Shown piece after piece: positions 1-64,000 of a DNA stretch of 64,000 bases. Both the position numbers and the translations under genes were made by a program. Source of the stretch: a virus (lineage: Duplodnaviria; Heunggongvirae; Uroviricota; Caudoviricetes); IMG/VR virus record IMGVR_UViG_3300028666_000001, positions 1 to 64,000 of that record; one strand, given 5' to 3'. Under the pieces are notes generated by a model, which had not been told where the DNA came from, did no database searches, and saw nothing but the letters and a program-made list of their open reading frames with translations. Position 1 is the stretch's first letter. The number at the start of each line of letters is the position of its first letter.

Positions 1-2
1 GA

Positions 3-260
3 GAACGTGGTATCTTCCAGATCATGCCAGATGAGTTTAGGGACTTTGATATTCATAAGAATTACTATAATGTAGACGTTAACACCTTGATGGCCTTTCG
101 AGTACTGCAATCCAAGTACAAGCAATATCCAGACTACAAGACGGCTATCATGGCCTATAATGGCTTGATAAAATTTAAGAATGGGCATTATTCGCAGAAG
201 TATTGGAAGAATTTTGAGAAGCGCAAGATTGCAGTAGATCTGGTATTAGCAGGACAATAA
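3..260 (+). CDS. lytic transglycosylase (SLT-domain) C-terminal fragment; ORF open to window start
   Basis: frame open from nt 3; GIFQIMPDEF and AIMAYNGL resemble SLT catalytic GLMQIMP..AYNAG motifs. Confidence 0.5.
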   Translation, partial: ERGIFQIMPDEFRDFDIHKNYYNVDVNTLMAFRVLQSKYKQYPDYKTAIMAYNGLIKFKNGHYSQKYWKNFEKRKIAVDLVLAGQ

Positions 261-270
261 AAAGGAATGG

Positions 271-807
271 ATGACAACATTTAGTTTGTCTGTATTATTT
301 TTAAGTATTGGTATTGTAGAATGGTATCTAGATACCTGGGAGAAATTGGTATCAGCTCGTCTTAAGTTCTGGGCTACTCTAGTATACAGTACTTTAAATC
401 AAGTCATTGACTTCTTCATGTATGTGTTCCTTTTCAGCATTCTTATCCAATTCTGGGAGACATGGCATAATGGTGTTCATGACTATTATAAATTGATCCC
501 ATATATTCTCTACACTATTGGTAAGATCCTTGGGACGGTATTAGCTACATGGTTGTATGCCAGGAATAAAAAGCAGCGTGATAAAGCTCGTGCTGTAGAT
601 ATTCTAGCTACTTCTAATAAAGCAAAGAAGAAACGAGGAAAACGAAAGTTAAGTAAAAAAACTCACTCAGTAGAAGTAGGACACCTGTTTGATTCAGTAG
701 AGACAGAAGATTTGAAAGATGAGATTAAGGCTCAAGTGGTAGAAAATGTGTCACAGAAGATCAGTGACAAGGTTGATGAAGCATTGAACCAGGAGACTAA
801 TTCATGA
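271..807 (+). CDS. membrane protein with 3-4 TM segments and long charged C-tail (holin-like?)
   Basis: hydrophobic N-terminal half, K/R/E-rich tail; follows SLT-domain gene. Confidence 0.4.
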   Translation: MTTFSLSVLFLSIGIVEWYLDTWEKLVSARLKFWATLVYSTLNQVIDFFMYVFLFSILIQFWETWHNGVHDYYKLIPYILYTIGKILGTVLATWLYARNKKQRDKARAVDILATSNKAKKKRGKRKLSKKTHSVEVGHLFDSVETEDLKDEIKAQVVENVSQKISDKVDEALNQETNS

Positions 808-1289
808 GTCTTACACGAATACAAAAAACTTTTGTAAGATTGGCAGCTCATAAATGGGGCCAAATGAGTAGTTATAGAACTAAAAGATATAGATTAGGTA
901 AATATCAACCTTCTAAAGCTAAAGTTAAAGTTGAGGTAATTGATGCAGTAACAGGTGAGAAAACATTTGGCAAAGCATCCGATGAATCAGCGGCTAAGCT
1001 CCGTAAGTGGCTAAAACTAAGAAATATTCGTGCTGAGTTTACTGATGTACTTCTTAAGAAGAAGTCTACATGGCTCAAATTGAGCGAGATGGAGTTTATC
1101 GACTATCCCGTAATAATTAAAGTAGGTTCCTATAAAGCTCCTTATTTAATTAAGCGTGTCCAGGATCGAGTTACCTATAGGGGTAAGACCACAATTAGTA
1201 TTCAACTGGAGACAACAAATAATATTGATTACTTGGGAATTTTAAGTGCAAAGAAGGAATTATTAGAAAAGAAAAAAGGATCTAAATGA
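804..1289 (+). CDS. hypothetical protein
   Basis: 161 aa ORF, start overlaps upstream stop (ATGA). Confidence 0.4.
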   Translation: MSLTRIQKTFVRLAAHKWGQMSSYRTKRYRLGKYQPSKAKVKVEVIDAVTGEKTFGKASDESAAKLRKWLKLRNIRAEFTDVLLKKKSTWLKLSEMEFIDYPVIIKVGSYKAPYLIKRVQDRVTYRGKTTISIQLETTNNIDYLGILSAKKELLEKKKGSK

Positions 1290-2416
1290 CTCCTGAACAG
1301 TATATAAAAACTCACGATCTGTGGGATCTTGAACGTTTGAAGCAACATGCTCAACATAACAATGTCTATGTGATTCAGTCGGAACGAATCCCCGATGTTG
1401 TCATGCTTCATTACATGGATGCAGTGCAGTATGATAACCTATGGGGCACATTCAATCGTATGTGTCGTGGACTCATTCTTGATATGAAGAATAGAAAGGT
1501 CCTTGCCTATCCCTTTGATAAGTTTTTTAACCTAGGGCAGATGTTAGAGACAAGCTATGATAGTCTCTCTGAGCTTGGTGGATTTGAAACCAGCGAGAAG
1601 CTTGATGGTAGCATGATTATTGGGTTCATTAATCCAAATAATGATAAGCTTACTTTTACCACTAAAGGCTCATTTGACTCTGAGCATGGGGCTTATGCTA
1701 ATACGTTTCCTTTATCTTTCAAACAACAAACAGTACTAAGAGCATTGGCTACTAAGGGAACATTGATGTTTGAGCTAATTGCTAAACCTTTTCAAATTGT
1801 TGTAGATTATAAAAAGAAAGGTTATGCTGAGGGATTGTATCTAATTGGTTTTAGGCATGAAATTTCAGATAAGCTTGCTTCTTTTGCATCTTTGAAGGAG
1901 ATAGCAGAAGAAATAAACTTACCTACTTTCAAGACCTATTCATTTAATGGCTTAGACCAGCTTATTGCTTTGGCAAAGGATCTACCAGTGCTTGAGGAAG
2001 GCTTTGTCCTGCGCTTTCCAGGTGATATTATGGTCAAAGTGAAGGGAAGTGCTTATCTGGCAGCTCATCGGTTTATAAGCCATTTGAGTGATAGGAACAT
2101 TCTACAGGCTGTGGCTGATGGGACAGCTTCAAACTTAGCTACTCTAGCTCCTGAAGAGTATCGGCAGGATGTACTAGATAAGATTACTCACTTCCAGAAA
2201 CGGGTAGCGGAATTAGAGAAGATATGCTATACTTATTATGAGAGATCACCAAAGGAAAGCTCAAGAAAGGACTTTGCTGCTTGGGTACAGGATAGTGTTC
2301 CTCCACATTTTAAAGGATTTTTGTTCCAATTATTAGATGGAAAAGTGGTTGATCGAAAAAGATTTTATAAAGTACTTGAAGAAATTGATAAGATAGATGG
2401 TAAAACGAGAATTTAA
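1286..2416 (+). CDS. rnlA: RNA ligase 1 family (T4 RnlA-like)
   Basis: CRGLILDM..YPFDKFFNLGQ..EKLDGSMIIGF matches T4 Rnl1 ECRGIMFE..PMEKFFNLNE..KEDGSL (motif I KxDG). Confidence 0.85.
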   Translation: MTPEQYIKTHDLWDLERLKQHAQHNNVYVIQSERIPDVVMLHYMDAVQYDNLWGTFNRMCRGLILDMKNRKVLAYPFDKFFNLGQMLETSYDSLSELGGFETSEKLDGSMIIGFINPNNDKLTFTTKGSFDSEHGAYANTFPLSFKQQTVLRALATKGTLMFELIAKPFQIVVDYKKKGYAEGLYLIGFRHEISDKLASFASLKEIAEEINLPTFKTYSFNGLDQLIALAKDLPVLEEGFVLRFPGDIMVKVKGSAYLAAHRFISHLSDRNILQAVADGTASNLATLAPEEYRQDVLDKITHFQKRVAELEKICYTYYERSPKESSRKDFAAWVQDSVPPHFKGFLFQLLDGKVVDRKRFYKVLEEIDKIDGKTRI

Positions 2417-2418
2417 TT

Positions 2419-2991
2419 ATGCCTTGGAAAGATCCTGAGCAAGCAAAATTGCATAAGAAGGAATATAGAAAACGAACTATAGCTCATATTAAGAAGTATA
2501 GGAAAGAATATCGTTTAAAAAATGGTGAAAAACTTCGTGCTAAAGCAAGGGAATACTACCAAGAACATAAGGATCAAATTATTGCACGAGCAGCTGAATG
2601 GTTAGAAAATAATCGAGAAAGAGCTAATAAATCTATGATAGCTTCTTATGGTAAAAGGTTAAAAGTAGATCCAAAATTGCAATTAAAAAATAGAATTAGA
2701 AGTCGTATTAAAAAAGCGATAAAAGGTAACTATAAAAAAGGTTCTGCATTACAGGAACTTGGGTGTTCTATAGAATTTTTAAAAGACCATATAGCTTCTA
2801 AATTCTATGATGGGATGTCCTGGAGTAATTCTGGTTTGGTATGGGAACTAGATCATATTGTTCCACTAGCTAACTTTGATTTAACTGATCCTGCTCAGTT
2901 TAGAACAGCAGTACACTATACAAACTTGCAACCTTTAACTATTAAAGATCATAGATTAAAAACCAAATTTGAACGAAAAGAGAGGTTATAA
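2419..2991 (+). CDS. HNH-type endonuclease, paralog 1 of 3 (basic N-terminus)
   Basis: WELDHIVPL..HYTNLQPL..K motif; paralogous to 24429 and 52398 genes. Confidence 0.6.
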   Translation: MPWKDPEQAKLHKKEYRKRTIAHIKKYRKEYRLKNGEKLRAKAREYYQEHKDQIIARAAEWLENNRERANKSMIASYGKRLKVDPKLQLKNRIRSRIKKAIKGNYKKGSALQELGCSIEFLKDHIASKFYDGMSWSNSGLVWELDHIVPLANFDLTDPAQFRTAVHYTNLQPLTIKDHRLKTKFERKERL

Positions 2992-3362
2992 TGTCTAATC
3001 GTAAATTCTTGCTTGGCATATTGGTTGGTCAGTTGATCATGTTTCCATATATTAGACACTTAATTGCTACACCACGCATTGAGGCATTGACAATTCCTAG
3101 CAGGTATTATGATTTTAGTGAGACACATCATGTGCAGATCAAGCATCTCCCTAATCGATACCATTTAGGTGGGGATACATTGAATATCTATATTGCTTCT
3201 GAGTCTAATGTCAATGCAGAGCACCATAAAGAGTTTCCAACAGATAAGTCAGTTGTTGAAGGATTCACTAATTATAGAACAAATACTATCTGGTGTATCT
3301 ATGACCCATTGGTATTGCATCATGAGATACGACATGTTACTGAAGGAGATTATCATCGATGA
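2991..3362 (+). CDS. hypothetical protein with HExxH motif and N-terminal hydrophobic segment
   Basis: HEIRHVTEGDYH near C-terminus; weak metalloprotease-like signature. Confidence 0.35.
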   Translation: MSNRKFLLGILVGQLIMFPYIRHLIATPRIEALTIPSRYYDFSETHHVQIKHLPNRYHLGGDTLNIYIASESNVNAEHHKEFPTDKSVVEGFTNYRTNTIWCIYDPLVLHHEIRHVTEGDYHR

Positions 3363-3756
3363 AATCATCAACGTTTAGTTATATCCTATGTGGGTTGTCA
3401 TTGTTTGCAGCTCTTGTTTCAGCATTAACACATCAATTGGCATGGTTATTTATTAATTTCTTTTTCGCTGTATACAATTGGTACATAGCAGGATGGAAGA
3501 GGAGACTTGAAGATGAAGCCAACGGAGAATCAGACGATACAGAAACAAAAGAGTAAGCTTTACGTTCTTTGTTTGCAATCAGAAGATGGTAAGATAGAAC
3601 GCATTTTTACAGGAAACGATTACGATCAGTTGTGGCTACAAGGAAGTACAGAGTCAAAAGCCATTGGTGGGTTTTGGTCAACCTATGATGTCCAGGGCAG
3701 ATTCATTGATGGGAATTATAGAAGTAAAGTAACTAAATAACTTAAGGAGAACTAAA

Positions 3757-4113
3757 ATGCCAGAGAATCCATTAAATCCACAAGCACCAAAACCATACGA
3801 AGGTGTAAAGCCTTGGGTACGTGATATGGTTACAGATAAACCAGGAGCACCAGGACTTGGAGCACCAGCTGCAAAGCCAGTGGTTCCAGGACTTGGAGCA
3901 CCAGTATTGGATAAACCAGTAGTTCCACCAGTTGCTGCGCCAGCTGTTGCCCCATTGCTTGACAAGCCATTGCTTGATAAACCAGTAGTTCCAGGAGCAA
4001 AACCAGTAGTTCCACCAGTGCTTGATGAGAAGCCAGCTGCTGCAGTTCCTGCTGCTACAACACCAGCACCTGCAGCAACAGTAACACCAACACCTCCCCC
4101 AGCCTCAAAGTAG
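3757..4113 (+). CDS. proline-rich tandem-repeat protein (KPVVPGLGAP repeats)
   Basis: strong RBS AAGGAGAACTAAAATG; repetitive KPVVP/GLGAP units; reverse-strand shadow ORFs. Confidence 0.45.
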   Translation: MPENPLNPQAPKPYEGVKPWVRDMVTDKPGAPGLGAPAAKPVVPGLGAPVLDKPVVPPVAAPAVAPLLDKPLLDKPVVPGAKPVVPPVLDEKPAAAVPAATTPAPAATVTPTPPPASK

Positions 4114-4145
4114 TTTAGGAGGTCAGTTAAAGGAGATCCATAGGT

Positions 4146-4655
4146 ATGAGTTGCAGAGTATACCTCAGTGGAAAAATGTCTAACCGTTACGTTGAGGATG
4201 TTAAGTCCGAGCGTAGACGAGCAACAGAAGAGTTAGCAAAGTATCAGATGAGGGCTGTAGATCCTGCAGCTGCTGAAGAGAAGTTGTGGCCTAATAAAAA
4301 GAAAGCAAAAATCTCTTCAACATTTAAGCGCAAGATTATGGAGATCATGGTTTGGCATGATCTTTGGCTCATTAGGCGTTGTGATGTAATGCTCGTTCTT
4401 ACAGGTGATGTGGTATCAGAGGGTACATTGTTAGAGTGGCGTTACGCTCAAAACATTGGTATCCCTGTTATTATGATTGCGCCTGAGAGAATGAAAGGAA
4501 ACTTTATGGGTTGGGTAAATATTCTAATACCCCAAGACCATACATTTCCAGACCTTAAATCAGCGGCTAGATTCATACACAAAAAGTATGCTAAAGAATA
4601 TGCAAAGCACCATGAGTACTTTGCAGCTGCTATTAAGAATCGCAGAGTAAGATAG
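4146..4655 (+). CDS. nucleoside 2-deoxyribosyltransferase-like protein
   Basis: VYLSGKM and DVMLVLTGDVVSEGTLLEWRYAQNIGIPVIMI resemble the deoxyribosyltransferase fold motifs. Confidence 0.45.
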   Translation: MSCRVYLSGKMSNRYVEDVKSERRRATEELAKYQMRAVDPAAAEEKLWPNKKKAKISSTFKRKIMEIMVWHDLWLIRRCDVMLVLTGDVVSEGTLLEWRYAQNIGIPVIMIAPERMKGNFMGWVNILIPQDHTFPDLKSAARFIHKKYAKEYAKHHEYFAAAIKNRRVR

Positions 4656-4658
4656 CCA

Positions 4659-4687
4659 TTGACAGGTTATCTTACTTCTGCTATACT
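4659..4687 (+). promoter_or_regulatory. sigma70-type promoter TTGACA-N17-TATACT
   Basis: exact hexamers read in sequence. Confidence 0.55.
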
Positions 4688-4704
4688 TAAATAAAGGAGA
4701 TAAA

Positions 4705-4809
4705 ATGTTAAATCCAATTGACGCTGCTGCAACAGTTACTACTATTGCTATGTGGATTGTTTCTATATGCACATTCTTTGGGGTATTGGCAGCTATTCTT
4801 ATAAACTAA
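4705..4809 (+). CDS. small hydrophobic peptide (34 aa)
   Basis: AAGGAGATAAAATG RBS immediately after promoter at 4659. Confidence 0.3.
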   Translation: MLNPIDAAATVTTIAMWIVSICTFFGVLAAILIN

Positions 4810-4813
4810 TAAA

Positions 4814-5275
4814 ATGACATTTGATCCAGATTTAGTTCGAGTTGACCTAATGCTAGTAAAGCGTAAGCTGTATATAAGGCATCCTGAAGGTTCACCAGAA
4901 CGTAAGGCATTTTTGCTTGCTTCTAAACTTTCAGAGCTTACTCATTTACAGAAGCTTGTTGATCCTTTAGTCACGGAAATGATTTTTAATGAATATAATA
5001 GTCAATTAAAAAATGAAGTTATTAATATTATATTGAGTATTGGTCTTGGAGCTTGCTTATCTGTGATGCTGTATGCATACCATCAATTGCATCCTACTAA
5101 TCTTTGGCTATGTTTCTATTTGACTCCAATAATCACAGGAACTTTATTTGCTTCCAGTCATGTATTCCACATGATTGATCGTTGGAAACATTTTCAACCC
5201 TTTAAAGAAGACTATGAAACTCTTTGTAAACAGATTGAGAAACTAACAAATGAAATAAAGGATTTTGCGAAATGA
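4814..5275 (+). CDS. membrane protein
   Basis: two to three predicted TM segments in C-terminal half. Confidence 0.4.
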   Translation: MTFDPDLVRVDLMLVKRKLYIRHPEGSPERKAFLLASKLSELTHLQKLVDPLVTEMIFNEYNSQLKNEVINIILSIGLGACLSVMLYAYHQLHPTNLWLCFYLTPIITGTLFASSHVFHMIDRWKHFQPFKEDYETLCKQIEKLTNEIKDFAK

Positions 5276-6474
5276 GCATTCAAGCATTTCATGATGCTAT
5301 AGTTAATCTGCAGCCAGTGGATCTTTTCCAATATGAGGATGAGATCCCTGAGTTCAAGCTGCTCCATGGCTGTGAACAAAGTCCTGAACATCATGCAGAG
5401 GGAAATGTTCTAATCCATTGTAACATGGCAGGTCAAATAGTTCTTCAGCTTATAGAGGCTGAGAACATTAAAGAAGAATATAAAGTCCTTCTTTATATTG
5501 CCACCATCCTACATGATATTGGTAAACCCTGCACGAGTGTCTTCAATGCAAAGAAAAATAAGATCACTGCATATGGGCATGATGATGCGGGAGTTCCCAT
5601 TGCTAATGAATTTCTTAAGAAGTATTTTCCTGAGTTCCATTATAAGCAGCGTGAATTAGTCTGTAGACTGATTGAACAACACATGCATCCTCGTATGTGG
5701 ATCAAAGATGGTACAGCTACAGTCATAAAGCTAAAGATGCTATCTCTCACTGTGAACACAAAGCTTCTTTATGTTCTATCACAAGCTGATACCCTGGGGC
5801 GAACAGCTAAAGATATGAATGCAAGTATGTCCTTGCTTGAATTGTTTAAACAAAATTGTGAAGACTTAGGCATATGGGATAGACCCTATCGTGTCCCTCT
5901 TGCTACTCATTTGGATAATGCTTCATACTCTCTTGCTAGATGGAATATTCTTATGCATAAGGCCCCAGAAGATTTGGATACTTACGATGCTGCTGTTGAG
6001 ATTATGGTCCAACCTCCTAAACCTAATTTCCAATTGATGGTCTTGATTGGGGCTCCAGGCTCAGGTAAGTCTACAGTTCGTGAACAGTTGGTTGCAAAGT
6101 ATCCTGGTATTAAGGTTATCAGCATGGATGAAAGACGTAAAGAGCTTACGGGTGATGCTAACAATCAGTCACGTAACAATGAAGTGTTTGGTTGGCAGCA
6201 AAAAGAGTTGAGGAAAGCCATGGAAGCGAGACAGAATACTATTGTAGATGCCACAAATACTAGTCGTAAATTGCGTAGAGTTCTTTGGGATATAGCTCGT
6301 GAGAATGGGGCTCTTTGTAGTGCTATCTATTTCGATTTGCCTTTAGCTGTGTTGCTTGAGCGTAATGCATCCAGGGAGAAGAGAGTTCCAGATAGTGTTG
6401 TGGAACGCTTCTATAATACAATGCAATCTGTATGTCCCTGGGAGGCAGACTTAGTTCAAGTTATCGATAAGTAA
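5272..6474 (+). CDS. pnk: HD-domain phosphohydrolase fused to polynucleotide 5'-kinase (Pnk) domain
   Basis: N-term H..HD (ILHDIGKP); C-term VLIGAPGSGKST..DATNTSRKLRRVLWDIARENG aligns with T4 Pnk kinase ILTIGCPGSGKST..SDTNLNPERR. Confidence 0.8.
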   Translation: MSIQAFHDAIVNLQPVDLFQYEDEIPEFKLLHGCEQSPEHHAEGNVLIHCNMAGQIVLQLIEAENIKEEYKVLLYIATILHDIGKPCTSVFNAKKNKITAYGHDDAGVPIANEFLKKYFPEFHYKQRELVCRLIEQHMHPRMWIKDGTATVIKLKMLSLTVNTKLLYVLSQADTLGRTAKDMNASMSLLELFKQNCEDLGIWDRPYRVPLATHLDNASYSLARWNILMHKAPEDLDTYDAAVEIMVQPPKPNFQLMVLIGAPGSGKSTVREQLVAKYPGIKVISMDERRKELTGDANNQSRNNEVFGWQQKELRKAMEARQNTIVDATNTSRKLRRVLWDIARENGALCSAIYFDLPLAVLLERNASREKRVPDSVVERFYNTMQSVCPWEADLVQVIDK

Positions 6475-6475
6475 C

Positions 6476-6676
6476 GTGCGAAACGTCCTGCTTCTACTAC
6501 TCATTTTTGCTGTATCCTTCCTAATCGCTGCTTGTGCTACCATTGAACCTGATGATGGTAGACATCTTACTCCACCTACATTCCACTGGCATGACTACAC
6601 ACCTAAAACATCTCTAGATTTCGATATGAATATTTCTGGAGACACAATAAAGATTTCCCTTGACAGAAGTAGATAA
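6476..6676 (+). CDS. small lipoprotein/secreted peptide
   Basis: signal peptide with LIAAC lipobox-like. Confidence 0.35.
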   Translation: MRNVLLLLLIFAVSFLIAACATIEPDDGRHLTPPTFHWHDYTPKTSLDFDMNISGDTIKISLDRSR

Positions 6677-6688
6677 GTATGTTATACT
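6660..6688 (+). promoter_or_regulatory. sigma70-type promoter TTGACA-N17-TATACT, spacer GAAGTAGATAAGTATGT
   Basis: near-identical 34-nt copy at 14282. Confidence 0.6.
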
Positions 6689-6715
6689 TATTATATGAAA
6701 GGGAGGAACAAACAA

Positions 6716-6994
6716 ATGGCTCAACTCAAAGCAGTGAAGCGTGGAAACGATTACTATTGTCAGTGTGGTGAAATGCTTTCCGTTGGTGGTTGGGGTCGTC
6801 GTCGTATTCCTCTAGGATTTGGATTTGCTGGCAAAGGATTCCAAGTTGATTTCGTCGAGATCAAGACAGTCATGGGGTATTGCTTTAAATGTAAGACTGA
6901 TGGACACTTTGACCTACCTAGTCGTAAGCCTAAGATCGTTACCCGCTATCCTCGTAAAATCAATAACAAAATAAATGCTGCAGGGAGGGTGTAA
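6716..6994 (+). CDS. hypothetical Zn-ribbon protein
   Basis: GGGAGG RBS 9 nt upstream of ATG 6716; promoter at 6660. Confidence 0.45.
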   Translation: MAQLKAVKRGNDYYCQCGEMLSVGGWGRRRIPLGFGFAGKGFQVDFVEIKTVMGYCFKCKTDGHFDLPSRKPKIVTRYPRKINNKINAAGRV

Positions 6995-7347
6995 TGTCTA
7001 AATTAAACGCCTATGGAGTGGCTGTTGATGTCGAGTTATTTGATCTAATCGAACTGTCTTATAAGTATAAAAGCTATAGCAAACAGTTCATTAAACGGGT
7101 CACTAAGTTCATTCTGAATACTGATCACATTTCAGGTTGCTTATTGATCCAAGCTACAACCATTAATTTGGTTAGTAAACTGGCAGAGAATGATGCTCTT
7201 TTAACCTATGTGGTTAAATTCATCAAAGTACATAGTGTGCCAAAGATTGATAAGATGCTTGCTGCACGTTATGGTGATGAGTTGCGCCGTTTAGAGCTGC
7301 GTATTCCTGCAGTTGATTATGCAAACGTTGTAAGATTGTTTCAATAA
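6994..7347 (+). CDS. hypothetical protein
   Basis: 117 aa ORF, ATGA-coupled to upstream gene. Confidence 0.4.
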   Translation: MSKLNAYGVAVDVELFDLIELSYKYKSYSKQFIKRVTKFILNTDHISGCLLIQATTINLVSKLAENDALLTYVVKFIKVHSVPKIDKMLAARYGDELRRLELRIPAVDYANVVRLFQ

Positions 7348-7353
7348 TAGCCC

Positions 7354-7382
7354 TTGACATTGTTACCTACTCATGCTATACT
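7354..7382 (+). promoter_or_regulatory. sigma70-type promoter TTGACA-N17-TATACT
   Basis: exact hexamers. Confidence 0.55.
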
Positions 7383-7388
7383 TATTTC

Positions 7389-7787
7389 ATGGAGGAAACA
7401 AAAATGAAAAATGATCAAGACACTGTGTTGTGGCTCTCTATACAAGATGCTCTTAATCTTTATCTTGAAGCGATCAAAGCTGATTACCTTCGTGGTTATC
7501 GTCCTGTGGCTAATGATTCTATTGCGGAGCAGATTCGTAATGAGTCTATCTATAATTTCTTCAAGGGCTTGACTTATGAAATTGGCAGCAAATATATCAA
7601 AGTTATTACAGCTCATGGACCTTCACGATCAGTTCATTCCTTTATTGTTCGTGAAGATGGCCCTAAGTTTAAGAAGGGTGATATCCTTAAGTCAGCTACC
7701 TGGAATGCTCCTGCTAAGAATCAGGCTCGTGGTAACATCTTTGGTCAATATCACATTAGTTGGACGGGTGCGGATTACCTTCGATGA
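7389..7787 (+). CDS. hypothetical protein
   Basis: GGAGG RBS, promoter at 7354. Confidence 0.45.
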   Translation: MEETKMKNDQDTVLWLSIQDALNLYLEAIKADYLRGYRPVANDSIAEQIRNESIYNFFKGLTYEIGSKYIKVITAHGPSRSVHSFIVREDGPKFKKGDILKSATWNAPAKNQARGNIFGQYHISWTGADYLR

Positions 7788-8008
7788 AAAAGCTTTCACT
7801 TTTAATTATTACCTTGGCCTTGATTGGTTGCCAGAAATGTAAGCGTGGTCATGTTGAAAGGGTCCATCATCCTGCTTGGGTGCAGATGATTACAACTTCC
7901 ATTAAGCCTTTGATTATGGTTCCTATTACACATCCAGCTTATGATGCTAATGAGTTTATGTGTGATGAATACTGTCAGAAAGGCGATACTTCAAAGGAGT
8001 GCAAATGA
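7784..8008 (+). CDS. lipoprotein
   Basis: MKKLSLLIITLALIGC lipobox. Confidence 0.45.
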   Translation: MKKLSLLIITLALIGCQKCKRGHVERVHHPAWVQMITTSIKPLIMVPITHPAYDANEFMCDEYCQKGDTSKECK

Positions 8009-8161
8009 TTGTTTACTTGGTTTGGGCTAATGAAGAGGATTGTGGCTCTGATAATTGTAGCTGCTATCCCAGGAGTTTAGATGGAATATTCACTACCAGG
8101 GAAGCAGCTGAAGCAGTTGCAAAGAGGCGTTGGGGTGGTCGTGTCGAAGAGCAAAAAGTCC

Positions 8162-8190
8162 TTGACAAGACTCCAAATTACTGATATACT
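8162..8190 (+). promoter_or_regulatory. sigma70-type promoter TTGACA-N17-TATACT
   Basis: exact hexamers; GGGAGG RBS downstream. Confidence 0.55.
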
Positions 8191-8212
8191 AAATTCATAA
8201 GGGAGGATTTAA

Positions 8213-8533
8213 ATGGCTAAAACTAATGCTCAGGCAGAATTGGAAAATCGTGGTATTGAACGGCTAGTTGAAACCAAAAGAATCATTGATACGTTCAATA
8301 AAGAAAATAAGAAAAGCGTTGTTGTACTGCGTCTCATTAATGAGGATACTTTGTCAGCAGCTTTTCAGATTCATTTCCGTTTCAAAGATAAATTTGTTGA
8401 TACTTCTATCTATGATCGAGGCAATGCAGTTATCTATCCTAGCGAGGAAGTCTATAAAGAGATTAAGCGTATCGCTGGCAAGCAAGAAGTGAATTGGAAT
8501 AACACAGCGTCAATTGGTTGGCTAAGCTTCTAA
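8213..8533 (+). CDS. hypothetical protein
   Basis: GGGAGG RBS; promoter at 8162. Confidence 0.45.
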   Translation: MAKTNAQAELENRGIERLVETKRIIDTFNKENKKSVVVLRLINEDTLSAAFQIHFRFKDKFVDTSIYDRGNAVIYPSEEVYKEIKRIAGKQEVNWNNTASIGWLSF

Positions 8534-8552
8534 TCCTGGGAGGGATAATCTA

Positions 8553-8828
8553 ATGGCTATCTGGAAACATCGTTTAGATCTTAAGACAGAATGGCAGTTA
8601 CGTGATGATGGTAAACTTACTGTTCAAGAGCTTGCTGCTAAGGTTGCATTGAAGCTTAAGAAAGTAGATTTCAAAGATGAAGATATCAACTTTGATCGAG
8701 ATGATATTGTTGATGAGTTCGAGGGTCTGTCAGAAGATTTGACAGTAGGAGTTGATGACTTCGATAGCGTGTTGGCCCGATTGTATGACTTCGCTGATGA
8801 GCATCGTTTATGGGTTGCAACATTCTAA
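8553..8828 (+). CDS. hypothetical acidic protein
   Basis: GGGAGG RBS. Confidence 0.4.
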   Translation: MAIWKHRLDLKTEWQLRDDGKLTVQELAAKVALKLKKVDFKDEDINFDRDDIVDEFEGLSEDLTVGVDDFDSVLARLYDFADEHRLWVATF

Positions 8829-9404
8829 TGAGTGAATATCAATTCATTGGGCTAGAAGATGAGATCATGTTGCGTCAATCTGTTCGTGCTGTGTTCAAGC
8901 ATGAGGGCTGGCCTGGGATCTTTAAGTGCATGGGAGAGTTGTCCCGTTCATTAGAGATTGTTGGTGAAGTGGCTCAAGAGATTGATGCTGAGCAGCGTAA
9001 GAACCAGGGAGGTATCTAATCATGGCATGGGATACACTCTTTAATGAATTTCCTTCGGAGGATCAGCAGGTATGGACTGGCAGAGGCTGGGCATGGTATC
9101 AGGCCCATCATGATCATGTAGAGAGTCTTATTAAAGAAGAAGATACTAGTTACTCACCTTCTGGTAGCGATTGTGGTAAGCCTGAACTATGGAAAGCTGG
9201 GCATTGGCGTTGGTTTTTTAAACTAGGGAGATAAAATGACAAAGAAATATAAGGTCTATGGACCCGTACAAGATGGGATGTTTACAGCATGGCAGGTTGT
9301 TGGTCCTCGTGGTGGGTTTGTTGCTGAGTTCTTCACTAAGAAGGCTGCGCTGGCATTCGTGAAGCATCGTAAGAATGTCACTATCATAAAGAAAGCAAAG
9401 GAGC

Positions 9405-9767
9405 TTGCCAGTGCGTCAAGATGATTTGACCCTGGAAGAACGTTTAGCTATCATCCGTAGTACAGCTGAGCCTATTAAAGAGCTTGCTCAGGTAAGTAAG
9501 GTTGCAGAGTTCTTATATAAGAATGCTTTTACCTTTACGCTTAATGCCAATGATACATTTGGTTGGGCTTGTGCTGATGCTGTTGATGTGGCTATTACAG
9601 ACTTGCCTAAGCTATTAGAGATGGATGAAAAGTTTGGCAATGATGGGATATGTGCTTTCATGGCACTCATTCGTGAAGAAGATGTGATGCCTGAAGCTCA
9701 AGGTGACAATTATAAAGCAGCGGTTGCATATTTAAAAGATTACTTGCCCTGTACTTGGGTGGGCTAA
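9405..9767 (+). CDS. hypothetical protein
   Basis: 120 aa ORF in coupled series. Confidence 0.35.
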   Translation: MPVRQDDLTLEERLAIIRSTAEPIKELAQVSKVAEFLYKNAFTFTLNANDTFGWACADAVDVAITDLPKLLEMDEKFGNDGICAFMALIREEDVMPEAQGDNYKAAVAYLKDYLPCTWVG

Positions 9768-9964
9768 AGGGAGATACAATGGCTAGAGGGATTAAAGTAG
9801 ATCATACCAAAGAGCTGCAGAATGAATTGGATATACTGAAGGATGAGCTGGAAGGTAACAAGCTAGAACAGGAAGAGTTGCGTAGCCTTGCCAGGGGTAT
9901 TGAAGAGCGTATCGAAGTGATAGAAGGTGAATTAGAAGAGGATGAGGCAGGAGACAATGACTAA
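9755..9964 (+). CDS. hypothetical acidic coiled-coil protein
   Basis: E/L-rich heptads. Confidence 0.35.
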   Translation: MGGLKGDTMARGIKVDHTKELQNELDILKDELEGNKLEQEELRSLARGIEERIEVIEGELEEDEAGDND

Positions 9965-10122
9965 CGAAGAGATAGACATCATGATAGGTCTTGATGATAT
10001 CGCTCACAATAGATTGTACTCCATGGATTCCAAGGGTAACACTACACCAGTACATGGCTATGGCAGACGCAACAAAGATTATAAATGTTATTGTAAAGAG
10101 CTGCGTGAGCTAGGTATTAGAA

Positions 10123-10332
10123 ATGGCTAATATTTGTCAGCATTGTGGTTATTCATCTCTTGCACATAGGCAGGTAACTGTTTATTCATCTCTTGTAATA
10201 CAAGCTGCAATTCATAGAGATATCCAGGAGTGGTCTGGTAATGCTAATAGACATTTAGCTGATAGACCATGTGATAATTACAAGAGAGATAATCTTTTGT
10301 ATTTAGAAAGCTTGGTAACTAACAATGGCTGA
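10123..10332 (+). CDS. DNLxYLE-tail small Zn-knuckle protein (family member)
   Basis: CQHCG..H Cys/His cluster; C-terminal DNLLYLESL. Confidence 0.6.
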   Translation: MANICQHCGYSSLAHRQVTVYSSLVIQAAIHRDIQEWSGNANRHLADRPCDNYKRDNLLYLESLVTNNG

Positions 10333-10552
10333 TATTCCTTGTACTTGTGGGGCTCTGAAGTCTCAGCATATAGAATTCGATGCTTTCATGAGCTTGAAGG
10401 GAACACCAGGGTTTGAGAAGATGATTCAGCGTGGGTTATCTCATCATATGCAAATGTATGGTGAGGTATGCATTGAATATAGAGCAGATAACCTTACGTA
10501 TTTAGAATGGGAAGTAGAACGTCGAGAACACATGAAGACGTTTGGATTATAA
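10325..10552 (+). CDS. DNLxYLE-tail small Zn-knuckle protein
   Basis: CTCG..H; tail DNLTYLEWE; start overlaps upstream member. Confidence 0.6.
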   Translation: MADIPCTCGALKSQHIEFDAFMSLKGTPGFEKMIQRGLSHHMQMYGEVCIEYRADNLTYLEWEVERREHMKTFGL

Positions 10553-10719
10553 TAAAGGAGGTATAAACAATGCTAGTGGCGGTCCATGGATGTAACCAAC
10601 AGGTCATGCATAAGGCTGTACAATTCAATAGATGTGAGAATAGTACAAGCGTTTATAGATGTGAAGATTGCGGTGAAGAGTTCGTTGAATATGATGATTC
10701 AGGCTGTGGTGGCTAGATA

Positions 10720-10860
10720 CACTGTACGTATAGATGTCCAATTGCAGATAGGTGAATAGATAAGAGTGTATCTTTGGAAGATAGTGGTTAGTAAGTATGT
10801 GTCTAGATAACAATGGGTTAATTCGCTCACATTATACTTATTATCTGTAGAGTAGATAAA
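10720..10860 (+). promoter_or_regulatory. intergenic cluster of degenerate copies of the promoter-spacer motif (TAGATAAG / GTAAGTATGT)
   Basis: GAATAGATAAGAGTGTATC, GGTTAGTAAGTATGTG, GTAGAGTAGATAAATGTG without intact -35/-10. Confidence 0.3.
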
Positions 10861-10861
10861 T

Positions 10862-11191
10862 GTGCCGACGTTTGAAGGATGGTTGCTCAGTCCAATAGAG
10901 AAGACATACAATGAAAGGGAATCATCATCTATGAGCAGCAAGGCACGTAAACGAGAGATCATCCTTACTTACTTAAGAAATATAGCTGGTGCATTGATAT
11001 CATTACCTATCTCATTAGTTATTGTAACTATTTTAATTTTAGCAGCCCTATTGCTTTTACCTTTGATTTGGGGTATAATGATATTGTGGTGGGTGAATGG
11101 CTTTAAGCAAACTCTGCTTGCTAAACAATTAGAACAGGAGATGGACCAATTGGAATGTGAATGTGTAGATTGGACCCATAAACATGCGTAG
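10862..11191 (+). CDS. membrane protein
   Basis: two TM helices. Confidence 0.4.
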   Translation: MPTFEGWLLSPIEKTYNERESSSMSSKARKREIILTYLRNIAGALISLPISLVIVTILILAALLLLPLIWGIMILWWVNGFKQTLLAKQLEQEMDQLECECVDWTHKHA

Positions 11192-11369
11192 GTTATTAGA
11201 AGAACAAAACTATTTTTGTCAGTGTGGTCATGTGAAGCGTCAGCATGAAGGTCCTGAATATCAATATGAGTGTAAGACATGGATCTATCTCACTGGTATT
11301 TGTCTATGCAATGAATTCAAGCTAGATAACCTTCGTTACTTGGAGGCATTAGTTGACAAGAATGGATGA
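11184..11369 (+). CDS. DNLxYLE-tail small Zn-knuckle protein
   Basis: CQCGHVKRQH..CLC; tail DNLRYLEAL. Confidence 0.65.
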   Translation: MRRLLEEQNYFCQCGHVKRQHEGPEYQYECKTWIYLTGICLCNEFKLDNLRYLEALVDKNG

Positions 11370-11646
11370 TATCTTTTTTATTGTTATACCAATTTTACTT
11401 GTTATGTACCTTATTCTTTGGTCATACATGCTAGTCAATGATTATAAGAAGCAGAAGGCAAGGAAGCGTGAAGCAATGCTTGACATGATCCCATGCTTGT
11501 GTGGTCACACTCGTTGGATTCATTGGCCTCATGATGAGGTTAGTACTTGTCATGATTTTAAATGGGAATGGGATAGGCCATGTCCTTGTAATAAGTATAG
11601 GATGGACAATCTTGTTTACTTGGAACGAGTGGGGCAAGGTAAATGA
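11353..11646 (+). CDS. DNLxYLE-tail small Zn-knuckle protein (N-terminal TM extension)
   Basis: CLCGHTRWIH..CPC; tail DNLVYLERV. Confidence 0.65.
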   Translation: MTRMDDIFFIVIPILLVMYLILWSYMLVNDYKKQKARKREAMLDMIPCLCGHTRWIHWPHDEVSTCHDFKWEWDRPCPCNKYRMDNLVYLERVGQGK

Positions 11647-11831
11647 GTAGCTTACCATGCAATTGCTTTCATAGTAAAGAAGATCATAAGGTATTTACAA
11701 ATGATGATGGATACCTGGATGATGACTTTCGAGGCTGGTGTATCTATAGTGAGATAGGGCAATGTCCTTGTGATTGCTATACACCAATGGACAACCTGGA
11801 GTATTTAGAATGGATGGCATATGGCAAATAA
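11643..11831 (+). CDS. DNLxYLE-tail small Zn-knuckle protein
   Basis: CNCFH..H..CPCDC; tail DNLEYLEWM. Confidence 0.65.
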   Translation: MSSLPCNCFHSKEDHKVFTNDDGYLDDDFRGWCIYSEIGQCPCDCYTPMDNLEYLEWMAYGK

Positions 11832-12027
11832 AACTTTTTATTTCCCTTGTACCTGTGGTCATACAGTAGATAAGCATCTATCTGAAGCTGATCCTAATTT
11901 TAGTTTCATGGGTGTACACTTCTGTTTGGCTAGAGATAGTACTGGCAGATTCCTAGACAATTGTAAAGACTATAGACCAGATAACCTTAGATGGTTGGAG
12001 GAACAGATTGAATCCAGAAACAAATGA
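11821..12027 (+). CDS. DNLxYLE-tail small Zn-knuckle protein
   Basis: CTCGHTVDKH; tail DNLRWLEEQ. Confidence 0.65.
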   Translation: MANKTFYFPCTCGHTVDKHLSEADPNFSFMGVHFCLARDSTGRFLDNCKDYRPDNLRWLEEQIESRNK

Positions 12028-12286
12028 ATTAACACTAGAAGAAAATGAATGGTGTGAAACCCTTTGCATTTGTGGGCATATGCGTGTATGGCATTTAGAT
12101 GAGGAGGAAATAGAAGATCCTCAATGGCATATACCAAAAGGAATGATTGAGCTTGATGATGATGAAACATGGTGCATTGAATGTGATTCTTCTGAATGTA
12201 CAGAGACTGGTGAATATATTGGAAAGCCTGAGCATCCATTTAAACAAGATAACCTTAGATGGTTGGAGAAACTAAGTGAGCGTTGA
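12008..12286 (+). CDS. DNLxYLE-tail small Zn-knuckle protein
   Basis: CICGHMRVWH..CIEC; tail DNLRWLEKL; shares identical 22-nt block with 11821 member. Confidence 0.65.
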   Translation: MNPETNELTLEENEWCETLCICGHMRVWHLDEEEIEDPQWHIPKGMIELDDDETWCIECDSSECTETGEYIGKPEHPFKQDNLRWLEKLSER

Positions 12287-12455
12287 TTTCCCTTGTAGGA
12301 ATTGTGGGCATGAAGAGTTCCATCATAGTGTTACTGGTTGCTGGCAATGTGTGTGCGATACAATCTATACAAATATGGGAGCTTGTGGTAATTATGTATC
12401 AGACAATTTAAAATACCTGGAGGAATTATATGAGAAAAGATCAGCCAAAAATTAA
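12276..12455 (+). CDS. DNLxYLE-tail small Zn-knuckle protein (GTG start, 59 aa, absent from ORF track)
   Basis: read from sequence: VSVDFPCRNCGHEEFHH..CWQCVCD..DNLKYLEELYEKRSAKN. Confidence 0.5.
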   Translation: MSVDFPCRNCGHEEFHHSVTGCWQCVCDTIYTNMGACGNYVSDNLKYLEELYEKRSAKN

Positions 12456-12675
12456 GAAAGAGATCAGAGACTTGAAGGCAGAGGTCAAGTTGCTGAAGCG
12501 TAAGCTTGAGCATCGAGAGGCCGTAATCAATTACTTAGATCAAGTGAACTTGGGTCTTAACCAGGATATACTCGTCTTCAATATTGAGTGCAGACGTTTG
12601 GCAGAGGGCAGACCAGCATTGACACAACCATTCGCTACAAAAATTAAGCTGGCAGCAGAAGTCAATGCTCTCTAA
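12430..12675 (+). CDS. hypothetical coiled-coil protein
   Basis: K/E/L heptads. Confidence 0.35.
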   Translation: MRKDQPKIKKEIRDLKAEVKLLKRKLEHREAVINYLDQVNLGLNQDILVFNIECRRLAEGRPALTQPFATKIKLAAEVNAL

Positions 12676-12889
12676 GTTGCGTAGGCTGTGGGATAGATTC
12701 TTTGGTGGTGAACCTCGTATTGATACGCTCAAAGAGTTGCAGAGAGCCAGGAGAGTTGAGGATCAATTGGAGCAGGTAACAAAGCTGCTTAAGTGTACGC
12801 CTGATGAAATGTTAACAAGACTTAACAAGATCCAGGCTCATATCTTAGAGCTTGAAGAGGAAAAGAAAAGGCTTGAAAGTAGTAAGTAA
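12665..12889 (+). CDS. hypothetical coiled-coil protein
   Basis: 74 aa, E/L rich. Confidence 0.35.
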   Translation: MLSKLRRLWDRFFGGEPRIDTLKELQRARRVEDQLEQVTKLLKCTPDEMLTRLNKIQAHILELEEEKKRLESSK

Positions 12890-12901
12890 GTATGCTATAC
12901 T
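12873..12901 (+). promoter_or_regulatory. promoter TTGAAA-N17-TATACT, spacer GTAGTAAGTAAGTATGC
   Basis: spacer related to 6660/14292 family. Confidence 0.45.
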
Positions 12902-13726
12902 GAAGTGCAATGGAAACACCGACATATCATAAGACAGCGAAAGAGATTATAGCAAGCGTCGAGGAATGGGTGATTCCTAAGCAATTAGATTTGGACCTTG
13001 ATGTTGTGGTAATCAAGGATGGTAAGCAGCGTTGGGTTGGAGAGCTGCCTTATTGAGGTGTTGCAATGAGAACATGGTGTGTTTCGTATGGGCATGGTGA
13101 TGATCGAGATGTTATTAGAGTCAAAGCAAAAACGGCAAGTGAAGCTGTACATGAAGCTTATATTCGAGTAGGACCTGTAGGTAATGTGTGGCCTGTTCGT
13201 CGAACTAAGAAAGAAATGAAAGGAGAATGAAATGAATCTATTAGCGTTGTCTTTGCTATCACATTTGACTATCTCAGCATTTAAGCCTTTAAATCTATGG
13301 AAAGCGATCACCAATACCCAAACGGTGGAAGCTGTGGTTAAACCAGCTCCTGCGGCTATTGCAGAGGCTTTTGGACGAGCTGCCTGATGCCTAGGGTTAA
13401 TCCTCATGATGCGTTGTGCCCTAGCTGTGGTGAATGCATTTGCATTGACTGTAATGCTAAAGGCTATTGTATCTGTGATGAACTGGAAATGGGTGACTAA
13501 ATGAAACGTAATCTGAAAAGCAATTTAGGTAGTATATGGCATATGATCCTTGGTGCTACCCTGTTCTTCCTTAGCTTCAAGGTTGGGGAAGCTGGGCTGC
13601 TTGGTGGGGCTATGCACTTGGTGGGTTGCGCTTTCTTTTGTACAGGTGTCCATGGGTTGCATGATGCCAGGATGGAAGAAGAGATCCATCCTCACGGTCA
13701 TCATTAAGATTGGGTCTATAGGCCCA

Positions 13727-13755
13727 TTGACTTTAGTAGATAAATATGTTATATT
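13727..13755 (+). promoter_or_regulatory. promoter TTGACT-N17-TATATT, spacer TTAGTAGATAAATATGT
   Basis: spacer related to family motif. Confidence 0.45.
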
Positions 13756-13789
13756 TAATAGAAGTTAATTTTCGATAAGGAGAACTTGA

Positions 13790-14281
13790 ATGTATAGTCC
13801 ATTCAATTCACAAGGAAAGATAAAGCAAAGTAGAGAATTTCGAGAAGTAGAGAACGCTATAAACAATCCAAGGCGTAAACGTTTGCCTAGCTATTACGAT
13901 GCTGCGCCTTTAGAGATTCAAAATGAAAGTCCTAAACGGCGTTATGGGCTTTGCAAAGCAGATCTTAATGAGGGTGACTGGCAGCTCCTCAGCAGTATAT
14001 TGAAGAAGCCTGTTGATGTTTTGCAATATACTTTTGATACAACACCTCGAAGATGGCATGGAAAACTAAAAGAAATCCATGCAGCTTCTAGAGACAAAGG
14101 ACCCTCACCAAAGCAATTAAGGGACGCTTTTAAAGTAGTTGCTATGGGAAAAGGTTGGACAAATGAAAGCAATACATCTAAAAGATTCTTAGAGAAACAA
14201 GGCTATAAAGCACGTCCTATTTTGTCAGCAGCGATATATGTTCCAATAGAGAACACTGTTGAGGAAGATTTGGATTGGTAA
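13790..14281 (+). CDS. hypothetical protein
   Basis: AAGGAGAACTTGAATG RBS; promoter at 13727. Confidence 0.45.
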   Translation: MYSPFNSQGKIKQSREFREVENAINNPRRKRLPSYYDAAPLEIQNESPKRRYGLCKADLNEGDWQLLSSILKKPVDVLQYTFDTTPRRWHGKLKEIHAASRDKGPSPKQLRDAFKVVAMGKGWTNESNTSKRFLEKQGYKARPILSAAIYVPIENTVEEDLDW

Positions 14282-14291
14282 AAGATTTCCC

Positions 14292-14320
14292 TTGACAAGA
14301 GTAGATAAGTATGTTATACT
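14292..14320 (+). promoter_or_regulatory. sigma70-type promoter TTGACA-N17-TATACT, spacer AGAGTAGATAAGTATGT
   Basis: duplicate of 6660 promoter. Confidence 0.6.
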
Positions 14321-14455
14321 TTAGTATGGATAAACAATACAGCGGGATGTCAACAGATAGTCCAGAGTATAAGAAGATCCAGAAGGAAACGCTGGCTAAT
14401 CTGTGGAAAGCTTTTCAGCCAAAGCAGCTTGAGTTAAACCTGGGAGGGAAATAAC

Positions 14456-14806
14456 ATGGCTAATGAATTTCATGATGAAGAGGTTTGTCAGTGTGGTTCA
14501 GTAAGATTCGTAGCGGTCCTGTGCCCTGATCAAAAGAAGTACATTGATATGTGCAAAGACTGTGGTGATTGTGGCTCCCATTTGTGTGATGATATCACCT
14601 GTGATTCCAATGCTGAGTTGGCTCAGCGATTGAAAGATGAAGAAGCTATTGCTGCGGGTGAAGCGAGATACCATGAGTCAGTGCTTAGAGAGGGTGGAGA
14701 CTTGCAGGATGATGTGGATGATTTCGCTGATGCTGAGATTGCTAGAGGCTATGCGAATCCTGATTACTTGGATAGCTCAGATGATTTTGAGGGGGATTTA
14801 CAATGA
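14456..14806 (+). CDS. Cys-rich acidic protein
   Basis: GGGAGG RBS; CQCG..CPD..CKDCGDCGSHLCDDITC. Confidence 0.4.
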   Translation: MANEFHDEEVCQCGSVRFVAVLCPDQKKYIDMCKDCGDCGSHLCDDITCDSNAELAQRLKDEEAIAAGEARYHESVLREGGDLQDDVDDFADAEIARGYANPDYLDSSDDFEGDLQ

Positions 14807-15072
14807 GCGATTATCAACCTAAATATTGGAACAATCGAGGCAGGTATCAAGAGGCTCATGATATCCTGTATAAGCTCCTACAGATTCCTTCGGAGGGTGA
14901 TGCGCCTACAGCTGATGGGCGTAAGCTCTGCAGACTCAACAATCAGTACTACCAGAAGTTTAATAATGGGGTGGGCCGATTGACAGCAGAACAGTTGGAT
15001 CAGCGGGTTGATGCCTTAGTGTGTCACTTGGCTGCTAAGTATCTACGGAAGGTTATTACCAATGCCAAATAA
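14803..15072 (+). CDS. hypothetical protein
   Basis: ATGA-coupled. Confidence 0.35.
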   Translation: MSDYQPKYWNNRGRYQEAHDILYKLLQIPSEGDAPTADGRKLCRLNNQYYQKFNNGVGRLTAEQLDQRVDALVCHLAAKYLRKVITNAK

Positions 15073-15343
15073 ACCTTTGAAGTCTGGTACGTTGGTCAGG
15101 ATCAATAAGGGTACAGCTTTATGGTCAACCAATCCTAGCAAGCGCAAGTTTCTAGCTGCTAAGACCTATACAGTTAAGATCCATGATTCCTATCCTGCAT
15201 ATGGAGATAAAGCAGAAGACCGATTCGCTGAGGTGTTGTGGGCTGGGACAGCTGGGTATTGGACATATGCTAGACTGAGTGATATTGAAGTCGTTGAGCC
15301 TTATACTGTGATTGGTTGCCAGTGTGGACAATCTAATGGCTAA
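15062..15343 (+). CDS. hypothetical protein
   Basis: 93 aa ORF. Confidence 0.35.
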   Translation: MPNKPLKSGTLVRINKGTALWSTNPSKRKFLAAKTYTVKIHDSYPAYGDKAEDRFAEVLWAGTAGYWTYARLSDIEVVEPYTVIGCQCGQSNG

Positions 15344-15459
15344 AAAGATGCTGTGCATCTTCTGTAATAAGTTACCTAGAGTAAAAGACAGATACTATTG
15401 TATTGAGTTTCAGAAGAGAAAGAAAGCTTATCTTAAAAAGCTCCTGAGAAGGATATCAA

Positions 15460-15762
15460 ATGGATAATCTAAAGAACCTTGAATCTATGCAGGTCGTGGT
15501 GAAAGAGTTCCGTACAGTTGGCAAACTCAATAGAGAGATCCTATTGACCATGCTGCAGAAAGAACATGAGATCATTGGAGATAGACTTGAGAATCCTGCG
15601 GTATCTTTTGAGGATATCAAGCATGAATATTTGGCTGCAGGTGGACGGAGCAATCAGACATTCATTCCATTCATTAAGCGAGTGAGAGAACATGCTCGTA
15701 ATCTTCCTGGTCAGCCTTTCTTTGGCCTTAAAGAGGCTAAAGAGTTGGTGGAGTCATGGTAA
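15460..15762 (+). CDS. hypothetical protein
   Basis: 100 aa ORF. Confidence 0.35.
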   Translation: MDNLKNLESMQVVVKEFRTVGKLNREILLTMLQKEHEIIGDRLENPAVSFEDIKHEYLAAGGRSNQTFIPFIKRVREHARNLPGQPFFGLKEAKELVESW

Positions 15763-15874
15763 AGAATTGGGCAGCACAACAGATAGCTGAACATGTTGTA
15801 GAGTTCTATAAGCTTACACCTGAAGAGATTCAAAAGGTTGTAGCTGAGCTTGCTCTATTATGGAAGAAAGCAAA

Positions 15875-16261
15875 ATGATTCGTAACCTTAAGCCTGATGA
15901 TAGAGATGCCTATCAATACCTGAAGCTTGAGGCATTTAATTATAAAGATATTAAACCTTTTGCAGATGATATCTTTGCTCGTGCATTCGTGTGGGAAGAG
16001 AATGGTCAGCTGATAGGATTCTGTAAGTGGACTCCATCGATTCATCTAAGTAAGTATGCTGTGGTTGAATCATTGATGGTTAATCCAGCTTTCCGTAGTA
16101 GGGGCATTGCAAAGGCTCTTGTGGCTGCAGCAGTAGAGGCAGCATTGAAACACTTTGATAATGTAAAGATGTATGATACGTCGAGATATGGGCAGACTTC
16201 TAAGATAGCTAAAGGCTTAGGCTTTATTGAGAAGGATGCAAGGGAATGGTGGTACAAATGA
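15875..16261 (+). CDS. GNAT family N-acetyltransferase
   Basis: VNPAFRSRGIAKALVAAAVEAA matches GNAT motif A (R/Q-x-x-G-x-G/A). Confidence 0.55.
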   Translation: MIRNLKPDDRDAYQYLKLEAFNYKDIKPFADDIFARAFVWEENGQLIGFCKWTPSIHLSKYAVVESLMVNPAFRSRGIAKALVAAAVEAALKHFDNVKMYDTSRYGQTSKIAKGLGFIEKDAREWWYK

Positions 16262-17311
16262 AAAAGTGTTGGTTAGAAGATAAGTTTGATGCTATTGTCG
16301 AGTGCATTATAATTAAGCTATTGAATATACCATGAAGACTAAGAAGATCAAGTATACAACGTGTTCCAGCTGCAAGCGTAAGTTTGTGTCAGATGGATTC
16401 CGTAAGTGTGGACCTTGTAACCTTAAAAGAAAGCCCTTGAAAAAGTCTGGTTTATGTGATAGTCTTATACCAGGGTGTACGTGCAATCAGTGGTCATTTG
16501 GAGGATAGATGGCTAAGCATTATTGTACAATATGTGCTACGTTAGATCAGGCGATTCAACTCTTCAGTACAGCCAAAGATACTGATACAGAAGAGGATCG
16601 TTGGGATGCTTTAAGGAAAATCTGTCATGGCTAATAAGATTGAGATCGGTCAGTGCTATCGTGTTGATGATACTGTGTTCATGGTTATGAGTGAATCAAA
16701 ACGATTACCTGGAGGTCAGCATTACAGATGTATCGAGAATACGCTTACTAGACAGCATGAAGATTGTATGGAAGAAAAGCTATTACGAATGGAAAGACCA
16801 TTTCAGAATTTCGGATAAGGAGATAGATAACAATGGCATTTGAAACTGATTGTAAATTCTGTGGTGAAGACTTCATTACCTATAATCCCAGAGAATTGTA
16901 TTGTTCCCCAGAGTGTGAAGATGCAGATGATGATAAGGCAGCAGAGGAAGCTAAATACAAATGAAACCATGTGTGTTGTGTAAGAAAGAGTTTGAAGAGA
17001 AAGACCTAGATTTCTTAGAACGTTGTGAGCCATGCTTTAAGACGTGGATGACAACACCAGAGAGTGAGAGACAGAAGATAAGTAAGCCTTATGTACCAAT
17101 ATATAATGGAGATTAAAATGATTAAAAGAAAGAGAAAAGATATTACTAAAGAAATTATAAGCTTAAGTTTTGAGGAGATGATTAAACAAGTTCAAAATGC
17201 TAAACCTCAAACGGCTAAGCAATGGGCTGAAACCCAAGAGATATTAAAAGAAATGGGTGCTGATGCTCCATTTGGATTCTTTGTAACTTCAAAAAAGAAA
17301 GGTAAATAACA

Positions 17312-17716
17312 ATGATTAAAAAGCTGTTGTTCTTACTGTTAGTTCCTTGTTTAGTTCATGCAGGACCATTGGATATCTTGGATGCTACTGCAGAGTTTGG
17401 AGGTAGGTTTGGACAAGAATACTTTCAAGCTGATGGGTCTATTGATAACAACATAATCTTTAACTTTGATCAGGGCATTCGTTTTGTAGGTGCGCCTTGG
17501 ATCGAACCTTATGTTGGTTTTAATAAAGCCCAGGCAGTATTTATTCTTGGTGGTAATACTGAAAGCTTATATGGAGGAGTTAGAAACAAAACATTCTTAC
17601 CCCCATTTGAGTTTGGTATGGAATATAGGTCTACTCTTGTACCTAACAATCCTTCAATCAAGTCAGTTGTCGGATATGTTTCGGTTTACAAAAGTGTTGA
17701 CTTACATAAAAATTAA
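17312..17716 (+). CDS. secreted beta-rich protein (possible small outer-membrane beta-barrel), paralog of 23365 gene
   Basis: cleavable signal peptide LVHAGP; alternating hydrophobic strands; shared ILGGN motif with 23365. Confidence 0.4.
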   Translation: MIKKLLFLLLVPCLVHAGPLDILDATAEFGGRFGQEYFQADGSIDNNIIFNFDQGIRFVGAPWIEPYVGFNKAQAVFILGGNTESLYGGVRNKTFLPPFEFGMEYRSTLVPNNPSIKSVVGYVSVYKSVDLHKN

Positions 17717-18155
17717 GGAGATCATATGATTCAAACTATCTTAGATTGTCTTCAACCTGTTACAGTGCTTGTGTTCGTTGTTGCTGGTACTCTCTCATTG
17801 CTGCTAGGTAAACAGACGCAAGGCGCAATTAACTTTGCATTGGCGTTGTGTAACTTTGTTATCTTCTACGGCTTTAAGATATTGGGGAAATAATATGGAA
17901 ATCAACGGAGAGCTGGTCCTATTCGGTAAGTTCAAATGCCAGTGGAAGGAAGGTCACTCGTACTCAAGTGGCTATTATACCTACCATGAAAAGCTGCAGC
18001 GTTGGGATCTTCCCAAGCTTGAGCTTTATGGATACGTCGATACGAACCAGACGATGGACCGTATCCAGTGTGACATCCAGGACGAAGTGAACCATGATTT
18101 AGAAAACAGAGAACGAGTGAAGCATAACTTGCCTAGCCTGTCAAGGTGCTGCTAA

Positions 18156-18302
18156 TGGAATGGCCTCAAGGTAACGTACCAGGGAATTGTTGGTGTGGAC
18201 ATGAAGAACGAGAACATGCTATACTTAACGTGGAAGGCCGTTGCACAAGTTGCCAGTGTGTAGGCTTTATCTTAGACAGGTGGGTGACTAATGAGCTTTG
18301 AT
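18156..18302 (+). CDS. small Zn-knuckle protein lacking the DNLxYLE tail (family relative)
   Basis: read from sequence: CWCGHEEREH..CTSCQCVGF, 48 aa. Confidence 0.35.
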
Positions 18303-18447
18303 CCCTGTGGTACACGAAGACTTGAAGGTAACGATATGCTTAATAGAATAGCTGAGTATCTTGACGTTGATCCAATGGATCTAGCGATTGCTTTAAAGTT
18401 TCAAGCTGAACTAGCTAATGCAGCACGATTAGAAAAGGAGAAGCAAA

Positions 18448-18753
18448 ATGGAAATTAAAGAGCTAGTTGATTATACACAACGTATTAAGCTCCTGCGTAA
18501 TGAACTTGAGTTCATCTCTATTGATTTAATGGAGCGACACGAACAGGATAAGGATAACCAGGATCGTATGGGCTTACCTTTCGATATCAAGGATAGCAAG
18601 TTGGATGATGTAGCTAGTAAGCTTGACTACGGGTTGGCTGATATCAATACGGCTGTGGCTTTACTTGAGATGGTATATAGAAACTCAGTGAGACTTAGGA
18701 AACAGGAAGAGAAAGATAATACACCTAAAGAGAACCAGGGCGAATCTAAATGA
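18448..18753 (+). CDS. hypothetical protein
   Basis: AAGGAG RBS. Confidence 0.4.
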   Translation: MEIKELVDYTQRIKLLRNELEFISIDLMERHEQDKDNQDRMGLPFDIKDSKLDDVASKLDYGLADINTAVALLEMVYRNSVRLRKQEEKDNTPKENQGESK

Positions 18754-18893
18754 AGAGATGTACTTGTGGTCATACTAAGAGGGAACACAAGATTAGGGAT
18801 AAGCACTTCGGTATAGTATGTGAGAGTTGCTGTGCAAACGGTAAGTTAGCTTGTGGAGAGATATGCAGAGAGTTCAAAATAAAAGGAGATTAA
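18750..18893 (+). CDS. small Zn-knuckle protein lacking tail (CTCGHTKREH..CESCC..C)
   Basis: read from sequence, 47 aa, ATGA-coupled. Confidence 0.35.
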   Translation: MKRCTCGHTKREHKIRDKHFGIVCESCCANGKLACGEICREFKIKGD

Positions 18894-18897
18894 AAAG

Positions 18898-19716
18898 ATG
18901 CGACCAGGATTGATTGCAACAATAGTAGCAGGTGGGTTTGGAGCGATATTACTACTCAGTGTATTCTTTGGTAGTTATGTCATTGTTCCAGCGGGAAGTC
19001 GAGCAGTAATTTATAGTAGTTTCCATGGAGTAGAGATGACACCATTGGATGAAGGCTTTCACTTGAAAGTACCTTTCTTCAATACGGCTAATATGATATC
19101 TGTCCAGGTCCAGAAGACCGAATATGATACCACGGCTGCTTCTAAGGATTTGCAGAATGTCCAGACGAAGCTTGCTGTGAACTTTCACACTACGCCTGAT
19201 GTTACTCCTAAATTGTTCCAGTCTTATGGATCAGATATTGTGGAGAACGTTGTGCATCCAGCTGTGAATGAAACGGTTAAGGCAGTGATGGCCCAATATC
19301 CAGCTGAAGAGCTTATTACGAAACGAGAAGAAGTGAAAGGCAAGATCGAGGTTGCATTGGCAGCTCAGTTGCTTAAAGCTAACGTAACAGTAGATAATGT
19401 TTATATCACCAACTTCGAGTTCAGCAAAGACTATGCAGATGCTATTGAAGCTAAGCAGGTTGCCCAACAGCGTGTGTTGAAATCCGAACAGGATCTTCAG
19501 CGTATCAAAGTTGAAGCAGCTCAGAAGATTGCAGGAGCTGAAGCAGAGGCAAAATCCCTGAGCTTACAGCGTGATGTCATTACAGCTCAGCTCGTACATT
19601 TACGTGAGATTGAAGCATTCCAGAAAGCCATTGATAAGTGGGATGGGCATTTGCCTACTACCGTTCTTGGTAATGGAACAAGTGCATTGCTTAATCTCAA
19701 AGAGAAAGGCGAATAA
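18898..19716 (+). CDS. SPFH/band-7 (prohibitin/HflC-like) membrane protein
   Basis: N-terminal TM then VPAGSRAVIYSSFHGV..GFHLKVPF typical of SPFH domain; AAGGAG RBS. Confidence 0.65.
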   Translation: MRPGLIATIVAGGFGAILLLSVFFGSYVIVPAGSRAVIYSSFHGVEMTPLDEGFHLKVPFFNTANMISVQVQKTEYDTTAASKDLQNVQTKLAVNFHTTPDVTPKLFQSYGSDIVENVVHPAVNETVKAVMAQYPAEELITKREEVKGKIEVALAAQLLKANVTVDNVYITNFEFSKDYADAIEAKQVAQQRVLKSEQDLQRIKVEAAQKIAGAEAEAKSLSLQRDVITAQLVHLREIEAFQKAIDKWDGHLPTTVLGNGTSALLNLKEKGE

Positions 19717-19858
19717 CAGGTCTATAAATCGTGTCGATTGAACCTATCCTCTCATGCCCGAAAGGGCACAAAAGAGTAGAATTGAGGTTAGATATTACAG
19801 CAGCTTATTGTTATGTCTGTGAGACGCTTTATAGTTATGGTCAGCTTAAAGAAAGCCA

Positions 19859-19887
19859 TTGACATTGTTATCTATTCATGGTATACT
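19859..19887 (+). promoter_or_regulatory. sigma70-type promoter TTGACA-N17-TATACT (leaderless ATG 19893)
   Basis: exact hexamers. Confidence 0.5.
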
Positions 19888-19892
19888 AAAGT

Positions 19893-20066
19893 ATGAAATT
19901 CGAAGAGCTTGAGGTTGGTCAGAAGGTAGCAGATCGTTGGTTCCCTCAGTGGGGAATTGGCAAAGTAACAATTCTGCTTAAGACTCGTGTGGTAGTGGCA
20001 TTTCCGAATATGAATCAGACTTATGATAAAGGTCACGTTCAATTTCTAACCAGGGGGATATATTAA
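19893..20066 (+). CDS. hypothetical protein, probably leaderless transcript
   Basis: ATG 5 nt after -10 TATACT of promoter at 19859. Confidence 0.35.
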   Translation: MKFEELEVGQKVADRWFPQWGIGKVTILLKTRVVVAFPNMNQTYDKGHVQFLTRGIY

Positions 20067-20067
20067 A

Positions 20068-20505
20068 ATGGCTACTGAACAAGTGATTGAAGAACGAGTT
20101 CTTGATGTGTATAAGGCTCACACTGAGTTGGCGGCTGAAGATGTGTTCCCCCTTTATGAAGAGCAGTATGGTGAAACCTCACGAAGTAACAGCATCCACA
20201 CTACAATCAGCAGATTAACAAAGAAGGGCTTACTTTATGTGGTGCGCCGTAAGACTTCCCCACTTACTAAGAAGACGGTTAATGTGTGGAAGTACAATGA
20301 TGGCTCTATCCCTGTGGATGAGTTGCCTCAGTTGGTTAATGAGGTGTCAGTTGCCAGGGAACAAGGCAAGCAAGCCTTGAGTCATGTCCCTGCAGTTAAG
20401 GAGTTGTTGAAGAAGCTGGATGTCTATTTCGCTGGGTTGTCTGATGATAAGAAGCAAGAGAACTTGCACTATGATGTCAACCAGCTCTTGGAAAAGCTTC
20501 AATGA
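20068..20505 (+). CDS. hypothetical protein
   Basis: 145 aa ORF. Confidence 0.4.
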   Translation: MATEQVIEERVLDVYKAHTELAAEDVFPLYEEQYGETSRSNSIHTTISRLTKKGLLYVVRRKTSPLTKKTVNVWKYNDGSIPVDELPQLVNEVSVAREQGKQALSHVPAVKELLKKLDVYFAGLSDDKKQENLHYDVNQLLEKLQ

Positions 20506-22358
20506 TGTCAGTTAAGGAAATTCAAGCTCTTAGGGATCAACATGCTGAATGTTTTTGTGAAGATTCCGTAAATATTGTTGAGTTGTGTGATCAATTACTT
20601 AATGAAATTGAGATACGAGCGGGGAGAGATATATGAGTCAATGGGGGGAATGGGAACACATACCAGATGATCAGAAATTTGAAACCTATAAGATGAAGGT
20701 TCCAGGTGGTTGGCTTATAAGAACAGTTGAGGTTGGCTATCATAACAGACACACAACAGTAACCTTTGTACCAGAGATAAAAGAATGAAGAAGTCTACAA
20801 AGATATTTCTATTACGAGTGGCAATTGCATTACCTTTGTCGCTCATTGCTTACTTTGGTGGATTTGGTCTTTGGGCCTTATTGTTTCTGTTGATCTTATC
20901 GGATGTGAAGGTGACACTCAAATGAAGAAGCGAAATAGAGTTCCTGCACCTTATAATAAATGGATTACTCTTGCAGGATGGAAGAATATTCCTAAAGCCG
21001 AGCGTAAGATTCTAACAGATTTGACTGCATTTCAGAATAAGATGTGGAAGAAATACCCAAAAGGTTTTACGTCGGATGAAGAGTATCACAATATGAACGC
21101 TGAGATTGAATATCTTAAATCAATAGGAGAGCATTAATGCTTACACCACGAGAGTTTGATCAGATTCACGTTGCACTATTTGCTATGGCTAAGACAAAGC
21201 TTAATGGTCGTCCTGTAGTAGATAACGATCATGTGCTTGCGCTGCTTAAATCATTTACACAGGGAGAATTTAAGATTGTCCCTGAAGATGATGATACACT
21301 ATCTGTTCAATTTACTCCTGCTCAGGAAAGCAAATGAAAAAAGAAATCCCATTTACAATAACCTGTCTTCCTGGGTCACTTACAATATGTATTGCCCTTG
21401 GTCTTGTATATGATTGGAAAACAGCTTTTATTACATTTATTATGTTCCTTGTGTTTGGCACAATTGTAGAGAATTTCCTATGAGCAGATTTAAGGCTATA
21501 TCAGGAATGAAGCGATATGGTGAAGGAATACTAAATCCTACTGTAAAGATACTTGTAGAATTAGCAAAGCTTTGGGATCTTACGGATTATGACGGTACAC
21601 TCTTAGCTGAGATTGTACATGAGGCAATGGATAAAGCTTATAGACGTGGATATACTGATGGAGCAAAGGATAGTAAATGAGTAAGGTCTATAGAACCTGG
21701 GCAGGATTGATTAGAGCAGCTGAGAAGGATGGCTTTTATCCCCTTCATTCTAGCTCTGATGATTTCTCAATCAGTTTTTATAAGACAGGCTATGATACCC
21801 TTCTCTATATCAAAGAGGTTGGCAGATGGGTGAAACAATGAACATTTTAGGGTTACACTTTCATGAGTGGAGTAAATGGGAACCTACTCTGTTACAATCC
21901 AGTTTCCCATTGCTTGAAGTCTTTGGTCATAATACAAAGACAGTTGTGCCAGGACAGAAAAGATATTGTAGTGATTGTGGCCTTGAAGCAATACGAAAGA
22001 TAAGTGGGTTCTAATATGAGTGAATTACGTAAACCTAAAATCCTTGTTAAATGCCCCCGTTGTTTAGGATTCAGAGGTATCTATGGCAAGAGTTCAATGG
22101 GATATCCTGCAACATTGCCATGCCCTCGTTGTATAAATAGCTCAGGTGAAGTTGATCTAGCTACACTTACTGAGGAGGAAAAGAAATGAACTGGCGTAAA
22201 TTATTTGGCTTAAAACCAAAAAAGGTTATTGTTATTCCAGATGAAGGTGACGATGCATTAGCTCAGGTGCTCCAAAGAGTTCTTGAGACAGGAAAGCCAG
22301 TTCATGCTGAAGTTGATGAGGATGGTACTATACATTTTATAGATGAGGAGAAAAGCTA

Positions 22359-22538
22359 ATGGGCTATTACGATTTCAGAGAATTCTCAAATGACTTTGAT
22401 GATAGGGAATGTATTGTGTGTAAAGCTGGTCTAATGTATCATTCTTATTATGGCACTGGAGATCATCCATTCATTACAGACAATTTACAATTCCTTGAAT
22501 GGAAACTAAAACAAAAGGAAGAGGCGGTAGCAGCATGA
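22359..22538 (+). CDS. DNLxYLE-tail family member (59 aa, not in ORF track)
   Basis: read from sequence: ..ECIVCKAGLMYHSYYGTGDHPFITDNLQFLEWKLKQKEEAVAA. Confidence 0.5.
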   Translation: MGYYDFREFSNDFDDRECIVCKAGLMYHSYYGTGDHPFITDNLQFLEWKLKQKEEAVAA

Positions 22539-23364
22539 TTACTCTAATTGCTGGTGCTGTCGCTTCAGTGCTTACACTTGCTCCTACTCATAAGATTGGG
22601 GTTGCAGCGTGGTGCAATGTTAATAAGACTGATGGAACAGTTCAATGTAACTATGACACTAAACAAGAATGTGAAGACTATAGAGCTACAGATGAATACT
22701 GTGAAAAGAATCCTGAGCCAGGGAAGAAATCCTAATGAACGATAGACAGAGAGCCATTAAGATATTAGTGAAACGTGGTGAACCTATTGAGCCTAATGAG
22801 TGGACTGATACCCTTATTAAGCAGGTTGTAAAAGAGATTAGGAATAGACGTAAGGCTCATAAAGTATGAAACTTTCCCATTGCAAAGCTAATGCCGTTTA
22901 TGATATACTAGTGGCAGAGGCTGGGGCTCATGAGAACAATAGACTATGCTTTGTCTACTCTCATTGTGAAGAGGAATATCCCTGTGATGAGTTTCGCTTT
23001 GGTGGACACTTTGGCTTTGGTGGTAAGTATTGGTCGGAGCGTAATGCAATCAGCTATTATCAAGAGAATCATACGAAGAAATTAGATAAGCTGGAAGCGA
23101 AGATCAATAAACTATTAGGAGAGATAAAATGAAACAACGATTGATTACGATAGGACTGTTCTTTATTATAAGTGGATTGTGTATCCTGGGAGCAGAGCTT
23201 ACAGCTCCAGTTAAACCAGTAGAGCTTGGTTCCAAATGGGAAGTCACTTGTACGGATACTGAGACAGGCAAGGTTACTTACCATGCTGTTGGAGTAGAGT
23301 ATCCTGTAAGTAATTTTCTCCCACGTAATAGCCGAACGGTATGTGTTGGTCGAAGGTTGCCTAA

Positions 23365-23745
23365 ATGAAGACTTTAGCAATATTATTAGCAGCTGTTAGC
23401 ATAGCAAATGCAGGACTGTTGGATGGAGTTAAAGATAATCCAGACAGATACATTAGTCTTGATCTGTTGGCAACTTGGGATCATAGCAACGGTACTACGA
23501 ATACTCCCTCTGAGTATGGTGGGTTGATACCTGCTGATCAACAGAACAGTCTTCAGAATGATAGAGGAATGCGAGGACAACTACGTATTCCATTAGAAAG
23601 TAATGTTACTTTCTTATTGGGAGGCAATTACTCTTATGGAGATTTTACTTATAGTCAAAGTATGAATAATGTATTGCTACCACAAAATGGGTCTGTCAGA
23701 GGTTATGGAGTGGAAGCAGGATTTCGTTTCTATATTCATAATTAA
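23365..23745 (+). CDS. secreted beta-rich protein, paralog of 17312 gene
   Basis: signal peptide SIANAGLL; LLGGNYSYGDF..GVEAGFRFY. Confidence 0.4.
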   Translation: MKTLAILLAAVSIANAGLLDGVKDNPDRYISLDLLATWDHSNGTTNTPSEYGGLIPADQQNSLQNDRGMRGQLRIPLESNVTFLLGGNYSYGDFTYSQSMNNVLLPQNGSVRGYGVEAGFRFYIHN

Positions 23746-24428
23746 TGGAGGATCAAATGTTTAAAGTTGGAGACAAAGTAAAGCTGAACGGTTGCCCCTA
23801 TGATGAACAGATAGTGGCAGAGCTTATCATTTATACGTTTATGAAAGATCAAGTACAGGCTGTTATAGAGACTAAAAGAGTATCTGAAGAAGGCACATCT
23901 GGTCAATGGATCAAGACAGATCATATGGCTGATTGGACTGATAGTGCATGGTTCACGGAGGTCAAATGAAATTTAGAAAGAAACCAGTAGTAATTGAAGC
24001 GGTCCAGTGGCTACCTAATGAACGAGGTAGCTTGATTGGTGGATGGCCTAAGAGTAAAGCTTGGAAACCTGCTAAGACATGGCTAGTAGGTCTTACCATT
24101 CAGAACTTATTCATTCCTACTCTTGAGGGTGAGACAGTTGCTAATGTTGGTGATTGGGTCATTAAAGGTGTAAAGGGTGAGTTCTATGCTTGCAAGCCAG
24201 ATATCTTTGAAATGACATATGAGAAGGTATCATGATAAAGGTACTGAAGTTGACAATTGTTGCATTAGCTATACTGTTTCTTTTACAGACATACAATCAA
24301 GGTAAACGAGATGGTGAGCAGCAGTATAAGCAAAGCCATAGAATGTACATGGCACTAAAGAGTGCTTATCACTTTGGCTATATAGATGGGCATGAAGGGA
24401 AAAAAGAAGATTGGGATGGCCCAGATCT

Positions 24429-25025
24429 ATGAGTAAAGTATGTGTTGGATGCAAAAAAGATAATACTCAGATCCAATTTGGTTCAGATAAACGAACTTTA
24501 TCTGGTTTAAGATCTCGTTGTAATGAATGTCGTAAAACAGAATCATCTCCAGAAGATGTGAAAGCTCGTGGACAACGTTGGTATATTAAAAATAGAAGTA
24601 AAGTATTGAAAAATGTTCAGGCTTATAAAAAGGCTCATATAGATTGGTGGAGAAAATACACTAATAATTATGATAAAATTAATGCTAAAGAAAGTATTAT
24701 TTATAAAATTAAACGAAATCTTCGTGCTCGTTTACGTGCAGCATTAAAACATAATTTAAAACAAGGATCAGCAGTTCAAGAGCTTGGTTGTTCAGTAGAT
24801 TATTTTAGGAAGTATTTAGAATCTAAATTCTATGGAAATATGTCATGGGATACTTATGGGCTTGGAAAAGATAAATGGCAAATAGATCATATTGTTCCTA
24901 TTAAGAGTTTTGATTTTACAAATAAAGAACAATTTAAAAAAGCTGTTCATTATACTAATCTTCAACCTTTATGGTATATTGATCATGTACTTAAAACCAA
25001 AGAAGATAGGAGGAGTTATAAATGA
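24429..25025 (+). CDS. HNH-type endonuclease, paralog 2 of 3
   Basis: CVGCKK..CNECR zinc site, basic region, WQIDHIVPIKSFDF..HYTNLQPLW. Confidence 0.6.
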   Translation: MSKVCVGCKKDNTQIQFGSDKRTLSGLRSRCNECRKTESSPEDVKARGQRWYIKNRSKVLKNVQAYKKAHIDWWRKYTNNYDKINAKESIIYKIKRNLRARLRAALKHNLKQGSAVQELGCSVDYFRKYLESKFYGNMSWDTYGLGKDKWQIDHIVPIKSFDFTNKEQFKKAVHYTNLQPLWYIDHVLKTKEDRRSYK

Positions 25026-25555
25026 GAGTGATGATGTTGGATTTTGATGGAGTATTGAACAGTAAGCAGCACTTCCTTGCTACCAAAGGCTTTAAGGTTC
25101 CAGGAGCTGATACGCTTAATGATGCAGATTTGTTTCGCATGAAGTCTGATGTCAATGCTAATAACATGTGGGTATTACGCTTTATCATGGATCAAGTACC
25201 AGACCTGAAGATTGTTATCTCCTCAGCTTGGAGAAGCTTCTATAGCCTTGAATCCTTTAAAGAGCTATTCAAGATCTATAAGCTAGATGGTGACAGGATC
25301 ATTGGAGTAACACCAAAGAAATTCAGCTCTGAGCGTATCCATGAGATTCACATGTGGTTGGATGACTATGTAGAACTTCACCACAAGCAGCCAGATTGGG
25401 TTGCCTTGGACGATCATGCTATCTTTAACCTAGGAGATCCAGAGAAGGTTAGAGAGTTCCTAACAGACAGCTGGGTGGGTTTAACGATGCAGGATGCTTT
25501 TAAAATTGTTCAGCACTTTCATCCTGAGTATCAACCTCCTGTGATACTGATATGA
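25022..25555 (+). CDS. HAD-superfamily phosphatase-like protein
   Basis: motif I MLDFDGVL, motif II VISSAW, motif IV ALDDH. Confidence 0.5.
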   Translation: MRVMMLDFDGVLNSKQHFLATKGFKVPGADTLNDADLFRMKSDVNANNMWVLRFIMDQVPDLKIVISSAWRSFYSLESFKELFKIYKLDGDRIIGVTPKKFSSERIHEIHMWLDDYVELHHKQPDWVALDDHAIFNLGDPEKVREFLTDSWVGLTMQDAFKIVQHFHPEYQPPVILI

Positions 25556-25882
25556 TGATTGAATTGTTTGTTAAACGTTTAGCTGGAAACCCCTGTGATG
25601 ATCATAGTAAGTATTATAGAGTCATGCGATATTGGGATTCCTTCTTTGCCGATTGGTCAATTAGAATTCATAAGCTTTATTGCTGCACTGGCATGGATGG
25701 AAGAAAGAGGAATCATTAATGCAATTACCAGTTCATAAAGAGAATCTATTGCCTAGAGGTAAACGAATAGGTAAGTATATTTATATTACACATAAGGGTG
25801 ATTATGCTCCTGGTTGGGTTGAAGTATGGAAACACTTCTTTGGCCCCTGGTACTATTGGAAAGAAACAAGGATACCTAAAAA

Positions 25883-26440
25883 ATGAGATACTTTACAAGC
25901 GATACACACTTTGGTCATGGGAACATTATTAAGTACTGCACACGTCCATTTAAAGATGCAGGTGAGATGGATCGTGCTATCATTGCTAATTGGAATGAAA
26001 CGGTGCAGCCTGATGATATTGTCTACCATCTTGGGGATGTAGCCTTTACTTCACCAGATAGAGCGAAACATATCCTTAGTTGCCTGAATGGGCATAAGAT
26101 ACTGATCCTGGGAAACCATGATAGGTCAGGTCATAAGATGGCAGAGTGGGGCTTTGCTGAAGTGTACCAGTCCAAACAGATTGAGCTGGAAGGTGGTATA
26201 ATCGCTAACCTTTCTCACTATCCATATCGTGGTGATAAGAATGATCCTTATCATAAAGTAAAGTTTGACACTAAGAATCTAGATGATGATGGGCGGCTAC
26301 TTATCTGTGGTCACGTTCATACTGCTTGGAAATCTATTCCAGGTAAGTATAAGAATCATATGATCAATGTGGGTCAGGATCAATGGGCCTTTAGACCTAT
26401 ATCTGAGACTCAGCTTCTAGAGTATCTAAAAACACTTTAA
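25883..26440 (+). CDS. calcineurin-like metallophosphoesterase
   Basis: SDTHFGH, GDVAF (GD), ILGNHD, GHVH motifs. Confidence 0.75.
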   Translation: MRYFTSDTHFGHGNIIKYCTRPFKDAGEMDRAIIANWNETVQPDDIVYHLGDVAFTSPDRAKHILSCLNGHKILILGNHDRSGHKMAEWGFAEVYQSKQIELEGGIIANLSHYPYRGDKNDPYHKVKFDTKNLDDDGRLLICGHVHTAWKSIPGKYKNHMINVGQDQWAFRPISETQLLEYLKTL

Positions 26441-26628
26441 GTCAAGGATTAGAGCGTACAGTCGTAAGTGCCAATACTCCTAGGACTATTGGACCAAAGG
26501 GGCCAGCTCTACAGGAATAATTGTAGGATGAAACTCAATTGGGTGAGTTAGGTGAGTACCCTGGTGCGGTCATTGTTCTAGAAGATGACGATCAGGTTAG
26601 GGGCCGAAACAATTCTCTACCTATGCCC

Positions 26629-26657
26629 TTGACAAATATAATGAAAGGATGTATACT
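26629..26657 (+). promoter_or_regulatory. sigma70-type promoter TTGACA-N17-TATACT (leaderless ATG 26663, ClpX-ZBD-like gene)
   Basis: exact hexamers. Confidence 0.5.
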
Positions 26658-26662
26658 ATAAC

Positions 26663-26851
26663 ATGGTTTGTTTATGTACAGGCTGTGCTCCAAAGCAATC
26701 ATTTAACTCCGCTGAGTGTATGTGGTGTCAGAAGGGATTGCAAGGTATGGGAAAACTTATTAGCCCTAATGGAGCCAGGGTCTGTCAAGACTGTATAAAG
26801 AAAGCTGCGGAGGCTCTTGAGAAGGCAATCAAGGGGGAAAGCAATGGATGA
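26663..26851 (+). CDS. ClpX N-terminal zinc-binding-domain-like protein (orphan ZBD)
   Basis: CMWCQKGLQGMGKLISPNGARVCQDC = CxxC-x18-CxxC, same spacing and GK..KLI..ICDEC pattern as E. coli ClpX [26 protein letters not shown]; leaderless from promoter 26629. Confidence 0.55.
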   Translation: MVCLCTGCAPKQSFNSAECMWCQKGLQGMGKLISPNGARVCQDCIKKAAEALEKAIKGESNG

Positions 26852-27074
26852 TGTGGCAACACCTATTGAACGAATCTGTAGACATTGTGATCATAATGAG
26901 GTTCGTCATTTACCAGCAGATGGTAATATGTTTCATTGTGGTTATGTAGCTACATTTTTTACTGAGACTAATTTGTTAGAGTTTTGCCCTTGTTATAAGT
27001 TTGTGCCAACAGATAATTTAGAGTATGTGGAGTTAAAGCTTAAAGAAAAAGAGGATGAAGTACTTCATTTATGA
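26817..27074 (+). CDS. DNLxYLE-tail small Zn-knuckle protein
   Basis: CRHCDHNEVRH..CPC; tail DNLEYVELK; overlaps ClpX-ZBD-like gene end. Confidence 0.6.
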   Translation: MRRQSRGKAMDDVATPIERICRHCDHNEVRHLPADGNMFHCGYVATFFTETNLLEFCPCYKFVPTDNLEYVELKLKEKEDEVLHL

Positions 27075-27245
27075 AACTATTATTTTGTAAGGTTGGATTG
27101 CATTGGCGTATGAAGATAGTTGAATCACTCTTTGTAGATGTTGTGAGTGGTAAGACGGTTTATAAAGCCATTTGTCCATGCAATGAATATTGGATGATTG
27201 ATACTCTATTAGGTTTTCCATTTTTTAAAGTTCCATTAAACTACG

Positions 27246-27593
27246 ATGAACCCCATGATTAATACCTGGGGTGAATTGTTTACAGCGATTAAGACATGGT
27301 GGAATACAGAGCTTAAATTTGAAACTAAGAAGCTACCTGAACCTTCTGAATATAAAGATATTTTAAGACCTGTTCAGAACATTTCTAGTGGAGAATGGAA
27401 CAGAATACAAAGAGCTGCTTTAAATAAATTAGCTGACCAGTATTTTTCTCACTTACGGGATCGACTAAAGCATGGTGAGATATTGAGTAATGAAGAGCAA
27501 ATCCGATTGAGGAATTATACTCTCCACCAGGATATTGGGCGTTTTCCAAATACATTACCTGAACCTCCTAAGAATATGGAGAGCAATGAATAG
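27246..27593 (+). CDS. hypothetical protein
   Basis: 115 aa ORF. Confidence 0.35.
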   Translation: MNPMINTWGELFTAIKTWWNTELKFETKKLPEPSEYKDILRPVQNISSGEWNRIQRAALNKLADQYFSHLRDRLKHGEILSNEEQIRLRNYTLHQDIGRFPNTLPEPPKNMESNE

Positions 27594-27877
27594 TGTATGG
27601 ATTGTAGGGTTAGTGGTTCTTGGGGGCGGTATCGTGATTACTATATGTCACGAGCTGTTTGATAAATGAGTGATCTAACAGATAAGCAATGGCAGGAGTA
27701 TCTTGGGTTAGATAAACGAAACATGCTATGGAGAGCGCATGAGGCTGTTTGTTCTGCTCAATGTGCATTAAACATTTTAGATCAGAATGATCTTCAATTA
27801 GAAGCTGCAACACTCGCTAAACATATTGAAGATAAGTTAAAAGAATTGTACGATATTCCTAATACAGGAGAAACCAA

Positions 27878-28261
27878 ATGAGCTGGGATCAAGAGTATCA
27901 TGTAGAATCATATTTAGAATTGCTTATTGAACTTACGGGCAAACACCCAGAAGAAGTTCTTGAACATTATCTATTGTTGCAGAAGCTCAGCGTGACAAAG
28001 AAAGAAGAAGTAGTGTTAGATGATGGATTCTTTGGTCCAGTCAAAGGCACTAAGATTACACTCTCTGATGGTCGAGTATATATACCTAAGCTCGTCGAGA
28101 AGTTCAATGAGAATGGTAATCACGGTATTGATACCTATAAATATAAATTGGAAAATGAACCATCATCTGTTATATACATAGGTTTAGATTCAGCTGATCC
28201 TGATGTCGATAGTTATACAGTGCCAGAAGGATATGGACAAGACGATGAGGTTGGTTGCTAA
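27878..28261 (+). CDS. hypothetical protein
   Basis: 127 aa ORF, ATGA-coupled. Confidence 0.35.
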   Translation: MSWDQEYHVESYLELLIELTGKHPEEVLEHYLLLQKLSVTKKEEVVLDDGFFGPVKGTKITLSDGRVYIPKLVEKFNENGNHGIDTYKYKLENEPSSVIYIGLDSADPDVDSYTVPEGYGQDDEVGC

Positions 28262-28488
28262 TGGCCTGGGCTAAAAAAATAGTTCGAAGAGTAATACCTG
28301 ATGTCCGAAGGGTTGGACCTTATAAAAGCTTTTGCCGTAAATGCTCTTGTCATCATCCATATGATAGTGAGGTAAGTGGGATGCTTAAGGGCTGTGTATG
28401 CAATCCTGCAGGTCGTAGAGGTGAATGTGGCTTATATGTCCCAACAGATAACCTTGAGTATTTAGAATTCTTAAATGAAAGTCTTTGA
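28255..28488 (+). CDS. DNLxYLE-tail small Zn-knuckle protein
   Basis: CRKCSCHH..CVC; tail DNLEYLEFL. Confidence 0.6.
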   Translation: MLMAWAKKIVRRVIPDVRRVGPYKSFCRKCSCHHPYDSEVSGMLKGCVCNPAGRRGECGLYVPTDNLEYLEFLNESL

Positions 28489-28705
28489 TAAAGATAAGTT
28501 AGTGGATGTATCACAAGCAATACCCTGGGACTTTCATTGTGTCTGTAGGCATGTAGCTGCTTCTCATTGGTATGCAACAGGTCGTGGAGAGTTGGTATCA
28601 GGACGATGTAATGAATGCCCTTTGGAGTTTGACTTTGATAAATGTGGTATGTTTAGACCAGACAATCTAGTTCACTTAGAGATGAAATCAAAGGAGAGAG
28701 TATGA
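28475..28705 (+). CDS. DNLxYLE-tail small Zn-knuckle protein
   Basis: CVCRH..H..CNEC; tail DNLVHLEMK. Confidence 0.55.
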   Translation: MKVFDKDKLVDVSQAIPWDFHCVCRHVAASHWYATGRGELVSGRCNECPLEFDFDKCGMFRPDNLVHLEMKSKERV

Positions 28706-28977
28706 GCGTCGAACTTAAACCAACAGGTGAGAAGTGTGAAAAGTGTACAGAAGGTTATCTAGTTGAGCGTGTAAACAGCTTAACAAAAAATAGTTTTATT
28801 GGTTGTTCTACTTGGCCCGACTGTGCCTTTACAAAACGTGGTGGAGAGAATCCTACTCCTCCTAGAGTTAAGACTGAATGCTTTGATGTCTATGATTATG
28901 ACAATGATTGTCCAGATAATATGTGCTTTGGTGACTTTGATTATTGTGATGGTCCAGGCAGCAGTGGTTGGTATTGA
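28702..28977 (+). CDS. topoisomerase-type C4 zinc-ribbon protein
   Basis: CEKCTEGYLVERV..FIGCSTWPDC resembles topo I zinc ribbon. Confidence 0.45.
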   Translation: MSVELKPTGEKCEKCTEGYLVERVNSLTKNSFIGCSTWPDCAFTKRGGENPTPPRVKTECFDVYDYDNDCPDNMCFGDFDYCDGPGSSGWY

Positions 28978-29217
28978 CAATGAATGATAAAAATGCTATA
29001 CTTATCTTGTGTATAGTCCTGGGGATTTGTGGTCATCCCTTCTGGGCTATAATACTATATTTAATTTTAACTGATGGTCTATGAAAAGGCTGTGGTTAAT
29101 TAACATTGGTAGGTGCTACCGATGTGGACATATTTTAGAATGGAGTATTGGTTGGGGTACAAAGAATTGGGGCTGGTGGGGTCCTTGGTTCATTCACACA
29201 TATCCCACGATTAGAAC

Positions 29218-29601
29218 TTGTCACGAGTAAAGGAGATTCAAATGAGCTTGATACTAGATTATAATGACGACGATAAGATTCTGTTTAATGATAACACTGC
29301 TGTACGTCAAACTAAAGATAGTATGGATTTTCTTCGTATATTCATAACTGATCGTGGTGCTTCCATTGGTCGTTACTGTGTGCCAGGACGTATTGATATT
29401 TATGATTTTGATTGGGTACGTGGATCAACAGGTTTAGGAAGTCGCGTGGCTTTCTTTACAGATACTCATCTATCATTAGATAAAGCTATTAAACAGGTTA
29501 AACGAGATTTAAAAAAGAAGCATGTTAAAGAGCTGCTTGCTGCGGCAAAGCTTAAGTGTCCACGAAGTTATCTTGATCCTTTGCTAGAAGCACTTCGATA
29601 G
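29218..29601 (+). CDS. hypothetical protein
   Basis: AAGGAG RBS near 29230. Confidence 0.4.
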   Translation: MSRVKEIQMSLILDYNDDDKILFNDNTAVRQTKDSMDFLRIFITDRGASIGRYCVPGRIDIYDFDWVRGSTGLGSRVAFFTDTHLSLDKAIKQVKRDLKKKHVKELLAAAKLKCPRSYLDPLLEALR

Positions 29602-29609
29602 GAGATCAA

Positions 29610-29843
29610 ATGTTAAAACTTATCCAAAAGTATTGGTTCCAAATCTCATTGGCATTTACAATCATAAGCAGCTTAGCAACAGGTGGTTGGTATCTCAAAG
29701 GCAAGATTGATGCACTTACTGATACTGTGGCTGATACAAACAAATGGGTCCAGGATCATGATGATGATATTCAGACATTGCACGATGATACTCTAAAGCT
29801 CAAAGAAGATGAACGTCTTCGAGAAGCAGGACTGTTGAAATAA
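29610..29843 (+). CDS. hypothetical TM + coiled-coil protein
   Basis: one N-terminal TM. Confidence 0.35.
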   Translation: MLKLIQKYWFQISLAFTIISSLATGGWYLKGKIDALTDTVADTNKWVQDHDDDIQTLHDDTLKLKEDERLREAGLLK

Positions 29844-29844
29844 T

Positions 29845-29979
29845 ATGGGTCATAAACGTAATGACTTTGGTGAATTAGTTTGTACTTGTGGTCATGAGCC
29901 TTGGGACCATGTGTTTGCTGATGGCTGTTGCGTACTTAGAAAATGTGGCTGCGAGAAGTTTGTTCAGGCATATGAATGA
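29845..29979 (+). CDS. small Zn-knuckle protein lacking tail (CTCGHEPWDH..C..C)
   Basis: read from sequence, 44 aa. Confidence 0.35.
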   Translation: MGHKRNDFGELVCTCGHEPWDHVFADGCCVLRKCGCEKFVQAYE

Positions 29980-30122
29980 TAATCACTTTGGTTTGTGAGT
30001 GTGATCATCCTAACTGGATGCATACCTATGATATGTGGTGTAACTTCTGTCGTTGCAATATCTTTAAGGTTGACAATCTCAAGTCTTTAGAGTACACTTA
30101 TGGATCTACTGTATCCTTGTAA
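29976..30122 (+). CDS. DNLxYLE-tail family member (48 aa, not in track)
   Basis: read from sequence: CECDHPNWMH..CNFCRC..VDNLKSLEYT. Confidence 0.45.
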   Translation: MIITLVCECDHPNWMHTYDMWCNFCRCNIFKVDNLKSLEYTYGSTVSL

Positions 30123-30282
30123 GACGTGTGGACATGCCTACGAAGATCATCTCGTAGGATTAAGCTGTGCCTTTTGCTGGGCAGATGCAGGGTTTAATAG
30201 ATCATCTGTTATCCATAATATGTGTAAAAGGTTCATAGGGGATAACCTGAAGTACTTAGAGGAGAAACATGCTGAGTCCTGA
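30100..30282 (+). CDS. DNLxYLE-tail small Zn-knuckle protein
   Basis: CKTCGHAYEDH..CAFC; tail DNLKYLEEK. Confidence 0.65.
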   Translation: MDLLYPCKTCGHAYEDHLVGLSCAFCWADAGFNRSSVIHNMCKRFIGDNLKYLEEKHAES

Positions 30283-30490
30283 TTACCTTTGTACCTGTGG
30301 TCATAGAAACAAAATGCATGTATCTCTTGCAGATGCAAAGAAGTACCGTAATCATGAGGGCAGAATGTGCATTGCGTATAAAGATGCTATCTCTGTAGCT
30401 GAGGTTGTTTATCATAATAAAGAAGAGATCTGCAGCTGCAATGATTTTGTAGGAGATAACCTTAAGACATTGGAGAATTTGAGTGTCTGA
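30269..30490 (+). CDS. DNLxYLE-tail small Zn-knuckle protein
   Basis: CTCGHRNKMH..CSC; tail DNLKTLENL. Confidence 0.6.
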   Translation: MLSPDYLCTCGHRNKMHVSLADAKKYRNHEGRMCIAYKDAISVAEVVYHNKEEICSCNDFVGDNLKTLENLSV

Positions 30491-30713
30491 GTATTATCAT
30501 TATCCAAAAGTCAGGGGTGATGAGTATTGCCGTTTCTGTAAGCATCAAGCTTTCTTCCATATGACTACCCAGAATTTTGGTGCTCCTAATATGTCAGCAG
30601 TATGGAAGCAATGTGACTTTGCAGCTAGAAAGTGTTCCTGTCCAGGCTTTGGTGCAATAGATAACCTTCTATACTTGGAGATGTGTGCCGATGACAAACG
30701 TAGTTCATTGTAA
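30483..30713 (+). CDS. DNLxYLE-tail small Zn-knuckle protein
   Basis: CRFCKH..H..CSC; tail DNLLYLEMC. Confidence 0.6.
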   Translation: MSEYYHYPKVRGDEYCRFCKHQAFFHMTTQNFGAPNMSAVWKQCDFAARKCSCPGFGAIDNLLYLEMCADDKRSSL

Positions 30714-30951
30714 ATCAGGTAGACCATACGATATCTATATAGGTCGTCCATCTATGTGGGGTAATCCATATCAGATTGGTATTGATGGAACTAGAGAAGA
30801 AGTGATAGAGAAGTTTGAAGCATTCTATTTAATGGATGGTTGGATGCAAGCTCATATAGGTGAGTTGAAGGATAAAACTTTAGGATGTTGGTGTAAACCT
30901 CTAGCATGTCACGGAGATATACTAGTCAAGTACGCAGAGGCAAATAGCTAA
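30685..30951 (+). CDS. conserved hypothetical (CWCxP..CHGD motif protein)
   Basis: GCWCKPLACHGDIL C-terminal signature. Confidence 0.35.
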   Translation: MPMTNVVHCKSGRPYDIYIGRPSMWGNPYQIGIDGTREEVIEKFEAFYLMDGWMQAHIGELKDKTLGCWCKPLACHGDILVKYAEANS

Positions 30952-31052
30952 CAATACTGTTGTTAAAGTGCTTATCTATATTACTTATTAGTATATATTA
31001 TAGATCAGATACAGATGTCTCCTTTAACAACATTTACAAAAGGATCTTTAAC

Positions 31053-31622
31053 ATGGCACAAAGTAGAAAAGAATACCAGCGTGATTATAGAAAGAAACAT
31101 CCTCGTACAAAATATTTTAGTGATCTGTATCAAGAGCAGAAAAAAGAACGCTTGACTTATCAGCGCAATTATGATATAATTAATAAAGAGGCTATTGTGA
31201 GTAAACGTAGAGCACTGACCATGCATCAACATATTACAGGGGTTTCTAAATGTACCACTAAGTGGGCCATTAAGTGGAAGGTTGCCTATGAATCTTTTGC
31301 TAAACTTTTGGGTTGGTCCTATAATGATCCTGTCTATGTTCAGCTTTATAATACCTGGAGAGATTCAGGATATGAACCTCTTCTACGTCCCGTTGTAATG
31401 CGTGGTATAAAGAAAAATGGATTTGTCCAAGAGAATTTGCATTGGGATATTAGAAAGAACTTTTCTTGGTGGAATGAGGATGCTCAGATCTATGCTGAGG
31501 TAGAGAAAGAGACAGAAGACTTTCAACGAGAGCATAATCAACGTAGTAAAGAATGGCGTAAGAAGGTTAGACAAGATTTGAAAGCTAAACAAAAAGAGGC
31601 TAAGAAACGTCATGTCTATTAG
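31053..31622 (+). CDS. basic (K/R-rich) putative nucleic-acid-binding protein
   Basis: AAAAGGA RBS; QRDYRKKHPRTKYF N-terminus similar to basic N-termini of the HNH paralogs. Confidence 0.4.
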   Translation: MAQSRKEYQRDYRKKHPRTKYFSDLYQEQKKERLTYQRNYDIINKEAIVSKRRALTMHQHITGVSKCTTKWAIKWKVAYESFAKLLGWSYNDPVYVQLYNTWRDSGYEPLLRPVVMRGIKKNGFVQENLHWDIRKNFSWWNEDAQIYAEVEKETEDFQREHNQRSKEWRKKVRQDLKAKQKEAKKRHVY

Positions 31623-31956
31623 TTGCTGGTCTGATGGTTGGACAAGTACAGCTGGAGCTAAAGCTGTAGCTGAAGTTGGACATGCTGATTGCTCTGAAAG
31701 TTGGGGGATGGAGATGATGCATGTATTCCAATTAGAAGGGGGTCAGTATGCAGTTGTGCATGAGTCTGGTTGCTCTTGCTATGATTCAAATGATGCTGAT
31801 ATTGAATTGCTTCCATTTGCTAGAGCCTTTGAAAAGTATATTCGGTATAAGAAAGATAATGGTCTAGAGTTTACTAATCTAGAGTATTTAGAATTTAAAT
31901 CACAGGAGAAAGAAAATGAGCTACTTAATCGAAACAAGTCTACCCCCTCTGCATAG
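31612..31956 (+). CDS. DNLxYLE-tail family, long form
   Basis: tail TNLEYLEFK. Confidence 0.5.
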   Translation: MSISCWSDGWTSTAGAKAVAEVGHADCSESWGMEMMHVFQLEGGQYAVVHESGCSCYDSNDADIELLPFARAFEKYIRYKKDNGLEFTNLEYLEFKSQEKENELLNRNKSTPSA

Positions 31957-32560
31957 AGATTGGGATATCAATGATATGGTTGGTGCTGACAACCTTGAAG
32001 AGGTTCAGCAGAATTCAGTTAAGTATTTGAATAACCCAGATGTAATTACTAGAGGCAATAACCTCTATATTTATTCTGGTCAGAATGGAACAGGTAAGAC
32101 TCGAACAGCTTATTGGCTTTTATATAAACTTCATGAACCACGTCTAGGTCCTGAAGGTAGAGCAGTTATATATCCCATAGCTGCTATTTCCTATGGGGAA
32201 TACATTACCATTTGTGAGGATAAGTTTTCTGCAGATGCTAAGGCAGCTCGTCAAACTGTTATGACAGTTCCTATTCTTTTGCTGGATGATGTATCAGCAG
32301 CCTTTGGCTGTGGCAATCTGCATACGGATAAGAGACACTTGCTGTTGCTTATGAAGTATCGTCGAGAGCATTTGTTAACTACTATCATTACTAGTAACCT
32401 AACTCCTGGAGCTTTTGATAAGCTCTATGGTCCTACAGCTTCTTCTAAGGCCCTGGAGAATTTCAGCTATATCGAAGTAAGGGGTGGAGATGTTCGTCAG
32501 GCTATTTACCCAGATCAGTTAGCTGTACCAGAAGATGAAGATGCTGAGGCTTGCCGATGA
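31916..32560 (+). CDS. P-loop ATPase (DnaC/IstB-like helicase-loader?)
   Basis: Walker A GQNGTGKTRTA, Walker B ILLLDDVS. Confidence 0.45.
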   Translation: MSYLIETSLPPLHRDWDINDMVGADNLEEVQQNSVKYLNNPDVITRGNNLYIYSGQNGTGKTRTAYWLLYKLHEPRLGPEGRAVIYPIAAISYGEYITICEDKFSADAKAARQTVMTVPILLLDDVSAAFGCGNLHTDKRHLLLLMKYRREHLLTTIITSNLTPGAFDKLYGPTASSKALENFSYIEVRGGDVRQAIYPDQLAVPEDEDAEACR

Positions 32561-33048
32561 TGAATACTCTGTGGGGATTTGTAGGAATGATCTTTGGTAT
32601 GTTGGTAGCTGTTTTCTGTGGTATTAATCTCCTTAGTTATTTTCAGAAAAAGAATGAGATGAATAAACTTGTAGACTTAAAGGATTGCCCATTTAAATTC
32701 CGTTTAGATCTGAGTGACTATAGAAGCTATGCTATCTTTGATCTAGGTAACAATGCTGAGCTGTATTGCGAATATCATTACGGAGTTCGTAGTGATGGCC
32801 TTTATGGGGTAAGTAGTATAGAACTTAAGGGACTCAATGGAAGCAGTGGTAGAAGTATTGAGTTAAATATAGGTCAAAGTATTTTTCCAATTATCTCAAA
32901 GCTTGATGATTTTGAATCCTGGGCTAAGATGAAAGCTTTTGACTATGCATGGGATCATGAGTTTAGTGCTTGTTGGCAGCGTACTCTCAAGAGTATAGAT
33001 AATCTTCGCTTTCTTGAATCAAAGCTCAAAGATAAGAAGAAGAAATGA
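32551..33048 (+). CDS. membrane protein with DNLxYLE-type C-terminal tail
   Basis: N-terminal TM; tail DNLRFLESK. Confidence 0.5.
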   Translation: MPMMNTLWGFVGMIFGMLVAVFCGINLLSYFQKKNEMNKLVDLKDCPFKFRLDLSDYRSYAIFDLGNNAELYCEYHYGVRSDGLYGVSSIELKGLNGSSGRSIELNIGQSIFPIISKLDDFESWAKMKAFDYAWDHEFSACWQRTLKSIDNLRFLESKLKDKKKK

Positions 33049-33299
33049 ACGCTGCTTGGGGTTGGGACCCAGAAGTAATTAAGAAGTATTTTGAAGGGCC
33101 AAAGATCAAATACAAATATGTTATTACAGATGATAAGGATGAGTTCCTTGCTTCAATGAATAGGATTGCTGAGAAACACTTTGCCGAGACTAAAGACAAT
33201 CTCAGGTATCTAGAGCACTTGGATAGGATTAAAGCAATAGAAGAAGGTGCTGAGCTGCGTGATGTGTTTACTTGGCTAAAGGATTTTGATGATAAATAA
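33045..33299 (+). CDS. DNLxYLE-motif protein (no Zn knuckle)
   Basis: DNLRYLEHL internal. Confidence 0.5.
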   Translation: MNAAWGWDPEVIKKYFEGPKIKYKYVITDDKDEFLASMNRIAEKHFAETKDNLRYLEHLDRIKAIEEGAELRDVFTWLKDFDDK

Positions 33300-33498
33300 A
33301 GATTTCCCATGCAAGACTTGTCATCATGCAGCTGATAAGCATTACTCTAATATATCAGATGGTGAGACTATTTGTGTAAATTGTGTTGATCAACGTATAT
33401 CATATGATGGTGAGCAGTTCCATGAGTTCATTGGTGATAATTTAAAATATATGGAACTTCTAAATAGAAGGGAGCAGATTAAAAATGAGCAAATGTAA
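33286..33498 (+). CDS. DNLxYLE-tail small Zn-knuckle protein
   Basis: CKTCHHAADKH..CVNC; tail DNLKYMELL. Confidence 0.6.
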   Translation: MMINKDFPCKTCHHAADKHYSNISDGETICVNCVDQRISYDGEQFHEFIGDNLKYMELLNRREQIKNEQM

Positions 33499-33787
33499 TG
33501 GATGATCTTGTTTGGGGAACCATTAAATATAAAGGTCCACCTCTTCAATATGAGTGGTTTCATTTTTGTTCTGATGGCACATTGATTTGGAATTGTCTAT
33601 GGTCTAATTGTGAGAACTGTAAAAAACTAGAGGAATATTACAATGAGCAAGCCTAAAGTAAAAGATCGCTCAGGCTTTAGCCATGATTGCCCATTCTGTG
33701 GGTATCACATTGTAGTCTGTTGTTCCCCTGAGTATTTGAAATGTATCTATTGCTGTAGACGTTGGAAATTAGAAAAGGATGAGAACA

Positions 33788-34504
33788 ATGAGCAAACCCC
33801 AGAAAGATAGTCTTGGTGATAGGATGAAAGGGTATGAAAACGTCACTAGGACGTTTTTAACTGGTAGGATGCCTTGTATCATTAGGATTGATGGAAAAGC
33901 CTTCCACACCTTAACTAAGGGCCTTAAGAAGCCATTTGATAAGGACTTTGCAGATGCTATGTTAGCTACAACCAGAGATCTATGTGATGAGATTCAGGGA
34001 GCTGCTTTAGCCTATTGGCAATCAGATGAGATATCGATTCTTTTAATTGATTATTTAAGGTTAACTTCTCAGTCATGGTTTGATAAGAATATTCAGAAGA
34101 TGGTATCAGTTAGTGCCAGCATTGCGACAGCTAGTTTCAATAGTTGGTTCCAATTCCCCGATACCTGCAACTCAAGAGCTACTTTTGATAGTAGGGTCTT
34201 TACTTTACCTAGAGAAGAGGTTTGTAACTATTTTTTATGGAGACAACAAGATGCTACTAGAAATAGTATCAATTCTGTTGGTCAAGCTTATTTCTCCCAT
34301 AAGCAATTACATGGTAAAAATACAGATCAAGTTCAAGATATGCTTTTTAAAGAGAAAGGGATCAATTGGAACGATCTACCAGTTATTGAGAAAAGGGGTG
34401 CTTGTATAGTGAAGCAGGAAGGTGGTTGGATAGTAGACAGAGAAATCCCTATCTTTAGTCAAGATAGAGAATATGTAAATAAGTTTGTTAATATAGGAGA
34501 TTAA
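33788..34504 (+). CDS. Thg1-like protein (tRNA-His guanylyltransferase family, 3'-5' polymerase; tRNA 5'-end repair)
   Basis: CIIRIDGKAFHTL / KPFDKDFADAM / YWQSDEISILL / FLWRQQDA align with Thg1 VVVRLDGRNFHRF / KPNDSRALQLM / YGQSDEYSFVF / YLSWRQADC. Confidence 0.85.
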   Translation: MSKPQKDSLGDRMKGYENVTRTFLTGRMPCIIRIDGKAFHTLTKGLKKPFDKDFADAMLATTRDLCDEIQGAALAYWQSDEISILLIDYLRLTSQSWFDKNIQKMVSVSASIATASFNSWFQFPDTCNSRATFDSRVFTLPREEVCNYFLWRQQDATRNSINSVGQAYFSHKQLHGKNTDQVQDMLFKEKGINWNDLPVIEKRGACIVKQEGGWIVDREIPIFSQDREYVNKFVNIGD

Positions 34505-34642
34505 AAATGATTACATTGAAGTTTATATTTAGACCAGATTGGATGTGTAGACCACATTTTAATATTTGCAAACGTCATATATCAATTGACCTTGGAATTA
34601 TTGACCTGTCAATTCAATGGAGGGAATAGCTAATATTAGGAC

Positions 34643-34671
34643 TTGACAGACTAAGCTTTAGGGGGTATACT
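34643..34671 (+). promoter_or_regulatory. sigma70-type promoter TTGACA-N17-TATACT (leaderless ATG 34678, HNH gene)
   Basis: exact hexamers. Confidence 0.5.
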
Positions 34672-34677
34672 ATTATT

Positions 34678-35148
34678 ATGAAGTCTAAAGCAAAAGAATT
34701 ATACGATAAACAGTATTATCAAAGAACTAAAGAGCAACGTAAACAGCATAGAGATTTACATCGTGCTGAGCATCTTATTTATGATAAAGAGCGATATGTT
34801 AGATTGAAGAATGAGTTTGCTAAAAGAGCTAGAACATTAGAGGTTCGTTTTAAATCGGGAGTTTCAAAAGCTAAGAAGATGAAGCGAGAATGGCAAATAT
34901 CTTTTGTTGAATATAAGCAATTAATTAAATTGGGTTGCTATTATTGTGGTGTGGACTTGACAGATACAGCAGGAACAAATTTGGATAGGGTAGATAATAA
35001 GAAAGGCTATACACTGAATAATGTTTTACCTGCATGTGGCCCCTGTAATGAAAGTAGATTTGATCATTTCACAGTGCCAGAGTGGGTTGCTATGATTCGA
35101 GCTTTGCAGGTCTATAGACATAACAAGGAGAATGGCTATGTCCGTTGA
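34678..35148 (+). CDS. HNH homing-endonuclease-like protein
   Basis: CYYCGVDL..NLDRVDNKKGYTLNNVLPACGPCNESR canonical HNH. Confidence 0.65.
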   Translation: MKSKAKELYDKQYYQRTKEQRKQHRDLHRAEHLIYDKERYVRLKNEFAKRARTLEVRFKSGVSKAKKMKREWQISFVEYKQLIKLGCYYCGVDLTDTAGTNLDRVDNKKGYTLNNVLPACGPCNESRFDHFTVPEWVAMIRALQVYRHNKENGYVR

Positions 35149-36178
35149 AAGAAAGTTAGCATCAATTCAAAAAGTCTTAGATGTCCAGCCTATTCCTGGG
35201 GCTGATGCTATTGAATGTCTTACTGTTCTTGGTTGGAAGGTTGTTAGCAAGAAAGGTGAATTCAAGGTTGGAGACTTGGTTGTTTACTTTGAAGTTGATT
35301 CGATTCTCAAAGAATCTCCTGATGTTGAGTTCCTGCGTAAGTCAGGCTTTCGTATCAAAACGATACGATTACGAGGTCAAGTTAGTCAGGGTCTTTGTTT
35401 GCCACTATCCATCTTGGCAGGTGAGTCTGAGTTGCCACATGAGCCACATGCTGAGGGTGATGATGTCACTGAGCTGCTTGGAGTAGTTAAGTATGAACCA
35501 TATGTGCCAGCTCAGTTGGCTGGTCTTGCCAAAGGTAACTTCCCAGAGTTCTTGCATAAGACAGATGAGACTCGTATCCAGGCTGTGCCAGCAGTATTAT
35601 ACAGACACCAAAACAAAAAGTTTTATGTGACAGAGAAGGTTGACGGGTCCAGCATGACTGTCTATTTCAGACGCAATGAGCACTTCGCTGATGGAGAGTT
35701 TGGCGTTTGCTCTCGTAATATAGATATGAAAGAAGAAGGTGGTACATCGTTCTGGAAAGTAGCTAGAGAGCTTGACCTTGAGAACAAGCTGCGTAGCCTT
35801 AATCGTAACATTGCGCTGCAGGGTGAGTTGCTTGGTCCAGGTGTCCAGGGCAATAAGTATAAGCTAGAGAAACTTGGCTACTATGTGTTCAACGTTTTTG
35901 ATATTGATACTGGTCTTCATTTTAATTATGATGACTTTGTTAAGATGATAATTTATTTGCAATTGCAGCCTGTTCCTTTGGTTGATGATTCATTTATATT
36001 ACCTAACACTATAGATGAATTGGTCCAATACTCTAAAGGTAAGAGTGCAATGAATAAAGATTCTCATCGTGAGGGTATTGTGTTGCGTCCTTTGATTGGT
36101 GAGTATGATGAAGATCTGCGTGGTCGCTTAAGTTTCAAGTGCATTAACCCAGATTTCCTGTTAAAATATGATGCGTGA
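35138..36178 (+). CDS. ATP-dependent RNA ligase (Rnl2/Rnl5 superfamily) with N-terminal tRNA-binding-type OB domain
   Basis: motif I TEKVDGSS, motif IV REGIVLRPL, motif V LSFKCINPDF; N-term IPGADAIECLTVLG..GDLVVYFEVDSIL resembles Myf/EMAP-II tRNA-binding fold. Confidence 0.75.
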   Translation: MSVERKLASIQKVLDVQPIPGADAIECLTVLGWKVVSKKGEFKVGDLVVYFEVDSILKESPDVEFLRKSGFRIKTIRLRGQVSQGLCLPLSILAGESELPHEPHAEGDDVTELLGVVKYEPYVPAQLAGLAKGNFPEFLHKTDETRIQAVPAVLYRHQNKKFYVTEKVDGSSMTVYFRRNEHFADGEFGVCSRNIDMKEEGGTSFWKVARELDLENKLRSLNRNIALQGELLGPGVQGNKYKLEKLGYYVFNVFDIDTGLHFNYDDFVKMIIYLQLQPVPLVDDSFILPNTIDELVQYSKGKSAMNKDSHREGIVLRPLIGEYDEDLRGRLSFKCINPDFLLKYDA

Positions 36179-36353
36179 TGAAGTTGATTGCAGGTGTGGT
36201 CATTTAGAAGATATGCATATATTGGACATAGAAGGGCAACTTGATGGGACATATTGTTCAAATTGTTACATGTTTGGCTTTGAATGTTCTGAATATAGAA
36301 TGGACTCTTTAAAATTGTTGGAGTATAGATATGAGCAAAAAGAAAAGTTGTAA
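36168..36353 (+). CDS. DNLxYLE-tail small Zn-knuckle protein
   Basis: CRCGHLEDMH..CSNC; tail DSLKLLEYR. Confidence 0.55.
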   Translation: MMRDEVDCRCGHLEDMHILDIEGQLDGTYCSNCYMFGFECSEYRMDSLKLLEYRYEQKEKL

Positions 36354-36580
36354 ATGCCAGTTTTGTAAAGACTACGCATGGCTCAATAATGAGTTGCTTC
36401 CAGCTGTCCCTAAGAAGATGAGGAAGCGAGTTGATGCTTTCTTTTCTAATGCTTGGAATGCACAAGAGGATCTGTCCTATAAAGCAGCAATTTTAGATGG
36501 CTCATGGCCTGATGCTGTTCAGATATTGGGATGGCACTTAGAGAGTGCTAAATTAAAGGTAGCTAAAGAGGAGGCATTAT

Positions 36581-36745
36581 ATGACCCCAAAAACGAAATT
36601 TAATACAACACCCTGCGCTACTTGTAAGCATCCTAAAGGGATTCATAAACCAGCCTGTTGGTCTTATGGCTTGGTTGAACCAAAGTGCAGAAAGCATTGT
36701 TTGAGGTTTGTGAAATTAAATGAACAGCCTAGTAAGAAGAGTTAA
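36581..36745 (+). CDS. small Zn-knuckle protein lacking tail (CATCKHPKGIH..C..C)
   Basis: read from sequence, about 54 aa. Confidence 0.3.
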   Translation: MTPKTKFNTTPCATCKHPKGIHKPACWSYGLVEPKCRKHCLRFVKLNEQPSKKS

Positions 36746-36992
36746 GAAGATACATCCTCAAAAGGGTGACTTTGTTATTGTAACCCTGAAGGGTGATCCT
36801 TCCGATTATCAAATGCAGATAATACGGAATAAGTTTACCAATATGCCATTCCTAACAGGTGTGTATGTGCTGTTCATTAATGATATGATCATCATTCGAG
36901 AACAGAAAGCCAATAAAGGTAAACATGCAGTTTACCTAAACAATTTAGAATACCTAGAATACGTAAGTAAGAAAAAAGGAGAAGATAAATGA
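36720..36992 (+). CDS. DNLxYLE-tail family, no Zn knuckle
   Basis: tail NNLEYLEYV. Confidence 0.5.
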   Translation: MNSLVRRVKKIHPQKGDFVIVTLKGDPSDYQMQIIRNKFTNMPFLTGVYVLFINDMIIIREQKANKGKHAVYLNNLEYLEYVSKKKGEDK

Positions 36993-37170
36993 GTTTATTT
37001 GGTGGAGATAAGACACCTGAAGTAGAAAAGCCTGATATTTGGGAAGAGGTTGGAGAGGATACAGATATCTATCGTACACGTACTCCTGAAGGTTGGTTAA
37101 TTATGGATAATCAATATCATAGAGGCGGGTTAACATATGTGCCAGATGCAGATCATAAATGGAGGCTAGG

Positions 37171-37821
37171 ATGAACATAATTCCCACAGTCATAGAAAAG
37201 AATCCAGGTGCAGGTAGCATGGTGTCGTATGATCTGTTGTCACGTCTCATGCAGGATAGGATCTTGTTTGTTGGTGGTAATCATGGAGCTATCAGCCTTG
37301 ATGATGCTAACATTCTAATTGCCCAGCTTCTGTATCTGGAGTCTATTGATCCAGGCAAGCTGATTCAGATGTATATCAATTCTCCAGGTGGAGAAGTTTC
37401 CGCTGGATTGGCTATTCTTGATACAATGCGCCACATTACAAGTCCAATTCAAACTATCTGCATGGGTATGGCTATGAGCTTTGGAGCTGTGCTGCTTAGC
37501 TCAGGAGCTAAAGGCAAACGTTTTGCATTGCCTAATGCTCGTATCATGATCCATCAACCATTGATCAGCGGTGGTGGCATATCTGGTCAGGCTACAGATA
37601 TTGCTATTGAAGCTAAAGAAATGGTTCATTGCAAAGAGTCTCTTACTAAAATCATGGCTAAAAACTGTGGTCAAGAATATGAGAAGGTACTTGCTGATTG
37701 TGAACGCAATTTCTACATGTCAGCCGAGGAAGCAAAAGCGTATGGTTTGATTGATTCGGTTATTTACCCAGCAGAAGAAGGTAAGTCAAAGACCAAAGGT
37801 TATTGGGACGACGGTAAATAA
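37171..37821 (+). CDS. clpP: ClpP-family serine peptidase (S14), copy 1
   Basis: INSPGGEV, GMAMSFGAVLLSSGAKGKRFALPNARIMIHQP closely parallels E. coli ClpP [32 protein letters not shown]; GGAGG RBS. Confidence 0.8.
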   Translation: MNIIPTVIEKNPGAGSMVSYDLLSRLMQDRILFVGGNHGAISLDDANILIAQLLYLESIDPGKLIQMYINSPGGEVSAGLAILDTMRHITSPIQTICMGMAMSFGAVLLSSGAKGKRFALPNARIMIHQPLISGGGISGQATDIAIEAKEMVHCKESLTKIMAKNCGQEYEKVLADCERNFYMSAEEAKAYGLIDSVIYPAEEGKSKTKGYWDDGK

Positions 37822-37824
37822 GTA

Positions 37825-37853
37825 TTGACAGGACGTTGAATATCTGTTATAAT
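37825..37853 (+). promoter_or_regulatory. perfect consensus sigma70 promoter TTGACA-N17-TATAAT driving an ORF-free region
   Basis: exact consensus hexamers and spacing. Confidence 0.6.
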
Positions 37854-37859
37854 TAATTA

Positions 37860-38125
37860 GGTGGGTTGAGGCCCAATAAAAGAATAAGCCTGGATGCTCA
37901 TAAGAGTAGCCTAACGCATCCCATCAAATATGGAAACTAGGGGTTCAGCGGGATCTCTCCCTAGGAGTACGAAGTAAAGACGAGTCCCGCACAATTTAAG
38001 ATCATAGTGACACGAACGGTGACGTGGTAAAAAACATAATCAGACGTTAGCCAGTTCGATTCTGGGGTGTCCTCTGGGAGAGTGAAGTCTGATTCAGCTG
38101 GTTCAAGTCCAGCATATGATCGCAA
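37860..38125 (+). ncRNA. candidate structured RNA / tRNA-like element downstream of consensus promoter
   Basis: no ORF >35 aa for about 370 nt; hairpins GCTGG-TTCAAGT-CCAGC (38097-38113) and CCAG-TTCGATT-CTGG (38051-38065) are T-arm-like; 7-bp helix GATCATA(38000-06)/TATGATC(38115-21); hairpin CTAGGG..CCCTAG at 37928-37956. Confidence 0.3.
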
Positions 38126-38592
38126 ATTTGTGAGTGGATTAAATGAGTGACATGAGGTTCCAATTGGATCATATATAATCCAAGATGCCTACACTTCTCA
38201 CAAAGCCCTTTAAAGGAGATGCAAATGAAAATAATTATTGTTACAACCGTTGTTATTTTTTGGTATGCAGTAGCTGTTTGGTTAACCTATAAGATTGCTC
38301 AGTGGTTTGAGCGTAACTCATAAGGAGAGTAGAATGCAATTAGAATGTGAAACGTTTCTATTAGCTGCAGGTAGTACATACAATGAAGTAGTTAAAAGAT
38401 CAGGTCGTTTACGGATTTCTACAAGTGGAGCAATTAAGGCTTGTTCAGTTATTGGAATAACTGAAGGATTTCCTCTATTTATAAATGAATCCACTAATTA
38501 TTTAGATGTAAAAAAAGGAAGTATACTTCGTATTATAAATAGAGATGTGAGTGTTAATGTTTATTTAAGTTATGAGGGGAAAGGAAAATAAT

Positions 38593-38829
38593 ATGGCTGA
38601 TGAAATTCAATTAGAAGGTGTAGTGAGCAGCAATATATCTGCAATCGGTTTTGAAGCAAAGTCAGGAACCATGCAGGTGAAGTTCAACAATGGTGGATTG
38701 TATGAAACAGTTGGTGCTTCCCAGGCCGATTATGATACCTTCAAACTTGCTAAGAGCAAAGGTGTTCACTTCAATAAGGTTTTGAAGAGAGCATTTGCTT
38801 GGAGTAAAGTAGAGAAGAAAGGAGTATAA
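38593..38829 (+). CDS. KTSC-domain-like protein
   Basis: ISAIGFEAKSGTMQVKFNNGGLYETVGASQADYDTFKLAKSKGVHFNKVLKR resembles the KTSC domain. Confidence 0.4.
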   Translation: MADEIQLEGVVSSNISAIGFEAKSGTMQVKFNNGGLYETVGASQADYDTFKLAKSKGVHFNKVLKRAFAWSKVEKKGV

Positions 38830-38951
38830 AATGGAAACATTACTGTTGGGAAGTGTATTGTTACTTCTAGCCGTTGTATTACGTTTGTATCGTAATAAAC
38901 ATCAAGTAGAACAAGCTCGTCGCAAACATAAAAAGCTACCTCGTTAATAGA

Positions 38952-39134
38952 ATGGAGTCGTTTGTTTGTAGAACCTGTGGTCATATTCTTGGTCATGGCT
39001 TGAATTTTGCAGAGACAGGTAGATATGATTCTGTATGTCATTGTGGTTGCACTGATTGGATTCCATCAGGTAATTTACAGTATTTGGAATGGTGTTTGGA
39101 TCATAAGGTGAATAATGTACAACAGTCGTTGTAG
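38952..39134 (+). CDS. DNLxYLE-tail small Zn-knuckle protein
   Basis: CRTCGHILGH..CHCGC; tail GNLQYLEWC. Confidence 0.6.
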   Translation: MESFVCRTCGHILGHGLNFAETGRYDSVCHCGCTDWIPSGNLQYLEWCLDHKVNNVQQSL

Positions 39135-39306
39135 GAATTGCTTTTGTCTTCATTTTAATAAAGACACGAGCTTAAATTACCCAGAGAAATGTTATTGTCC
39201 AGAAGCATTTAAAGCCATACTAAGATGTATCAATTATGTGCCAAAAGAGAACTTAGAGTATTTAGAATGGGTACTAGAACATGAAACGAAATTGGAAAGT
39301 AGATAA
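39115..39306 (+). CDS. DNLxYLE-tail small Zn-knuckle protein
   Basis: CRNCFCLH..CYC; tail ENLEYLEWV. Confidence 0.6.
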   Translation: MYNSRCRNCFCLHFNKDTSLNYPEKCYCPEAFKAILRCINYVPKENLEYLEWVLEHETKLESR

Positions 39307-39538
39307 TACTGCTTTAATTGGTGAGTTTAGGTTCTGGCATGGTGAACCTAGTAGACTTCCTGCTCCCTGGGCACATCGATGTTTTTATAAGCATCCATGG
39401 AACCAAACAGTAGAAGGTAGATGTCCAGCAGCTAATCAGGTTAGAGGTAATCGTTTTACTGATCTTTGTGTAATTCAGAAGCTTGATAATCTGTTATACT
39501 TAGAATACAAGTTGGATGAAAAGGAAAAAATAAAATGA
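39281..39538 (+). CDS. DNLxYLE-tail family member
   Basis: tail DNLLYLEYK. Confidence 0.55.
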   Translation: MKRNWKVDNTALIGEFRFWHGEPSRLPAPWAHRCFYKHPWNQTVEGRCPAANQVRGNRFTDLCVIQKLDNLLYLEYKLDEKEKIK

Positions 39539-39650
39539 GTGACGATTGTAAGCACGAATGGGTACATACTTGTAAGGTTCCTGGTCAGGGACTTTGCTAC
39601 TGGTGCGATAAATGTAAATACTGTGGTGTTAAACCAATAGAAACATTCAA

Positions 39651-40040
39651 ATGACTGATATTATAAATGATTTAAAAAAGCTTGAATCAGAACATGAGAA
39701 GCAGCTACTTGAAATACGCCTGAAGATTCGTGATATTGATAGTATACCCAAAGCTAAGGCTTTGGTTGGGCGATACTTTAGATATTCAGGGGGCTTTGGA
39801 TTCTTTCATACTGCTAAAGTAAAGTCCTATATTTATAAACGTGTTATTGGTGTTGATGTGGATAGAGTTATTACTGATAGTTTCCAGGTTGAGAGAAGTG
39901 GAAAGATTGAGATCGCTTATGGACAGTCAGATTATGTAGATCATTTTACCAATAAATTCTATACAGAGATTACTGAAAGACAATATTTTGCAGCATACAA
40001 AAAGATGCTTAAATCTGTTCAGGAACATGGTAAACGTTAA
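39651..40040 (+). CDS. hypothetical protein
   Basis: 129 aa ORF. Confidence 0.4.
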   Translation: MTDIINDLKKLESEHEKQLLEIRLKIRDIDSIPKAKALVGRYFRYSGGFGFFHTAKVKSYIYKRVIGVDVDRVITDSFQVERSGKIEIAYGQSDYVDHFTNKFYTEITERQYFAAYKKMLKSVQEHGKR

Positions 40041-40130
40041 TGTTTAGATTAGAGCAGTTCATGTGGTGGTTGATTGGTAAGCAAATGAACTTTGTTTGGT
40101 GGTTGAAGGATAGAAGGCTGAGGAGTTATT

Positions 40131-40502
40131 GTGAAACTCTACGTAGACGATCTTAGGATTTGTCCAGAGGGTTGGACATTAGCCCGTACAAACACAGAAG
40201 CTATTAGACTTTTAGCTACTGGATATGTTACAGAGATATCTATAGATCATGATATTTGTGTGCCTAATGCTCATCTTATAAATCAGACTGTCCGTAAACG
40301 TCTTGCCATTGGAGAAGAGACATATCAGCCTGTGGCTTATTATATTGCTGCTATGCCAAAGCCCAATCTGATTAAAGTAAATTTCCATACAGCTAATCCA
40401 GAGGGAGCAGCAAAGATGAAGAGTATCCTTGATGCAGTAGGTATTGAATCTACCTATACCCCAGGCAGTTATCTTATTGACTTAGGAGATACAGAGATAT
40501 GA
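40131..40502 (+). CDS. hypothetical protein (GTG start per track)
   Basis: 123 aa ORF. Confidence 0.35.
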   Translation: MKLYVDDLRICPEGWTLARTNTEAIRLLATGYVTEISIDHDICVPNAHLINQTVRKRLAIGEETYQPVAYYIAAMPKPNLIKVNFHTANPEGAAKMKSILDAVGIESTYTPGSYLIDLGDTEI

Positions 40503-40888
40503 GAGAGATTGAGTTTCGAGCTTGGAATAAAAAGACCCAGAAGATGCTTCATGCTCCTGGTCCTTGTGAGAGTACTCTAGGACCTACTATGACGTTTGAT
40601 GGTCGCACATATATAAATGGTGTATATCAAGATCTGATTTACATGACATGGAGTGGTTTAATTGATAAAGAAGCTGAGAAGATCTTTGAAGGTGATATCC
40701 TTGGTGGGTTTTGGGAAGGTGGCTATATCGCATATTGCGATTTGTGCAAGAGCCTTCAATACCATTCAATGGATATATGTTTTGCCTGTGAGGGTGATGT
40801 TCACTGGTATGAGCTGGTTGAAGCAGATGGAACGCTTGAGATTTTGGGGAATGTGTATGAGAATCCAGAACTAATGGAGATAAGATGA
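40499..40888 (+). CDS. YopX-family phage protein
   Basis: N-terminal MREIEFRAWNKKTQKM typical of YopX domain. Confidence 0.5.
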   Translation: MREIEFRAWNKKTQKMLHAPGPCESTLGPTMTFDGRTYINGVYQDLIYMTWSGLIDKEAEKIFEGDILGGFWEGGYIAYCDLCKSLQYHSMDICFACEGDVHWYELVEADGTLEILGNVYENPELMEIR

Positions 40889-41109
40889 AAAAAATAGTTT
40901 TGTTTGGATTGCTGCTTGGCTTTATTGGTTGTGCTAAAGAATCTCATGAAGTTACTTGTATTGCAGATTTCTCTATAATTCCTTATCACACTCACACACA
41001 AGGTCCAGTATTTACTGTGACAGTGAATGATCAGACTTATCTTACCTTTGTAGATGCACAAGGTAAGAAAACGATCTTCGATAAGCATTATATGTGTGAG
41101 ATCAATTGA
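40885..41109 (+). CDS. lipoprotein
   Basis: MKKIVLFGLLLGFIGC lipobox. Confidence 0.45.
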   Translation: MKKIVLFGLLLGFIGCAKESHEVTCIADFSIIPYHTHTQGPVFTVTVNDQTYLTFVDAQGKKTIFDKHYMCEIN

Positions 41110-41534
41110 AGATAGAAGTGTATTCAGATGGCTCAGGCATGACAAAGGCCACACCAGCAGGGTATGGCTTTGTGGTCACTAAAAATTCCGTTAAGGTACA
41201 TGAAGGGTCAGGATATTTACCATTGGGCACTAACAATGACGCTGAGCTTCAGGGTGCGATTGAGGGGCTTAATTCTGTTCATGATGTCTTTGGTGAGTTG
41301 GAAAAGGATGATGAAGTAATCTTGGTGTCCGATTCCCAGATCATTTTGAATTGGGCTGATGGCACTAATCAATTTAAACAGGAAGAGAAGATGGATAAAT
41401 ACTTTGCCCTACGTAATCTAATGGGAGATCTAAAGGCAAAGACTCGTTGGGTCCCAGGTCATAGTGGAGATCTACATAACGAGCGTTGTGATAAACTTGC
41501 TAATGCAGCAAGACTTGGAGGCGTAAATGGATAA
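41106..41534 (+). CDS. rnhA: ribonuclease H
   Basis: VYSDGSG, TNNDAELQGAIEGL, VSDSQ, HSGDLHNERCDKLA: DEDD catalytic pattern of RNase HI. Confidence 0.8.
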   Translation: MKIEVYSDGSGMTKATPAGYGFVVTKNSVKVHEGSGYLPLGTNNDAELQGAIEGLNSVHDVFGELEKDDEVILVSDSQIILNWADGTNQFKQEEKMDKYFALRNLMGDLKAKTRWVPGHSGDLHNERCDKLANAARLGGVNG

Positions 41535-41687
41535 TTTTGTTATTACAACTGGTAGTGGTTCATACACTGGCCCTGTTACATTGGTCGCATGGATATTTAT
41601 TCATCCATGGATGACATTATTTATTTGTCTTTCCATTGCTGAAGCATTTGAAGCATGGGGTAAAGCATTTGGTCGGAGGAAGAAATA

Positions 41688-42308
41688 ATGAAACGAGTAC
41701 TTAGCAGCGGTTTTATAAAAGTACACCAGATTCTTGGAACTGAGAAAGAACGCCTAGATACCATTACTTGTCTTGGCTATCTTGGTGATAAAGCAATAGA
41801 ATACATCCTCTTTAATAACCCAGCGGTGCTTGATTACGTTGAGTTTAGATTTGAAGTCAAGGCTCCTCTGCTTACCCTTCTAGACTTCCAGGATGCCCAT
41901 TTAGGCACTATAAGTAAGCCAGAGGACTCTGAGCATCAAGTAGCCTATTTACCCTCCCAATTCTATTCCAAGGATGGTTTAACGTACAAGATTATGGACG
42001 TTAAGAGCTGTAATGCTCACTATACTAAACTTAACAACTTCTTTGAATGGTCCTTCAATTTTTATAATAAATTGGTCAAAGAGGGAATGTGTCAGGAGCA
42101 AGCTAAGCTTGTGCTGCCTCAAGGTGTATTTGTCACCTTTATGTGGAATATCACAGCCAAAGATCTAATCGAATTCATTGAACAGCATTATAATGACTCA
42201 CCAGAAATCTATGGATATTGTTCTACATTTGTGTTATATCTTGAAGAACATTTGCCACTTACTATGAGATATCTGAAGGCTCACGAATGGCAACACATAA
42301 GCCTGTAA
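41688..42308 (+). CDS. hypothetical protein
   Basis: 206 aa ORF. Confidence 0.4.
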   Translation: MKRVLSSGFIKVHQILGTEKERLDTITCLGYLGDKAIEYILFNNPAVLDYVEFRFEVKAPLLTLLDFQDAHLGTISKPEDSEHQVAYLPSQFYSKDGLTYKIMDVKSCNAHYTKLNNFFEWSFNFYNKLVKEGMCQEQAKLVLPQGVFVTFMWNITAKDLIEFIEQHYNDSPEIYGYCSTFVLYLEEHLPLTMRYLKAHEWQHISL

Positions 42309-42505
42309 TTGATGTACCTTGTAAGCTTTGTAGTCATAATCAAAGCCAACATGAGGATTTAGTAAATCCTAGTATTGACCCAATTGGTTTACAATATTGT
42401 AGTGGATGCTATAATTCTTTGGGTGAAGAAAGTTGCTTTCACGATTTTAGTCCAGACAATTTAAAATACCTGGAATTAGAGTATGAACGAAAAGAACAGC
42501 GTTAG
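42287..42505 (+). CDS. DNLxYLE-tail small Zn-knuckle protein
   Basis: CKLCSHNQSQH..CSGC; tail DNLKYLELE. Confidence 0.6.
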   Translation: MATHKPVIDVPCKLCSHNQSQHEDLVNPSIDPIGLQYCSGCYNSLGEESCFHDFSPDNLKYLELEYERKEQR

Positions 42506-42734
42506 GTTTGTAGGTGAAGGATCGAAGTGCAAGAATTGCCCCCATTTAAAGTATATTCATGAGTCTACTAATGGTATGGCTGTTCTCACATGCGGGAATT
42601 TTGAGTTCGAAGATAATCTCCAGTATTTGGAGTATCAACTTCAGTTAAAGGAAAAACGTGTTAAGACTTATTGGGATCGCTTGTGCAACTATTGCCCTAT
42701 TTTTCGAATTTTCAAGTTATCTAAGACAGATTAA
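42483..42734 (+). CDS. DNLxYLE-motif Zn-knuckle protein
   Basis: CKNCPHLKYIH..C; DNLQYLEYQ. Confidence 0.55.
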   Translation: MNEKNSVRFVGEGSKCKNCPHLKYIHESTNGMAVLTCGNFEFEDNLQYLEYQLQLKEKRVKTYWDRLCNYCPIFRIFKLSKTD

Positions 42735-42940
42735 GAAGACACTTAGAGCTAGACATTCCAATCAAGTGTCATCTTCTTCTTATCTATTTAAGATAGCAAA
42801 GATCTCTTTCAATTTAATTAATTTAGCTATATTCTCTAATTGGGTTGGTTTTGGGATGGAGTCTGCAGCTCTTGTTATTTGTGTAGCAGCCTTAACGGTT
42901 ATCTCGCATTTTAAACCAAAAGGTTGGAGGTTGATTCACT

Positions 42941-43126
42941 TTGGAAAATAATTTCATATGCGTTTGTGGGCATCCAAAAAGTATGCATAGAGATAGTGAT
43001 CCCTGGTTTGATGGACGAGCTACTTGTTTGATGTCTAACTCTTCTTCTGGGGTTCATTTCTGTTTGTTTAAACTTGATAATCTTAGGTATTTAGAATATG
43101 TCCTCAATCAGCGAAAATTGGTTTAG
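42941..43126 (+). CDS. DNLxYLE-tail small Zn-knuckle protein
   Basis: CVCGHPKSMH; tail DNLRYLEYV. Confidence 0.6.
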   Translation: MENNFICVCGHPKSMHRDSDPWFDGRATCLMSNSSSGVHFCLFKLDNLRYLEYVLNQRKLV

Positions 43127-43520
43127 ATCATCAGTAGTTGGAACTGATCCCGTTACTAAGGGAACATTCATAATTCAATGGGCTAATTTTATTTATGACC
43201 TTGAATCTCAGGATGATGGTACTGGAACTGCAGTATTCAAAGAGGCTAGGGTAGAGGGTCAGATTTTAATTGAGGGTCCAGCTAGTCGCAATCCATTGTA
43301 TCAAGTAGCGAGAGATCATATGTTACGTTTGCAGGGGTTAATGGCAACAGTTATATTTGGTGCTGAGAAGAAGCTTATTCGTTTTGATTCCATATCAGAC
43401 TATCAGATCCAGGAAGATGGAATTGTAAATGAGATTGAATTAAAGGCTGTATTTGAGATATTAAATAATTTAGAATATTTAGAGAACATACAAGCCTATA
43501 AGGAGAACAATCTATTATGA
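43098..43520 (+). CDS. DNLxYLE-tail family, long form
   Basis: tail NNLEYLENI. Confidence 0.5.
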   Translation: MSSISENWFRSSVVGTDPVTKGTFIIQWANFIYDLESQDDGTGTAVFKEARVEGQILIEGPASRNPLYQVARDHMLRLQGLMATVIFGAEKKLIRFDSISDYQIQEDGIVNEIELKAVFEILNNLEYLENIQAYKENNLL

Positions 43521-43720
43521 GAAAAATGGAATGTGATGATTGTGGTTGCATAAAGAGCCTTCACAAAAAAACATCTGATAGGAAACCTTATTGTTATGGA
43601 TGTTGGGAAATCTTGCGTGATAATAGAACAGAATATATTAAAAGTGGTACATCTGCGTGGCATATTTTTAAATTAAATAATTTGAAGTGGCTTGAACAGC
43701 AGTATGAAAAGACCTTGTAA
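43517..43720 (+). CDS. DNLxYLE-tail small Zn-knuckle protein
   Basis: CDDCGCIKSLH..CYGC; tail NNLKWLEQQ. Confidence 0.6.
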   Translation: MRKMECDDCGCIKSLHKKTSDRKPYCYGCWEILRDNRTEYIKSGTSAWHIFKLNNLKWLEQQYEKTL

Positions 43721-43883
43721 ATGTGGCTGTAGCTTTGAGGATCATGTAGAATTAAGATTTGAAACTCCAAAACCATTTATCTATTATTGTAGGAATTGTG
43801 GAAGTAAACCTCCAAGTTGGTGTTACAATTATGTACCAATTGACAATTTAGAATACCTAGAGTGGTTACTACGTGATGAATAA
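43692..43883 (+). CDS. DNLxYLE-tail small Zn-knuckle protein
   Basis: CKCGCSFEDH..CRNC; tail DNLEYLEWL. Confidence 0.6.
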   Translation: MNSSMKRPCKCGCSFEDHVELRFETPKPFIYYCRNCGSKPPSWCYNYVPIDNLEYLEWLLRDE

Positions 43884-44067
43884 ACATTGTAAGAATTGTG
43901 GATTTCTGTGGAACCAACATCCTGATGGTGCAAAAGATTCTGAGACGTTCGCTTATATTCGTATTATGGCAAAGAATGATAATCCTCATTCAAAGTGTAA
44001 GTGTAAGAGATTCAAACCAATGAGTAATTTAGAATTCTTGGAGTGGAAGGTTAAACATGGTAGATAA
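43873..44067 (+). CDS. DNLxYLE-tail small Zn-knuckle protein
   Basis: CKNCGFLWNQH..CKC; tail SNLEFLEWK. Confidence 0.6.
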   Translation: MMNKHCKNCGFLWNQHPDGAKDSETFAYIRIMAKNDNPHSKCKCKRFKPMSNLEFLEWKVKHGR

Positions 44068-44386
44068 GATTTGTTCCTGTGATCATGAAGAGGTATCTCA
44101 TAAGCTCAGAGATAAGAGCGTGGATGAGATCCTTAATGCTATGCGTCAGGATCGAACTATTGAGGCCAAATATAGTCCAGGCCAAATGGAAGCATTAGGA
44201 TTCTTTGTACCACAAGATAATAATAAGTATTATACCTATGGTGACATAAAAGATGCTATAGCTCGAATCAGAGATACTTATAGTCCATGTCAGAAGCGGT
44301 TTTGTCCTTGTAGAAAGTTTGAGGCAGACAATCTTAAGACCTTGGAGAAAATGTGTGAGCGTAAAACCAGTCAGATTGTACATTGA
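44057..44386 (+). CDS. DNLxYLE-tail Zn-knuckle protein
   Basis: CSCDHEEVSH..CPC; tail DNLKTLEKM. Confidence 0.55.
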   Translation: MVDKICSCDHEEVSHKLRDKSVDEILNAMRQDRTIEAKYSPGQMEALGFFVPQDNNKYYTYGDIKDAIARIRDTYSPCQKRFCPCRKFEADNLKTLEKMCERKTSQIVH

Positions 44387-44804
44387 TCCTATCCTTCATA
44401 AGCCCTGTGAGTTGATTACAGACTTCTCAGGACTAGATAACCTTGCTGGTGATATGATTGAAACAATGTTATCTTATCGAGGTATTGGACTTGCTGCCAA
44501 TCAGATTGGGGTGAACAAAAATCTCGCTGCTCTTTATTTAGAAGATAAGACTAAAATTATTCTAGTTGCGAATATTATAATAAAGGGGTATACTAAAGAG
44601 ACAGACATTCAGAAAGAAGGGTGTTTGAGTTGTCCTGGTGTATCTGTTCCAATGACAAGATGTTTAGGGATTGAAATAGAAGCACAACGTTTGAATGGAC
44701 AGAAAATTAATTTAAAGTTTGAAGGATTTGATGCAAGGATTTTGCAGCACGAGTATGATCATTTGAATGGAAAACTTATTATAAACAATTTAATGAAATT
44801 ATGA
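44355..44804 (+). CDS. def: peptide deformylase
   Basis: GIGLAANQIG, EGCLSCPG, HEYDHLNG = PDF motifs 1-3; likely GTG start 44355 in-frame with track ORF 44319. Confidence 0.85.
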   Translation: MSVKPVRLYIDPILHKPCELITDFSGLDNLAGDMIETMLSYRGIGLAANQIGVNKNLAALYLEDKTKIILVANIIIKGYTKETDIQKEGCLSCPGVSVPMTRCLGIEIEAQRLNGQKINLKFEGFDARILQHEYDHLNGKLIINNLMKL

Positions 44805-45262
44805 AAGCAAAATTAGAATCACAACTTGTTAAAGATTTTCCCCTTACCTTCCTGCGTGATGCCAATGGACGTGAGCCTTGGTCCATGTTTGGTTTTGAGT
44901 GTGGTGATGGTTGGGAACCTTCTATTCGTAAGGTAGCTGAGAAGCTTGAACCTCTAATCAAAGCTGCAAAAGAAATAGATCCAGAAGGATATAAAGCTGG
45001 ATTCTATCGAACCTCCCAATTAAAAGAAAAGTTTGGTACTGGTCGCTGGTATCTCTCAGGTGGTACGGATGAGATGCAGAATATAGTAGATACTTGGGAA
45101 GCAGGAACGGATAAGATTTGTGAGACGTGTGGTGAGCCAGGTAAACTCTTTACTAATGGTTGGTATTATACAGCTTGCTGGGATCATACAAGATTACAAG
45201 ATAAAGGTAACTTAGGAATTGTTGAGAAAGCATTAGATGAAAAGGAGAAACGCAATGGGTAA
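44801..45262 (+). CDS. hypothetical protein
   Basis: 153 aa ORF, ATGA-coupled to def. Confidence 0.4.
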   Translation: MKAKLESQLVKDFPLTFLRDANGREPWSMFGFECGDGWEPSIRKVAEKLEPLIKAAKEIDPEGYKAGFYRTSQLKEKFGTGRWYLSGGTDEMQNIVDTWEAGTDKICETCGEPGKLFTNGWYYTACWDHTRLQDKGNLGIVEKALDEKEKRNG

Positions 45263-45423
45263 ATTTGAACGAGAAGACAGCAAGAGAGTATTAGCAGGTA
45301 AACCAGTTATGAGAGGCACACGAAGACCAACACTATGGGATCTTCTTACTTGGCCCTATCGTGCATTCCAACAACGTCAACGTGAGCGAGAGATTCGTAA
45401 GAATCTATTTAAAGGAGAATAAG

Positions 45424-45762
45424 ATGAGTGAAAAGCAGGAAGTACATGTCTGTAAAGCATGTGGAACAATTCAGATTGTTGAATCTGCATATTCCAAAAT
45501 GACTGAGCTTCAGAAAGCCACAGTAGCAGCACAGCAAGCAGCAATCGATTTCTTGGAGTCTATTGCTGATGGATATGATCAAGATAGCGCACCTCTTCAT
45601 GGAACATCAGCTGAGCATCTTCAATGCTCTGATGTTCGAGAGAAGATTCCTGTCGTATCAGATGTTAATATTTCACAGTTGCAGAAGTTACTAGTAGATT
45701 TCTTTCAAAGAAATATCTCACTCGAAATAAAGGAGACTCAAAATGGCACGAAGAACAATTGA
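45424..45762 (+). CDS. hypothetical protein
   Basis: AAAGGAGAATAAGATG RBS. Confidence 0.4.
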   Translation: MSEKQEVHVCKACGTIQIVESAYSKMTELQKATVAAQQAAIDFLESIADGYDQDSAPLHGTSAEHLQCSDVREKIPVVSDVNISQLQKLLVDFFQRNISLEIKETQNGTKNN

Positions 45763-45931
45763 TCCAGCAGTAAAGACAGCAGTAGTTGCAGCAGCATTGG
45801 CAGATGGAGCTAATCTTCCAGAGATCGCAAAGCAATACGGCGTTTCTCTCCCAACGGTTTACAATTGGAAGAATGCCGTACTTCGAGCAGAACAGCCAGC
45901 ATTGGCCCCAGCAGCAGTACCAGTGGTGTAA
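45743..45931 (+). CDS. helix-turn-helix DNA-binding protein
   Basis: LPEIAKQYGVSLPTVYNWK resembles transposase/terminase-small-subunit HTH. Confidence 0.4.
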   Translation: MARRTIDPAVKTAVVAAALADGANLPEIAKQYGVSLPTVYNWKNAVLRAEQPALAPAAVPVV

Positions 45932-46301
45932 TCATGGGATTCTTTCTAGGTTGGTTTGCTTTTTGTCTAATCTTTAATTTGATCTTGCTTGGCGTAGCTG
46001 TATGGGCAGTGATTAAGATCGTAAGGAAGATCTGTAAATGAATAAGAATTCAGTTGTAATGGTTGTTCCAAATACAAAAGAGGGACTGTCGGCAATTAAA
46101 GAACTTGCCAAACAAATTGTTGATAACGAGATCTTTGTTAGACTTGTTACTAAGAAAGAGTTTGAGAAGGGATTCGCTAGAATCAAATAGACATGTGGCT
46201 ACTTGATGATGATGTTTGCCCTACATGTTTGGAGAATAAACGTCAGTTGGGTTGTATAAGTGAATTTCATATTAAGTATGAAAAAATAAAGGAGACTCAA
46301 A

Positions 46302-46670
46302 ATGCGTGAAGAAACGATTATCAATGGATTCAAATCTTTAGAACAACGTCTTGGTCAGGTTGTCCAATTCCTTCAGGGTTTCCAACAGGCTATCCGTTTG
46401 GATTCAACCAGCAAAGAGATTCGTCTCTTGGCTATTCAGCAGCTTTTGGTTAAAAAAGCCTTGCTAACTGAAGCAGAGATCACAGAACAATCAGGTGAAG
46501 TTATTAAGCAGATGCAGAAACAGGCTGAAGAAGAAGCAGCTAAAGCAGCTGAAGCAGCTAAAACTCCAGTCATTGTTCCAGCTACTCCAGAACAGACAGC
46601 ACAAGTTGCAGCAACACCAACAGCAGCAGCTGAAGCAGAAGTAACAGCAGTAGTTCCACCTCAAGCTTAA
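46302..46670 (+). CDS. hypothetical A/E/Q-rich protein
   Basis: GGAG RBS. Confidence 0.35.
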   Translation: MREETIINGFKSLEQRLGQVVQFLQGFQQAIRLDSTSKEIRLLAIQQLLVKKALLTEAEITEQSGEVIKQMQKQAEEEAAKAAEAAKTPVIVPATPEQTAQVAATPTAAAEAEVTAVVPPQA

Positions 46671-47234
46671 TGCTTAAAAGCATGGCGCAACAGGTAGTTG
46701 TATTCTTCGTGTTAGCATTGTATACTTCTGTTATATTAGGTATAGGATGGTTTGCAGCTATAACATATGAATCTTCTGCTATTGAGTTGGAAAGGTCAGT
46801 TTATTCTTCGGTCAAGTTTGCTAAGCATTTTCCTCCCCCTCAACCAGGATATGAAGAGTGTACAAGTGATCCTGTACCAGGGGAAAAGAATTTCTTTATT
46901 AAACTTTGTCAGGATACACCTTTGGAGAAATAAGGAGATATGAATGGAAAACCATGAGAGATTTACTGTTTCAGTAAGTTTCACTGTATGTGAAGGTTTA
47001 AAAGATAAAGCCTTAGAAGAAGTCAAAGATCTTCTTAATCATATTCATACAAAAGCATTGGATCATGCTAGTGATGTAAAAGTTAAAGTTACACATGAGC
47101 CAATAGAATGAAAGACTTTTACGGGTTTGCTTCAGAACATCCGTTTCTAACTTTCTTTTTGTTTGCAATTGTATTTGATTGTATTTCAGATTGTTTTAAA
47201 GCTATAGCAGGTATATTTAAAAGGAGATCTTAAT

Positions 47235-47915
47235 ATGGAACTAGTTCAGAAAGATTCAAATGATCCAAAGTATGTTGCGGATAATCCAGGTATGAATGCT
47301 GAACAGGCTAAAGCTTTTGCTGCCCTCGCTGGTGTAGCTACAGCAGCTAAAGCAGCAGATCCAAGACTTGCAATGGCACAAACGATTGCAGCTCAAACAG
47401 GTAAAACTATAGAAGAAGTATTGTCATTCATGGGTCCTGCAGTTTCAGCTCCAGTACCAGCAGCACCAGCAGAGATCTTTGCAGAAGAGCCTCTTGAAGA
47501 GATTAAAGATGCAAAGCCAGCAAAGGTTGTAGTTCCAGTAGCTGAAGTCCCAGGTGATGATAAGTTCGTCGTTACTGAGATCGTCAATCTGGAAGATGCT
47601 TCTGAAGCAGATCTTGACAAACTTGCACAGGAAGAGGAAGACGAAACGCAAGATTGGAGTGGAAAGATCCGAGTAGGTAGCAAAGTAAAGATCATCTATC
47701 AGGTTTCTGCCAGCCGTATCAATTGGATTGGTAAGAAAGGCAAAGTAACCCGTATCATTGGTAATGAAGCTGCTAAGGTATTCGATGTTGAGTTCCAGGG
47801 TGGTAAGATTCCAAAGATTCGTTTGAATAAGAAAACTGGCAAACTTGAGCGTGGTTATGAGAAGAAGGTTATTCGTAATACGTTCTCAGAAGACCAGATC
47901 GAACTAGCCGACTAA
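47235..47915 (+). CDS. hypothetical acidic protein with KOW-like C-terminal region
   Basis: AAAGGAG RBS; A/P-rich N-half. Confidence 0.4.
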   Translation: MELVQKDSNDPKYVADNPGMNAEQAKAFAALAGVATAAKAADPRLAMAQTIAAQTGKTIEEVLSFMGPAVSAPVPAAPAEIFAEEPLEEIKDAKPAKVVVPVAEVPGDDKFVVTEIVNLEDASEADLDKLAQEEEDETQDWSGKIRVGSKVKIIYQVSASRINWIGKKGKVTRIIGNEAAKVFDVEFQGGKIPKIRLNKKTGKLERGYEKKVIRNTFSEDQIELAD

Positions 47916-48100
47916 TGAATAGAAGTCCTTGTAGAATTTGTGGGGCTTGGAGAGTACAAGGTTATCATTTTGTTCCTGTGGATATAGGTGGACCTACTAC
48001 TAATATCCCCAATCCTTATGTCCGTAAAGAAGAATGTGTTCCATCTGATAATCTTGAGTATTTAGAACAGCAATATGAGAAACGAAATGTTCAAAAGTGA
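47915..48100 (+). CDS. DNLxYLE-tail small Zn-knuckle protein
   Basis: CRICG..H; tail DNLEYLEQQ. Confidence 0.6.
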   Translation: MNRSPCRICGAWRVQGYHFVPVDIGGPTTNIPNPYVRKEECVPSDNLEYLEQQYEKRNVQK

Positions 48101-48260
48101 TTGCAGAAACTGCAAACACAATAATCATGGTGATCACTGTGATGTTGTTTATTGTTCTTATGGTGATCCAAGTGAACCTGATTATTGTGAGTGTTCAGAG
48201 TATATACCATCCAACAATTTAGAATATGTTGAATGGTCCTATCTTAGGAGTGTAAAATGA
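48075..48260 (+). CDS. DNLxYLE-tail small Zn-knuckle protein
   Basis: CRNCKHNNHGDHC..CEC; tail NNLEYVEWS. Confidence 0.6.
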   Translation: MRNEMFKSDCRNCKHNNHGDHCDVVYCSYGDPSEPDYCECSEYIPSNNLEYVEWSYLRSVK

Positions 48261-48571
48261 GTATGACAATTGGTATTCCAACAGGTGCTTCACAAATAGT
48301 TCCAGTAGGAGCTTATCCTCCCCCACCCACAGGTAATCTTAAAATGCCCTCTTATCCAGGTGAAGATCTTAAGCCTGAAAAAGAATGGGAACCAGAATTC
48401 AGAGAAACCTTTTCTAAGGGGATTCTGAAGATGAGAATGCAGGAGTATTTTGGTGGGAAATATACAAAGAAATACATTGATACTTATTTAGAATTTATGG
48501 TTCTTAGTGGTATGGTTAATAACCTCGAATATTTAGAATTCAAGGGGATGTTGGCAAGGGAGTCTCTATGA
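48257..48571 (+). CDS. DNLxYLE-tail family, long form
   Basis: tail NNLEYLEFK. Confidence 0.5.
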   Translation: MSMTIGIPTGASQIVPVGAYPPPPTGNLKMPSYPGEDLKPEKEWEPEFRETFSKGILKMRMQEYFGGKYTKKYIDTYLEFMVLSGMVNNLEYLEFKGMLARESL

Positions 48572-48987
48572 GACGTATCCAGCGATTCCATGTACTATCT
48601 GTCTTTGGTGATATGAAACCCCACAATTATAATGATGCTATTATGATTGGTTCTTTGCACATTTCTAATCCAGCTAATCGTATGGAGATTTGGCCTGGGC
48701 AGAAGATCAGCAAGAATATGTATGCCAGTCAGGTATTCGAAGCAATGGTTAAAAAGTTGATGGAAGATGGTCTATTAAAACGTGTAGAAACCAATGAGAT
48801 TCGAATGGCAAGACTTAATAAAGAATACATGATTGATGCACGAGACTGGAATATTCAGATTACAGAAAAGGGTCGTGATTGCTTAGGTATGGAACAGATC
48901 GCTCGTTCAGGTGATTATAGCTTCTATAAGAACTTTGATGGTACAACAGGCAGCGCAGCAAAGATTAACCCAGGTCTGTTTAAATAA
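48568..48987 (+). CDS. hypothetical protein
   Basis: 139 aa ORF. Confidence 0.4.
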   Translation: MRRIQRFHVLSVFGDMKPHNYNDAIMIGSLHISNPANRMEIWPGQKISKNMYASQVFEAMVKKLMEDGLLKRVETNEIRMARLNKEYMIDARDWNIQITEKGRDCLGMEQIARSGDYSFYKNFDGTTGSAAKINPGLFK

Positions 48988-49184
48988 TGAAAGATCTTTG
49001 TAGGTGTGGGCATTTAAAACCAATGCATATTACTTGGTCTAATGGCGGTGTTGCTGTTAGCTATGATGTTACAACATGTATTGGGTATAGAGATGAAGCA
49101 TTGGGTGTATGTCCATGCAAGAGTTTTATTCCAGATGACAATCTTGAATTTCTAGAACTTGAAGCAGCGAAGAGAGGTAAATAA
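48987..49184 (+). CDS. DNLxYLE-tail small Zn-knuckle protein
   Basis: CRCGHLKPMH..CPC; tail DNLEFLELE. Confidence 0.6.
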   Translation: MKDLCRCGHLKPMHITWSNGGVAVSYDVTTCIGYRDEALGVCPCKSFIPDDNLEFLELEAAKRGK

Positions 49185-49368
49185 CAATGCCATATGGTAG
49201 ACGTAAATATGGGAGACTTAAAAGACAGGGGGTAAAACCAGTGGATGTGAGCATACCAAATTTTATCTGTCCTAAGTGTAAGAAGATTAGACCCATTGAT
49301 ACACAGCACACCGAAATAACAGCCCTTGAAAATAAACAATTATTGATGTATACTAAGCTGTGTGGTGA

Positions 49369-49680
49369 TTGTACAAAGCTATTGCAAGAATGGTTGAAAG
49401 GATGAAAGTATTTCTTCTTTGGTTTAATGAATGGGAAGCTAACTATGTGCTTGGGATCTTTGAGTCTAAAGAACAGGCTGAACGATGGCAATCTTATTTT
49501 GTAGCTAATCCACTTGACGATGATTATGGTCCTGATATGGCGCATTTTGCAAGGGGTGAAGTTGATTGGACAAGTAGATTTATGATTGAGGAATATGAGG
49601 TTGGTAAGCTAAAACCAAGTATCAAAATTGATAACCTGAAGTATGTCGAGCATTTATTTACGGAGAATGAAGATGCATGA
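49369..49680 (+). CDS. DNLxYLE-tail family, long form
   Basis: tail DNLKYVEHL. Confidence 0.5.
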   Translation: MYKAIARMVERMKVFLLWFNEWEANYVLGIFESKEQAERWQSYFVANPLDDDYGPDMAHFARGEVDWTSRFMIEEYEVGKLKPSIKIDNLKYVEHLFTENEDA

Positions 49681-49928
49681 GAAATTAGTAGAATTAAGTT
49701 TACTGGAAAAGAATTGGGATTCTTATGGTGGAAAGCCTATGACACGACTTGCCCTACAACAGGCTGAATTACTTCTCCGATGCTTTGCAGCTATTGATGC
49801 AGTTGAACCTTTTGTTATTCCCACAAGCGGTGGTGGTATTCAACTAGAATGGCATACAGGTGGTTATGATTTAGAGATGGAAATTTTAGACAGTGGAATA
49901 GTGGGGGAAGTATATACTACGAGATATA

Positions 49929-50531
49929 ATGAAAAAACGAACGCCTAAAGTATTTTTACGTGATACTAATGAGAACGTAGTGTTCTTCTGGAAAAAGTAT
50001 TTTAAACCTTTTCCTGAAGTAGAGATTTCCAGTGGTGATATCTTTGAGATTAAAGCTGATGCTATAGTCTCACCCGCCAATAGCTTTGGTATGATGAGTG
50101 GTGGGATTGATTTGATTTATAGAGATAAATTTGGACTAGATGTAGAAAAGCTTGTGCAGAAGAATATTGATCTCCATTACTATGGTGAGTTGCCAGTTGG
50201 TCAAGCGTTGAGTGTTCCTATGAAAGGCCAGGATTACAATTATTTGATTGTGGCTCCTACCATGCGTCTTCCAATGAGTGTAGATAATACCCTCCATCCT
50301 TATGCTGCCTTTCGTGCTACCCTTTTAAGAGCTAAAGATAAAGAAATTGAGTCACTTGTGTGCCCAGGACTTGGAACGGGTGCTGGTATAGCATGTCCAG
50401 AAATGGTAGCCCGTCAAATGTTTATTGCTTATATCAATGTTGTTCTAAATATAAGTCCTACCAATTATGATCATCTATTAAAGCAAATGGGTTGGATGTT
50501 ACGTTGTTCTCAGGATAAAAGAGTTCTCTAA
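49929..50531 (+). CDS. macro-domain protein (ADP-ribose binding/hydrolase)
   Basis: IKADAIVSPANSFGMMSGGIDLIY and CPGLGTGAGI match macro-domain signature. Confidence 0.6.
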   Translation: MKKRTPKVFLRDTNENVVFFWKKYFKPFPEVEISSGDIFEIKADAIVSPANSFGMMSGGIDLIYRDKFGLDVEKLVQKNIDLHYYGELPVGQALSVPMKGQDYNYLIVAPTMRLPMSVDNTLHPYAAFRATLLRAKDKEIESLVCPGLGTGAGIACPEMVARQMFIAYINVVLNISPTNYDHLLKQMGWMLRCSQDKRVL

Positions 50532-50640
50532 GGAGCTTTAATGGATTCATCGACGGGTAGATGTATGTTGTGCAATGGTACGACGATTCAGATTAGTGAG
50601 CATGAGTTTAGATGTTTAGAGTGTAATTATACAAATCACC

Positions 50641-50856
50641 GTGGGAAATAAGCGTAGAATATTAATTTGTAGCTGTGGTCATAAGAAGAAACTGCATGAG
50701 TCAGGTCCTTGTTGGGGATGTCTTGAACTTAACCTAAAGGATAATATGGCTGGTATTACTGTTAATGATAGACATATTATGTGCATAAGATTTAAATTAG
50801 ACAATCTTAGATACTTAGAAATGGAATATGCGAGACTATCAAAAAGAATATCTTGA
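50641..50856 (+). CDS. DNLxYLE-tail small Zn-knuckle protein
   Basis: CSCGHKKKLH..CWGC; tail DNLRYLEME. Confidence 0.6.
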   Translation: MGNKRRILICSCGHKKKLHESGPCWGCLELNLKDNMAGITVNDRHIMCIRFKLDNLRYLEMEYARLSKRIS

Positions 50857-51007
50857 GCATCCAGTTAAATGTGTTAAATGTGGACAGGCTTGGGTTCCTG
50901 ATGCAAGACATGTGGTAGATGACCGAGTAGAAAATTGCAAGCCAGATAATTTAACTTATTTAGAATTCATGTATGAAAAAAGCCTTAATAAACCACAAGT
51001 CGAATGA
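50828..51007 (+). CDS. DNLxYLE-tail family member (59 aa, not in track)
   Basis: read from sequence: ..CVKCGQAWVPDARH..CKPDNLTYLEFMYEK. Confidence 0.5.
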   Translation: MRDYQKEYLEHPVKCVKCGQAWVPDARHVVDDRVENCKPDNLTYLEFMYEKSLNKPQVE

Positions 51008-51218
51008 TCCAAGAGAGTACTGTCGTACTTGTAGCCATGCTGATTGGTTGCACGTTAAAACATATTATTATGCTTGTGGTAGAAAACCACGTTCCTATCA
51101 TGAGGCACAATATGCCTCTGAGATTTGTCCCTGTAAAGAATTTTTGCCTGAAGATAATTTAGCTTACTTAGAGCAGTTAGAGAAAAGGAGTCACACTAAT
51201 GAAACCCCACAATCATGA
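50973..51218 (+). CDS. DNLxYLE-tail small Zn-knuckle protein
   Basis: CRTCSHADWLH..CPC; tail DNLAYLEQL. Confidence 0.6.
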   Translation: MKKALINHKSNDPREYCRTCSHADWLHVKTYYYACGRKPRSYHEAQYASEICPCKEFLPEDNLAYLEQLEKRSHTNETPQS

Positions 51219-51834
51219 GGATGAAGAATCTCAAGGTACACCATTTAATCCATATAATGAATTTGAAATTGATACCTATAAGGCTCTTCTTAAAGATAGG
51301 ATCATTCTTTATAATGGTGATATCGATAAAAGTGTAATTGAACGAATTGTTCTACCACTCACCACTTTGGCACAGAAAAGTGTAAAGCCAATAAAGCTCC
51401 TGATCAATTCTCCAGGTGGGTCTGTAACAGATGGGCAAATGGTTGTAGATTCTATCTTAACTTCTAAAGCACCAGTTATCACCGTTGCACTTGGAGAAGC
51501 TATGAGTGCAGCCTTTGATATATTTCTTGCTGGAGATAGACGCATTGTGTACCCAAATACAGTCCTCATGATGCACTCAGGCTCATCTAGGTTTGAATCT
51601 CAGACTTTACCTCAGATCAATGTAGAGGCTGATCTTCATCGTAGGTACTTTGAGAGATGGTCTGCTTGGTATGCCTCCCGCACTAAAGTTGATCAGAAGG
51701 CTTGGCATGACATGCTTAGTACTGGATTAAATTATTATTATTTTCCAGAGGAAGCATTAAAGGTTGGTTTGGTTCATGAGATCATTAAACCAGTAAGTAA
51801 GAATGTTTCTGGAAGAAAACGATTTAAATTATAA
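51199..51834 (+). CDS. ClpP-fold serine peptidase (S14), divergent copy 2
   Basis: LINSPGGSV, GEAMSAAFDIFLAGDRRIVYPNTVLMMHSGSS parallels ClpP Ser/His regions; AAAAGGAG RBS. Confidence 0.65.
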   Translation: MKPHNHEDEESQGTPFNPYNEFEIDTYKALLKDRIILYNGDIDKSVIERIVLPLTTLAQKSVKPIKLLINSPGGSVTDGQMVVDSILTSKAPVITVALGEAMSAAFDIFLAGDRRIVYPNTVLMMHSGSSRFESQTLPQINVEADLHRRYFERWSAWYASRTKVDQKAWHDMLSTGLNYYYFPEEALKVGLVHEIIKPVSKNVSGRKRFKL

Positions 51835-51843
51835 TAGATAACA

Positions 51844-52143
51844 ATGGAAGACGAGATCTTTGATTTAGATTTGGAGTCTCTTGCAAAAGAAGCTGCTGAT
51901 CAGGATAATAGCTACATTTGGTATGTAGGCACTCACGTTGAGATTGAGGATGGTATTTCTAGATTCCTTAACAACTTACGTTATAATGGTCATATCTTGC
52001 TTGAAGAGCCCAAGATTTACGATTATCTCTACCAGGGACGAGATATTCTTTATATTATTTTTTATAAATCCCTAACAAAGCTAGAGTATTTAGAATATAA
52101 ATACCAACAGAAGGTAGATAACAATGGTAGCGATACTTTGTAA
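51844..52143 (+). CDS. DNLxYLE-tail family, divergent long form
   Basis: tail TKLEYLEYK. Confidence 0.45.
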   Translation: MEDEIFDLDLESLAKEAADQDNSYIWYVGTHVEIEDGISRFLNNLRYNGHILLEEPKIYDYLYQGRDILYIIFYKSLTKLEYLEYKYQQKVDNNGSDTL

Positions 52144-52342
52144 ATGTGGTCACAGGAAGTACAAACATAGTCCTTATCCAATTGATGCTCCCCATTGTAA
52201 GGGTGAGAAGTGGCATTGGTATCATGTACCAATTGTATTTGGCTGCAGATGTCGAGCTTATGATGATACTGGTAATTTGGAATTATTAGAATGGCTCTCT
52301 TCTAGACGAGTAGATAAGAATAAAAAGGGTAGAAAAGTATAA
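52124..52342 (+). CDS. DNLxYLE-tail small Zn-knuckle protein
   Basis: CKCGHRKYKH..CRC; tail GNLELLEWL. Confidence 0.6.
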   Translation: MVAILCKCGHRKYKHSPYPIDAPHCKGEKWHWYHVPIVFGCRCRAYDDTGNLELLEWLSSRRVDKNKKGRKV

Positions 52343-52397
52343 TATTTCCGTGTTAATATAGGAGTTCTATGCACTGTAGCAGGATTTGGTTATTTTA

Positions 52398-52922
52398 ATG
52401 GGTAGACCTAAGAAACAATTTTGTCCTAAAGGACATGATACTTTTATTTGTGGTAGAACTGATAATAATTGTTGCAGACAATGTAATAGAGACAGTACCA
52501 GAATATGGATTAATTTACATAAAGACCAACATAAGATTGTTAATGCCAATTGGAAGAAAGAAAATAAAGAAGCATATAATGCCTATCATAGAAATAGATA
52601 TCATACAAATATAAATCACAAATTGGCTAGTAGGATTCGCAATCGTATTAATGACGTTTTAAATGGCAAGGTAAAAGTATCACATGTCCTAGATGTGCTT
52701 GGTTGCGGTTTGGATTTTTTAAAGGTTCATATAGAAAAACAATTTAAAGATGGCATGTCCTGGAGTAATTGGAATAAGTGGGGATGGCACATCGATCATA
52801 TTACTCCACTGGATAGTTTTGATTTGTCTGACAAAGAACAGTTTGCAAAAGCAGTTCATTATACCAATCTTCAGCCTATGTGGGCTACCGATAATTGGTC
52901 GAAAGGAAATAGAATAAAGTGA
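52398..52922 (+). CDS. HNH-type endonuclease, paralog 3 of 3
   Basis: CPKGH..CCRQCNRD, basic region, WHIDHITPLDSFDL..HYTNLQPMW. Confidence 0.6.
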   Translation: MGRPKKQFCPKGHDTFICGRTDNNCCRQCNRDSTRIWINLHKDQHKIVNANWKKENKEAYNAYHRNRYHTNINHKLASRIRNRINDVLNGKVKVSHVLDVLGCGLDFLKVHIEKQFKDGMSWSNWNKWGWHIDHITPLDSFDLSDKEQFAKAVHYTNLQPMWATDNWSKGNRIK

Positions 52923-53091
52923 AAGATGAAGTAAAAATACGTAAGTCGTTTCCAAATGATTTTGATCCAAATACCAAAATTCATAAGGTCAAAACGGATT
53001 ACCAAAGAAATAATAACAAAAAAGAAATCCAGAAAGCCTTAGAACAAGAGGCATTGGATAATGCTGATTCCGATTTAGACTGGCTCCCCTA

Positions 53092-53241
53092 ATGAAACGT
53101 AGTCCTAAAGAATTAAAAATCAAAATATGTTGGTGTGGTCACTCCGCTGAATCTCATCCTAGATACTTAGAGTATACAGGATATATTTGCGTAGATTGTG
53201 ACAAGTGCAATGACTATGGCCCAGCGACTGTTAATAGATAA
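53092..53241 (+). CDS. divergent family relative (CWCGHSAESH..PRYLEY then extra Cys cluster), 49 aa
   Basis: read from sequence. Confidence 0.3.
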   Translation: MKRSPKELKIKICWCGHSAESHPRYLEYTGYICVDCDKCNDYGPATVNR

Positions 53242-53380
53242 AAAGTTTCCATGTAAATGTGGTCATGATAAAGATGAGCATCATCTTCATTCCAGAGCAT
53301 GTTGGTTTTGTGCTCTCTATGGTGAATGGTGTGAGAATTTTGTTGGAGACAATTTAAAATACTTGGAAGGTAAAATTTAA
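53198..53380 (+). CDS. DNLxYLE-tail small Zn-knuckle protein
   Basis: CKCGHDKDEHH..CWFC; tail DNLKYLEGK. Confidence 0.65.
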   Translation: MTSAMTMAQRLLIDKKFPCKCGHDKDEHHLHSRACWFCALYGEWCENFVGDNLKYLEGKI

Positions 53381-53391
53381 GGAGAATCACA

Positions 53392-56193
53392 ATGACAAAC
53401 TTCGAATGGCTTGATAATATGCTGGGAAACAAAATTTCTAAAGAGGCTATGGAGTCTCAAGGAACAGATAAACAGGATCATTTTGAGCGCAAGGTTAAGG
53501 CTCATGATTGGATCAATGGTGTTACTGAGCTAGATCCCGTTCAAGTTGAAGCAGAGTATCAGGCTAAGCTGAAAGAAGAGGCTATGACTCTTGGTAAGAC
53601 AGCTGCTTATGATGAACACGAAACTCCTAAAGAAACAATTAATAAAGATTTTGAACGTGACGTAAAGATTCTTTCTGATTATGCTCTCGCTGAAATGCTT
53701 GCAGAAGCACGAGGCCATGAGAAGCAGAATTCGATGGAGATGTTCTATGAGCTTAAGGAAAAGGCTAAGTCAGAAGTAGCCTCTTCTCGTGAGAAGGCTG
53801 AGAAAGCCTTGCTCGAACTTATTCCCGATCACACCATGCTGGATTGGAAGAAAGCCTTTGAGAAATTCACTAAAGATTCAAAACCAGCAGAAGCTACAGA
53901 GAAAGATCTCTATCACTCTGATGTACCAGATAAAGCACATAATTTTGATAGTCCATCTGAAGAGAAGTTTAAAGTTCCAGCAGATCAAGAGAAAGCAATC
54001 CCAGGTAATGGACGTGAAGCTGATGAACGTACTGATGCAACGAAAGAAGCAGGAGTACTTCAAGCTGATATTACAAAGGGTCTTGGAAAAGAAGCTGCTA
54101 AGAAAGAACATACAGAAGATTGTATAGAAGCTAATGATGATACCTCAGTACTCAAGGGCCATTGTATTTGTCCCTCCGACAAAAAAGCTGAGAAGGTTAA
54201 AAATAACCCCGCAGATGATAAGGGAAATCTTGCTATGCCAGAAGGTAAAAAATCCGCTGGTGATGCAGCAGTAGAGTCTGTTGAAGAGCCAACCGCTGGT
54301 GACAGCAAGAAAACTGTTGGTGATAAAGATGAGCAATCTGCTGAAGCTAATGGTCCTGAGAAGGGCGATAAAGCAAAGCATGAAGAGTCAGTACAGAAAG
54401 ATGCTTCTGAGAAAGTAGCTGAAGGTACACCAAAATGTAAAACTTGTAAGCATACTTCTGGTACACATAAAGAAGATTCTTGTCATGGTGATGGCTCTCC
54501 CTGTGATTGCACAGGTTATAAAGCATTAGATAAAGAAGCTCATTGTGGTTCTTGCCCAGGCGATCCAGGAATGGAACAAAAAGGCGCACCCGAAGAAATG
54601 GAAAAAGATGCTGCTTCGAATGATGCTGCAATTGCTGGTTTTATGAGTGGTCAAGGTGGAGCTTCAAGTGCAAACCTTCATGTTGTTAAAGGTACAAAAG
54701 GTATGGTACTAGTTAACTATGAGACTCCAATTGCTTATCGATCAGCAGATGGTACTCTCTATATGAATTCTGATAAATATTCACAGACAACTTCAAGCAT
54801 TCAAAGTAAAATTCGTCAAGCAGCTGGTGGAAAGATTAAAGAAGTCTCAGCTGGTGAACTAGAAACAATCATGGAAGGCAAACCAGGGATCGTTCCTAAT
54901 GCCCCCAATGCAGCTCAGCCAATTGCTGAAAAGACAGCAGATGGTGCAAGTGCAAGTGATAACTGTCCCGTTTGTGGTACAGCTGGTCAAGATTTAATGA
55001 ATGGTGCAAAAGAGAATATGTCTTGTGAAGCATGTGGTCTTACATATGCATGTGGTAGCATGTCATCTAAAGCTGATCTAGAATCTGATGGAGTTTACTC
55101 TCCTGAAGAAATTGCTGAAACATTCGTTAATGGGAATATTAAAGATGCTCGCGCAGCAGTTGGTGGGGATCTAGATACATTTATGTCTGTATTAGAAATC
55201 CTTGGTCATGGTTCACCTGAAGGTCAGTCATTTGCACGACTTATGCGTAAAGCTGCTTTAAGAGAAATTAAGAACATTTCTAAAAAAGCTGATGTAATTA
55301 AAAAGATTGCCGAAGTTCCTAGCCCTTGGATTGTTAAGACTGATGAAAATGGTCAAGAGGTTATTGCACGAGTAGAACCAGTTGCTAATGAGAAAGTTTC
55401 CGAAGAAGATCCTACTACAGATCTTACTAAATCAGCAGGACTTATTAAATCTGCAGCAGAAGCACCAGCTGCTCCTGCCACTGATGAAGAAGATAAAGAT
55501 AAAGCCCCAACAGATGCTGCTCCTAAAGCAGAAGATGCTGCTACACCAGCTCCCGTAGCTGCCCCAGCAGCAGTTGTCGCTCCTGCAGCAGCTCCAGTCG
55601 CTGCTCCTGCAGCAGCCGTAGTTCCTCCAGCTCCAGCTGCATCAACTGGTGATACAACTTCCCCAACTCGAACCAATACAGAAACAGGTGGTTCAAGTCC
55701 TGGTGGTGCTTCAACAGGTGGAGTCGGTAGTGGAATTGGTGGTGCTGGTACAGGTGGTGCTGCAACAGGCGGTGCATCAACTGGTGGTGCTGGAACTGTA
55801 AATGTAACTCTTTCTGGTAACAGTGGAACAGGCTCAAACAGTGATGGTGAGAAAGGTGAGCCAATTACGATTAATATAAGTAACGTTGGTGGAACCACAG
55901 ATGCTGGTGATGTTGCCAGTGGTGATGGTCCTGGTAGTGCAGGAGAAGGTGGGTCAGGCAAAGGTTCTGGTGGTGGTGGCGGTGGTGCTTCTCCAGATGA
56001 ACCAAGAAATTTTAGTACATCTAAAAAAGATGAGAAAAAAGATGAATCTGATTCATCTATGTTTGATAAAGATGATGACGCAGATAAAGCTCCTGAAGAT
56101 GCAGCTCCCGCTGCAGCTCCAGTTGCCCCAACCGCAGCTCCTTTAAAGCCACTTAATTCAGCAGCTTCTTGGATAAGAGAATTACTTAAATAA
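53392..56193 (+). CDS. giant acidic protein with family-type Zn knuckle (CKTCKHTSGTH) and A/P/G-rich low-complexity C-terminal region
   Basis: AAGGAGAATCACAATG RBS; 933 aa uninterrupted; minus-strand ORFs here are low-complexity shadows. Confidence 0.5.
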   Translation: MTNFEWLDNMLGNKISKEAMESQGTDKQDHFERKVKAHDWINGVTELDPVQVEAEYQAKLKEEAMTLGKTAAYDEHETPKETINKDFERDVKILSDYALAEMLAEARGHEKQNSMEMFYELKEKAKSEVASSREKAEKALLELIPDHTMLDWKKAFEKFTKDSKPAEATEKDLYHSDVPDKAHNFDSPSEEKFKVPADQEKAIPGNGREADERTDATKEAGVLQADITKGLGKEAAKKEHTEDCIEANDDTSVLKGHCICPSDKKAEKVKNNPADDKGNLAMPEGKKSAGDAAVESVEEPTAGDSKKTVGDKDEQSAEANGPEKGDKAKHEESVQKDASEKVAEGTPKCKTCKHTSGTHKEDSCHGDGSPCDCTGYKALDKEAHCGSCPGDPGMEQKGAPEEMEKDAASNDAAIAGFMSGQGGASSANLHVVKGTKGMVLVNYETPIAYRSADGTLYMNSDKYSQTTSSIQSKIRQAAGGKIKEVSAGELETIMEGKPGIVPNAPNAAQPIAEKTADGASASDNCPVCGTAGQDLMNGAKENMSCEACGLTYACGSMSSKADLESDGVYSPEEIAETFVNGNIKDARAAVGGDLDTFMSVLEILGHGSPEGQSFARLMRKAALREIKNISKKADVIKKIAEVPSPWIVKTDENGQEVIARVEPVANEKVSEEDPTTDLTKSAGLIKSAAEAPAAPATDEEDKDKAPTDAAPKAEDAATPAPVAAPAAVVAPAAAPVAAPAAAVVPPAPAASTGDTTSPTRTNTETGGSSPGGASTGGVGSGIGGAGTGGAATGGASTGGAGTVNVTLSGNSGTGSNSDGEKGEPITINISNVGGTTDAGDVASGDGPGSAGEGGSGKGSGGGGGGASPDEPRNFSTSKKDEKKDESDSSMFDKDDDADKAPEDAAPAAAPVAPTAAPLKPLNSAASWIRELLK

Positions 56194-56245
56194 AAGATAA
56201 GACCATAGAGTTGCAAAAATAATTTTATCTTTTAAGGAGTCTTAA

Positions 56246-58858
56246 ATGGCTATTATCACCCAAAAAATCACAAGTCTTGTAACACATGATTTCACAATGT
56301 TTGCACCTGGAAGTAATAATACTTACAGTGCTAATATTATGATTCCAGCTTCTGCTGTCAATTTAGATCTACTTACACTTTGTACTGAAGATACATTATG
56401 GGCTCTTCAACCCTCTCTTGATGCTTTGATACGTGGTGGATTCATTGTTGTTACAGGAACTATTGATACAGCTCAATTTGATTACACAGGCGTTGGTTCT
56501 ATTACTGCTGATGCTAATCCAAGTTTGCGCGGTAGTGTTAACTTTTTATCTGGTACAAATGTTACTTTTTCCCAAGTTGGTCAAGACATTACAATTAATG
56601 CTGCTGGTGGAAGTGGATCTCCTGCGGGAGCAAATACTCAATTACAATTTAATAACTCTGGAGCTTTTGGTGCAAGTTCCAATTTGACTTGGGATGGAAC
56701 AACTTTAACAGATGGTGGTAATTTATTTGTTGTTGGAGCATCTAATTTAGATAATGGTAATATTTCTACAGATGGTGGTGGTAGTCTCAATGTAGGTGGA
56801 CATATCACTGTTAATGGTGATATAAATATTAATGGTGTTACTTATCATTGGCCTTCAGCTGATGGAGCACTTAATGATGTATTAACTATTTCTGCTGTTG
56901 GAATCGGTAACACATTAAGTTGGATTCCTGCTGCGGGTAGTACTTTACCTGCTGGTGTTGATGGTCAGATCCAATTTAATAATTCTGGTGCTTTTGGTGC
57001 TGATTCAAATCTTACATATGTTGGTGGAGTGCTTACTCTTGGACTTGGTTTATCTACTCCAGCTATTCAAATCACAACAGCTCCAACAGCTGGTTATGTT
57101 CTTACTTCTGATGTATCTGGTAATGGTACATGGCAAGCCGCTAGTGGTGCTGCTCCAGGTGGTACAAATACAGCAGTTCAATTTAATAACTCTGATGTTT
57201 TTGCTGGAGATTCTGATTATTTTAGTTGGGATGATTCAGGATTTAATCTTAATTTGCGAGGTCCTGATTTAACTGGTGGTGGTCAAGGTTCTACTGGTGC
57301 AAATCTAAACTTAACTACTGGTGCTGGTGTAGCAAATGACACCTTAACTGGTGGTAATATTACACTCACTACTGGTGATCAATCAACTATTGGTGGTCTT
57401 AGTACTGGTGGTAATATTACACTTACTACTGGTATTGGACATAATAATACTGGTGGTAGCATTACACTTACAACTGGTCAAGCTGGTCTTGTAAATGTTG
57501 GTGGTAGCATTACACTTACAACTGGTCCTGGTCCTAGTACAAGTGGTGGAAGTATTACACTTACAGCTGACAATCCTGCTAATGGTGGAAATATTACTCT
57601 TACTGGAACAGGTTCAAATGGTCTAGTTACAGCTAATAAAGCTATTTTAACAGCCCTTCAAGTTACTACTGCTCCAACAGCTGGTTATGTTCTTACTTCT
57701 GATGCAGGTGGTAATGGAACGTGGCAAGCAGCTTCTGGTGGTAGTAGTAGTCCAATTACCCCTACATATTCCATAAGTCTTCCAACAAATACTGACTTTG
57801 CTACTATTACTAATGCTGCTTTCGCAGATGCTTTACCTAATTTATCATTTAACTTCTGGATAAATACGACAAGTATTAATGCGCGTATTTTTGGTAAAAC
57901 AAGTGATAATACTGCAGATGGTGGTTGGAGTGCCGATATTCTAGCTGGTGGTCAATTCGCTTTAACATTATGGCAACCAGCTGCTCAGTTTCAATATGTA
58001 ACTGCAACTGTTGCTCCTTTTAATGATGGAGTTTGGCATAACGTCCTAATGACATATGATTCAGTACTTGGTAGTGTAGTGTACATTGATGGTGTGCTTG
58101 TTCCACAAACATCAAATACTCCTATCCCTGGAACTAATTATGTTTCTCCTAATCCTCTAGGTATTGGAGATTGGGATACTCAAGTTCCAATGGCTCCAGG
58201 TCATTTGGCTCATTTCCAAATATGGAATACTACACTAACGCTTGCTAATGCCCAGACACTTGCAACAGGTGGGTCAATTCCAGCAGGACTTATTGCTTCC
58301 TGGGCTTTTTCTGAAGGAACAGGAATTACAGCTGCCGATACAATTGGTGGTAATACACTTACTTTCACAGCAGTAAATTGGAATAATGTTATTCCTGGTG
58401 GTAGTAATGGGGATATTCAAATCAATGTTAATGGATCTTTTGGGAGTCTTAAATTTACCCCAACATTTTTAGGAACATATGGTGGAAGTCCATTTACAAC
58501 AAGTTCAACTCCTAGTGATACATCTATCGTTCAGTCTTTCACAATGGCTGATCCAACACATCGTGTAAAAGTAACTGTTGTATCTGATGGATATCAGGCT
58601 GATGCTTTAGGTGGTATGGATGCATATCTTGCAATAGATGGTGCAACTGCAACAGGAAGTCATCTTGTGAATTATGGAGAAACTGGTGGTTTGACTCCTG
58701 GCGTGAACCAGAATTCACCAGTTCATCTTCAATGGATCTTTACTCCTGGTGATATCTTACCACATACTTATTCAGCACAATATGCATCAAGTGATAATGC
58801 CAGTCGTGTGATATATCCTAATGTTAATGCAACAATGATTATTGAAGAGATCATCTAA
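56246..58858 (+). CDS. tail fibre / receptor-binding protein with LamG (concanavalin-like) C-terminal domain
   Basis: AAGGAG RBS; three QFNNSGAFG.DSNLT repeats; G/T/N-rich beta-repeat region; C-term FNFWINTTS..GVWHNVLMTYD..VYIDGVL LamG-like. Confidence 0.55.
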   Translation: MAIITQKITSLVTHDFTMFAPGSNNTYSANIMIPASAVNLDLLTLCTEDTLWALQPSLDALIRGGFIVVTGTIDTAQFDYTGVGSITADANPSLRGSVNFLSGTNVTFSQVGQDITINAAGGSGSPAGANTQLQFNNSGAFGASSNLTWDGTTLTDGGNLFVVGASNLDNGNISTDGGGSLNVGGHITVNGDININGVTYHWPSADGALNDVLTISAVGIGNTLSWIPAAGSTLPAGVDGQIQFNNSGAFGADSNLTYVGGVLTLGLGLSTPAIQITTAPTAGYVLTSDVSGNGTWQAASGAAPGGTNTAVQFNNSDVFAGDSDYFSWDDSGFNLNLRGPDLTGGGQGSTGANLNLTTGAGVANDTLTGGNITLTTGDQSTIGGLSTGGNITLTTGIGHNNTGGSITLTTGQAGLVNVGGSITLTTGPGPSTSGGSITLTADNPANGGNITLTGTGSNGLVTANKAILTALQVTTAPTAGYVLTSDAGGNGTWQAASGGSSSPITPTYSISLPTNTDFATITNAAFADALPNLSFNFWINTTSINARIFGKTSDNTADGGWSADILAGGQFALTLWQPAAQFQYVTATVAPFNDGVWHNVLMTYDSVLGSVVYIDGVLVPQTSNTPIPGTNYVSPNPLGIGDWDTQVPMAPGHLAHFQIWNTTLTLANAQTLATGGSIPAGLIASWAFSEGTGITAADTIGGNTLTFTAVNWNNVIPGGSNGDIQINVNGSFGSLKFTPTFLGTYGGSPFTTSSTPSDTSIVQSFTMADPTHRVKVTVVSDGYQADALGGMDAYLAIDGATATGSHLVNYGETGGLTPGVNQNSPVHLQWIFTPGDILPHTYSAQYASSDNASRVIYPNVNATMIIEEII

Positions 58859-59274
58859 TATTATACTGGAGTTTTCCAATGGCTTTTCGTGATAAGAATA
58901 ATATCATGCTTTTCATTGGAGATATAGTTGAGAAAGATGGACAAAGATTCATAGTATATGGTATAGCCACATTTCCTTGTGCTACAGTAGCCATTGCAGA
59001 GAATATCATTACTAAAAGTGTTGAGACACTTCTTTTACAAGATATAATAAAGATATGAGTATAATGACAGATCGTAATGGTAAAGTTATTCATGAGGGTG
59101 AGCTTATAAAGATTGTTGATATGCTCGATGTTTATGATACTGTTAATTTTTGGACAATATTTGACTGTATAAAATATGGAACTTTTACAGACTTTATTTT
59201 AAAACATTGTGTTACTAATGAGATTAGAATCGTCTCACAAAAGAATATAGAACGAACCTATTGAGGACATTAAA

Positions 59275-62200
59275 ATGATTGATAAAACAGCAGGGCTACC
59301 AACTCAAATCCGTCAACTTGAAAAGCGTCTGAAGGAAATGGATGCTTCAAAGATTAAGCCAGCTTTGGTTAAGGAGATTACTGATACTATTCAGAATCTC
59401 AAAAACATGCTTAAAGAAAAGATGGAAAAGAAAGAACAGCGCAAGAAAGATAAAGAGCAAAAGGCTACTCCTGAAGTTCAGGTAGAAGCTGCCCCCGCTG
59501 GTAGTGCTACTAGCGTTGGTGCTGTTGCTCCCCAATCTCTTACTCCTGCTCCTGGTGCTCCAACTGCTACTCCTACGACACCAGATGACCAGAAAGTATC
59601 CTGTCCACTTTGTGGTGGTATTACATTTCCCGATCAATCCTCATATCAACAGCATATGGAATTTACCCATGCCTCTGATGTTATGCCAACAACCCCAGGC
59701 CAAAAGCTTGATAAGACTGTTGCCTCTGTAGATGCAGATGCCGCAGCTTCCCCCAAGTGCGCCATTTGTGGTATTGATTTTGCTTCATTTCCTGAGTATC
59801 AACAACACCGTGATCAGGCCCATAGTAAAGAACCAGCTAAAGAGAAAGTAATGGGTGATCAGGAAACAGGTCCTTCATTTAAATTAGATGATGAAGTGAA
59901 ACCAATTCGTGGTAGTGAGTCTACTGGTAAGGTTATGCGTTGGGATGGCAAGCCAAATGATTTAGTGTATGTCTCTTGGGATTCAGGTCCTCTTGCAGAT
60001 CGTGATGGTTTTGGTGGATACTATCCCCATGATTTAGCATTAGTAGAGACAGAAGCTCCAGTAACAGCAACGGCTGATGGTGCTCCTGCAGAAGAAGAGC
60101 ATTGCCCATGCTGGGAAGATAAATCTTCTTATTGTCCTAAGTGCAAAAGTCGTAAAACATCTGATTTGCGAACCAACTATGATGCCCTTCTGAAAGACCT
60201 AAAAGAAGAGCGTGATGTCCATTATACACAAGGTAACAGTGCTTGGGTCGCTCGTTTGGATCAGAAGATTGTAGACCTTGAGAAGTCAATTGAAGAAAAA
60301 TTTAAAGAAGATAAAATAGAACCAGAATCATGTTCTGCATGTGGTCAAAAAAAAGAATCAGCTTCTAATAAATGTGTTTGTGGAAATCCCACTAATCCAA
60401 AAACTAAACAACCTTTTAGTCATGCTCTCTGTGATTCATGTCTTCAGGCAGAAAAAGATGTAGATCGTATGGAACGTAATGATGCCTATAAAGAAGGTGG
60501 AGCACAGAATGCTGAAGAGCTAACAGTCATGGATCATACACCTCCACGAGCCAATAGTGGACCAGATGCAGGTGGTAAAGATACTCATGATGAATTTCAA
60601 GATGAATGGGCTATGCCAGCAGGAATTGAATTAGAATCTAAGCTTCCTAAGCAGCAACAGAAAGAATTAGATTCTTTAGTTCAAAAAGCTGTGTATGGTT
60701 ATCAGATCAATATCATGGACATGAGCAAGATTTATCAGGCTGGTGAGGCTGCATTTATAGCAGGTCAAGATGTAACGGCTGCAGTTCATACCTTTTTAGA
60801 TAGTATGGTTGCTTCTGGTAAGGCAATGAAGACAGCTGATTTAAAACCTTTTGTTACAGAACCAACCAAAATCTCTATATTTAAGAAAGAGTTTCTTGCT
60901 ACCCCTGTAAATGGGCAGAAGAAGTTCGCTGGGTACGATATTAGCCAGGATGGAAAAAAACTTTTTAATATTGGCTCCAAAGATAGCCAACCCATGACTA
61001 AAGAACAGCTTGAGTTTTGTGCTCAAATTGAACTTACCAGGGGATATAAACAAGCAAAACTAGTTGAAAAGATAGCCTTTTTAGAAGCTGGTTCTAGAGT
61101 TTATATCATTGCTTCAGATAAATCTGGGAAACGGGTTAAATTCGCTTCTATGGACAAAGGAGTGCGTGGATGGGCTCCAGTGTCAAAATTCGCTTTTGTG
61201 GCTAAGCAGGGCGAAATGCGTAAGCATAATGACCATATAGACAACACTTTCGGACACAATGGTAAAGAGATCCTGGTGGATTGCCCAAATGGATCAGGTA
61301 ATATGGTTTGGCTCCCAATTAATGCATTGTTACCTATTGAAGCTCCTCCAGCTACACCTGAGAGTCTTAATGATTTAGAAGGTTCTTCTAAACAATCTAC
61401 AAAGCCCTCCCTCCCTCCTTATAAGGGGGATACTCGAAGTTGTAGTCGTTGTGGAGTTAATTTTTTAGATACAGATAATTTATCAAAATGCCCAGATTGC
61501 ATGAAAGTGTCAAAACATAATATGGAAGTGGAAATGGAAAGATACCAGAATGATAAACATAAACCATTACCTGAAACAGTTCCTGGAGAATCTTATGCTC
61601 CCAATTTTAGTGATGAAATTGAAGATCCTATGGCTGATGTAAAACCATTTTTTAATCCTTATATGAAACGTAAAAAGTCGGCAAAGGAATGCCCAGATTG
61701 CCATGGAACTTTTGAAGGTGCAGAGAATGAGAAGTGTCCTACATGTGGACAATTCGCTGTACAGAAAACAGCCCTTAAACCTCAACTTCCTCTTGCAATT
61801 CCTAACCAGAGAGTAGATGTTAATTCTTCAGGTTGTGATCAATGTGCTGCCTCTATGATCAATGGCGTATTTTGTCATGAGACTGGTTGCCCAGCTAAGG
61901 CTAAAGAAGATAGAATTAGACAACAGAATGATGATCTGTATGATATGGAGATGAATGATATTGAGTCTTCTACAAAAAAACAGGCTGATCCTAAATGGAA
62001 TGAATGTGCATCTTGCAATAAAGTTTTTAAGGTTGATCCTAATCAGAAGTTGAATCATTCCTATTGTCCAGATTGTCATAAAATATGGCCTGTATTAATG
62101 GATGCATGGGATCAAGGTACTTTAACTCCTGAACAGGAGCAACAATTGAACCAGATGAATGCTAATGTTTCTAAACATTTTAATGATGGGCGTTCTGGTA

Positions 62201-62811
62201 GAAGGCCAGGAGGAAAAGAACCATCTTTTCCATCTAGCTATAGAAATGAGATTGAAGATCCTTTAGAACATATGCCTGATCCTTTGAATGAGAATGTTGA
62301 AGCTTCTTTAAATAAGAGAGCTACAGTTACTCATCGTGAAGATGGATGGCATGTACTTAGTGAGAAAGGCAAAAATCTGGGTGGACCTTATAAGTCTAAA
62401 GGTGAAGCAGTTAAACGTCTTCGCCAAGTAGAATATTTTAAACATGCTTCACTTAAGCCTTTTTCTAAGAAAGCCGATGTATTGACTGATCATATTACTG
62501 ATATGAAAGGTCGTATGGATCAAGTTCAAGAGAGACTTCAGCAAGTTCCAGCTATTAAAACAGCTGATACTATAACAGATGATACAGTTGTAACAAATGA
62601 TCCCAATGCTGTTATTCCAAATCCCAATGATCCCAATGCTCCTCCTGCTCCTGTTATTAAAAATGTGCAGCCAACAGATAATGATAATCTAGAGATTCCA
62701 GTTCCAATGCCTTCCTCTCCTCCTTCTCCAGGACAGAAGTGGGTATTTGATACACAGAATAATGTCTATGTGTCTATGCCAGATCCTGCTTATCATGGCG
62801 CAGCAATTTAA
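59275..62811 (+). CDS. giant multi-zinc-ribbon protein with two C2H2-like fingers and N-terminal coiled coil
   Basis: CPLCGGITFPDQSSYQQHMEFTH and CAICGIDFASFPEYQQHRDQAH; at least 8 further CxxC pairs. Confidence 0.5.
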   Translation: MIDKTAGLPTQIRQLEKRLKEMDASKIKPALVKEITDTIQNLKNMLKEKMEKKEQRKKDKEQKATPEVQVEAAPAGSATSVGAVAPQSLTPAPGAPTATPTTPDDQKVSCPLCGGITFPDQSSYQQHMEFTHASDVMPTTPGQKLDKTVASVDADAAASPKCAICGIDFASFPEYQQHRDQAHSKEPAKEKVMGDQETGPSFKLDDEVKPIRGSESTGKVMRWDGKPNDLVYVSWDSGPLADRDGFGGYYPHDLALVETEAPVTATADGAPAEEEHCPCWEDKSSYCPKCKSRKTSDLRTNYDALLKDLKEERDVHYTQGNSAWVARLDQKIVDLEKSIEEKFKEDKIEPESCSACGQKKESASNKCVCGNPTNPKTKQPFSHALCDSCLQAEKDVDRMERNDAYKEGGAQNAEELTVMDHTPPRANSGPDAGGKDTHDEFQDEWAMPAGIELESKLPKQQQKELDSLVQKAVYGYQINIMDMSKIYQAGEAAFIAGQDVTAAVHTFLDSMVASGKAMKTADLKPFVTEPTKISIFKKEFLATPVNGQKKFAGYDISQDGKKLFNIGSKDSQPMTKEQLEFCAQIELTRGYKQAKLVEKIAFLEAGSRVYIIASDKSGKRVKFASMDKGVRGWAPVSKFAFVAKQGEMRKHNDHIDNTFGHNGKEILVDCPNGSGNMVWLPINALLPIEAPPATPESLNDLEGSSKQSTKPSLPPYKGDTRSCSRCGVNFLDTDNLSKCPDCMKVSKHNMEVEMERYQNDKHKPLPETVPGESYAPNFSDEIEDPMADVKPFFNPYMKRKKSAKECPDCHGTFEGAENEKCPTCGQFAVQKTALKPQLPLAIPNQRVDVNSSGCDQCAASMINGVFCHETGCPAKAKEDRIRQQNDDLYDMEMNDIESSTKKQADPKWNECASCNKVFKVDPNQKLNHSYCPDCHKIWPVLMDAWDQGTLTPEQEQQLNQMNANVSKHFNDGRSGRRPGGKEPSFPSSYRNEIEDPLEHMPDPLNENVEASLNKRATVTHREDGWHVLSEKGKNLGGPYKSKGEAVKRLRQVEYFKHASLKPFSKKADVLTDHITDMKGRMDQVQERLQQVPAIKTADTITDDTVVTNDPNAVIPNPNDPNAPPAPVIKNVQPTDNDNLEIPVPMPSSPPSPGQKWVFDTQNNVYVSMPDPAYHGAAI

Positions 62812-62835
62812 TTCAGATTAAAAAGGTAAGAGCAT

Positions 62836-64000
62836 ATGAAAAGATTTTCTAAAAAGGGTGTAGCCCAATGTCCTAATTGTGGGGAAATGAAACCCACTAA
62901 TGCAACACCCCAACAAATTGAAGAGGGTGATTGGGAGTGTACTGACTGTTATAATCGTTCTGGGAAGGAACATGCTGAAGACAAATCTATTGAACGTGGT
63001 CAGAAAGAGATCTCAAAGTATGATCCTGAATATGAATTTCTAGTAAGACTTGTAAAACTTGTAACTGCTGAAGGTGTACCCCCCGAAGAAATCAAAGCCC
63101 TTTCTGAAGCACATCCTTTTGTTACTGTAGATGACGTTGGAGATTTAGCTGCACAGATTTGGACTCTTGCTACCCAGAAATATCAGATCCCTAGTGAGTG
63201 GCTTCAAAAGAAACTTCCTAAATCAGGTAGCTTAAAGAAAGCCAATACAACTTATGATGAAGAATGGCAAGCTCAGAAAGAGACAGAGGACATGCTTAAC
63301 CATGCTCCAAATTCTCTTGCTTATGAATATGGTCAAGATAAAACCGCTGATGGAGAATTCAAAGGTTCTGAATTCAGTGGTACAGATGCTGCACCAAATC
63401 CCCTAACAGATATAGGCCCCTGGTCTTCTCCTGAAGATCATGGTAAAAAACCCCAAAAATCCCCTTTTCCAAATACCAATTGGTTGCCAGCTGATGATCA
63501 AAATTTAGATCAGCAAGCACCTTCGAATGTTGCTGCTTCTTTGAATAAAGAAGCTCTTGCTCAGCAGGATGTTGTAGATTTTTATCTTATGTCCCTTATT
63601 CCAGCAGATTACCTTGCTAAAGAAGTAACCCCAGATCACTATGATGGTTTGGCTATTTTTAAAGGCATTATTGAATCTCTTAGAAATGAATATATTGAAC
63701 GTGGAATGGCAGAACTTCAAGATGAAGCTGAAACAACCAAATGGACCAAAGTTATTAGTGATGCTGAAATGCCTGAACAGATTAAGCCCTATTACACTTT
63801 TAAAGAAGGTCCTATGTCCTGGCAACATGCCAATGATATAGATGATGAAGATGAAGACGATTATGATTCAGAGCCACAGTATGATTATAGTTGTGGTTCA
63901 TGTGGAGTAGGACTTCATGAGGAGGATGTACATAGTTTTAATGATGAACACTATTGCGAGAGTTGTCAAGATGAAGCAATTCATAATGCTATTCTATCTG
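62836..64000 (+). CDS. hypothetical acidic protein, 5' part (runs off window end)
   Basis: ATG 62836 after AAAAGG; frame open to nt 64000. Confidence 0.4.
   Translation, partial: MKRFSKKGVAQCPNCGEMKPTNATPQQIEEGDWECTDCYNRSGKEHAEDKSIERGQKEISKYDPEYEFLVRLVKLVTAEGVPPEEIKALSEAHPFVTVDDVGDLAAQIWTLATQKYQIPSEWLQKKLPKSGSLKKANTTYDEEWQAQKETEDMLNHAPNSLAYEYGQDKTADGEFKGSEFSGTDAAPNPLTDIGPWSSPEDHGKKPQKSPFPNTNWLPADDQNLDQQAPSNVAASLNKEALAQQDVVDFYLMSLIPADYLAKEVTPDHYDGLAIFKGIIESLRNEYIERGMAELQDEAETTKWTKVISDAEMPEQIKPYYTFKEGPMSWQHANDIDDEDEDDYDSEPQYDYSCGSCGVGLHEEDVHSFNDEHYCESCQDEAIHNAILS

Follow-up and report, generated by a model that had tools for sequence, protein, structure and literature searches.

An Rnl1-family RNA ligase and an HD-Pnk end-healing enzyme in a conserved phage gene block: a probable RNA healing-and-sealing pathway

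Background

HD-Pnk is a named class of enzyme, whose members from Runella slithyformis and Deinococcus radiodurans have been characterised biochemically (Munir & Shuman 2017, described in PMC6097658; Schmier & Shuman 2018, cited in PMC6300522). The activity published is bifunctional, combining a 2',3'-phosphoesterase with a 5'-OH polynucleotide kinase (PMC6097658). According to a title cited in PMC6300522, the Deinococcus enzyme is linked to DNA-damage resistance; the natural substrates of the bacterial HD-Pnk/ligase cassettes are not known, according to PMC6097658. A comparison of jumbo phages describes the same healing-and-sealing logic of repair and mentions that a minority of phages have HD-like phosphatases (PMC7824862).

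Related arrangements occur elsewhere. In T4, PseT carries a 5'-kinase and a 3'-end phosphoesterase (a C-terminal HAD domain with the DxDxT motif) on one polypeptide, with the Rnl1-family ligase RnlA encoded alongside: rnlA is followed by four small genes and then pseT, 1.4 kb apart. Tsamsa-type Bacillus phages (vB_BanS-Tsamsa gp174/gp175) pair an Rnl1-family ligase with a protein made up of an AAA_33 kinase and an HD domain. In the bacterial Pnkp-Hen1 system, Clostridium thermocellum Pnkp has its kinase, a calcineurin-type binuclear metallophosphoesterase and an Rnl4-type ligase on the same polypeptide.

Here we analyse a 64-kb stretch of DNA (the window: positions 1 to 64,000 of IMG/VR record IMGVR_UViG_3300028666_000001, a large uncultured Caudoviricetes phage) that has no detectable nucleotide similarity to deposited phages.

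The Rnl1-family ligase

1286 to 2416, plus strand: Rnl1-family ATP-dependent RNA ligase, 376 aa, with a nucleotidyltransferase domain (residues ~60-254) and an all-helical C-terminal domain (~255-368); identified by Pfam, PHROG, BLASTP, profile and fold

This ORF matches Pfam RNA_lig_T4_1 (PF09511; E 3.8e-19, 69.9 bits, cutoff 28.3) and PHROG 562 (E 6e-54), and BLASTP aligns its residues 60-292 with residues 53-283 of T4 Rnl1 (26% identity, E 5e-14). A clade profile of the ligase matches the T4 Rnl1 structure 2c5u over T4 residues 43-359 (E 2e-21), and Foldseek with an AF2 model (pLDDT 90.6) returned T4 Rnl1 first (E 8e-17), then fungal Trl1 ligase domains. Motif I, EKLDGS (KLDG), contains the adenylylation lysine K105, aligned to T4 K99. 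All 13 residues checked, which we take to be those essential in T4 Rnl1, are conserved (R61, K79, F81, K105, D107, G108, K127, E163, E238, G239, K251, K253 and Y257). On these comparisons the protein is confirmed as a distant member of the T4 Rnl1 family with intact catalytic residues, the assignment made in an earlier sequence-only reading of this DNA. Its score against the NCBIfam T4 RnlA equivalog, 57 bits, is far under the cutoff of 242, which was counted against the pathway proposed below.

T4 gp63 (RnlA) is annotated with a second activity, tail-fibre attachment, and PHROG 562 bears the same dual label. Could the job of Rnl1 and HD-Pnk therefore be to process RNAs of the phage itself, or else be structural, rather than repair against host defence? 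Examples would be RNA maturation, or gp63-like tail-fibre attachment by Rnl1. A Thg1-like enzyme in the window (see below) also points to a broader tRNA metabolism. We think this highly improbable, however. Rnl1 keeps all its catalytic residues, for which a purely structural protein would have no need; both genes belong to a block of small genes that is rich in early promoters and is not a structural module; and the 64-kb window has no tRNA genes, introns or Rfam families.

The HD-Pnk protein

5272 to 6474, plus strand: HD-Pnk, predicted bifunctional end-healing enzyme, 400 aa (Pfam HD plus AAA_33, end-to-end BLASTP)
5377 to 5802, plus strand: HD phosphoesterase domain of HD-Pnk, residues ~36-177 (Pfam HD, conserved columns)
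6031 to 6426, plus strand: P-loop 5'-OH polynucleotide kinase domain of HD-Pnk, residues ~254-385 (Pfam AAA_33, phmmer, Foldseek)

The sequence-only reading saw in this gene a T4 Pnk-like kinase preceded by an HD domain in place of the HAD phosphatase of T4 Pnk, and both assignments hold. Pfam HD covers residues 47-174 (E 2.6e-9, 37.8 bits, cutoff 22) and AAA_33 residues 255-384 (E 3.2e-27); the HAD_PNKP profile has no match in the protein, whereas it matches the T4 PseT control at 2.8e-59. The metal-binding motif of the HD domain (H41/H49 ... H81-D82 ... H103 ... H137 ... D173) falls in columns that are invariant or nearly so among phage and bacterial HD-Pnk members. In the kinase domain the key residues are the P-loop G260-T268 (K266, S267), the catalytic D286, R289, the DATN motif (D326), R364 and R368; every catalytic residue checked is intact, the P-loop, catalytic Asp and Arg residues included, and the catalytic residues do not vary within the family. 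The protein, whose AF2 model has pLDDT 93.4 and pTM 0.92, is confirmed as an N-terminal HD phosphohydrolase fused to a C-terminal P-loop polynucleotide kinase.

BLASTP aligns residues 254-385 of the window protein with residues 3-144 of T4 Pnk (31% identity, E 5e-14), D286/R289 being the equivalents of T4 D35/R38. In T4 Pnk these two residues engage the 5'-OH polynucleotide. The kinase is nevertheless nearer the bacterial Pnkp type than T4 Pnk, having the DATN motif, and C. thermocellum Pnkp is its best PDB match by sequence (phmmer 6e-13, against 6e-9 for T4 Pnk) and by fold (Foldseek TM 0.76, rmsd 2.2-2.6 A, followed by mammalian PNKP, PSTK and T4 Pnk). The two share a healing-then-sealing logic, but the window has an HD domain and a separate ligase, and no Hen1 gene was seen in it.

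Among HD domains and AAA_33/zeta-toxin-like kinases alike, many act on small molecules, and the Pfam matches of the window protein include Zeta_toxin, 6PF2K, gluconokinase-like and adenylate-kinase-like families. It might accordingly be a nucleotide or cyclic-(oligo)nucleotide phosphohydrolase and nucleoside/nucleotide kinase, acting for example in nucleotide salvage or in the destruction of defence signals; the neighbouring genes include a conserved nucleoside 2-deoxyribosyltransferase-like one. There is very little chance, in our view, that this is so, given that the kinase domain finds its best matches, in sequence and in fold, among polynucleotide kinases and tRNA kinases, that the D35/R38 pair is kept, that CCA-adding enzymes supply the nearest named relatives of the HD domain, in their own tRNA-repair HD domains (NF008137 2e-4, TIGR02692 1.4e-5, PDB 3wfp 1.5e-3), and that the whole protein lines up with an HD-Pnk shown to heal ends (PMC6097658).

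The two proteins are collinear end to end in a BLASTP comparison (25% identity, 393 columns, E 4e-17) of the window protein with the HD-Pnk of D. radiodurans megaplasmid MP1, WP_010884033.1. Its old locus tag is presumably DR_B0098. Like the Runella and Deinococcus enzymes, the window protein (400 aa, against 413 aa in D. radiodurans) begins with an HD phosphoesterase and ends with a P-loop 5'-OH polynucleotide kinase, shares their H..HD..H..H..D motif and their GxGKS / D / R kinase residues, and is genomically associated with an ATP-dependent RNA ligase. It differs in being phage-borne (25-30% identity to bacterial members), in lacking a Tpt1 or PARG-like neighbour, and in its ligase, which is of the Rnl1 family and encoded 2.9 kb upstream, whereas the bacterial partner is a ~210-aa PF09414 ligase whose ORF overlaps that of HD-Pnk.

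Is the fusion unusual, as first thought? A survey says otherwise: there are at least 562 bacterial HD-Pnk loci among species representatives and 2,048 cluster representatives in public data (E<=1e-10). Full-length homologues of ~30% identity occur in Deinococcus, Chitinophaga, Verrucomicrobiota and others, and full-length structural matches in deposited phage proteomes. The window protein belongs to the already characterised HD-Pnk family, which makes it a correct but fairly ordinary finding. HD-Pnk enzymes act on DNA ends too, a property counted against an RNA-repair pathway.

The proposed pathway

[quoted passage not shown] A host ribotoxin such as a PrrC/RloC-type anticodon nuclease would cut tRNA or another RNA to leave such ends. 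The HD domain, with its His/Asp-bound transition metal(s), would remove the cyclic, 3'- or 2'-phosphate by hydrolysis to give a 3'-OH/2'-OH end, and the P-loop kinase domain would phosphorylate the 5'-OH with the gamma-phosphate of an NTP, with D286 as general base and K266/S267 holding NTP and Mg. The ligase, adenylylated on K105, would then pass AMP to the 5'-phosphate and seal the break. This healing-and-sealing logic, already put forward in the sequence-only reading, is sound. The analysis shows family membership, intact catalytic residues and conserved linkage; which substrates the enzymes act on, that they work together and that they counter host defence, we infer.

As in T4, the 5'-kinase and the 3'-end phosphoesterase are on one polypeptide with an Rnl1-family ligase alongside, and the gene order is the same: ligase upstream of kinase, on one strand, with small genes between. 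Identity to the T4 proteins is 31% for the kinase and 26% for the ligase, and the phosphoesterase is an N-terminal HD rather than a C-terminal HAD domain. The Tsamsa-type Rnl1 (28% identity) and kinase-HD genes overlap directly, whereas the window pair does not, and the Tsamsa-type fusion has a permuted domain order, beginning with the kinase and ending with the HD domain; in tblastn it aligns to the window HD-Pnk in the kinase half only.

Gene order and the intervening genes

The ORFs beginning at 1286, 2419 and 5272 are all present on the plus strand, but the earlier view of a pair split by an HNH endonuclease has to be given up. Rnl1 and HD-Pnk are 2.86 kb apart with seven ORFs between them, of which the HNH gene is the first, and they are adjacent in none of six related phage contigs (the window, L002, L003, L005, L090 and L091; gaps of 2.3-7.3 kb), just as the T4 genes are not adjacent. 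The linkage itself is conserved: in all six, the two genes share a strand and Rnl1 lies upstream. A ligase gene abuts HD-Pnk in bacteria and in a 462-kb megaphage.

2419 to 2991, plus strand: free-standing HNH/His-Me-finger endonuclease, 190 aa (motif, PHROG 1035)
2991 to 3362, plus strand: ORF of 123 aa; N-terminal segment hydrophobic, HEIRH (HExxH-like) motif in the C-terminal part
3359 to 4113, plus strand: three small ORFs, 3359-3556 (65 aa), 3507-3740 (77 aa) and 3757-4113 (118 aa)
4146 to 4655, plus strand: DUF4406 / nucleoside 2-deoxyribosyltransferase-like protein, 169 aa (Pfam)
4659 to 4687, plus strand: sigma-70-type promoter-like site with extended -10 (TTGACA-N14-TGn-TATACT; 11/12 match)
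4814 to 5275, plus strand: predicted two-TM protein, 153 aa

The HNH ORF has a DH-x-P...N...H motif, conserved as DHIVP...NLQPL...DH in two window paralogues, and matches PHROG 1035 (endonuclease VII / His-Me; 4.8e-7); it has no significant match to the Pfam HNH model. The gene is cleanly inserted, occupying the space from the stop codon of Rnl1 to the start of the gene that follows: L002 lacks it, Rnl1 there adjoining the 123-aa gene, and L090 has a 47%-identical copy at another site. It behaves as a free-standing mobile insertion, and it is a selfish mobile endonuclease outside the repair pathway. The mobile HNH gene thus stands, with the domain assignments, the HD-for-HAD exchange and the healing/sealing logic; only the unusual fusion and the splitting of the pair fall away.

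The 123-aa ORF is directly 3' of Rnl1 in close relatives (homologues of 61% identity in L002 and 74% in L090; other genes at that position in L003 and L005). Pfam and PHROG searches gave no match for the three small ORFs, of which the 118-aa one is proline-rich and repetitive. The 169-aa protein (Pfam DUF4406 2e-5, Nuc_deoxyrib_tr 1.6e-4) has homologues of 47-88% identity in all related phage contigs checked, making its gene a conserved member of the block. The 153-aa protein, for which the same searches found no family, is kept in all six contigs with invariant N-terminal residues; at 5272-5275 the stop codon of its gene overlaps the start codon of HD-Pnk.

The promoter-like site is in a 159-bp gap 5' of the 153-aa gene and HD-Pnk; ten copies of the motif occur, all on the plus strand, against 0.02 expected by chance. 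Rnl1 and HD-Pnk are early genes of one strand and one conserved block. Because HD-Pnk has its own sigma-70-like promoter, the two are probably separate transcription units; their non-adjacency and probable lack of co-transcription were counted against the pathway, as was the absence of tRNA genes from the window.

Other RNA-repair-type genes

25022 to 25555, plus strand: HAD_SAK_2 'Swiss Army Knife' RNA-repair phosphatase, 177 aa (Pfam 1.8e-19)
33779 to 34504, plus strand: Thg1-like tRNA-His guanylyltransferase / 3'-5' polymerase, 241 aa (Pfam, PHROG)
35132 to 36178, plus strand: second RNA ligase, Rnl5 / DraRnl (DRB0094) type, 348 aa (NCBIfam, Pfam, BLASTP)

The second ligase is above the curated cutoff of NCBIfam TIGR02306 (198.6 bits, cutoff 151), has the Pfam PHA02142 OB fold and RNA_ligase domains, and matches D. 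radiodurans DraRnl in BLASTP (E 6e-20); an HNH-like ORF (34678-35148, PHROG 1035 at 1e-10) precedes it. As this is the type of ligase found near HD-Pnk in Deinococcus (in D. radiodurans MP1 and D. yunweiensis the two genes are within ~2 kb or directly side by side), the true partner of HD-Pnk could be Rnl5 rather than Rnl1. HD-Pnk would then mainly serve Rnl5 nick-sealing, or mend nicked duplex RNA or DNA ends, as has reportedly been proposed for Deinococcus; Rnl1 would be independent, its proximity reflecting a shared early block. The HD-Pnk promoter agrees with this, as does the fact that an Rnl1 gene was never found beside HD-Pnk in bacteria. We nonetheless regard it as unlikely, for in the window Rnl5 is 29 kb downstream of HD-Pnk, whereas Rnl1 is within 2.3-7.3 kb in all six relatives, and in Tsamsa-type phages it is Rnl1 that is coupled directly to a kinase-HD fusion. 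Since both ligases can draw on healed ends, partnership with Rnl1 does not preclude partnership with Rnl5.

On the best reading, the Rnl1/HD-Pnk pathway sits within a larger RNA-repair toolkit, in which Rnl5 is accompanied by the Thg1-like protein (Pfam Thg1 2.8e-29, PHROG 4717 2e-95; Bacillus phage Thg1 genes are 58% identical), HAD_SAK_2, and cREC-like and Macro genes. The HAD_SAK_2 gene was located through its 59% identity to that of L003.

An Rnl1-family ligase and an HD-Pnk fusion

The sequence-only reading of this DNA proposed a T4-like Rnl1 ligase, an HNH endonuclease and a fusion of an HD domain with a polynucleotide kinase. All three open reading frames are present, on the same strand:

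1286-2416, + strand: Rnl1-family RNA ligase, 376 aa
2419-2991, + strand: HNH-like endonuclease, 190 aa, with a DH-x-P...N...H motif
5272-6474, + strand: HD-Pnk fusion, 400 aa

The assignment of the first protein to the Rnl1 family holds. It matches the Pfam model RNA_lig_T4_1 (PF09511) at 69.9 bits (cutoff 28.3; E 3.8e-19) and, over nearly its full length, PHROG 562 (E 6e-54). Since a phmmer search of the PDB sequences returned nothing at E<=0.01, the link to T4 Rnl1 itself rests on three other lines of evidence: pairwise BLASTP (26% identity over 244 columns, E 5e-14), a 20-sequence profile of the clade, which matches the T4 Rnl1 structures (2c5u) at E 2e-21 over T4 residues 43-359 and so reaches into the C-terminal domain, and a Foldseek search with the AlphaFold model (pLDDT 90.6), in which T4 Rnl1 ranked first (E 8e-17), followed by fungal Trl1 ligase domains. 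The score against the NCBIfam equivalog model TIGR02308 was 57.2 bits, below the curated cutoff of 242.25, and we classify the protein, by profile score, as a distant member of the Rnl1 family and not an equivalog of T4 RnlA (T4 Rnl1).

Is the active site intact? Mutagenesis in the Shuman laboratory reportedly found 13 residues of T4 Rnl1 to be essential (R54, K75, F77, K99, D101, G102, K119, E159, E227, G228, K240, K242 and Y246). All 13, which include residues of motifs I, Ia, III, IV and V, are kept, and the adenylylation lysine is K105, within the EKLDGS sequence (motif I, KxDG) already picked out in the sequence-only reading. The family match together with the retention of these 13 residues makes this an Rnl1-family member with an intact predicted active site. 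The all-helical C-terminal domain of T4 Rnl1 is its tRNA-specificity domain. Our model is all-helical over residues 255-368, with a full-length Foldseek alignment to T4 Rnl1 at a TM score of 0.59; the Pfam model T4_Rnl1_C does not match the protein, whereas the T4 Rnl1 control matches at 1.8e-39.

The third protein is indeed a two-domain fusion. Its N-terminal half matches Pfam HD (residues 47-174; 37.8 bits, cutoff 22) and its C-terminal half the P-loop kinase model AAA_33 (residues 255-384; E 3e-27). As had been proposed, an HD domain stands in place of the HAD phosphatase of T4: the Pfam model HAD_PNKP (PF25109), which describes the DxDxT HAD-type 3'-phosphatase, does not match this protein, whereas the T4 Pnkp (PseT) control matches at 2.8e-59. 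The HD metal-binding motif reads H41/H49...H81-D82...H103...H137...D173. Across 16 phage and bacterial members five of these residues (H41, H49, H81, D82, H137) never vary, and the other two (H103, D173) hardly vary. The nearest named relatives of this half are the HD domains of CCA-adding/repair enzymes.

The kinase half is 31% identical to T4 Pnk over T4 residues 3-144, and aligns better still with the kinase of Clostridium thermocellum Pnkp (CthPnkp; phmmer 6e-13; Foldseek TM 0.76, rmsd 2.2-2.6 A). It has the P-loop G260-T268 (with K266 and S267), the catalytic D286, R289, a DATN sequence (D326), R364 and R368; K266, S267 and the D and R residues listed map onto catalytic residues of T4 Pnk or CthPnkp. 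The model of the whole protein is of high quality (pLDDT 93.4, pTM 0.92). When it was searched against PDB folds, kinase matches dominated and no independent structural neighbour of the HD domain appeared. HD-Pnk enzymes combine a 5'-OH kinase with a transition-metal-dependent 2',3'-cyclic/3'/2'-phosphoesterase. Judged by its domains, the protein of the window would work like PseT while lying outside the T4 Pnkp family.

HD-Pnk is a widespread class

The fusion had been called unusual, which it is not: it falls within HD-Pnk, a class of end-healing enzymes of the Runella/Deinococcus type. The D. radiodurans HD-Pnk has been studied, as cited in PMC6300522. For a full-length comparison with a characterised member we used this enzyme, taken from a plasmid collection (MP1; WP_010884033.1): the two proteins are collinear, residues 6-377 of ours aligning with 16-384 at 25% identity (BLASTP, E 4e-17). 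Full-length homologs of about 30% identity turned up in a word-indexed search, in Deinococcus, Chitinophaga, Rubritalea, Verrucomicrobiota and Bacteroidota. A bacteria-only HD-Pnk alignment, run as query against species-representative genomes, gave at least 562 loci in many phyla; neither Runella nor D. radiodurans was among the best 80 of these. Searching the representatives exhaustively yielded 2,048 clusters at E<=1e-10, and among the top 150 nearly all are 340-430 aa long and matched full length. Among the full-length matches in a library of viral structures are a protein of an uncultured myovirus (TM 0.75) and a Campylobacter phage PC5 protein labeled "putative polyA polymerase". The existence of a characterised class, with many bacterial and phage homologs, shows the fusion to be real and not unusual. 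We know of no phage HD-Pnk that has been characterised. In a few jumbo phages the phosphatase step of RNA repair is apparently carried out by HD-like domains (Iyer et al. 2021, PMC7824862), and the natural substrates of the bacterial HD-Pnk/ligase cassettes are still unknown (PMC6097658).

One metagenomic homolog from outside the window (P0241, 753 aa, 53% identical) carries an intein with LAGLIDADG motifs placed exactly in the kinase P-loop (junctions GPPG|CHAKG...HHN|SGKT). This is another selfish element targeting HD-Pnk genes.

Gene arrangement

The ligase and HD-Pnk genes are separated by 2.86 kb holding seven open reading frames: the HNH gene, a 123-aa HExxH-like protein, three small unknowns, a 169-aa DUF4406/nucleoside-deoxyribosyltransferase-like protein and a 153-aa protein with two predicted transmembrane segments. 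Five further phage-like contigs keep the same order on one strand, the two genes lying 2.3, 2.9, 4.3, 7.2 and 7.3 kb apart and never side by side. In T4 the order is rnlA, alc, pseT.3, pseT.2, pseT.1, pseT, also on one strand, with 1.4 kb between the two enzymes. Given this similar order and gap, the layout is T4-like and not that of a disrupted operon. The sequence-only reading, largely right as an interpretation, was inaccurate in describing the pair as split by the HNH gene, which is one of the seven intervening frames.

Other HD-Pnk genes have closer ligase neighbors. As described in PMC6097658, the HD-Pnk gene sits just downstream of an overlapping ligase frame. In most of the bacterial loci examined, and in the 462-kb megaphage LR756500.1, a ligase of about 210 aa (PF09414) abuts HD-Pnk. 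In D. radiodurans MP1 a small RNA-ligase-family gene comes first, followed by a PARG-like gene and that for the 413-aa HD-Pnk; the DraRnl ligase is about 2 kb distant. Bacillus phages of the Tsamsa type have a permuted kinase-HD fusion whose gene overlaps that for Rnl1. In the window, by contrast, no ligase frame lies directly upstream of HD-Pnk or overlaps it: the preceding gene encodes the 153-aa membrane protein, and the nearest ligase is Rnl1, 2.9 kb upstream. The Tsamsa-type phages and the megaphage are alternative phage solutions to the same problem:

L093, 9279-10999: megaphage LR756500.1, small ligase and HD-Pnk cassette of bacterial type
L008, 5128-6102: Bacillus phage Tsamsa gp175, kinase-HD fusion

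The Tsamsa-type fusions are variously annotated as hypothetical, ATPase or polynucleotide kinase.

Could Rnl1 and HD-Pnk nevertheless form one operon? A sigma-70-like motif with an extended -10 (TTGACA-N14-TGn-TATACT) occurs 10 times in the window, always intergenic and on the + strand, against 0.02 copies expected by chance:

4659, 6660, 7354, 8162, 12873, 14292, 19859, 28974, 34643 and 37825, + strand: promoter-like motif

These copies look like the phage's early-promoter set. The copy at 4659-4687 precedes the gene pair encoding the 153-aa protein and HD-Pnk. With so strong a repeated motif between the two enzymes a single operon is unlikely, and they are probably in separate early transcription units.

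Three of the intervening genes deserve comment:

4814-5275, + strand: 153-aa predicted two-transmembrane protein of no known family; its stop codon overlaps the HD-Pnk start codon
2991-3362, + strand: 123-aa frame, N-terminal hydrophobic segment, C-terminal HEIRH (HExxH-like) motif
3757-4113, + strand: 118-aa proline-rich frame with short repeats (PGLGAP, LLDKPVVP), no family match

The 153-aa protein is kept in all six of the related phage contigs compared (the window included), with invariant N-terminal residues D6, R9, D11, L12, R17, K18, S27, E29, R30, F33, L34 and E41. It may work together with HD-Pnk or be a mere syntenic neighbor. The 123-aa gene directly follows Rnl1 in two of the related contigs (L002 and L090). 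It was ruled out as a conserved partner of the ligase, as L003 and L005 have unrelated genes in its place. A long antisense frame (3678-3965) overlaps the 118-aa gene and is probably a by-product of its repeats.

The HNH gene and its paralogs

The HNH gene is placed precisely at the junction where Rnl1 stops and the following gene starts. The Pfam HNH model gave no significant match to its product or to the paralogs (E 0.25 on one paralog), and a PDB search with a profile of three sequences gave no meaningful match; what supports the HNH call is accordingly the motif, a PHROG match and the pattern of mobility. The residues D145-H146...N169...H178 are kept in three paralogs. PHROG 1035 (endonuclease VII/His-Me) matches the 2419-2991 protein at 4.8e-7, and its matches to the HNH-like proteins of the window run from 5e-7 to 1e-10. 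As to mobility, contig L002 lacks the gene, so that Rnl1 and the 123-aa gene abut there; L090 has a 47%-identical copy at another site of the cluster; relatives also have Endonuclease_7 or HNH_3 genes elsewhere around it; and the window holds two further copies, 51% and 43% identical over the catalytic half:

24429-25025 and 52398-52922, + strand: HNH paralogs

One of these is immediately upstream of a HAD_SAK_2 phosphatase gene, which suggests that mobile endonucleases repeatedly flank RNA-repair genes. The predicted behavior of the 2419-2991 gene is that of a free-standing homing endonuclease, as the sequence-only reading had it. Neither tRNA genes nor Rfam families were found in the window, so that nothing here points to HNH genes encoded within introns or to tRNAs of the phage as substrates.

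Probable healing and sealing, and other candidate repair genes

Family membership, intact active sites and conserved linkage are established for the ligase and HD-Pnk. [quoted passage not shown] The HD domain would strip the 2',3'-cyclic, 3'- or 2'-phosphate, the kinase domain would phosphorylate the 5'-OH, and Rnl1 would seal the break, passing through ligase-AMP (on K105) and AppRNA. The analogy with T4 and PrrC makes it likely that the pathway serves to undo host ribotoxin cleavage. What the two enzymes act on, that they cooperate and that they counter host defense are inferences. Action of HD-Pnk on small molecules seems most improbable, and we give just as little weight to the idea that the genes serve the phage's own RNA processing or have structural roles.

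Several other genes of the window encode candidate RNA-repair enzymes:

33779-34504, + strand: Thg1-like tRNA-His guanylyltransferase/3'-5' polymerase (Pfam Thg1 2.8e-29; PHROG 4717 2e-95)
35132-36178, + strand: Rnl5/DraRnl (DRB0094)-type ligase (TIGR02306, 198.6 bits, cutoff 151)
25022-25555, + strand: HAD_SAK_2 'Swiss Army Knife' phosphatase
25883-26440, + strand: Metallophos_2 phosphoesterase
40131-40502, + strand: cREC-like phosphoesterase, GTG start
49929-50531, + strand: Macro-domain protein

The Thg1-like protein is 58% identical to the Thg1 proteins of Bacillus phages and could repair 5'-truncated tRNAs. The Rnl5-type ligase, which passes its curated cutoff, is immediately preceded and overlapped by an HNH-like frame (34678-35148), with one of the promoter-motif copies at 34643-34671. 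A ligase of this type is found near HD-Pnk in Deinococcus. The main rival interpretation has HD-Pnk supplying the Rnl5-type ligase, or mending DNA ends or nicks in duplexes, as in Deinococcus; we consider this unlikely, and it is compatible with the preferred interpretation. Taken with Rnl1, Rnl5, HD-Pnk and Thg1, the phosphatase, phosphoesterase and Macro genes suggest a broad, redundant RNA-repair toolkit, and this wider toolkit fits the healing-and-sealing theme.

A more ambitious interpretation is that the swap of HD for HAD and the multi-enzyme toolkit are an adaptation to several distinct tRNA-targeting defenses, and that the phage context reveals the natural substrate of the bacterial HD-Pnk enzymes. 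We regard this as unlikely. Were it true, this phage lineage, whose contigs measure about 175-190 kb, would have gathered an exceptionally wide and redundant set of Rnl1, Rnl5-type ligase, HD-Pnk, Thg1-like, HAD-SAK, cREC-like and Macro proteins; the HD domain would remove 2'-phosphate or 2',3'-cyclic phosphate ends, or withstand host counter-measures, that defeat the HAD enzyme; the phage could reverse several such defenses, including nucleases that excise a nucleotide; and the substrate class of the bacterial cassettes would be ribotoxin-cut tRNAs. On the preferred healing-and-sealing interpretation, the consistent linkage of HD-Pnk to a T4-type tRNA-repair ligase in this phage clade offers a concrete setting, counter-defense against RNA-cutting host toxins, in which to study HD-Pnk in vivo. 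It is also an example of a phosphatase module being displaced by a non-orthologous one (HD for HAD) in a conserved pathway. Otherwise the result confirms what the literature already describes: this enzyme class, the logic of the pathway and the occurrence of HD-type phosphatases in the RNA repair of phages.

The window as a whole

The window is about 38% GC with positive GC skew, and catalogued predicted + strand genes cover about 69% of its 64 kb. A megablast search of positions 1-8000 against 50,697 deposited phage records gave zero matches; close homologs of the window's proteins come from metagenomic contigs (100-190 kb) whose gene content is phage-like, and the source is accordingly an uncultured large phage. 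Three consecutive very large frames on the + strand (53392-56193, 56246-58858 and 59275-62811; 933, 870 and 1178 aa) have no Pfam or PHROG match, and tblastn of the 1178-aa product against the 50,697 phage genomes gave only a trivial match of 46 residues. A pair of ClpP-like/head-maturation-protease-like genes (37159-37821 and 51199-51834, + strand) lie 14 kb apart in an otherwise early-gene-like region.

Follow-up and report, generated by a model that had tools for sequence, protein, structure and literature searches.

A large family of small putative zinc-knuckle proteins sharing a predicted C-terminal tail helix in a phage genome

The 64,000-nucleotide stretch of DNA from a large uncultured phage analysed here (the window) carries, between positions 10123 and 53380, arrays of small genes whose products share a Cys/His knuckle, a C-terminal tail motif or both (Table 1). 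An iterative HMM search of the window, seeded with 13 ORFs and using an inclusion threshold of E<0.01, converged on 46 ORFs of 44-165 aa, all on the + strand, and no family ORF was detected on the - strand even at E<10. The members take up 10,104 nt, a share of 15.8% in the window as a whole and of 23% between positions 10123 and 53380, in good agreement with an earlier note on this DNA, which had proposed about 45 paralogs occupying about 15% of the window. The strict tail motif [DN]NLx[YWF]LE has 29 matches in + strand frames compared with 0 on the - strand, a looser version gave 38 compared with 1, and the regular expression alone adds three tail-bearing ORFs beyond the 46. A knuckle expression, C-x(1,2)-C-x-H-x(3-5)-H, matched 31 + strand ORFs, 30 of which are family members, and no - strand ORF in the window. 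Five relatives are knuckle-only and eight long forms are tail-only, two classes that the note had already described, as it had the tandem arrangement with overlapping starts and stops; the arrays are co-directional and neighbouring genes overlap by 4-44 nt.

Table 1. Family members and relatives in the window, with the E value in the family HMM; L001 is a distant syntenic phage.
Position	Strand	Feature	HMM E
10123..10332	+	Member, knuckle + tail, array 1	4e-11
10325..10552	+	Member, knuckle + tail, array 1	8e-15
11184..11369	+	Member, canonical C-C-H-H-C-C-C + tail; AlphaFold2 model 2	1e-14
11353..11646	+	Member, knuckle + tail, hydrophobic N-terminal extension	5e-14
11643..11831	+	Member, knuckle + tail	2e-15
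11821..12027	+	Member, knuckle + tail	1e-14
12008..12286	+	Member, knuckle + tail, long loop	2e-12
12276..12455	+	Member, knuckle + tail; AlphaFold2 model 1	6e-16
18146..18301	+	Knuckle-only relative	1e-12
18750..18893	+	Knuckle-only relative	2e-5
22359..22538	+	Member, singleton, degenerate knuckle + tail	6e-9
26817..27074	+	Member, knuckle + tail; L001 ortholog	2e-15
28255..28488	+	Member, knuckle + tail	4e-11
28475..28705	+	Member, knuckle + tail	2e-14
29845..29979	+	Knuckle-only relative, opens its array	5e-6
29976..30122	+	Shortest member, 48 aa; L001 ortholog	5e-15
30100..30282	+	Member; L001 ortholog	2e-13
30269..30490	+	Member; L001 ortholog, dN/dS 0.27	1e-12
30483..30713	+	Member, knuckle + tail	4e-14
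31612..31956	+	Tail-only long form, N-terminal part weakly DUF7574-like	1e-7
32551..33048	+	Tail-only long form, hydrophobic segment N-terminal; L001 ortholog	2e-4
33045..33299	+	Tail-only form, internal tail; L001 ortholog, dN/dS 0.36	6e-7
33286..33498	+	Member, knuckle + tail; L001 ortholog	3e-17
36168..36353	+	Member, knuckle + variant tail DSLKLLE	3e-16
36581..36745	+	Knuckle-only relative, weak	2e-3
36720..36992	+	Tail-only long form	1e-4
38952..39134	+	Member, knuckle + tail	1e-16
39115..39306	+	Member, knuckle + tail	5e-10
39281..39538	+	Member, degenerate knuckle + tail	2e-9
42287..42505	+	Member, knuckle + tail	9e-16
42483..42734	+	Member, 33-aa extension after tail	7e-15
42941..43126	+	Member, knuckle + tail	9e-14
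43098..43520	+	Tail-only long form, NNLEYLE	regex only
43517..43720	+	Member, knuckle + tail	1e-11
43692..43883	+	Member, knuckle + tail	5e-16
43873..44067	+	Member, knuckle + tail	2e-14
44057..44386	+	Member, 60-aa insert separating knuckles, + tail	3e-12
47915..48100	+	Member, reduced ligand set + tail	1e-8
48075..48260	+	Member, knuckle + tail	4e-11
48257..48571	+	Tail-only long form, NNLEYLE	regex only
48987..49184	+	Member, knuckle + tail	8e-14
49369..49680	+	Tail-only form, weak DUF7336-like domain + tail	regex only
50641..50856	+	Member, knuckle + tail	7e-14
50828..51007	+	Member, reduced ligand set + tail	7e-9
50973..51218	+	Member, knuckle + tail	3e-14
51844..52143	+	Tail-only long form, TKLEYLE	4e-6
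52124..52342	+	Member, knuckle + variant tail GNLELLE	5e-13
53092..53241	+	Knuckle-only relative	8e-8
53198..53380	+	Member, knuckle + tail, ends last array	5e-15
54433..54531	+	Knuckle-like copy without tail, residues 348-380 of the 933-aa protein 53392-56193	4.6e-4 (domain 2.7e-3)

A typical member has about 60 residues, with an N-terminal knuckle, C-x(1,2)-C-G-H-x4-H, then one or two more Cys in a loop of highly variable length and sequence and, downstream of this loop, a second knuckle, C-x-C. Judging from their arrangement in the sequence, we infer that the 7-8 Cys/His ligands of this core bind one or two zinc ions. The modal ligand signature, C-C-H-H-C-C-C, was found in 87 of 301 non-redundant sequences and C-C-H-H-C-H-C-C in 31. 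The alignment agrees with the claim that ligands and tail are conserved while the loops between them diverge strongly among paralogs; the invariant or nearly invariant columns are C7, C10, H12, H17, C25, C37, D43, N44, L45, L48 and E49. The charge of the proteins is not uniform, with pI values spanning 4.2-9.9.

The C-terminal tail reads (P)-x-D-N-L-x-Y-L-E-x-x-Y, after which comes a short charged extension of 3-16 variable residues (reaching 33 in 42483-42734 and in tail-internal or long forms). Pro-x-Asp...Glu is a classic helix N-cap, and the tail is predicted to form a capped helix. AlphaFold did return the C-terminal helix that was to be checked, at moderate overall confidence (pLDDT 72 for model 1, with the tail helix at residues 44-58, and pLDDT 62 for model 2), the tail helix being the best-scored element of both models. 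The tail may be no more than the core helix of the fold, in which case each member would be a small zinc protein in its own right, its function unrelated to those of the others and with no partner common to them, and tails on non-zinc proteins would reflect exon-like shuffling of a stable helix. The N-cap fits this explanation, as do the spacing between the last Cys and the tail Asp, which is 5-6 residues in 249 of the 301 sequences (83%), the aromatic residue 3-4 positions ahead of the tail and the location of the hydrophobic positions L45, L48 and Y52 on one helix face. However, eight proteins without a knuckle carry the tail and keep its polar Asn and Glu invariant with no zinc core to pack on, and the five knuckle-only relatives lack it, so the helix is not an absolute requirement for the zinc core; on balance we regard a mere core helix as unlikely, if worth serious consideration. 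As the tail is also found on unrelated non-zinc proteins, with the polar Asn and Glu retained, it appears to act as a portable module. In the fusion protein P0022, which carries a tail on both halves, the DUF7336-like domain plus tail architecture seen at 49369..49680 is joined to a knuckle member.

The codons of the tail vary synonymously (Asp, GAT 18 and GAC 14; Leu, TTA 15, CTT 15 and others 11; Tyr, TAT 16 and TAC 12; Glu, GAA 24 and GAG 17), same-residue pairs share the codon in only 43% of cases, and tail identity is 65% at the DNA level versus 72% at the protein level. No long, high-identity DNA repeats were found between copies, the inter-copy repeats being 20-47 nt at most with 61-91% identity. 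Positional orthologs in L001 are 41-58% identical in amino acid sequence and conserve the loops, although their DNA is not alignable, and pairs with computable dS gave dN/dS values of 0.14-0.36. In family genes totalling 4,002 nt, a strain with 96-99% identity to the window differs by only 2 substitutions. These results uphold the proposal that selection acts on the protein and not on a DNA repeat, but they do not support the note's description of the family as diversifying; the suggested dN/dS analysis, carried out on the L001 orthologs, indicated purifying selection. All the paralogs are old, and purifying selection acts on every one of them. Because orthologs are conserved, dN/dS is low, the close strain is nearly invariant and long repeats are absent, we conclude that the family diversified and sub-functionalised long ago and is not undergoing fast evolution at present.

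The tail codons are located 7-28 nt upstream of the start of the next gene. In 36 of 129 members (28%) the next ATG lies exactly +7 nt from the tail Glu codon, embedded in the conserved Tyr-Glu codons of the preceding gene's helix, which is a new finding. The Tyr at E+3, whose codon holds this ATG, is encoded by TAT in 44 cases versus TAC in 3. The arrays are probably co-transcribed and translationally coupled. Both the position of these starts and the preference for TAT could mean that the tail is conserved as RNA or DNA, either because it serves the gene that follows as Shine-Dalgarno or initiation region or because it marks a site of recombination at which cassettes are shuffled, with the peptide as a by-product. 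We rejected the tail as a Shine-Dalgarno sequence, as SD-like codons occur in 7 of 37 coupled versus 23 of 92 uncoupled genes (p=0.5). The commonest Leu-Glu codons of the tail are TTAGAA and not GGAG, the actual Shine-Dalgarno arrangement in this phage is AAGGAG-N7-ATG, and the motif persists in tail-only genes and at the ends of arrays, where no start lies at +7. Together with the synonymous codons and the short, divergent repeats, this makes conservation at the nucleic acid level scarcely credible.

An exhaustive profile search retrieved 1,758 representatives of 50% identity clusters at E<=1e-3, every one of them unannotated, and the strict tail was present in 156 of 168 retrieved proteins. 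Searching other phages, as the earlier note had suggested, revealed arrays with 2-15 copies, all on one strand, in 13 IMG/VR stretches as well as in L001 and L002. Environmental phage DNA commonly contains the family, which is phage-restricted. There were 0 matches in 50,697 phage records and the family was not found in any cultured phage, so that no function can be transferred by homology. No curated family accommodated these proteins, 141 members having been compared with zinc-ribbon and other models, in keeping with the earlier failure to place the family in a named one.

Among known systems, the haloarchaeal C(P)XCG zinc-finger micro-proteins, which are zinc-ribbon/rubredoxin-knuckle mini-proteins (PMC10716476), resemble the family in their 50-80 residues, a C-x(1,2)-C-G knuckle often following Pro, a Cys/His-rich core and many small paralogs per genome. 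However, zinc ribbons have two CxxC pairs whereas the family has C-C-H-H-C-C-C with 7-8 ligands, nothing in them corresponds to the invariant DNLxYLE helix, and zinc-ribbon models (Pfam Zn_ribbon etc.) were matched by at most 4 of 141 members at E>=0.02, which is not significant. PHROGs 1311, 2078 and 17060 gave weak, non-recurrent matches restricted to the N-terminal knuckle (6-7 of the 141 members, with 6.6e-5 as the best E value); they lack the tail and an annotated function and, on this sequence similarity, may represent knuckle-only forms from cultured phages that are distantly related to the family. In HNH/His-Me finger endonucleases, the 'NL-x-W-x-T' helix of the HNH PHROGs weakly resembles the tail of one member (E 1e-3 and 7e-3), and Cys/His are likewise found close to an Asn. 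The resemblance is not recurrent, as no HNH family was among the top families of the 141 members, and the order of the motif residues does not match that of an H-N-H active site. The three HNH-like genes of the window stay outside the family HMM.

The neighbouring accessory genes include RNA repair functions, two ClpP, peptide deformylase, ThyX and a macro domain, and no non-family gene was found to recur beside the arrays in all phages. The low-complexity 933-aa protein encoded directly downstream of the arrays, which carries a knuckle copy, adjoins other giant, possibly structural proteins, and a 1,178-aa protein has homologs near arrays in three other contigs. Both features, as well as two ClpP-family proteases among the arrays and a short terminal motif with an invariant Glu common to otherwise unrelated small proteins, could point to a virion-packaging or processing signal: the members would be internal or ejected proteins that the common C-terminal helix brings into the capsid, and a prohead protease might remove the residues that follow the Glu. 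T4-type internal proteins are likewise small and divergent, come from tandem genes in a plastic part of the genome and have a conserved short terminal peptide, but the T4 capsid-targeting sequence is N-terminal and dissimilar in sequence, whereas the motif here is C-terminal and precedes a variable extension. Prohead proteases cleave at L/I-x-E in T4 and S/A/G-x-E in phiKZ, consensus sequences that YLE mismatches. Moreover, the arrays lie amid RNA-repair and nucleotide-metabolism genes and not within a recognisable head module, and both ClpPs look ordinary (Pfam E 2e-68 and 6e-30), which renders a packaging signal improbable.

The two ClpP paralogs, whose genes (37159-37821 and 51199-51834) lie inside the region of the arrays, together with the conserved short motif on a variable body, would also suit adaptors or substrates of a phage ClpP, the tail recruiting an unfoldase-ClpP complex and the loops picking host proteins for degradation, in the manner of F-box or PRANC families of eukaryotic viruses. 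Poxvirus ankyrin/PRANC and F-box-type expansions, and viral multigene families more generally, do resemble the family in being lineage-specific and in having dozens of copies, a short conserved C-terminal module and variable bodies, but there is no homology, and their repeat-domain bodies differ from tiny zinc scaffolds in a phage of a bacterial host. We find a ClpP connection very doubtful, given that the window showed no unfoldase of the ClpX/ClpA type and that no ClpP was seen near the family in the other phages, which are represented by fragments only. The motif is also internal to the last 10-20 residues, unlike known C-terminal ClpX degrons, which occupy the extreme C-terminus.

The likeliest reading, which we put forward tentatively from the sequences, is that the family constitutes a battery of specialised small binders sharing one docking helix. 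A portable conserved tail on a variable body is an adaptor-like architecture, adaptors being one of the roles that the note had suggested beside host interaction and decoys, and is compatible with the data. The fixed Cys-to-tail spacing and the Pro-x-Asp...Glu cap count against shared docking, as the tail could be conserved mainly as part of the fold. In a battery of binders, a minimal scaffold held by zinc would display the variable loops, and paralog-specific loops would give each protein its own target. The tail helix would dock all its carriers onto one common partner, or let the carriers associate with each other. It is tempting to speculate that such a battery, encoded among the accessory genes of a large phage, may provide effectors of host takeover or counter-defence, or adaptors.

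The window holds a real family of phage mini-proteins that is absent from the curated libraries we searched: Cys/His-rich proteins with a rigidly placed yet portable C-terminal helix, present in about 46 copies arranged in overlapping arrays. We built a profile HMM from 13 ORFs carrying both an N-terminal CxCxH..H knuckle and the C-terminal DNLxYLE tail and iterated it inside the window, where it converged on 46 plus-strand ORFs of 44-165 aa (E<0.01), 36 of them with both knuckle and tail. Together these members take up 10,104 nt, or 15.8% of the window, and about 46 family ORFs fall within a single 43 kb region. All window genes lie on the plus strand and the GC skew is positive throughout; no minus-strand ORF of the window matched the family HMM even at E<10. 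The strict tail pattern [DN]NLx[YWF]LE occurred 29 times on the plus strand versus none on the minus strand, and a looser version 38 times versus once. The earlier note, made from the sequence alone, had described some 45 zinc-knuckle paralogs, and judged by these ORF and strand counts, the knuckle and tail groups and the share of the window, its description was correct wherever it could be checked.

That note could place the proteins in no named domain family, and our searches of Pfam, NCBIfam, PHROGs and the PDB likewise returned nothing significant or recurrent. With ten members submitted to Pfam singly and 141 as a set, no family reached more than four members, and the sub-threshold families ExoX-like_C, FAM221 and Zn_ribbon_CSL were matched by at most 4 of the 141. 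Zinc-ribbon and rubredoxin-type models (Zn_ribbon_8, DZR, Zn_ribbon_CSL and others) were also confined to at most 4/141, with best E values of 0.024-0.04, below gathering scores; size and first knuckle recall the zinc-ribbon and knuckle mini-proteins, yet no sequence-based test of membership placed the family among them. NCBIfam gave no match to members, and the best E value against PDB sequences was 0.67. Three PHROGs of unknown function (1311, 2078 and 17060) matched weakly, in the knuckle region only, with 6-7 of the 141 members each, the best being phrog_1311 (7 members, best E 6.6e-5). A lead towards HNH or His-Me finger endonucleases was dropped, as only one of ten members gave a weak match (E 1e-3, tail against HNH PHROGs) and HNH families were absent from the top families of the 141. 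The SWIM zinc finger (C-x-C-x(n)-C-x-H) was discarded because the observed order is C-x(1,2)-C-x-H-x4-H...C...C-x-C and Pfam reported no SWIM match, and the 'YLxW' helix of the ExoX-like_C/DUF3820 type was set aside as non-recurrent (4/141, best E 3.7e-4). No description of the family came up in the literature under its motif strings or topic terms.

In the 141-sequence alignment C7, C10, H12, H17, C25, C37, D43, N44, L45, L48 and E49 are invariant or nearly so. We then read the ligand anatomy in 301 non-redundant sequences, independently of the loop alignment. The main signatures were C-C-H-H-C-C-C (87/301) and C-C-H-H-C-H-C-C (31/301). Of the 301, 271 have a first knuckle of the form C-x(1,2)-C-x-H (169 with CxC(G)H, 102 with CxxC(G)H), and two conserved His residues and a mid-loop Cys occur as well; at the last knuckle 170 sequences read CxC, 31 read CxxC and 100 have one Cys. 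Seven to eight ligands would suffice for one or two zinc ions. The distance between knuckle and tail ranges from 23 to 85 residues, and the last Cys is followed by the tail Asp after exactly 5 or 6 residues in 249 of the 301 sequences. The isoelectric points of members span 4.2-9.9, which argues against a uniform DNA-binding or DNA-mimic character. Structure prediction, which the earlier note had proposed, gave two AlphaFold2 models (pLDDT 72 and 62) whose common ground is limited to a C-terminal helix and short beta bridges close to the knuckle. In both models the helix starts at the tail and is the most confident element. The Pro-x-Asp...Glu at its start would fit a helix N-cap, with L45, L48 and Y52 on one face.

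The main rival to a docking role for this helix is that it is merely the core of the fold. N-L-x-Y-L-E ends eight window proteins that lack the knuckle and whose unrelated N-terminal parts weakly resemble DUF7574 and DUF7336, and two of these tail-only proteins have orthologs that retain the tail in L001, a distant syntenic phage contig. P0022, a metagenomic protein with two tail-bearing halves, is a read-through fusion of a knuckle-plus-tail unit to a DUF7336-like-plus-tail unit; in a 'Rosetta stone' analysis of fusions, the long matches were fused adjacent array genes and contained no known domain. Conversely, five relatives in the window have a knuckle without a tail. A further tail-less knuckle, CKTCKHTSGTH...CDCTGY (HMM E 4.6e-4), occupies residues 348-380 (nt 54433-54531) of a 933-aa protein (53392-56193) whose gene lies directly downstream of the last array; this protein is of low complexity, with much Ala, Pro, Gly and Lys. 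Two tail-bearing proteins, 11353-11646 and 32551-33048, begin with hydrophobic, transmembrane-like segments (IFFIVIPILLVMYLILWSYMLV and LWGFVGMIFGMLVAVFCGINLL, respectively), which suggests that some family members may be membrane-anchored.

The family is selected at the protein level, and its individual paralogs are ancient and evolve under purifying selection. Synonymous codons interchange freely at the seven tail positions: two tails with the same residue share the codon in only 43% of cases, and tail identity is 65% as DNA versus 72% as protein, which supports the earlier proposal of a protein-level motif over a DNA repeat. Between 10 and 53.5 kb, DNA repeats are confined to the tail regions (20-47 nt, 61-91% identity); the family copies are therefore not recent duplications, and recent tandem DNA duplication is ruled out. 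The L001 contig (139 kb, from the metagenome-assembled genome GCA_037025665.1) contains 14 family members in 20 kb and keeps the window's order of Band_7, HAD_SAK_2, DUF4326, Thg1 and RNA ligase genes. Nine window members have reciprocal-best orthologs in it at 41-58% amino-acid identity, compared with an average of 59% for 19 non-family genes, and the family regions of the two give no DNA-level alignment. Between them dS is saturated; dN/dS, where computable, was 0.14-0.36 in family genes against 0.10-0.26 in controls, and the loops are visibly kept between orthologs. L027, a strain 96-99% identical to the window, differs from it by substitution at only 2 of 4,002 nt in the family genes. A conserved tail and ligand set with a hypervariable remainder, as first described, hence holds between paralogs; within orthologs the loops are conserved, so that 'hypervariable' applies only to the former comparison. 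The label 'diversifying' finds no support in the same dN/dS values and strain comparison, which also rule out current hypermutation or diversification of the DGR type, and 'anciently diversified, individually conserved' is the term to use instead.

We surveyed gene overlap in 41 tail-bearing genes of the window and 88 of independent phages (including L001, a different large phage, L002, and the further sequences L007-L024), 129 in all, considering next ORFs of at least 40 aa. In 36 of the 129 the next ATG lies exactly 7 nt past the Glu codon of YLE; offsets of +10 and +28 follow, with 9 cases each. This ATG sits inside Tyr(E+3)-Glu/Asp(E+4) of the upstream helix, read as 'TAT GAx'. Tyr is the commonest residue at E+3, encoded by TAT 44 times and TAC 3 times, compared with 73 and 30 for the Tyr inside the tail (p=2e-4). 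This embedded +7 ATG architecture is a new finding, and the overlaps suggest that the arrays are co-transcribed and probably translationally coupled. The tail codons fall at the Shine-Dalgarno position of the next gene, and we therefore tested the tail as a conserved ribosome-binding site. The ordinary Shine-Dalgarno of this phage, AAGGAG-N7-ATG, is not present at +7-coupled genes; SD-like codons were equally frequent with and without a coupled gene (7/37 versus 23/92, p=0.5), and TTAGAA predominates among the tail codons, which ruled out both this function and an RNA-level reading of tail conservation generally. The motif also persists in tail-only genes that have no start at +7. Given the negative tests, the overlap is a secondary packing or coupling feature laid over a protein-level motif. 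In a comparison of L025-L030 with the window, public gene calls on contigs with 99-100% identity to it list different sets of overlapping family ORFs, giving for example 2 to 4 genes in the 29.8-30.7 kb array; standard gene callers thus under-annotate the family. As these contigs are also collinear with the window, apparent strain-level gain and loss of array genes is a gene-calling artefact.

To assess breadth, a profile from 34 window members was scored against 1.84 billion cluster representatives and matched 1,758 of them at E<=1e-3, nearly all 55-85 aa long, with the strict tail in 156 of 168 proteins retrieved from these matches. In a word-indexed set of 5.8 billion proteins all matches were 'hypothetical protein' with no Pfam domain, on contigs of up to 192 kb. 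IMG/VR searched with a back-translated PDNLKYLE DNA pattern yielded 21 stretches, of which 13 hold 2-15 members each, always on a single strand; the other eight hold none and are chance matches. The tails sought in other phage genomes, as had been proposed, were thus found in L001, in L002 (7 members in 20 kb, in a RecA/PolA/primase context) and in these 13 stretches. Megablast and tblastn found no member in 50,697 cultured or deposited phage genomes, nor was one present in the 41 kb piece examined of LR756501, the 735 kb phage with the best RNA-ligase match. The 74 pattern matches in GTDB species-representative genomes were all chance, with no family member. The family appears to be restricted to phages and, on these searches, is characteristic of a group of large uncultured phages, always in multiple copies.

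Between the arrays lie accessory genes of the kind that large phages typically carry: peptide deformylase, ThyX, macro domain and YopX genes, three HNH-like endonuclease genes, and the RNA-repair, ClpP and DnaC/IstB-like genes of the table. None of the HNH-like genes joins the mini-protein HMM; the C-terminus of 2419-2991 shares 66.5% DNA identity with that of 24411-25025. Homologs of the 1,178-aa Cys-rich protein lie near arrays in three other viral contigs, examined as fragments (IMGVR 3300036766_000678, 3300044797_000101 and 3300048503_000023). ARAGORN found no tRNA gene in the window and an Rfam scan for RNA elements was also negative, including in a gap of about 470 nt (37822-38294) that has no plus-strand ORF in an otherwise tightly packed genome. 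A separate segment, 22735-23760, varies between strains: in L027 and L028 its flanks are 96-99% identical to the window, 22866-23128 is 90.5% identical and 23128-23760 is not alignable. It encodes two small secreted- or lipoprotein-like proteins (23129-23368 and 23365-23745).

Features of the window, with positions in nt
Feature	Position	Strand	Remark
Knuckle-only members (n=5)	starts 18146, 18750, 29845, 36581, 53092	+	HMM
Tail-only members (n=5)	starts 31612, 32551, 33045, 36720, 51844	+	HMM
Additional tail-only ORFs (n=3)	starts 43098, 48257, 49369	+	regex alone
Junction examples	28467/28475, 30261/30269, 48067/48075, 50820/50828, 50965/50973	+	ATG in Tyr-Glu
Rnl1-type RNA ligase	1286-2416	+	RNA-repair set
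HD phosphohydrolase fused to P-loop kinase (Pnkp-like)	5272-6474	+	RNA-repair set
Thg1-like tRNA-His guanylyltransferase	33779-34504	+	RNA-repair set
Second RNA ligase	35132-36178	+	RNA-repair set; 52.6% identity to an RNA ligase of LR756501 (735 kb phage)
ClpP paralog	37159-37821	+	among arrays
ClpP paralog	51199-51834	+	among arrays
DnaC/IstB-like ATPase	31916-32560	+	weak match, below Pfam cutoff
HNH-like endonuclease genes, several	2419-2991, 24411-25025, 34678-35148, 52386-52922	+	motif reading only
1,178-aa Cys-rich protein	59275-62811	+	many CxxC and C2H2-like motifs; no Pfam match

We propose that the Cys/His core is a putative zinc scaffold that would display paralog-specific loops, that the tail helix may be a common docking or association module, and that the family may act as a battery of specialised small binders deployed from the accessory region. 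It is possible that the tail is a packaging signal. By analogy only, the internal proteins of T4 likewise carry a short conserved terminal peptide on unrelated small proteins encoded in tandem arrays; however, their capsid-targeting sequence is N-terminal, whereas the family tail is C-terminal and common to zinc and non-zinc proteins, and no sequence homology was seen, tblastn of the family against the 50,697 phage records having given no match. Members might also be ClpP adaptors. The two ClpP paralogs among the arrays are divergent (Pfam E 2e-68 and 6e-30), the window showed no ClpX/ClpA-type unfoldase, and no non-family gene adjoins the arrays in all phages examined (fragments of 4-20 kb). 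F-box and PRANC-type hub-adaptor families offer a parallel in architecture only, a conserved short module with a variable, target-binding body. It is tempting, if rather unlikely to prove right, to extend the docking role to a universal address tag, in which the DNLxYLE helix would direct some 50 zinc-scaffold proteins as well as unrelated domains to one phage machine, the capsid or a ClpP-based complex; in the capsid version the proteins would be loaded for co-injection with the DNA. Were this so, large phages would possess a modular and genetically expandable set of targeted effectors or adaptors, built from a scaffold that is among the smallest known.

Large and huge phages encode many small ORFs without annotation, and lineage-specific expansions of small proteins are an established phenomenon in large viruses. 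Here, about 46 such ORFs and at least 1,758 public metagenome clusters have no entry in Pfam, NCBIfam or the functional PHROGs and lack a structural relative, and defining the family would improve annotation where public gene calls now conflict. Its numbers, its lack of annotation and its striking shared tail would make it worth specialist pursuit, and it is a cheap experimental target: the peptides are about 60 residues long and carry a putative metal site, and the 10-residue helix lends itself to mutagenesis or to use as bait. A docking or address role of the tail, if confirmed, would show the means by which a phage coordinates its dozens of accessory effectors and would provide a compact natural scaffold for engineered binders.

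Follow-up and report, generated by a model that had tools for sequence, protein, structure and literature searches.

We found, in a large uncultured phage, a gene whose 62-aa product appears to be a free-standing copy of the N-terminal zinc-binding domain (ZBD) of ClpX, built as a treble-clef Cys4 finger with an amphipathic helix and extended by an N-terminal CxCxxC motif. The gene lies in the 64,000-nt stretch of phage DNA analysed here, which we call the window. The phage probably interferes with, or redirects, protein degradation by host ClpXP. Our preferred reading, to which we give a probability of about 45%, casts the small protein as a decoy of the host ClpX N-domain or as a cap that heterodimerises with it; host-programmed, N-domain-dependent degradation would thereby be blocked. 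The features of the window on which the argument draws are as follows.

26629..26657, plus strand: predicted sigma-70-type promoter, with the -35 hexamer TTGACA at 26629-34, a 17-nt spacer and the -10 hexamer TATACT at 26652-57
26663..26851, plus strand: gene of the ZBD protein (open reading frame translation), 62 aa, ATG to TGA, stop included
26663..26716, plus strand: family-specific N-terminal extension, residues 1-18, with invariant C3, C5 and C8 (CxCxxC) and F14
26708..26830, plus strand: predicted ZBD core, residues 16-56, with the knuckle C19/C22, a hairpin, and C41/C44 starting the C-terminal helix
26844..27074, plus strand: Cys/His-rich gene of 76 aa with a DNLEYVE tail (open reading frame; the JGI gene call starts at the same ATG)
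37159..37821, plus strand: ClpP paralogue 1, 220 aa, full-length and of the cellular type (Pfam CLP_protease, E 1.8e-68)
51199..51834, plus strand: ClpP paralogue 2, 211 aa, divergent (Pfam CLP_protease, E 6.4e-30)

The product of 26663..26851 reads MVCLCTGCAPKQSFNSAECMWCQKGLQGMGKLISPNGARVCQDCIKKAAEALEKAIKGESNG, and its core cysteines are arranged as C19-x2-C22-x18-C41-x2-C44, with the CxxC-x18-CxxC spacing of the Escherichia coli ClpX N-domain. Both the 62-aa product and this motif had been described by an earlier, sequence-only reading of the locus, and we could confirm them; the peptide quoted there corresponds to residues 19-52. The bare motif occurs three times in the six-frame translation and in none of 30 shuffles. 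However, 25 CxxC-x10-30-CxxC motifs lie on the plus strand of the window, and in a cysteine-rich phage so full of small zinc-finger genes the C4 spacing alone is not diagnostic. It is the profile matches, not the spacing, that lift the finding above chance. The gene itself is real and conserved: where its codons differ from those of a 79%-identical homologue, 12 changes are synonymous and 13 non-synonymous, and no cysteine is affected. A recent 5' fragment of clpX, or a pseudogene, was considered and rejected, as the family is diverged, under purifying selection and equipped with its own conserved N-terminal extension.

The Pfam profile zf-C4_ClpX (PF06689) matches the protein over positions 2-38 of 39 with an E-value of 5.1e-5, and eight of ten family members match it independently at E <= 0.1, this E-value being the best. 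The NCBIfam ClpX equivalogs align at N-terminal positions only, 4-46 (NF003745, E 5.7e-5) and 8-48. Membership in the ClpX unfoldase family (NF003745/TIGR00382) can be dismissed, with 22 bits against a cutoff of 359 and a protein that ends at residue 62. Comparison of the family profile with a ZBD alignment by hhalign gave a probability of 97.2% and an E-value of 4.5e-11 over 41 ungapped columns. Because most ZBDs in this test had been picked by the family's own profile, it was repeated with the E. coli and Listeria ZBDs from the PDB only, which still yielded 93.6% (P 2e-7, score 37.4); 40 column-shuffled controls reached at most 2.3% and a score of 13.8. The sequence-only reading, which took the protein for a ClpX ZBD homologue without an AAA+ module, is thus borne out. 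The agreement with the zf-C4_ClpX profile is partial in one respect: E-value and profile-profile comparison are significant, but the score of 23.5 bits stays below the Pfam gathering score of 27.

Searches in the opposite direction led to similar proteins. An exhaustive hmmsearch of 1.8 billion proteins (representatives) recovered, along with family members, three proteins with four tandem ZBDs (P0011, P0012 and P0014; E 2e-4 to 7e-4), each composed of four CSFCGK...ICDxC repeats. In 5.8 billion sequences, the NCBI protein P0026 (65 aa), to which PF06689 had been assigned beforehand, matched at E 7.7e-4; it also shares the stretch APNGARICNEC. Genuine ClpX sequences of Oscillospiraceae, found by a degenerate DNA scan of GTDB genomes, read ...RRMIQGPGARICDQCV... 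and include ...GPGARICDQC, which places the family's GAR(V/I)C signature inside natural ClpX variation. In the PDB, ClpX is the top match by sequence as well as by fold. The AlphaFold2 model from a 17-sequence alignment has a mean pLDDT of 77.8, with a helix at 42-60 and bridge residues 18 and 25; it replaced a run with a three-sequence alignment that was unusable (pLDDT 44). Foldseek searches with this model placed ClpX at ranks 1 and 3 (9a5x_A and 2ds5_A), both non-significant with E about 1. Taken together, homology of the 62-aa protein to the ClpX ZBD is well supported by sequence and weakly by structure.

The helix at the C terminus is basic and lysine-rich, and single family members weakly match DUF4428, DZR_2, L24e and TFIIB-like BFVD models, all non-significantly. 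These features would suit a small nucleic-acid-binding zinc ribbon that regulates transcription or translation of neighbouring early genes. We consider such a role highly improbable, since the ClpX ZBD comes out on top throughout, with no other domain reaching significance, and the genes next to the family members differ from one contig to another. Weak matches to RING, PHD and LIM-type domains, seen in Pfam and Foldseek searches, hint at a second metal site.

About 21 relatives, 59-67 aa long, came out of word-indexed and exhaustive searches. Metagenome or Logan assemblies are the source of every one of them, the contigs are phage-like, and no relative has a meaningful name. They are set in arrays of small same-strand genes, as is typical of phages, with neighbours that are not conserved. 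All 16 full-length members that were aligned share C3, C5, C8 and F14 in addition to C19, C22, C41 and C44, so that seven cysteines are invariant. The N-terminal CxCxxC, which the sequence-only reading had missed, is without counterpart in ClpX ZBDs or in the standalone cellular ZBD protein P0026. Its three extra cysteines do not make a canonical Cys4 site.

Five JGI gene models (P0004, P0006, P0010, P0013 and P0025) start at M20 and are 43 aa long, which deletes the zinc ligand C19. We rejected this shorter form, as conservation at the protein level extends over residues 1-19 and a methionine is missing at that place in some members. A gene caller misled by a leaderless or short-leader start is the probable origin of such models. 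Degenerate DNA patterns recovered a further family member (L123) alongside genuine ClpX genes; among 185,579 species genomes, the patterns used gave no CxCxxC-family protein of cellular origin. A search for related loci with alignment A1 yielded no locus in IMG/VR or GTDB genomes. As far as sampled, this family of free-standing seven-cysteine ZBDs is confined to phages.

On E. coli ClpX, lambda O, TF, SspB and RssB are bound by a hydrophobic region that F16 and I46 mark (PMC7804408). At the sequence level, the counterparts of these residues are hydrophobic in all 16 aligned members (W or F at position 21; A, V, L or I at position 51), and L52 in the amphipathic helix is invariant. Conservation of this cargo patch bears on whether the family still serves the Clp system at all. 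Alternatively, the ZBD fold may serve a new purpose as a general dimeric zinc scaffold with a non-Clp target, for instance in a host takeover factor that binds a sigma factor or RNA polymerase in the manner of CsfB; the resemblance to ClpX would in that case reflect ancestry only. CsfB itself sets the example, as a treble-clef dimer similar to the ClpX N-terminal domain with an unrelated function (PMC5890618), and in cellular genomes ZBD modules are part of many architectures other than ClpX. The additional invariant CxCxxC and an identity of 24% would suggest neofunctionalisation, and the gene sits among many other small zinc-finger genes with host-type promoters. Yet the family, unlike CsfB, has significant sequence-profile homology to ClpX ZBDs, the positions equivalent to F16 and I46 have stayed hydrophobic, and the same phage carries two clpP genes. 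On this balance we regard a scaffold with a non-Clp target as unlikely, though deserving serious attention. The decoy, for its part, has against it that the surface and perhaps the metal sites may have been repurposed, given an identity to ClpX ZBDs of about 24% and a seven-cysteine layout unlike that of ClpX.

The phage genome comprises about 192 kb (a 192,099-bp ENA contig), and the assembly is circularly permuted, since the window spans the ends of that contig. No isolated phage gave a DNA or protein relative of the window. Several RNA- and tRNA-repair genes lie in the window, namely an Rnl1-type ligase, an HD-plus-kinase Pnkp-like protein, a PHA02142/Rnl ligase, Thg1, HAD_SAK and a metallophosphoesterase. 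Around the ZBD gene lie dozens of further small zinc-finger genes under host-type promoters.

The two ClpP genes of the window had gone unmentioned in the sequence-only reading. ClpP1 aligns over its full length with the ClpPs of Neisseria and Staphylococcus and exceeds the cutoff of the NCBIfam model NF001368 (257.7 bits against 249). ClpP2 remains below the NCBIfam cutoffs and retains the catalytic Ser and His. In the alignments of both paralogues, the position of the catalytic Asp is occupied by Asn. A role as head-maturation proteases was rejected: besides exceeding the cutoff for cellular ClpP, ClpP1 reaches a far lower score with the head-maturation model (74 bits against a cutoff of 120). 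A 151-kb relative, IMGVR_UViG_3300020123_000589, likewise combines a member of the ZBD family (38% identical) with a ClpP (87% identical). We infer a link between ZBD and ClpP solely from this co-occurrence, which is documented in two genomes only.

A scan with the ClpX HMM and for Walker-A motifs detected no ClpX or other AAA+ unfoldase in the window, in the 8.7 kb upstream or in the 9.7 kb downstream, a search that covered about 82 kb of the 192-kb genome. This result weighs against a split ClpX, in which the small protein would act in trans as N-domain or adaptor for an N-domain-less phage unfoldase encoded elsewhere in the 192-kb genome and working with the phage ClpPs. The two ClpP paralogues would fit such an arrangement, some jumbo phages encode ClpX or ClpA (PMC7824862), ClpX-like AAA+ open reading frames adjoin the ClpP of one viral contig (L135), and the roughly 110 kb outside the inspected part could encode an unfoldase. 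However, apart from ZBD-ZBD pairing there is no known tether of a free ZBD to the ClpX ring, and family members also occur in contigs of other phage types; one of these, an integrase-bearing contig (L006), has no ClpP within the 12 kb examined. We therefore hold a split ClpX to be distinctly improbable.

Under the preferred reading, that of a decoy or cap, the 62-aa protein would imitate the docking platform that ClpX offers to adaptors and to N-domain-dependent substrates. Known ligands of the E. coli ClpX N-domain include SspB, RssB, lambda O and MuA. The free ZBD could soak up such ligands, or it could pair with the ClpX N-domains through the dimer interface formed by helix and hairpin. By either route, the branch of ClpXP degradation that is host-directed and N-domain-dependent would be shut down, leaving host ClpX free to serve pore-recognised substrates and phage ClpP. 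The pore-recognised branch would stay untouched because degrons such as a C-terminal Ala-Ala need no ZBD. With two ClpPs and no unfoldase in view, host ClpX would probably in this way be re-programmed for the phage, either by protecting phage proteins, by redirecting ClpX to phage ClpP, or both. We infer that the protein binds zinc, dimerises, binds ClpX or its adaptors, is inhibitory and is translated from a leaderless message.

An in-vitro precedent reinforces the proposal, as do the two ClpP genes that this phage carries. Isolated ZBD added in trans inhibits RssB-mediated breakdown of sigma-S by ClpXP (PMC7226468), degradation of lambda O needs the ClpX ZBD, and jumbo phages are thought to hijack host Clp systems with a ClpP or ClpS of their own (PMC7824862). 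The ClpP pair in particular makes a decoy more credible.

The sequence-only reading had also described the gene as leaderless, expressed from a consensus promoter and translationally coupled to the next gene, and these statements fared differently. The promoter holds. It matches the consensus at 11 of 12 positions, which makes it joint best with two others in the 14 kb scanned, and it directly precedes the ATG, with 5 nt (ATAAC) between the -10 hexamer and the start codon. An in-frame TGA at 26642-44 precludes any upstream start. In the closest relative (L004/L005) the architecture persists: both hexamers are there, 17 nt apart, and the ATG again follows 5 nt behind, with a spacer sequence that has diverged. 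The window contains 13 near-consensus promoters, about ten of them with the exact TTGACA-N17-TATACT arrangement, that of the ZBD gene included. At seven of the 13, an ATG at +5/+6 after the -10 hexamer opens a reading frame of 42-156 aa (binomial P ~2e-6 for a background frequency of 5.6%), and the same promoter-abutting design recurs in the relatives L003, L008 and L009. Leaderless early mRNAs thus look like a habit of this phage clade; that the ZBD gene belongs to the early block is assumed from gene content.

With a host-type promoter immediately before the ATG, the mRNA of the ZBD gene is probably leaderless, and the protein is probably highly expressed. Some details call for caution. Counted from the -10 hexamer, the A of the ATG comes at position 6, one before the place where transcription most commonly starts, and a purine run (AAGGA/AGAGG) lies 11-13 nt upstream of the start. 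An in-frame ATG with a Shine-Dalgarno sequence follows in two of the seven cases. Leaderless expression is plausible for this gene and its nearest relative, but three more distant family members (L003, L006 and L008) have an ordinary Shine-Dalgarno site ahead of the gene; leaderlessness would accordingly be specific to a lineage and not a property of the family. The upstream intergenic 222-bp stretch at 26441-26628 gave no RNA structure signal (z 0.36), and an Rfam scan of the whole window gave no match.

Coupling to the downstream gene stood up in its physical part. The TGA of the ZBD gene (26849-51) and the ATG of the next reading frame (26844; ATGGATGA) do overlap, by 8 nt, and a GGGGGA Shine-Dalgarno sequence for the 76-aa gene lies at 26833-26838, in a purine run at 26831-41 inside the ZBD gene. 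The product of 26844-27074 ends ...VPTDNLEYVELKLKEKEDEVLHL. The arrangement is, however, not conserved. In L004/L005 the DNLxYLE gene is absent after the ZBD homologue, where only a ATGGATGAATGA remnant is left and the next gene is the homologue of window positions 27071-27262; in other relatives, unrelated genes follow the family member. The DNLxYLE gene is hence not an obligate partner of the ZBD. A DNLxYLE C-terminal tail occurs on 30 or more small phage proteins.

One could go further and imagine a "Clp takeover kit" in which the ZBD, as the specificity element, and two Ser-His-Asn ClpPs capture host ClpX, the DNLxYLE tail serves as a docking peptide or anti-degron read by the ZBD, and the Cys3 knuckle forms a second, possibly inter-subunit metal site. 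If so, the phage would possess a private adaptor code for ClpXP. We offer this scenario as pure speculation, with a very slim chance of being right.

ClpXP controls the stability of lambda O and MuA, which serve phage replication and transposition, of stress sigma factors and of some abortive-infection antitoxins; CmdTAC is an example of an abortive-infection defence that is triggered via a ClpXP-controlled antitoxin. To counter host AAA+ proteases, phages are so far known to use small inhibitors that are unrelated, or adaptors and protease subunits that they have borrowed. If our preferred reading is true, the 62-aa protein would be a competitive decoy that closes only the adaptor- and N-domain-dependent branch of degradation. 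With its 62 residues, the protein would also be useful for dissecting degradation that depends on the ZBD. In addition, two Asn-triad ClpPs without a visible unfoldase raise the idea of hybrid proteases composed of phage ClpP and host ClpX.

Among known systems, the closest is the ClpX ZBD itself (PF06689; structures 1OVX and 2DS5-8), with which the phage protein has in common the CxxC-x18-CxxC spacing, C-x-(F/W)-C-x-K, KL(I/V), (V/I)C-x-x-C(I/V) and a C-terminal amphipathic helix. It differs from ClpX in having neither linker nor AAA+ module, and the phage family differs from the ClpX ZBD by its added N-terminal CxCxxC, by an identity of only ~24% and by a score below the Pfam gathering threshold. 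The E. coli ClpX ZBD, when isolated and supplied in trans, is an ATPase-free, competitive inhibitor of RssB-mediated ClpXP degradation (PMC7226468), which is the very activity that we propose here; unlike the phage protein, it was constructed in the laboratory, from the domain of the host itself. P0026 resembles the phage protein in its PNGARIC-x-x-C motif, its similar size and the occurrence of a ZBD outside ClpX, yet P0026, P0011, P0012 and P0014 are cellular and have neither the CxCxxC extension nor a source name. To our knowledge, no function has been described for any standalone or tandem ZBD protein.

CsfB (Gin) of Bacillus subtilis offers another likeness: this small zinc protein has a treble clef, stands alone and forms dimers in the way of the ClpX N-terminal domain (PMC5890618). 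CsfB is an anti-sigma factor that binds sigma-G and sigma-E, and its authors doubt homology to ClpX (PMC5890618), whereas the phage family has significant sequence-profile similarity to ClpX. We found no natural free-standing ZBD, inhibitor or not, from phages or otherwise, in the literature searched. Phage modulators of host AAA+ proteases include the Lon inhibitors PinA of T4 and Gp4.5 of T7, and Gp53 of SPO1, a modulator of ClpC. A survey of jumbo phages mentions phage ClpP, ClpS, ClpA and ClpX and no orphan ZBD (PMC7824862). The jumbo-phage ClpS and ClpP (PMC7824862) as well as PinA, Gp4.5 and Gp53 resemble the proposed decoy in being phage-encoded and in redirecting or blocking ATP-dependent proteolysis of the host. 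None of them, however, is a copy of the unfoldase's own substrate-docking domain, and a natural free-standing copy of that domain, if our reading is true, would represent a new and simple strategy.

The start of the gene for the free-standing ClpX-type zinc-binding domain (ZBD) has been misplaced in several public annotations. JGI gene calls set it at an internal methionine, Met20 (4806-4937 in L001 and 2495-2626 in L002, equivalent to window 26720-26851), as do the clustered protein database entries P0004, P0006, P0010, P0013 and P0025. This start removes the conserved CxCxxC motif together with the first zinc ligand, and is an annotation artefact that conceals the zinc-binding domain.

The promoter of the ZBD gene is separated from the metallophosphoesterase gene upstream by a 222-bp intergenic stretch (window 26441-26628), in which no RNA structure signal was found. 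The closest relative lacks this stretch, and its promoter overlaps the upstream gene's end (L004 246-259). At the equivalent position of the related contig L003, an uncalled ORF of about 60 aa encodes a small hydrophobic protein and lies directly 3' of its own consensus promoter.

Such promoters recur throughout the window, which carries about ten exact copies of TTGACA-N17-TATACT on its plus strand:

Promoters in the window (start of the -35 hexamer)
4659, 6660, 7354, 8162, 14292, 19859, 26629, 28974, 34643; plus strand; consensus promoters
37825 and 59021; further promoters

Because an ATG that opens an ORF lies 5-6 nt past the -10 hexamer at 7 of 13 near-consensus promoters (P ~2e-6), the promoter sequences suggest that leaderless early transcripts form a regulon. 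The same promoter-ATG design was found again in the related contigs L003, L008 and L009.

The promoter at 37825 stands at the head of the following region:

Window 37825-38290; consensus promoter TTGACA-N17-TATAAT at 37825; no convincing ORF in the next 450 nt or so

At about 38050-38115 this stretch holds a pair of hairpins that resemble T-arms, CCAGTTCGATTCTGG and GCTGGTTCAAGTCCAGC. ARAGORN detected no tRNA here at default settings and gave weak tRNA-like calls only when its thresholds were lowered; Rfam returned no match for the stretch, and its fold z-score was about 0.

Small proteins that end in a DNLxYLE tail represent a massive paralogous expansion in the window. There are 30 matches to DN[LIVM]x[YHSFW][LIVM]E, always on the plus strand and almost always 3-14 residues before the stop of a small ORF of 36-163 aa:

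DNLxYLE-tail ORFs in the window (motif matches)
10123-53380; plus strand; range covered by the ORFs
10123-10332, 11184-11369, 28261-28488, 30100-30282, 43704-43883, 53210-53380; plus strand; examples

Most of these proteins share the pattern PCxCGHxxxxH ... CxC..F..DNLxYLE, probably a zinc finger plus a helix, and a few Cys-free members have the tail alone. The motif is also present in L003, L004, L123, L125, L126, L140 and L143; it occurs 0 times in 806 kb of bacterial loci, and other jumbo contigs that carry ClpP gave no match. The proteins had no match in Pfam, PHROG or PDB, and the motif string was not found in the literature searched. The motif is restricted to this phage clade.

Two further IMG/VR contigs encode a small phage protein that contains CHCHETCSWCTEPVLNSSLRETNDGARICRACW:

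L121 2923-3129 and L124 1930-2136; small phage protein with CHCHETCSWCTEPVLNSSLRETNDGARICRACW

Its sequence has a CxC motif together with a ZBD-like CxxC-x18-CxxC and GARIC. It matches the ZBD-family profile only weakly (E 7e-3), and may represent a ZBD-like variant that arose in phages a second time, independently.

The window runs across the ends of its source contig (ENA ERZ27245386 k141_900479, 192,099 bp; window-end loci L140 and L143). The assembly is therefore circularly permuted, which fits a complete genome of about 192 kb. The flank upstream of the window encodes a MoxR-like AAA_5 ATPase with a DUF2201/VWA pair, a dCMP deaminase and an SLT lysozyme. The phage also possesses an unusually rich set of RNA/tRNA-repair and modification genes:

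Window 1286-2416, 5272-6474, 25022-25555, 25883-26440, 33779-34504, 35132-36178, 49929-50531, and L140 from 18440; RNA/tRNA-repair and modification genes

The set includes a T4 Rnl1-type ligase, an HD-plus-polynucleotide-kinase-like protein, a HAD_SAK phosphatase, a metallophosphoesterase, a Thg1-like tRNA-His guanylyltransferase, a PHA02142/Rnl-type ligase and a Macro domain. A protein of >2000 aa just beyond the window has a weak 2',5' RNA ligase match.

Two ClpP paralogues are encoded, neither of them within an obvious virion module:

Window 37159-37821; ClpP1, full-length, cellular-type, exceeding the NCBIfam NF001368 cutoff
Window 51199-51834; ClpP2, divergent ClpP paralogue

No Clp unfoldase was seen in the approximately 82 kb of this phage genome examined. 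Alignments to solved ClpPs show that both proteins have the Ser and the His, with Asn at the position of the catalytic Asp. This pattern resembles that of Listeria ClpP1, which is reportedly active only within a ClpP1/P2 hetero-complex.
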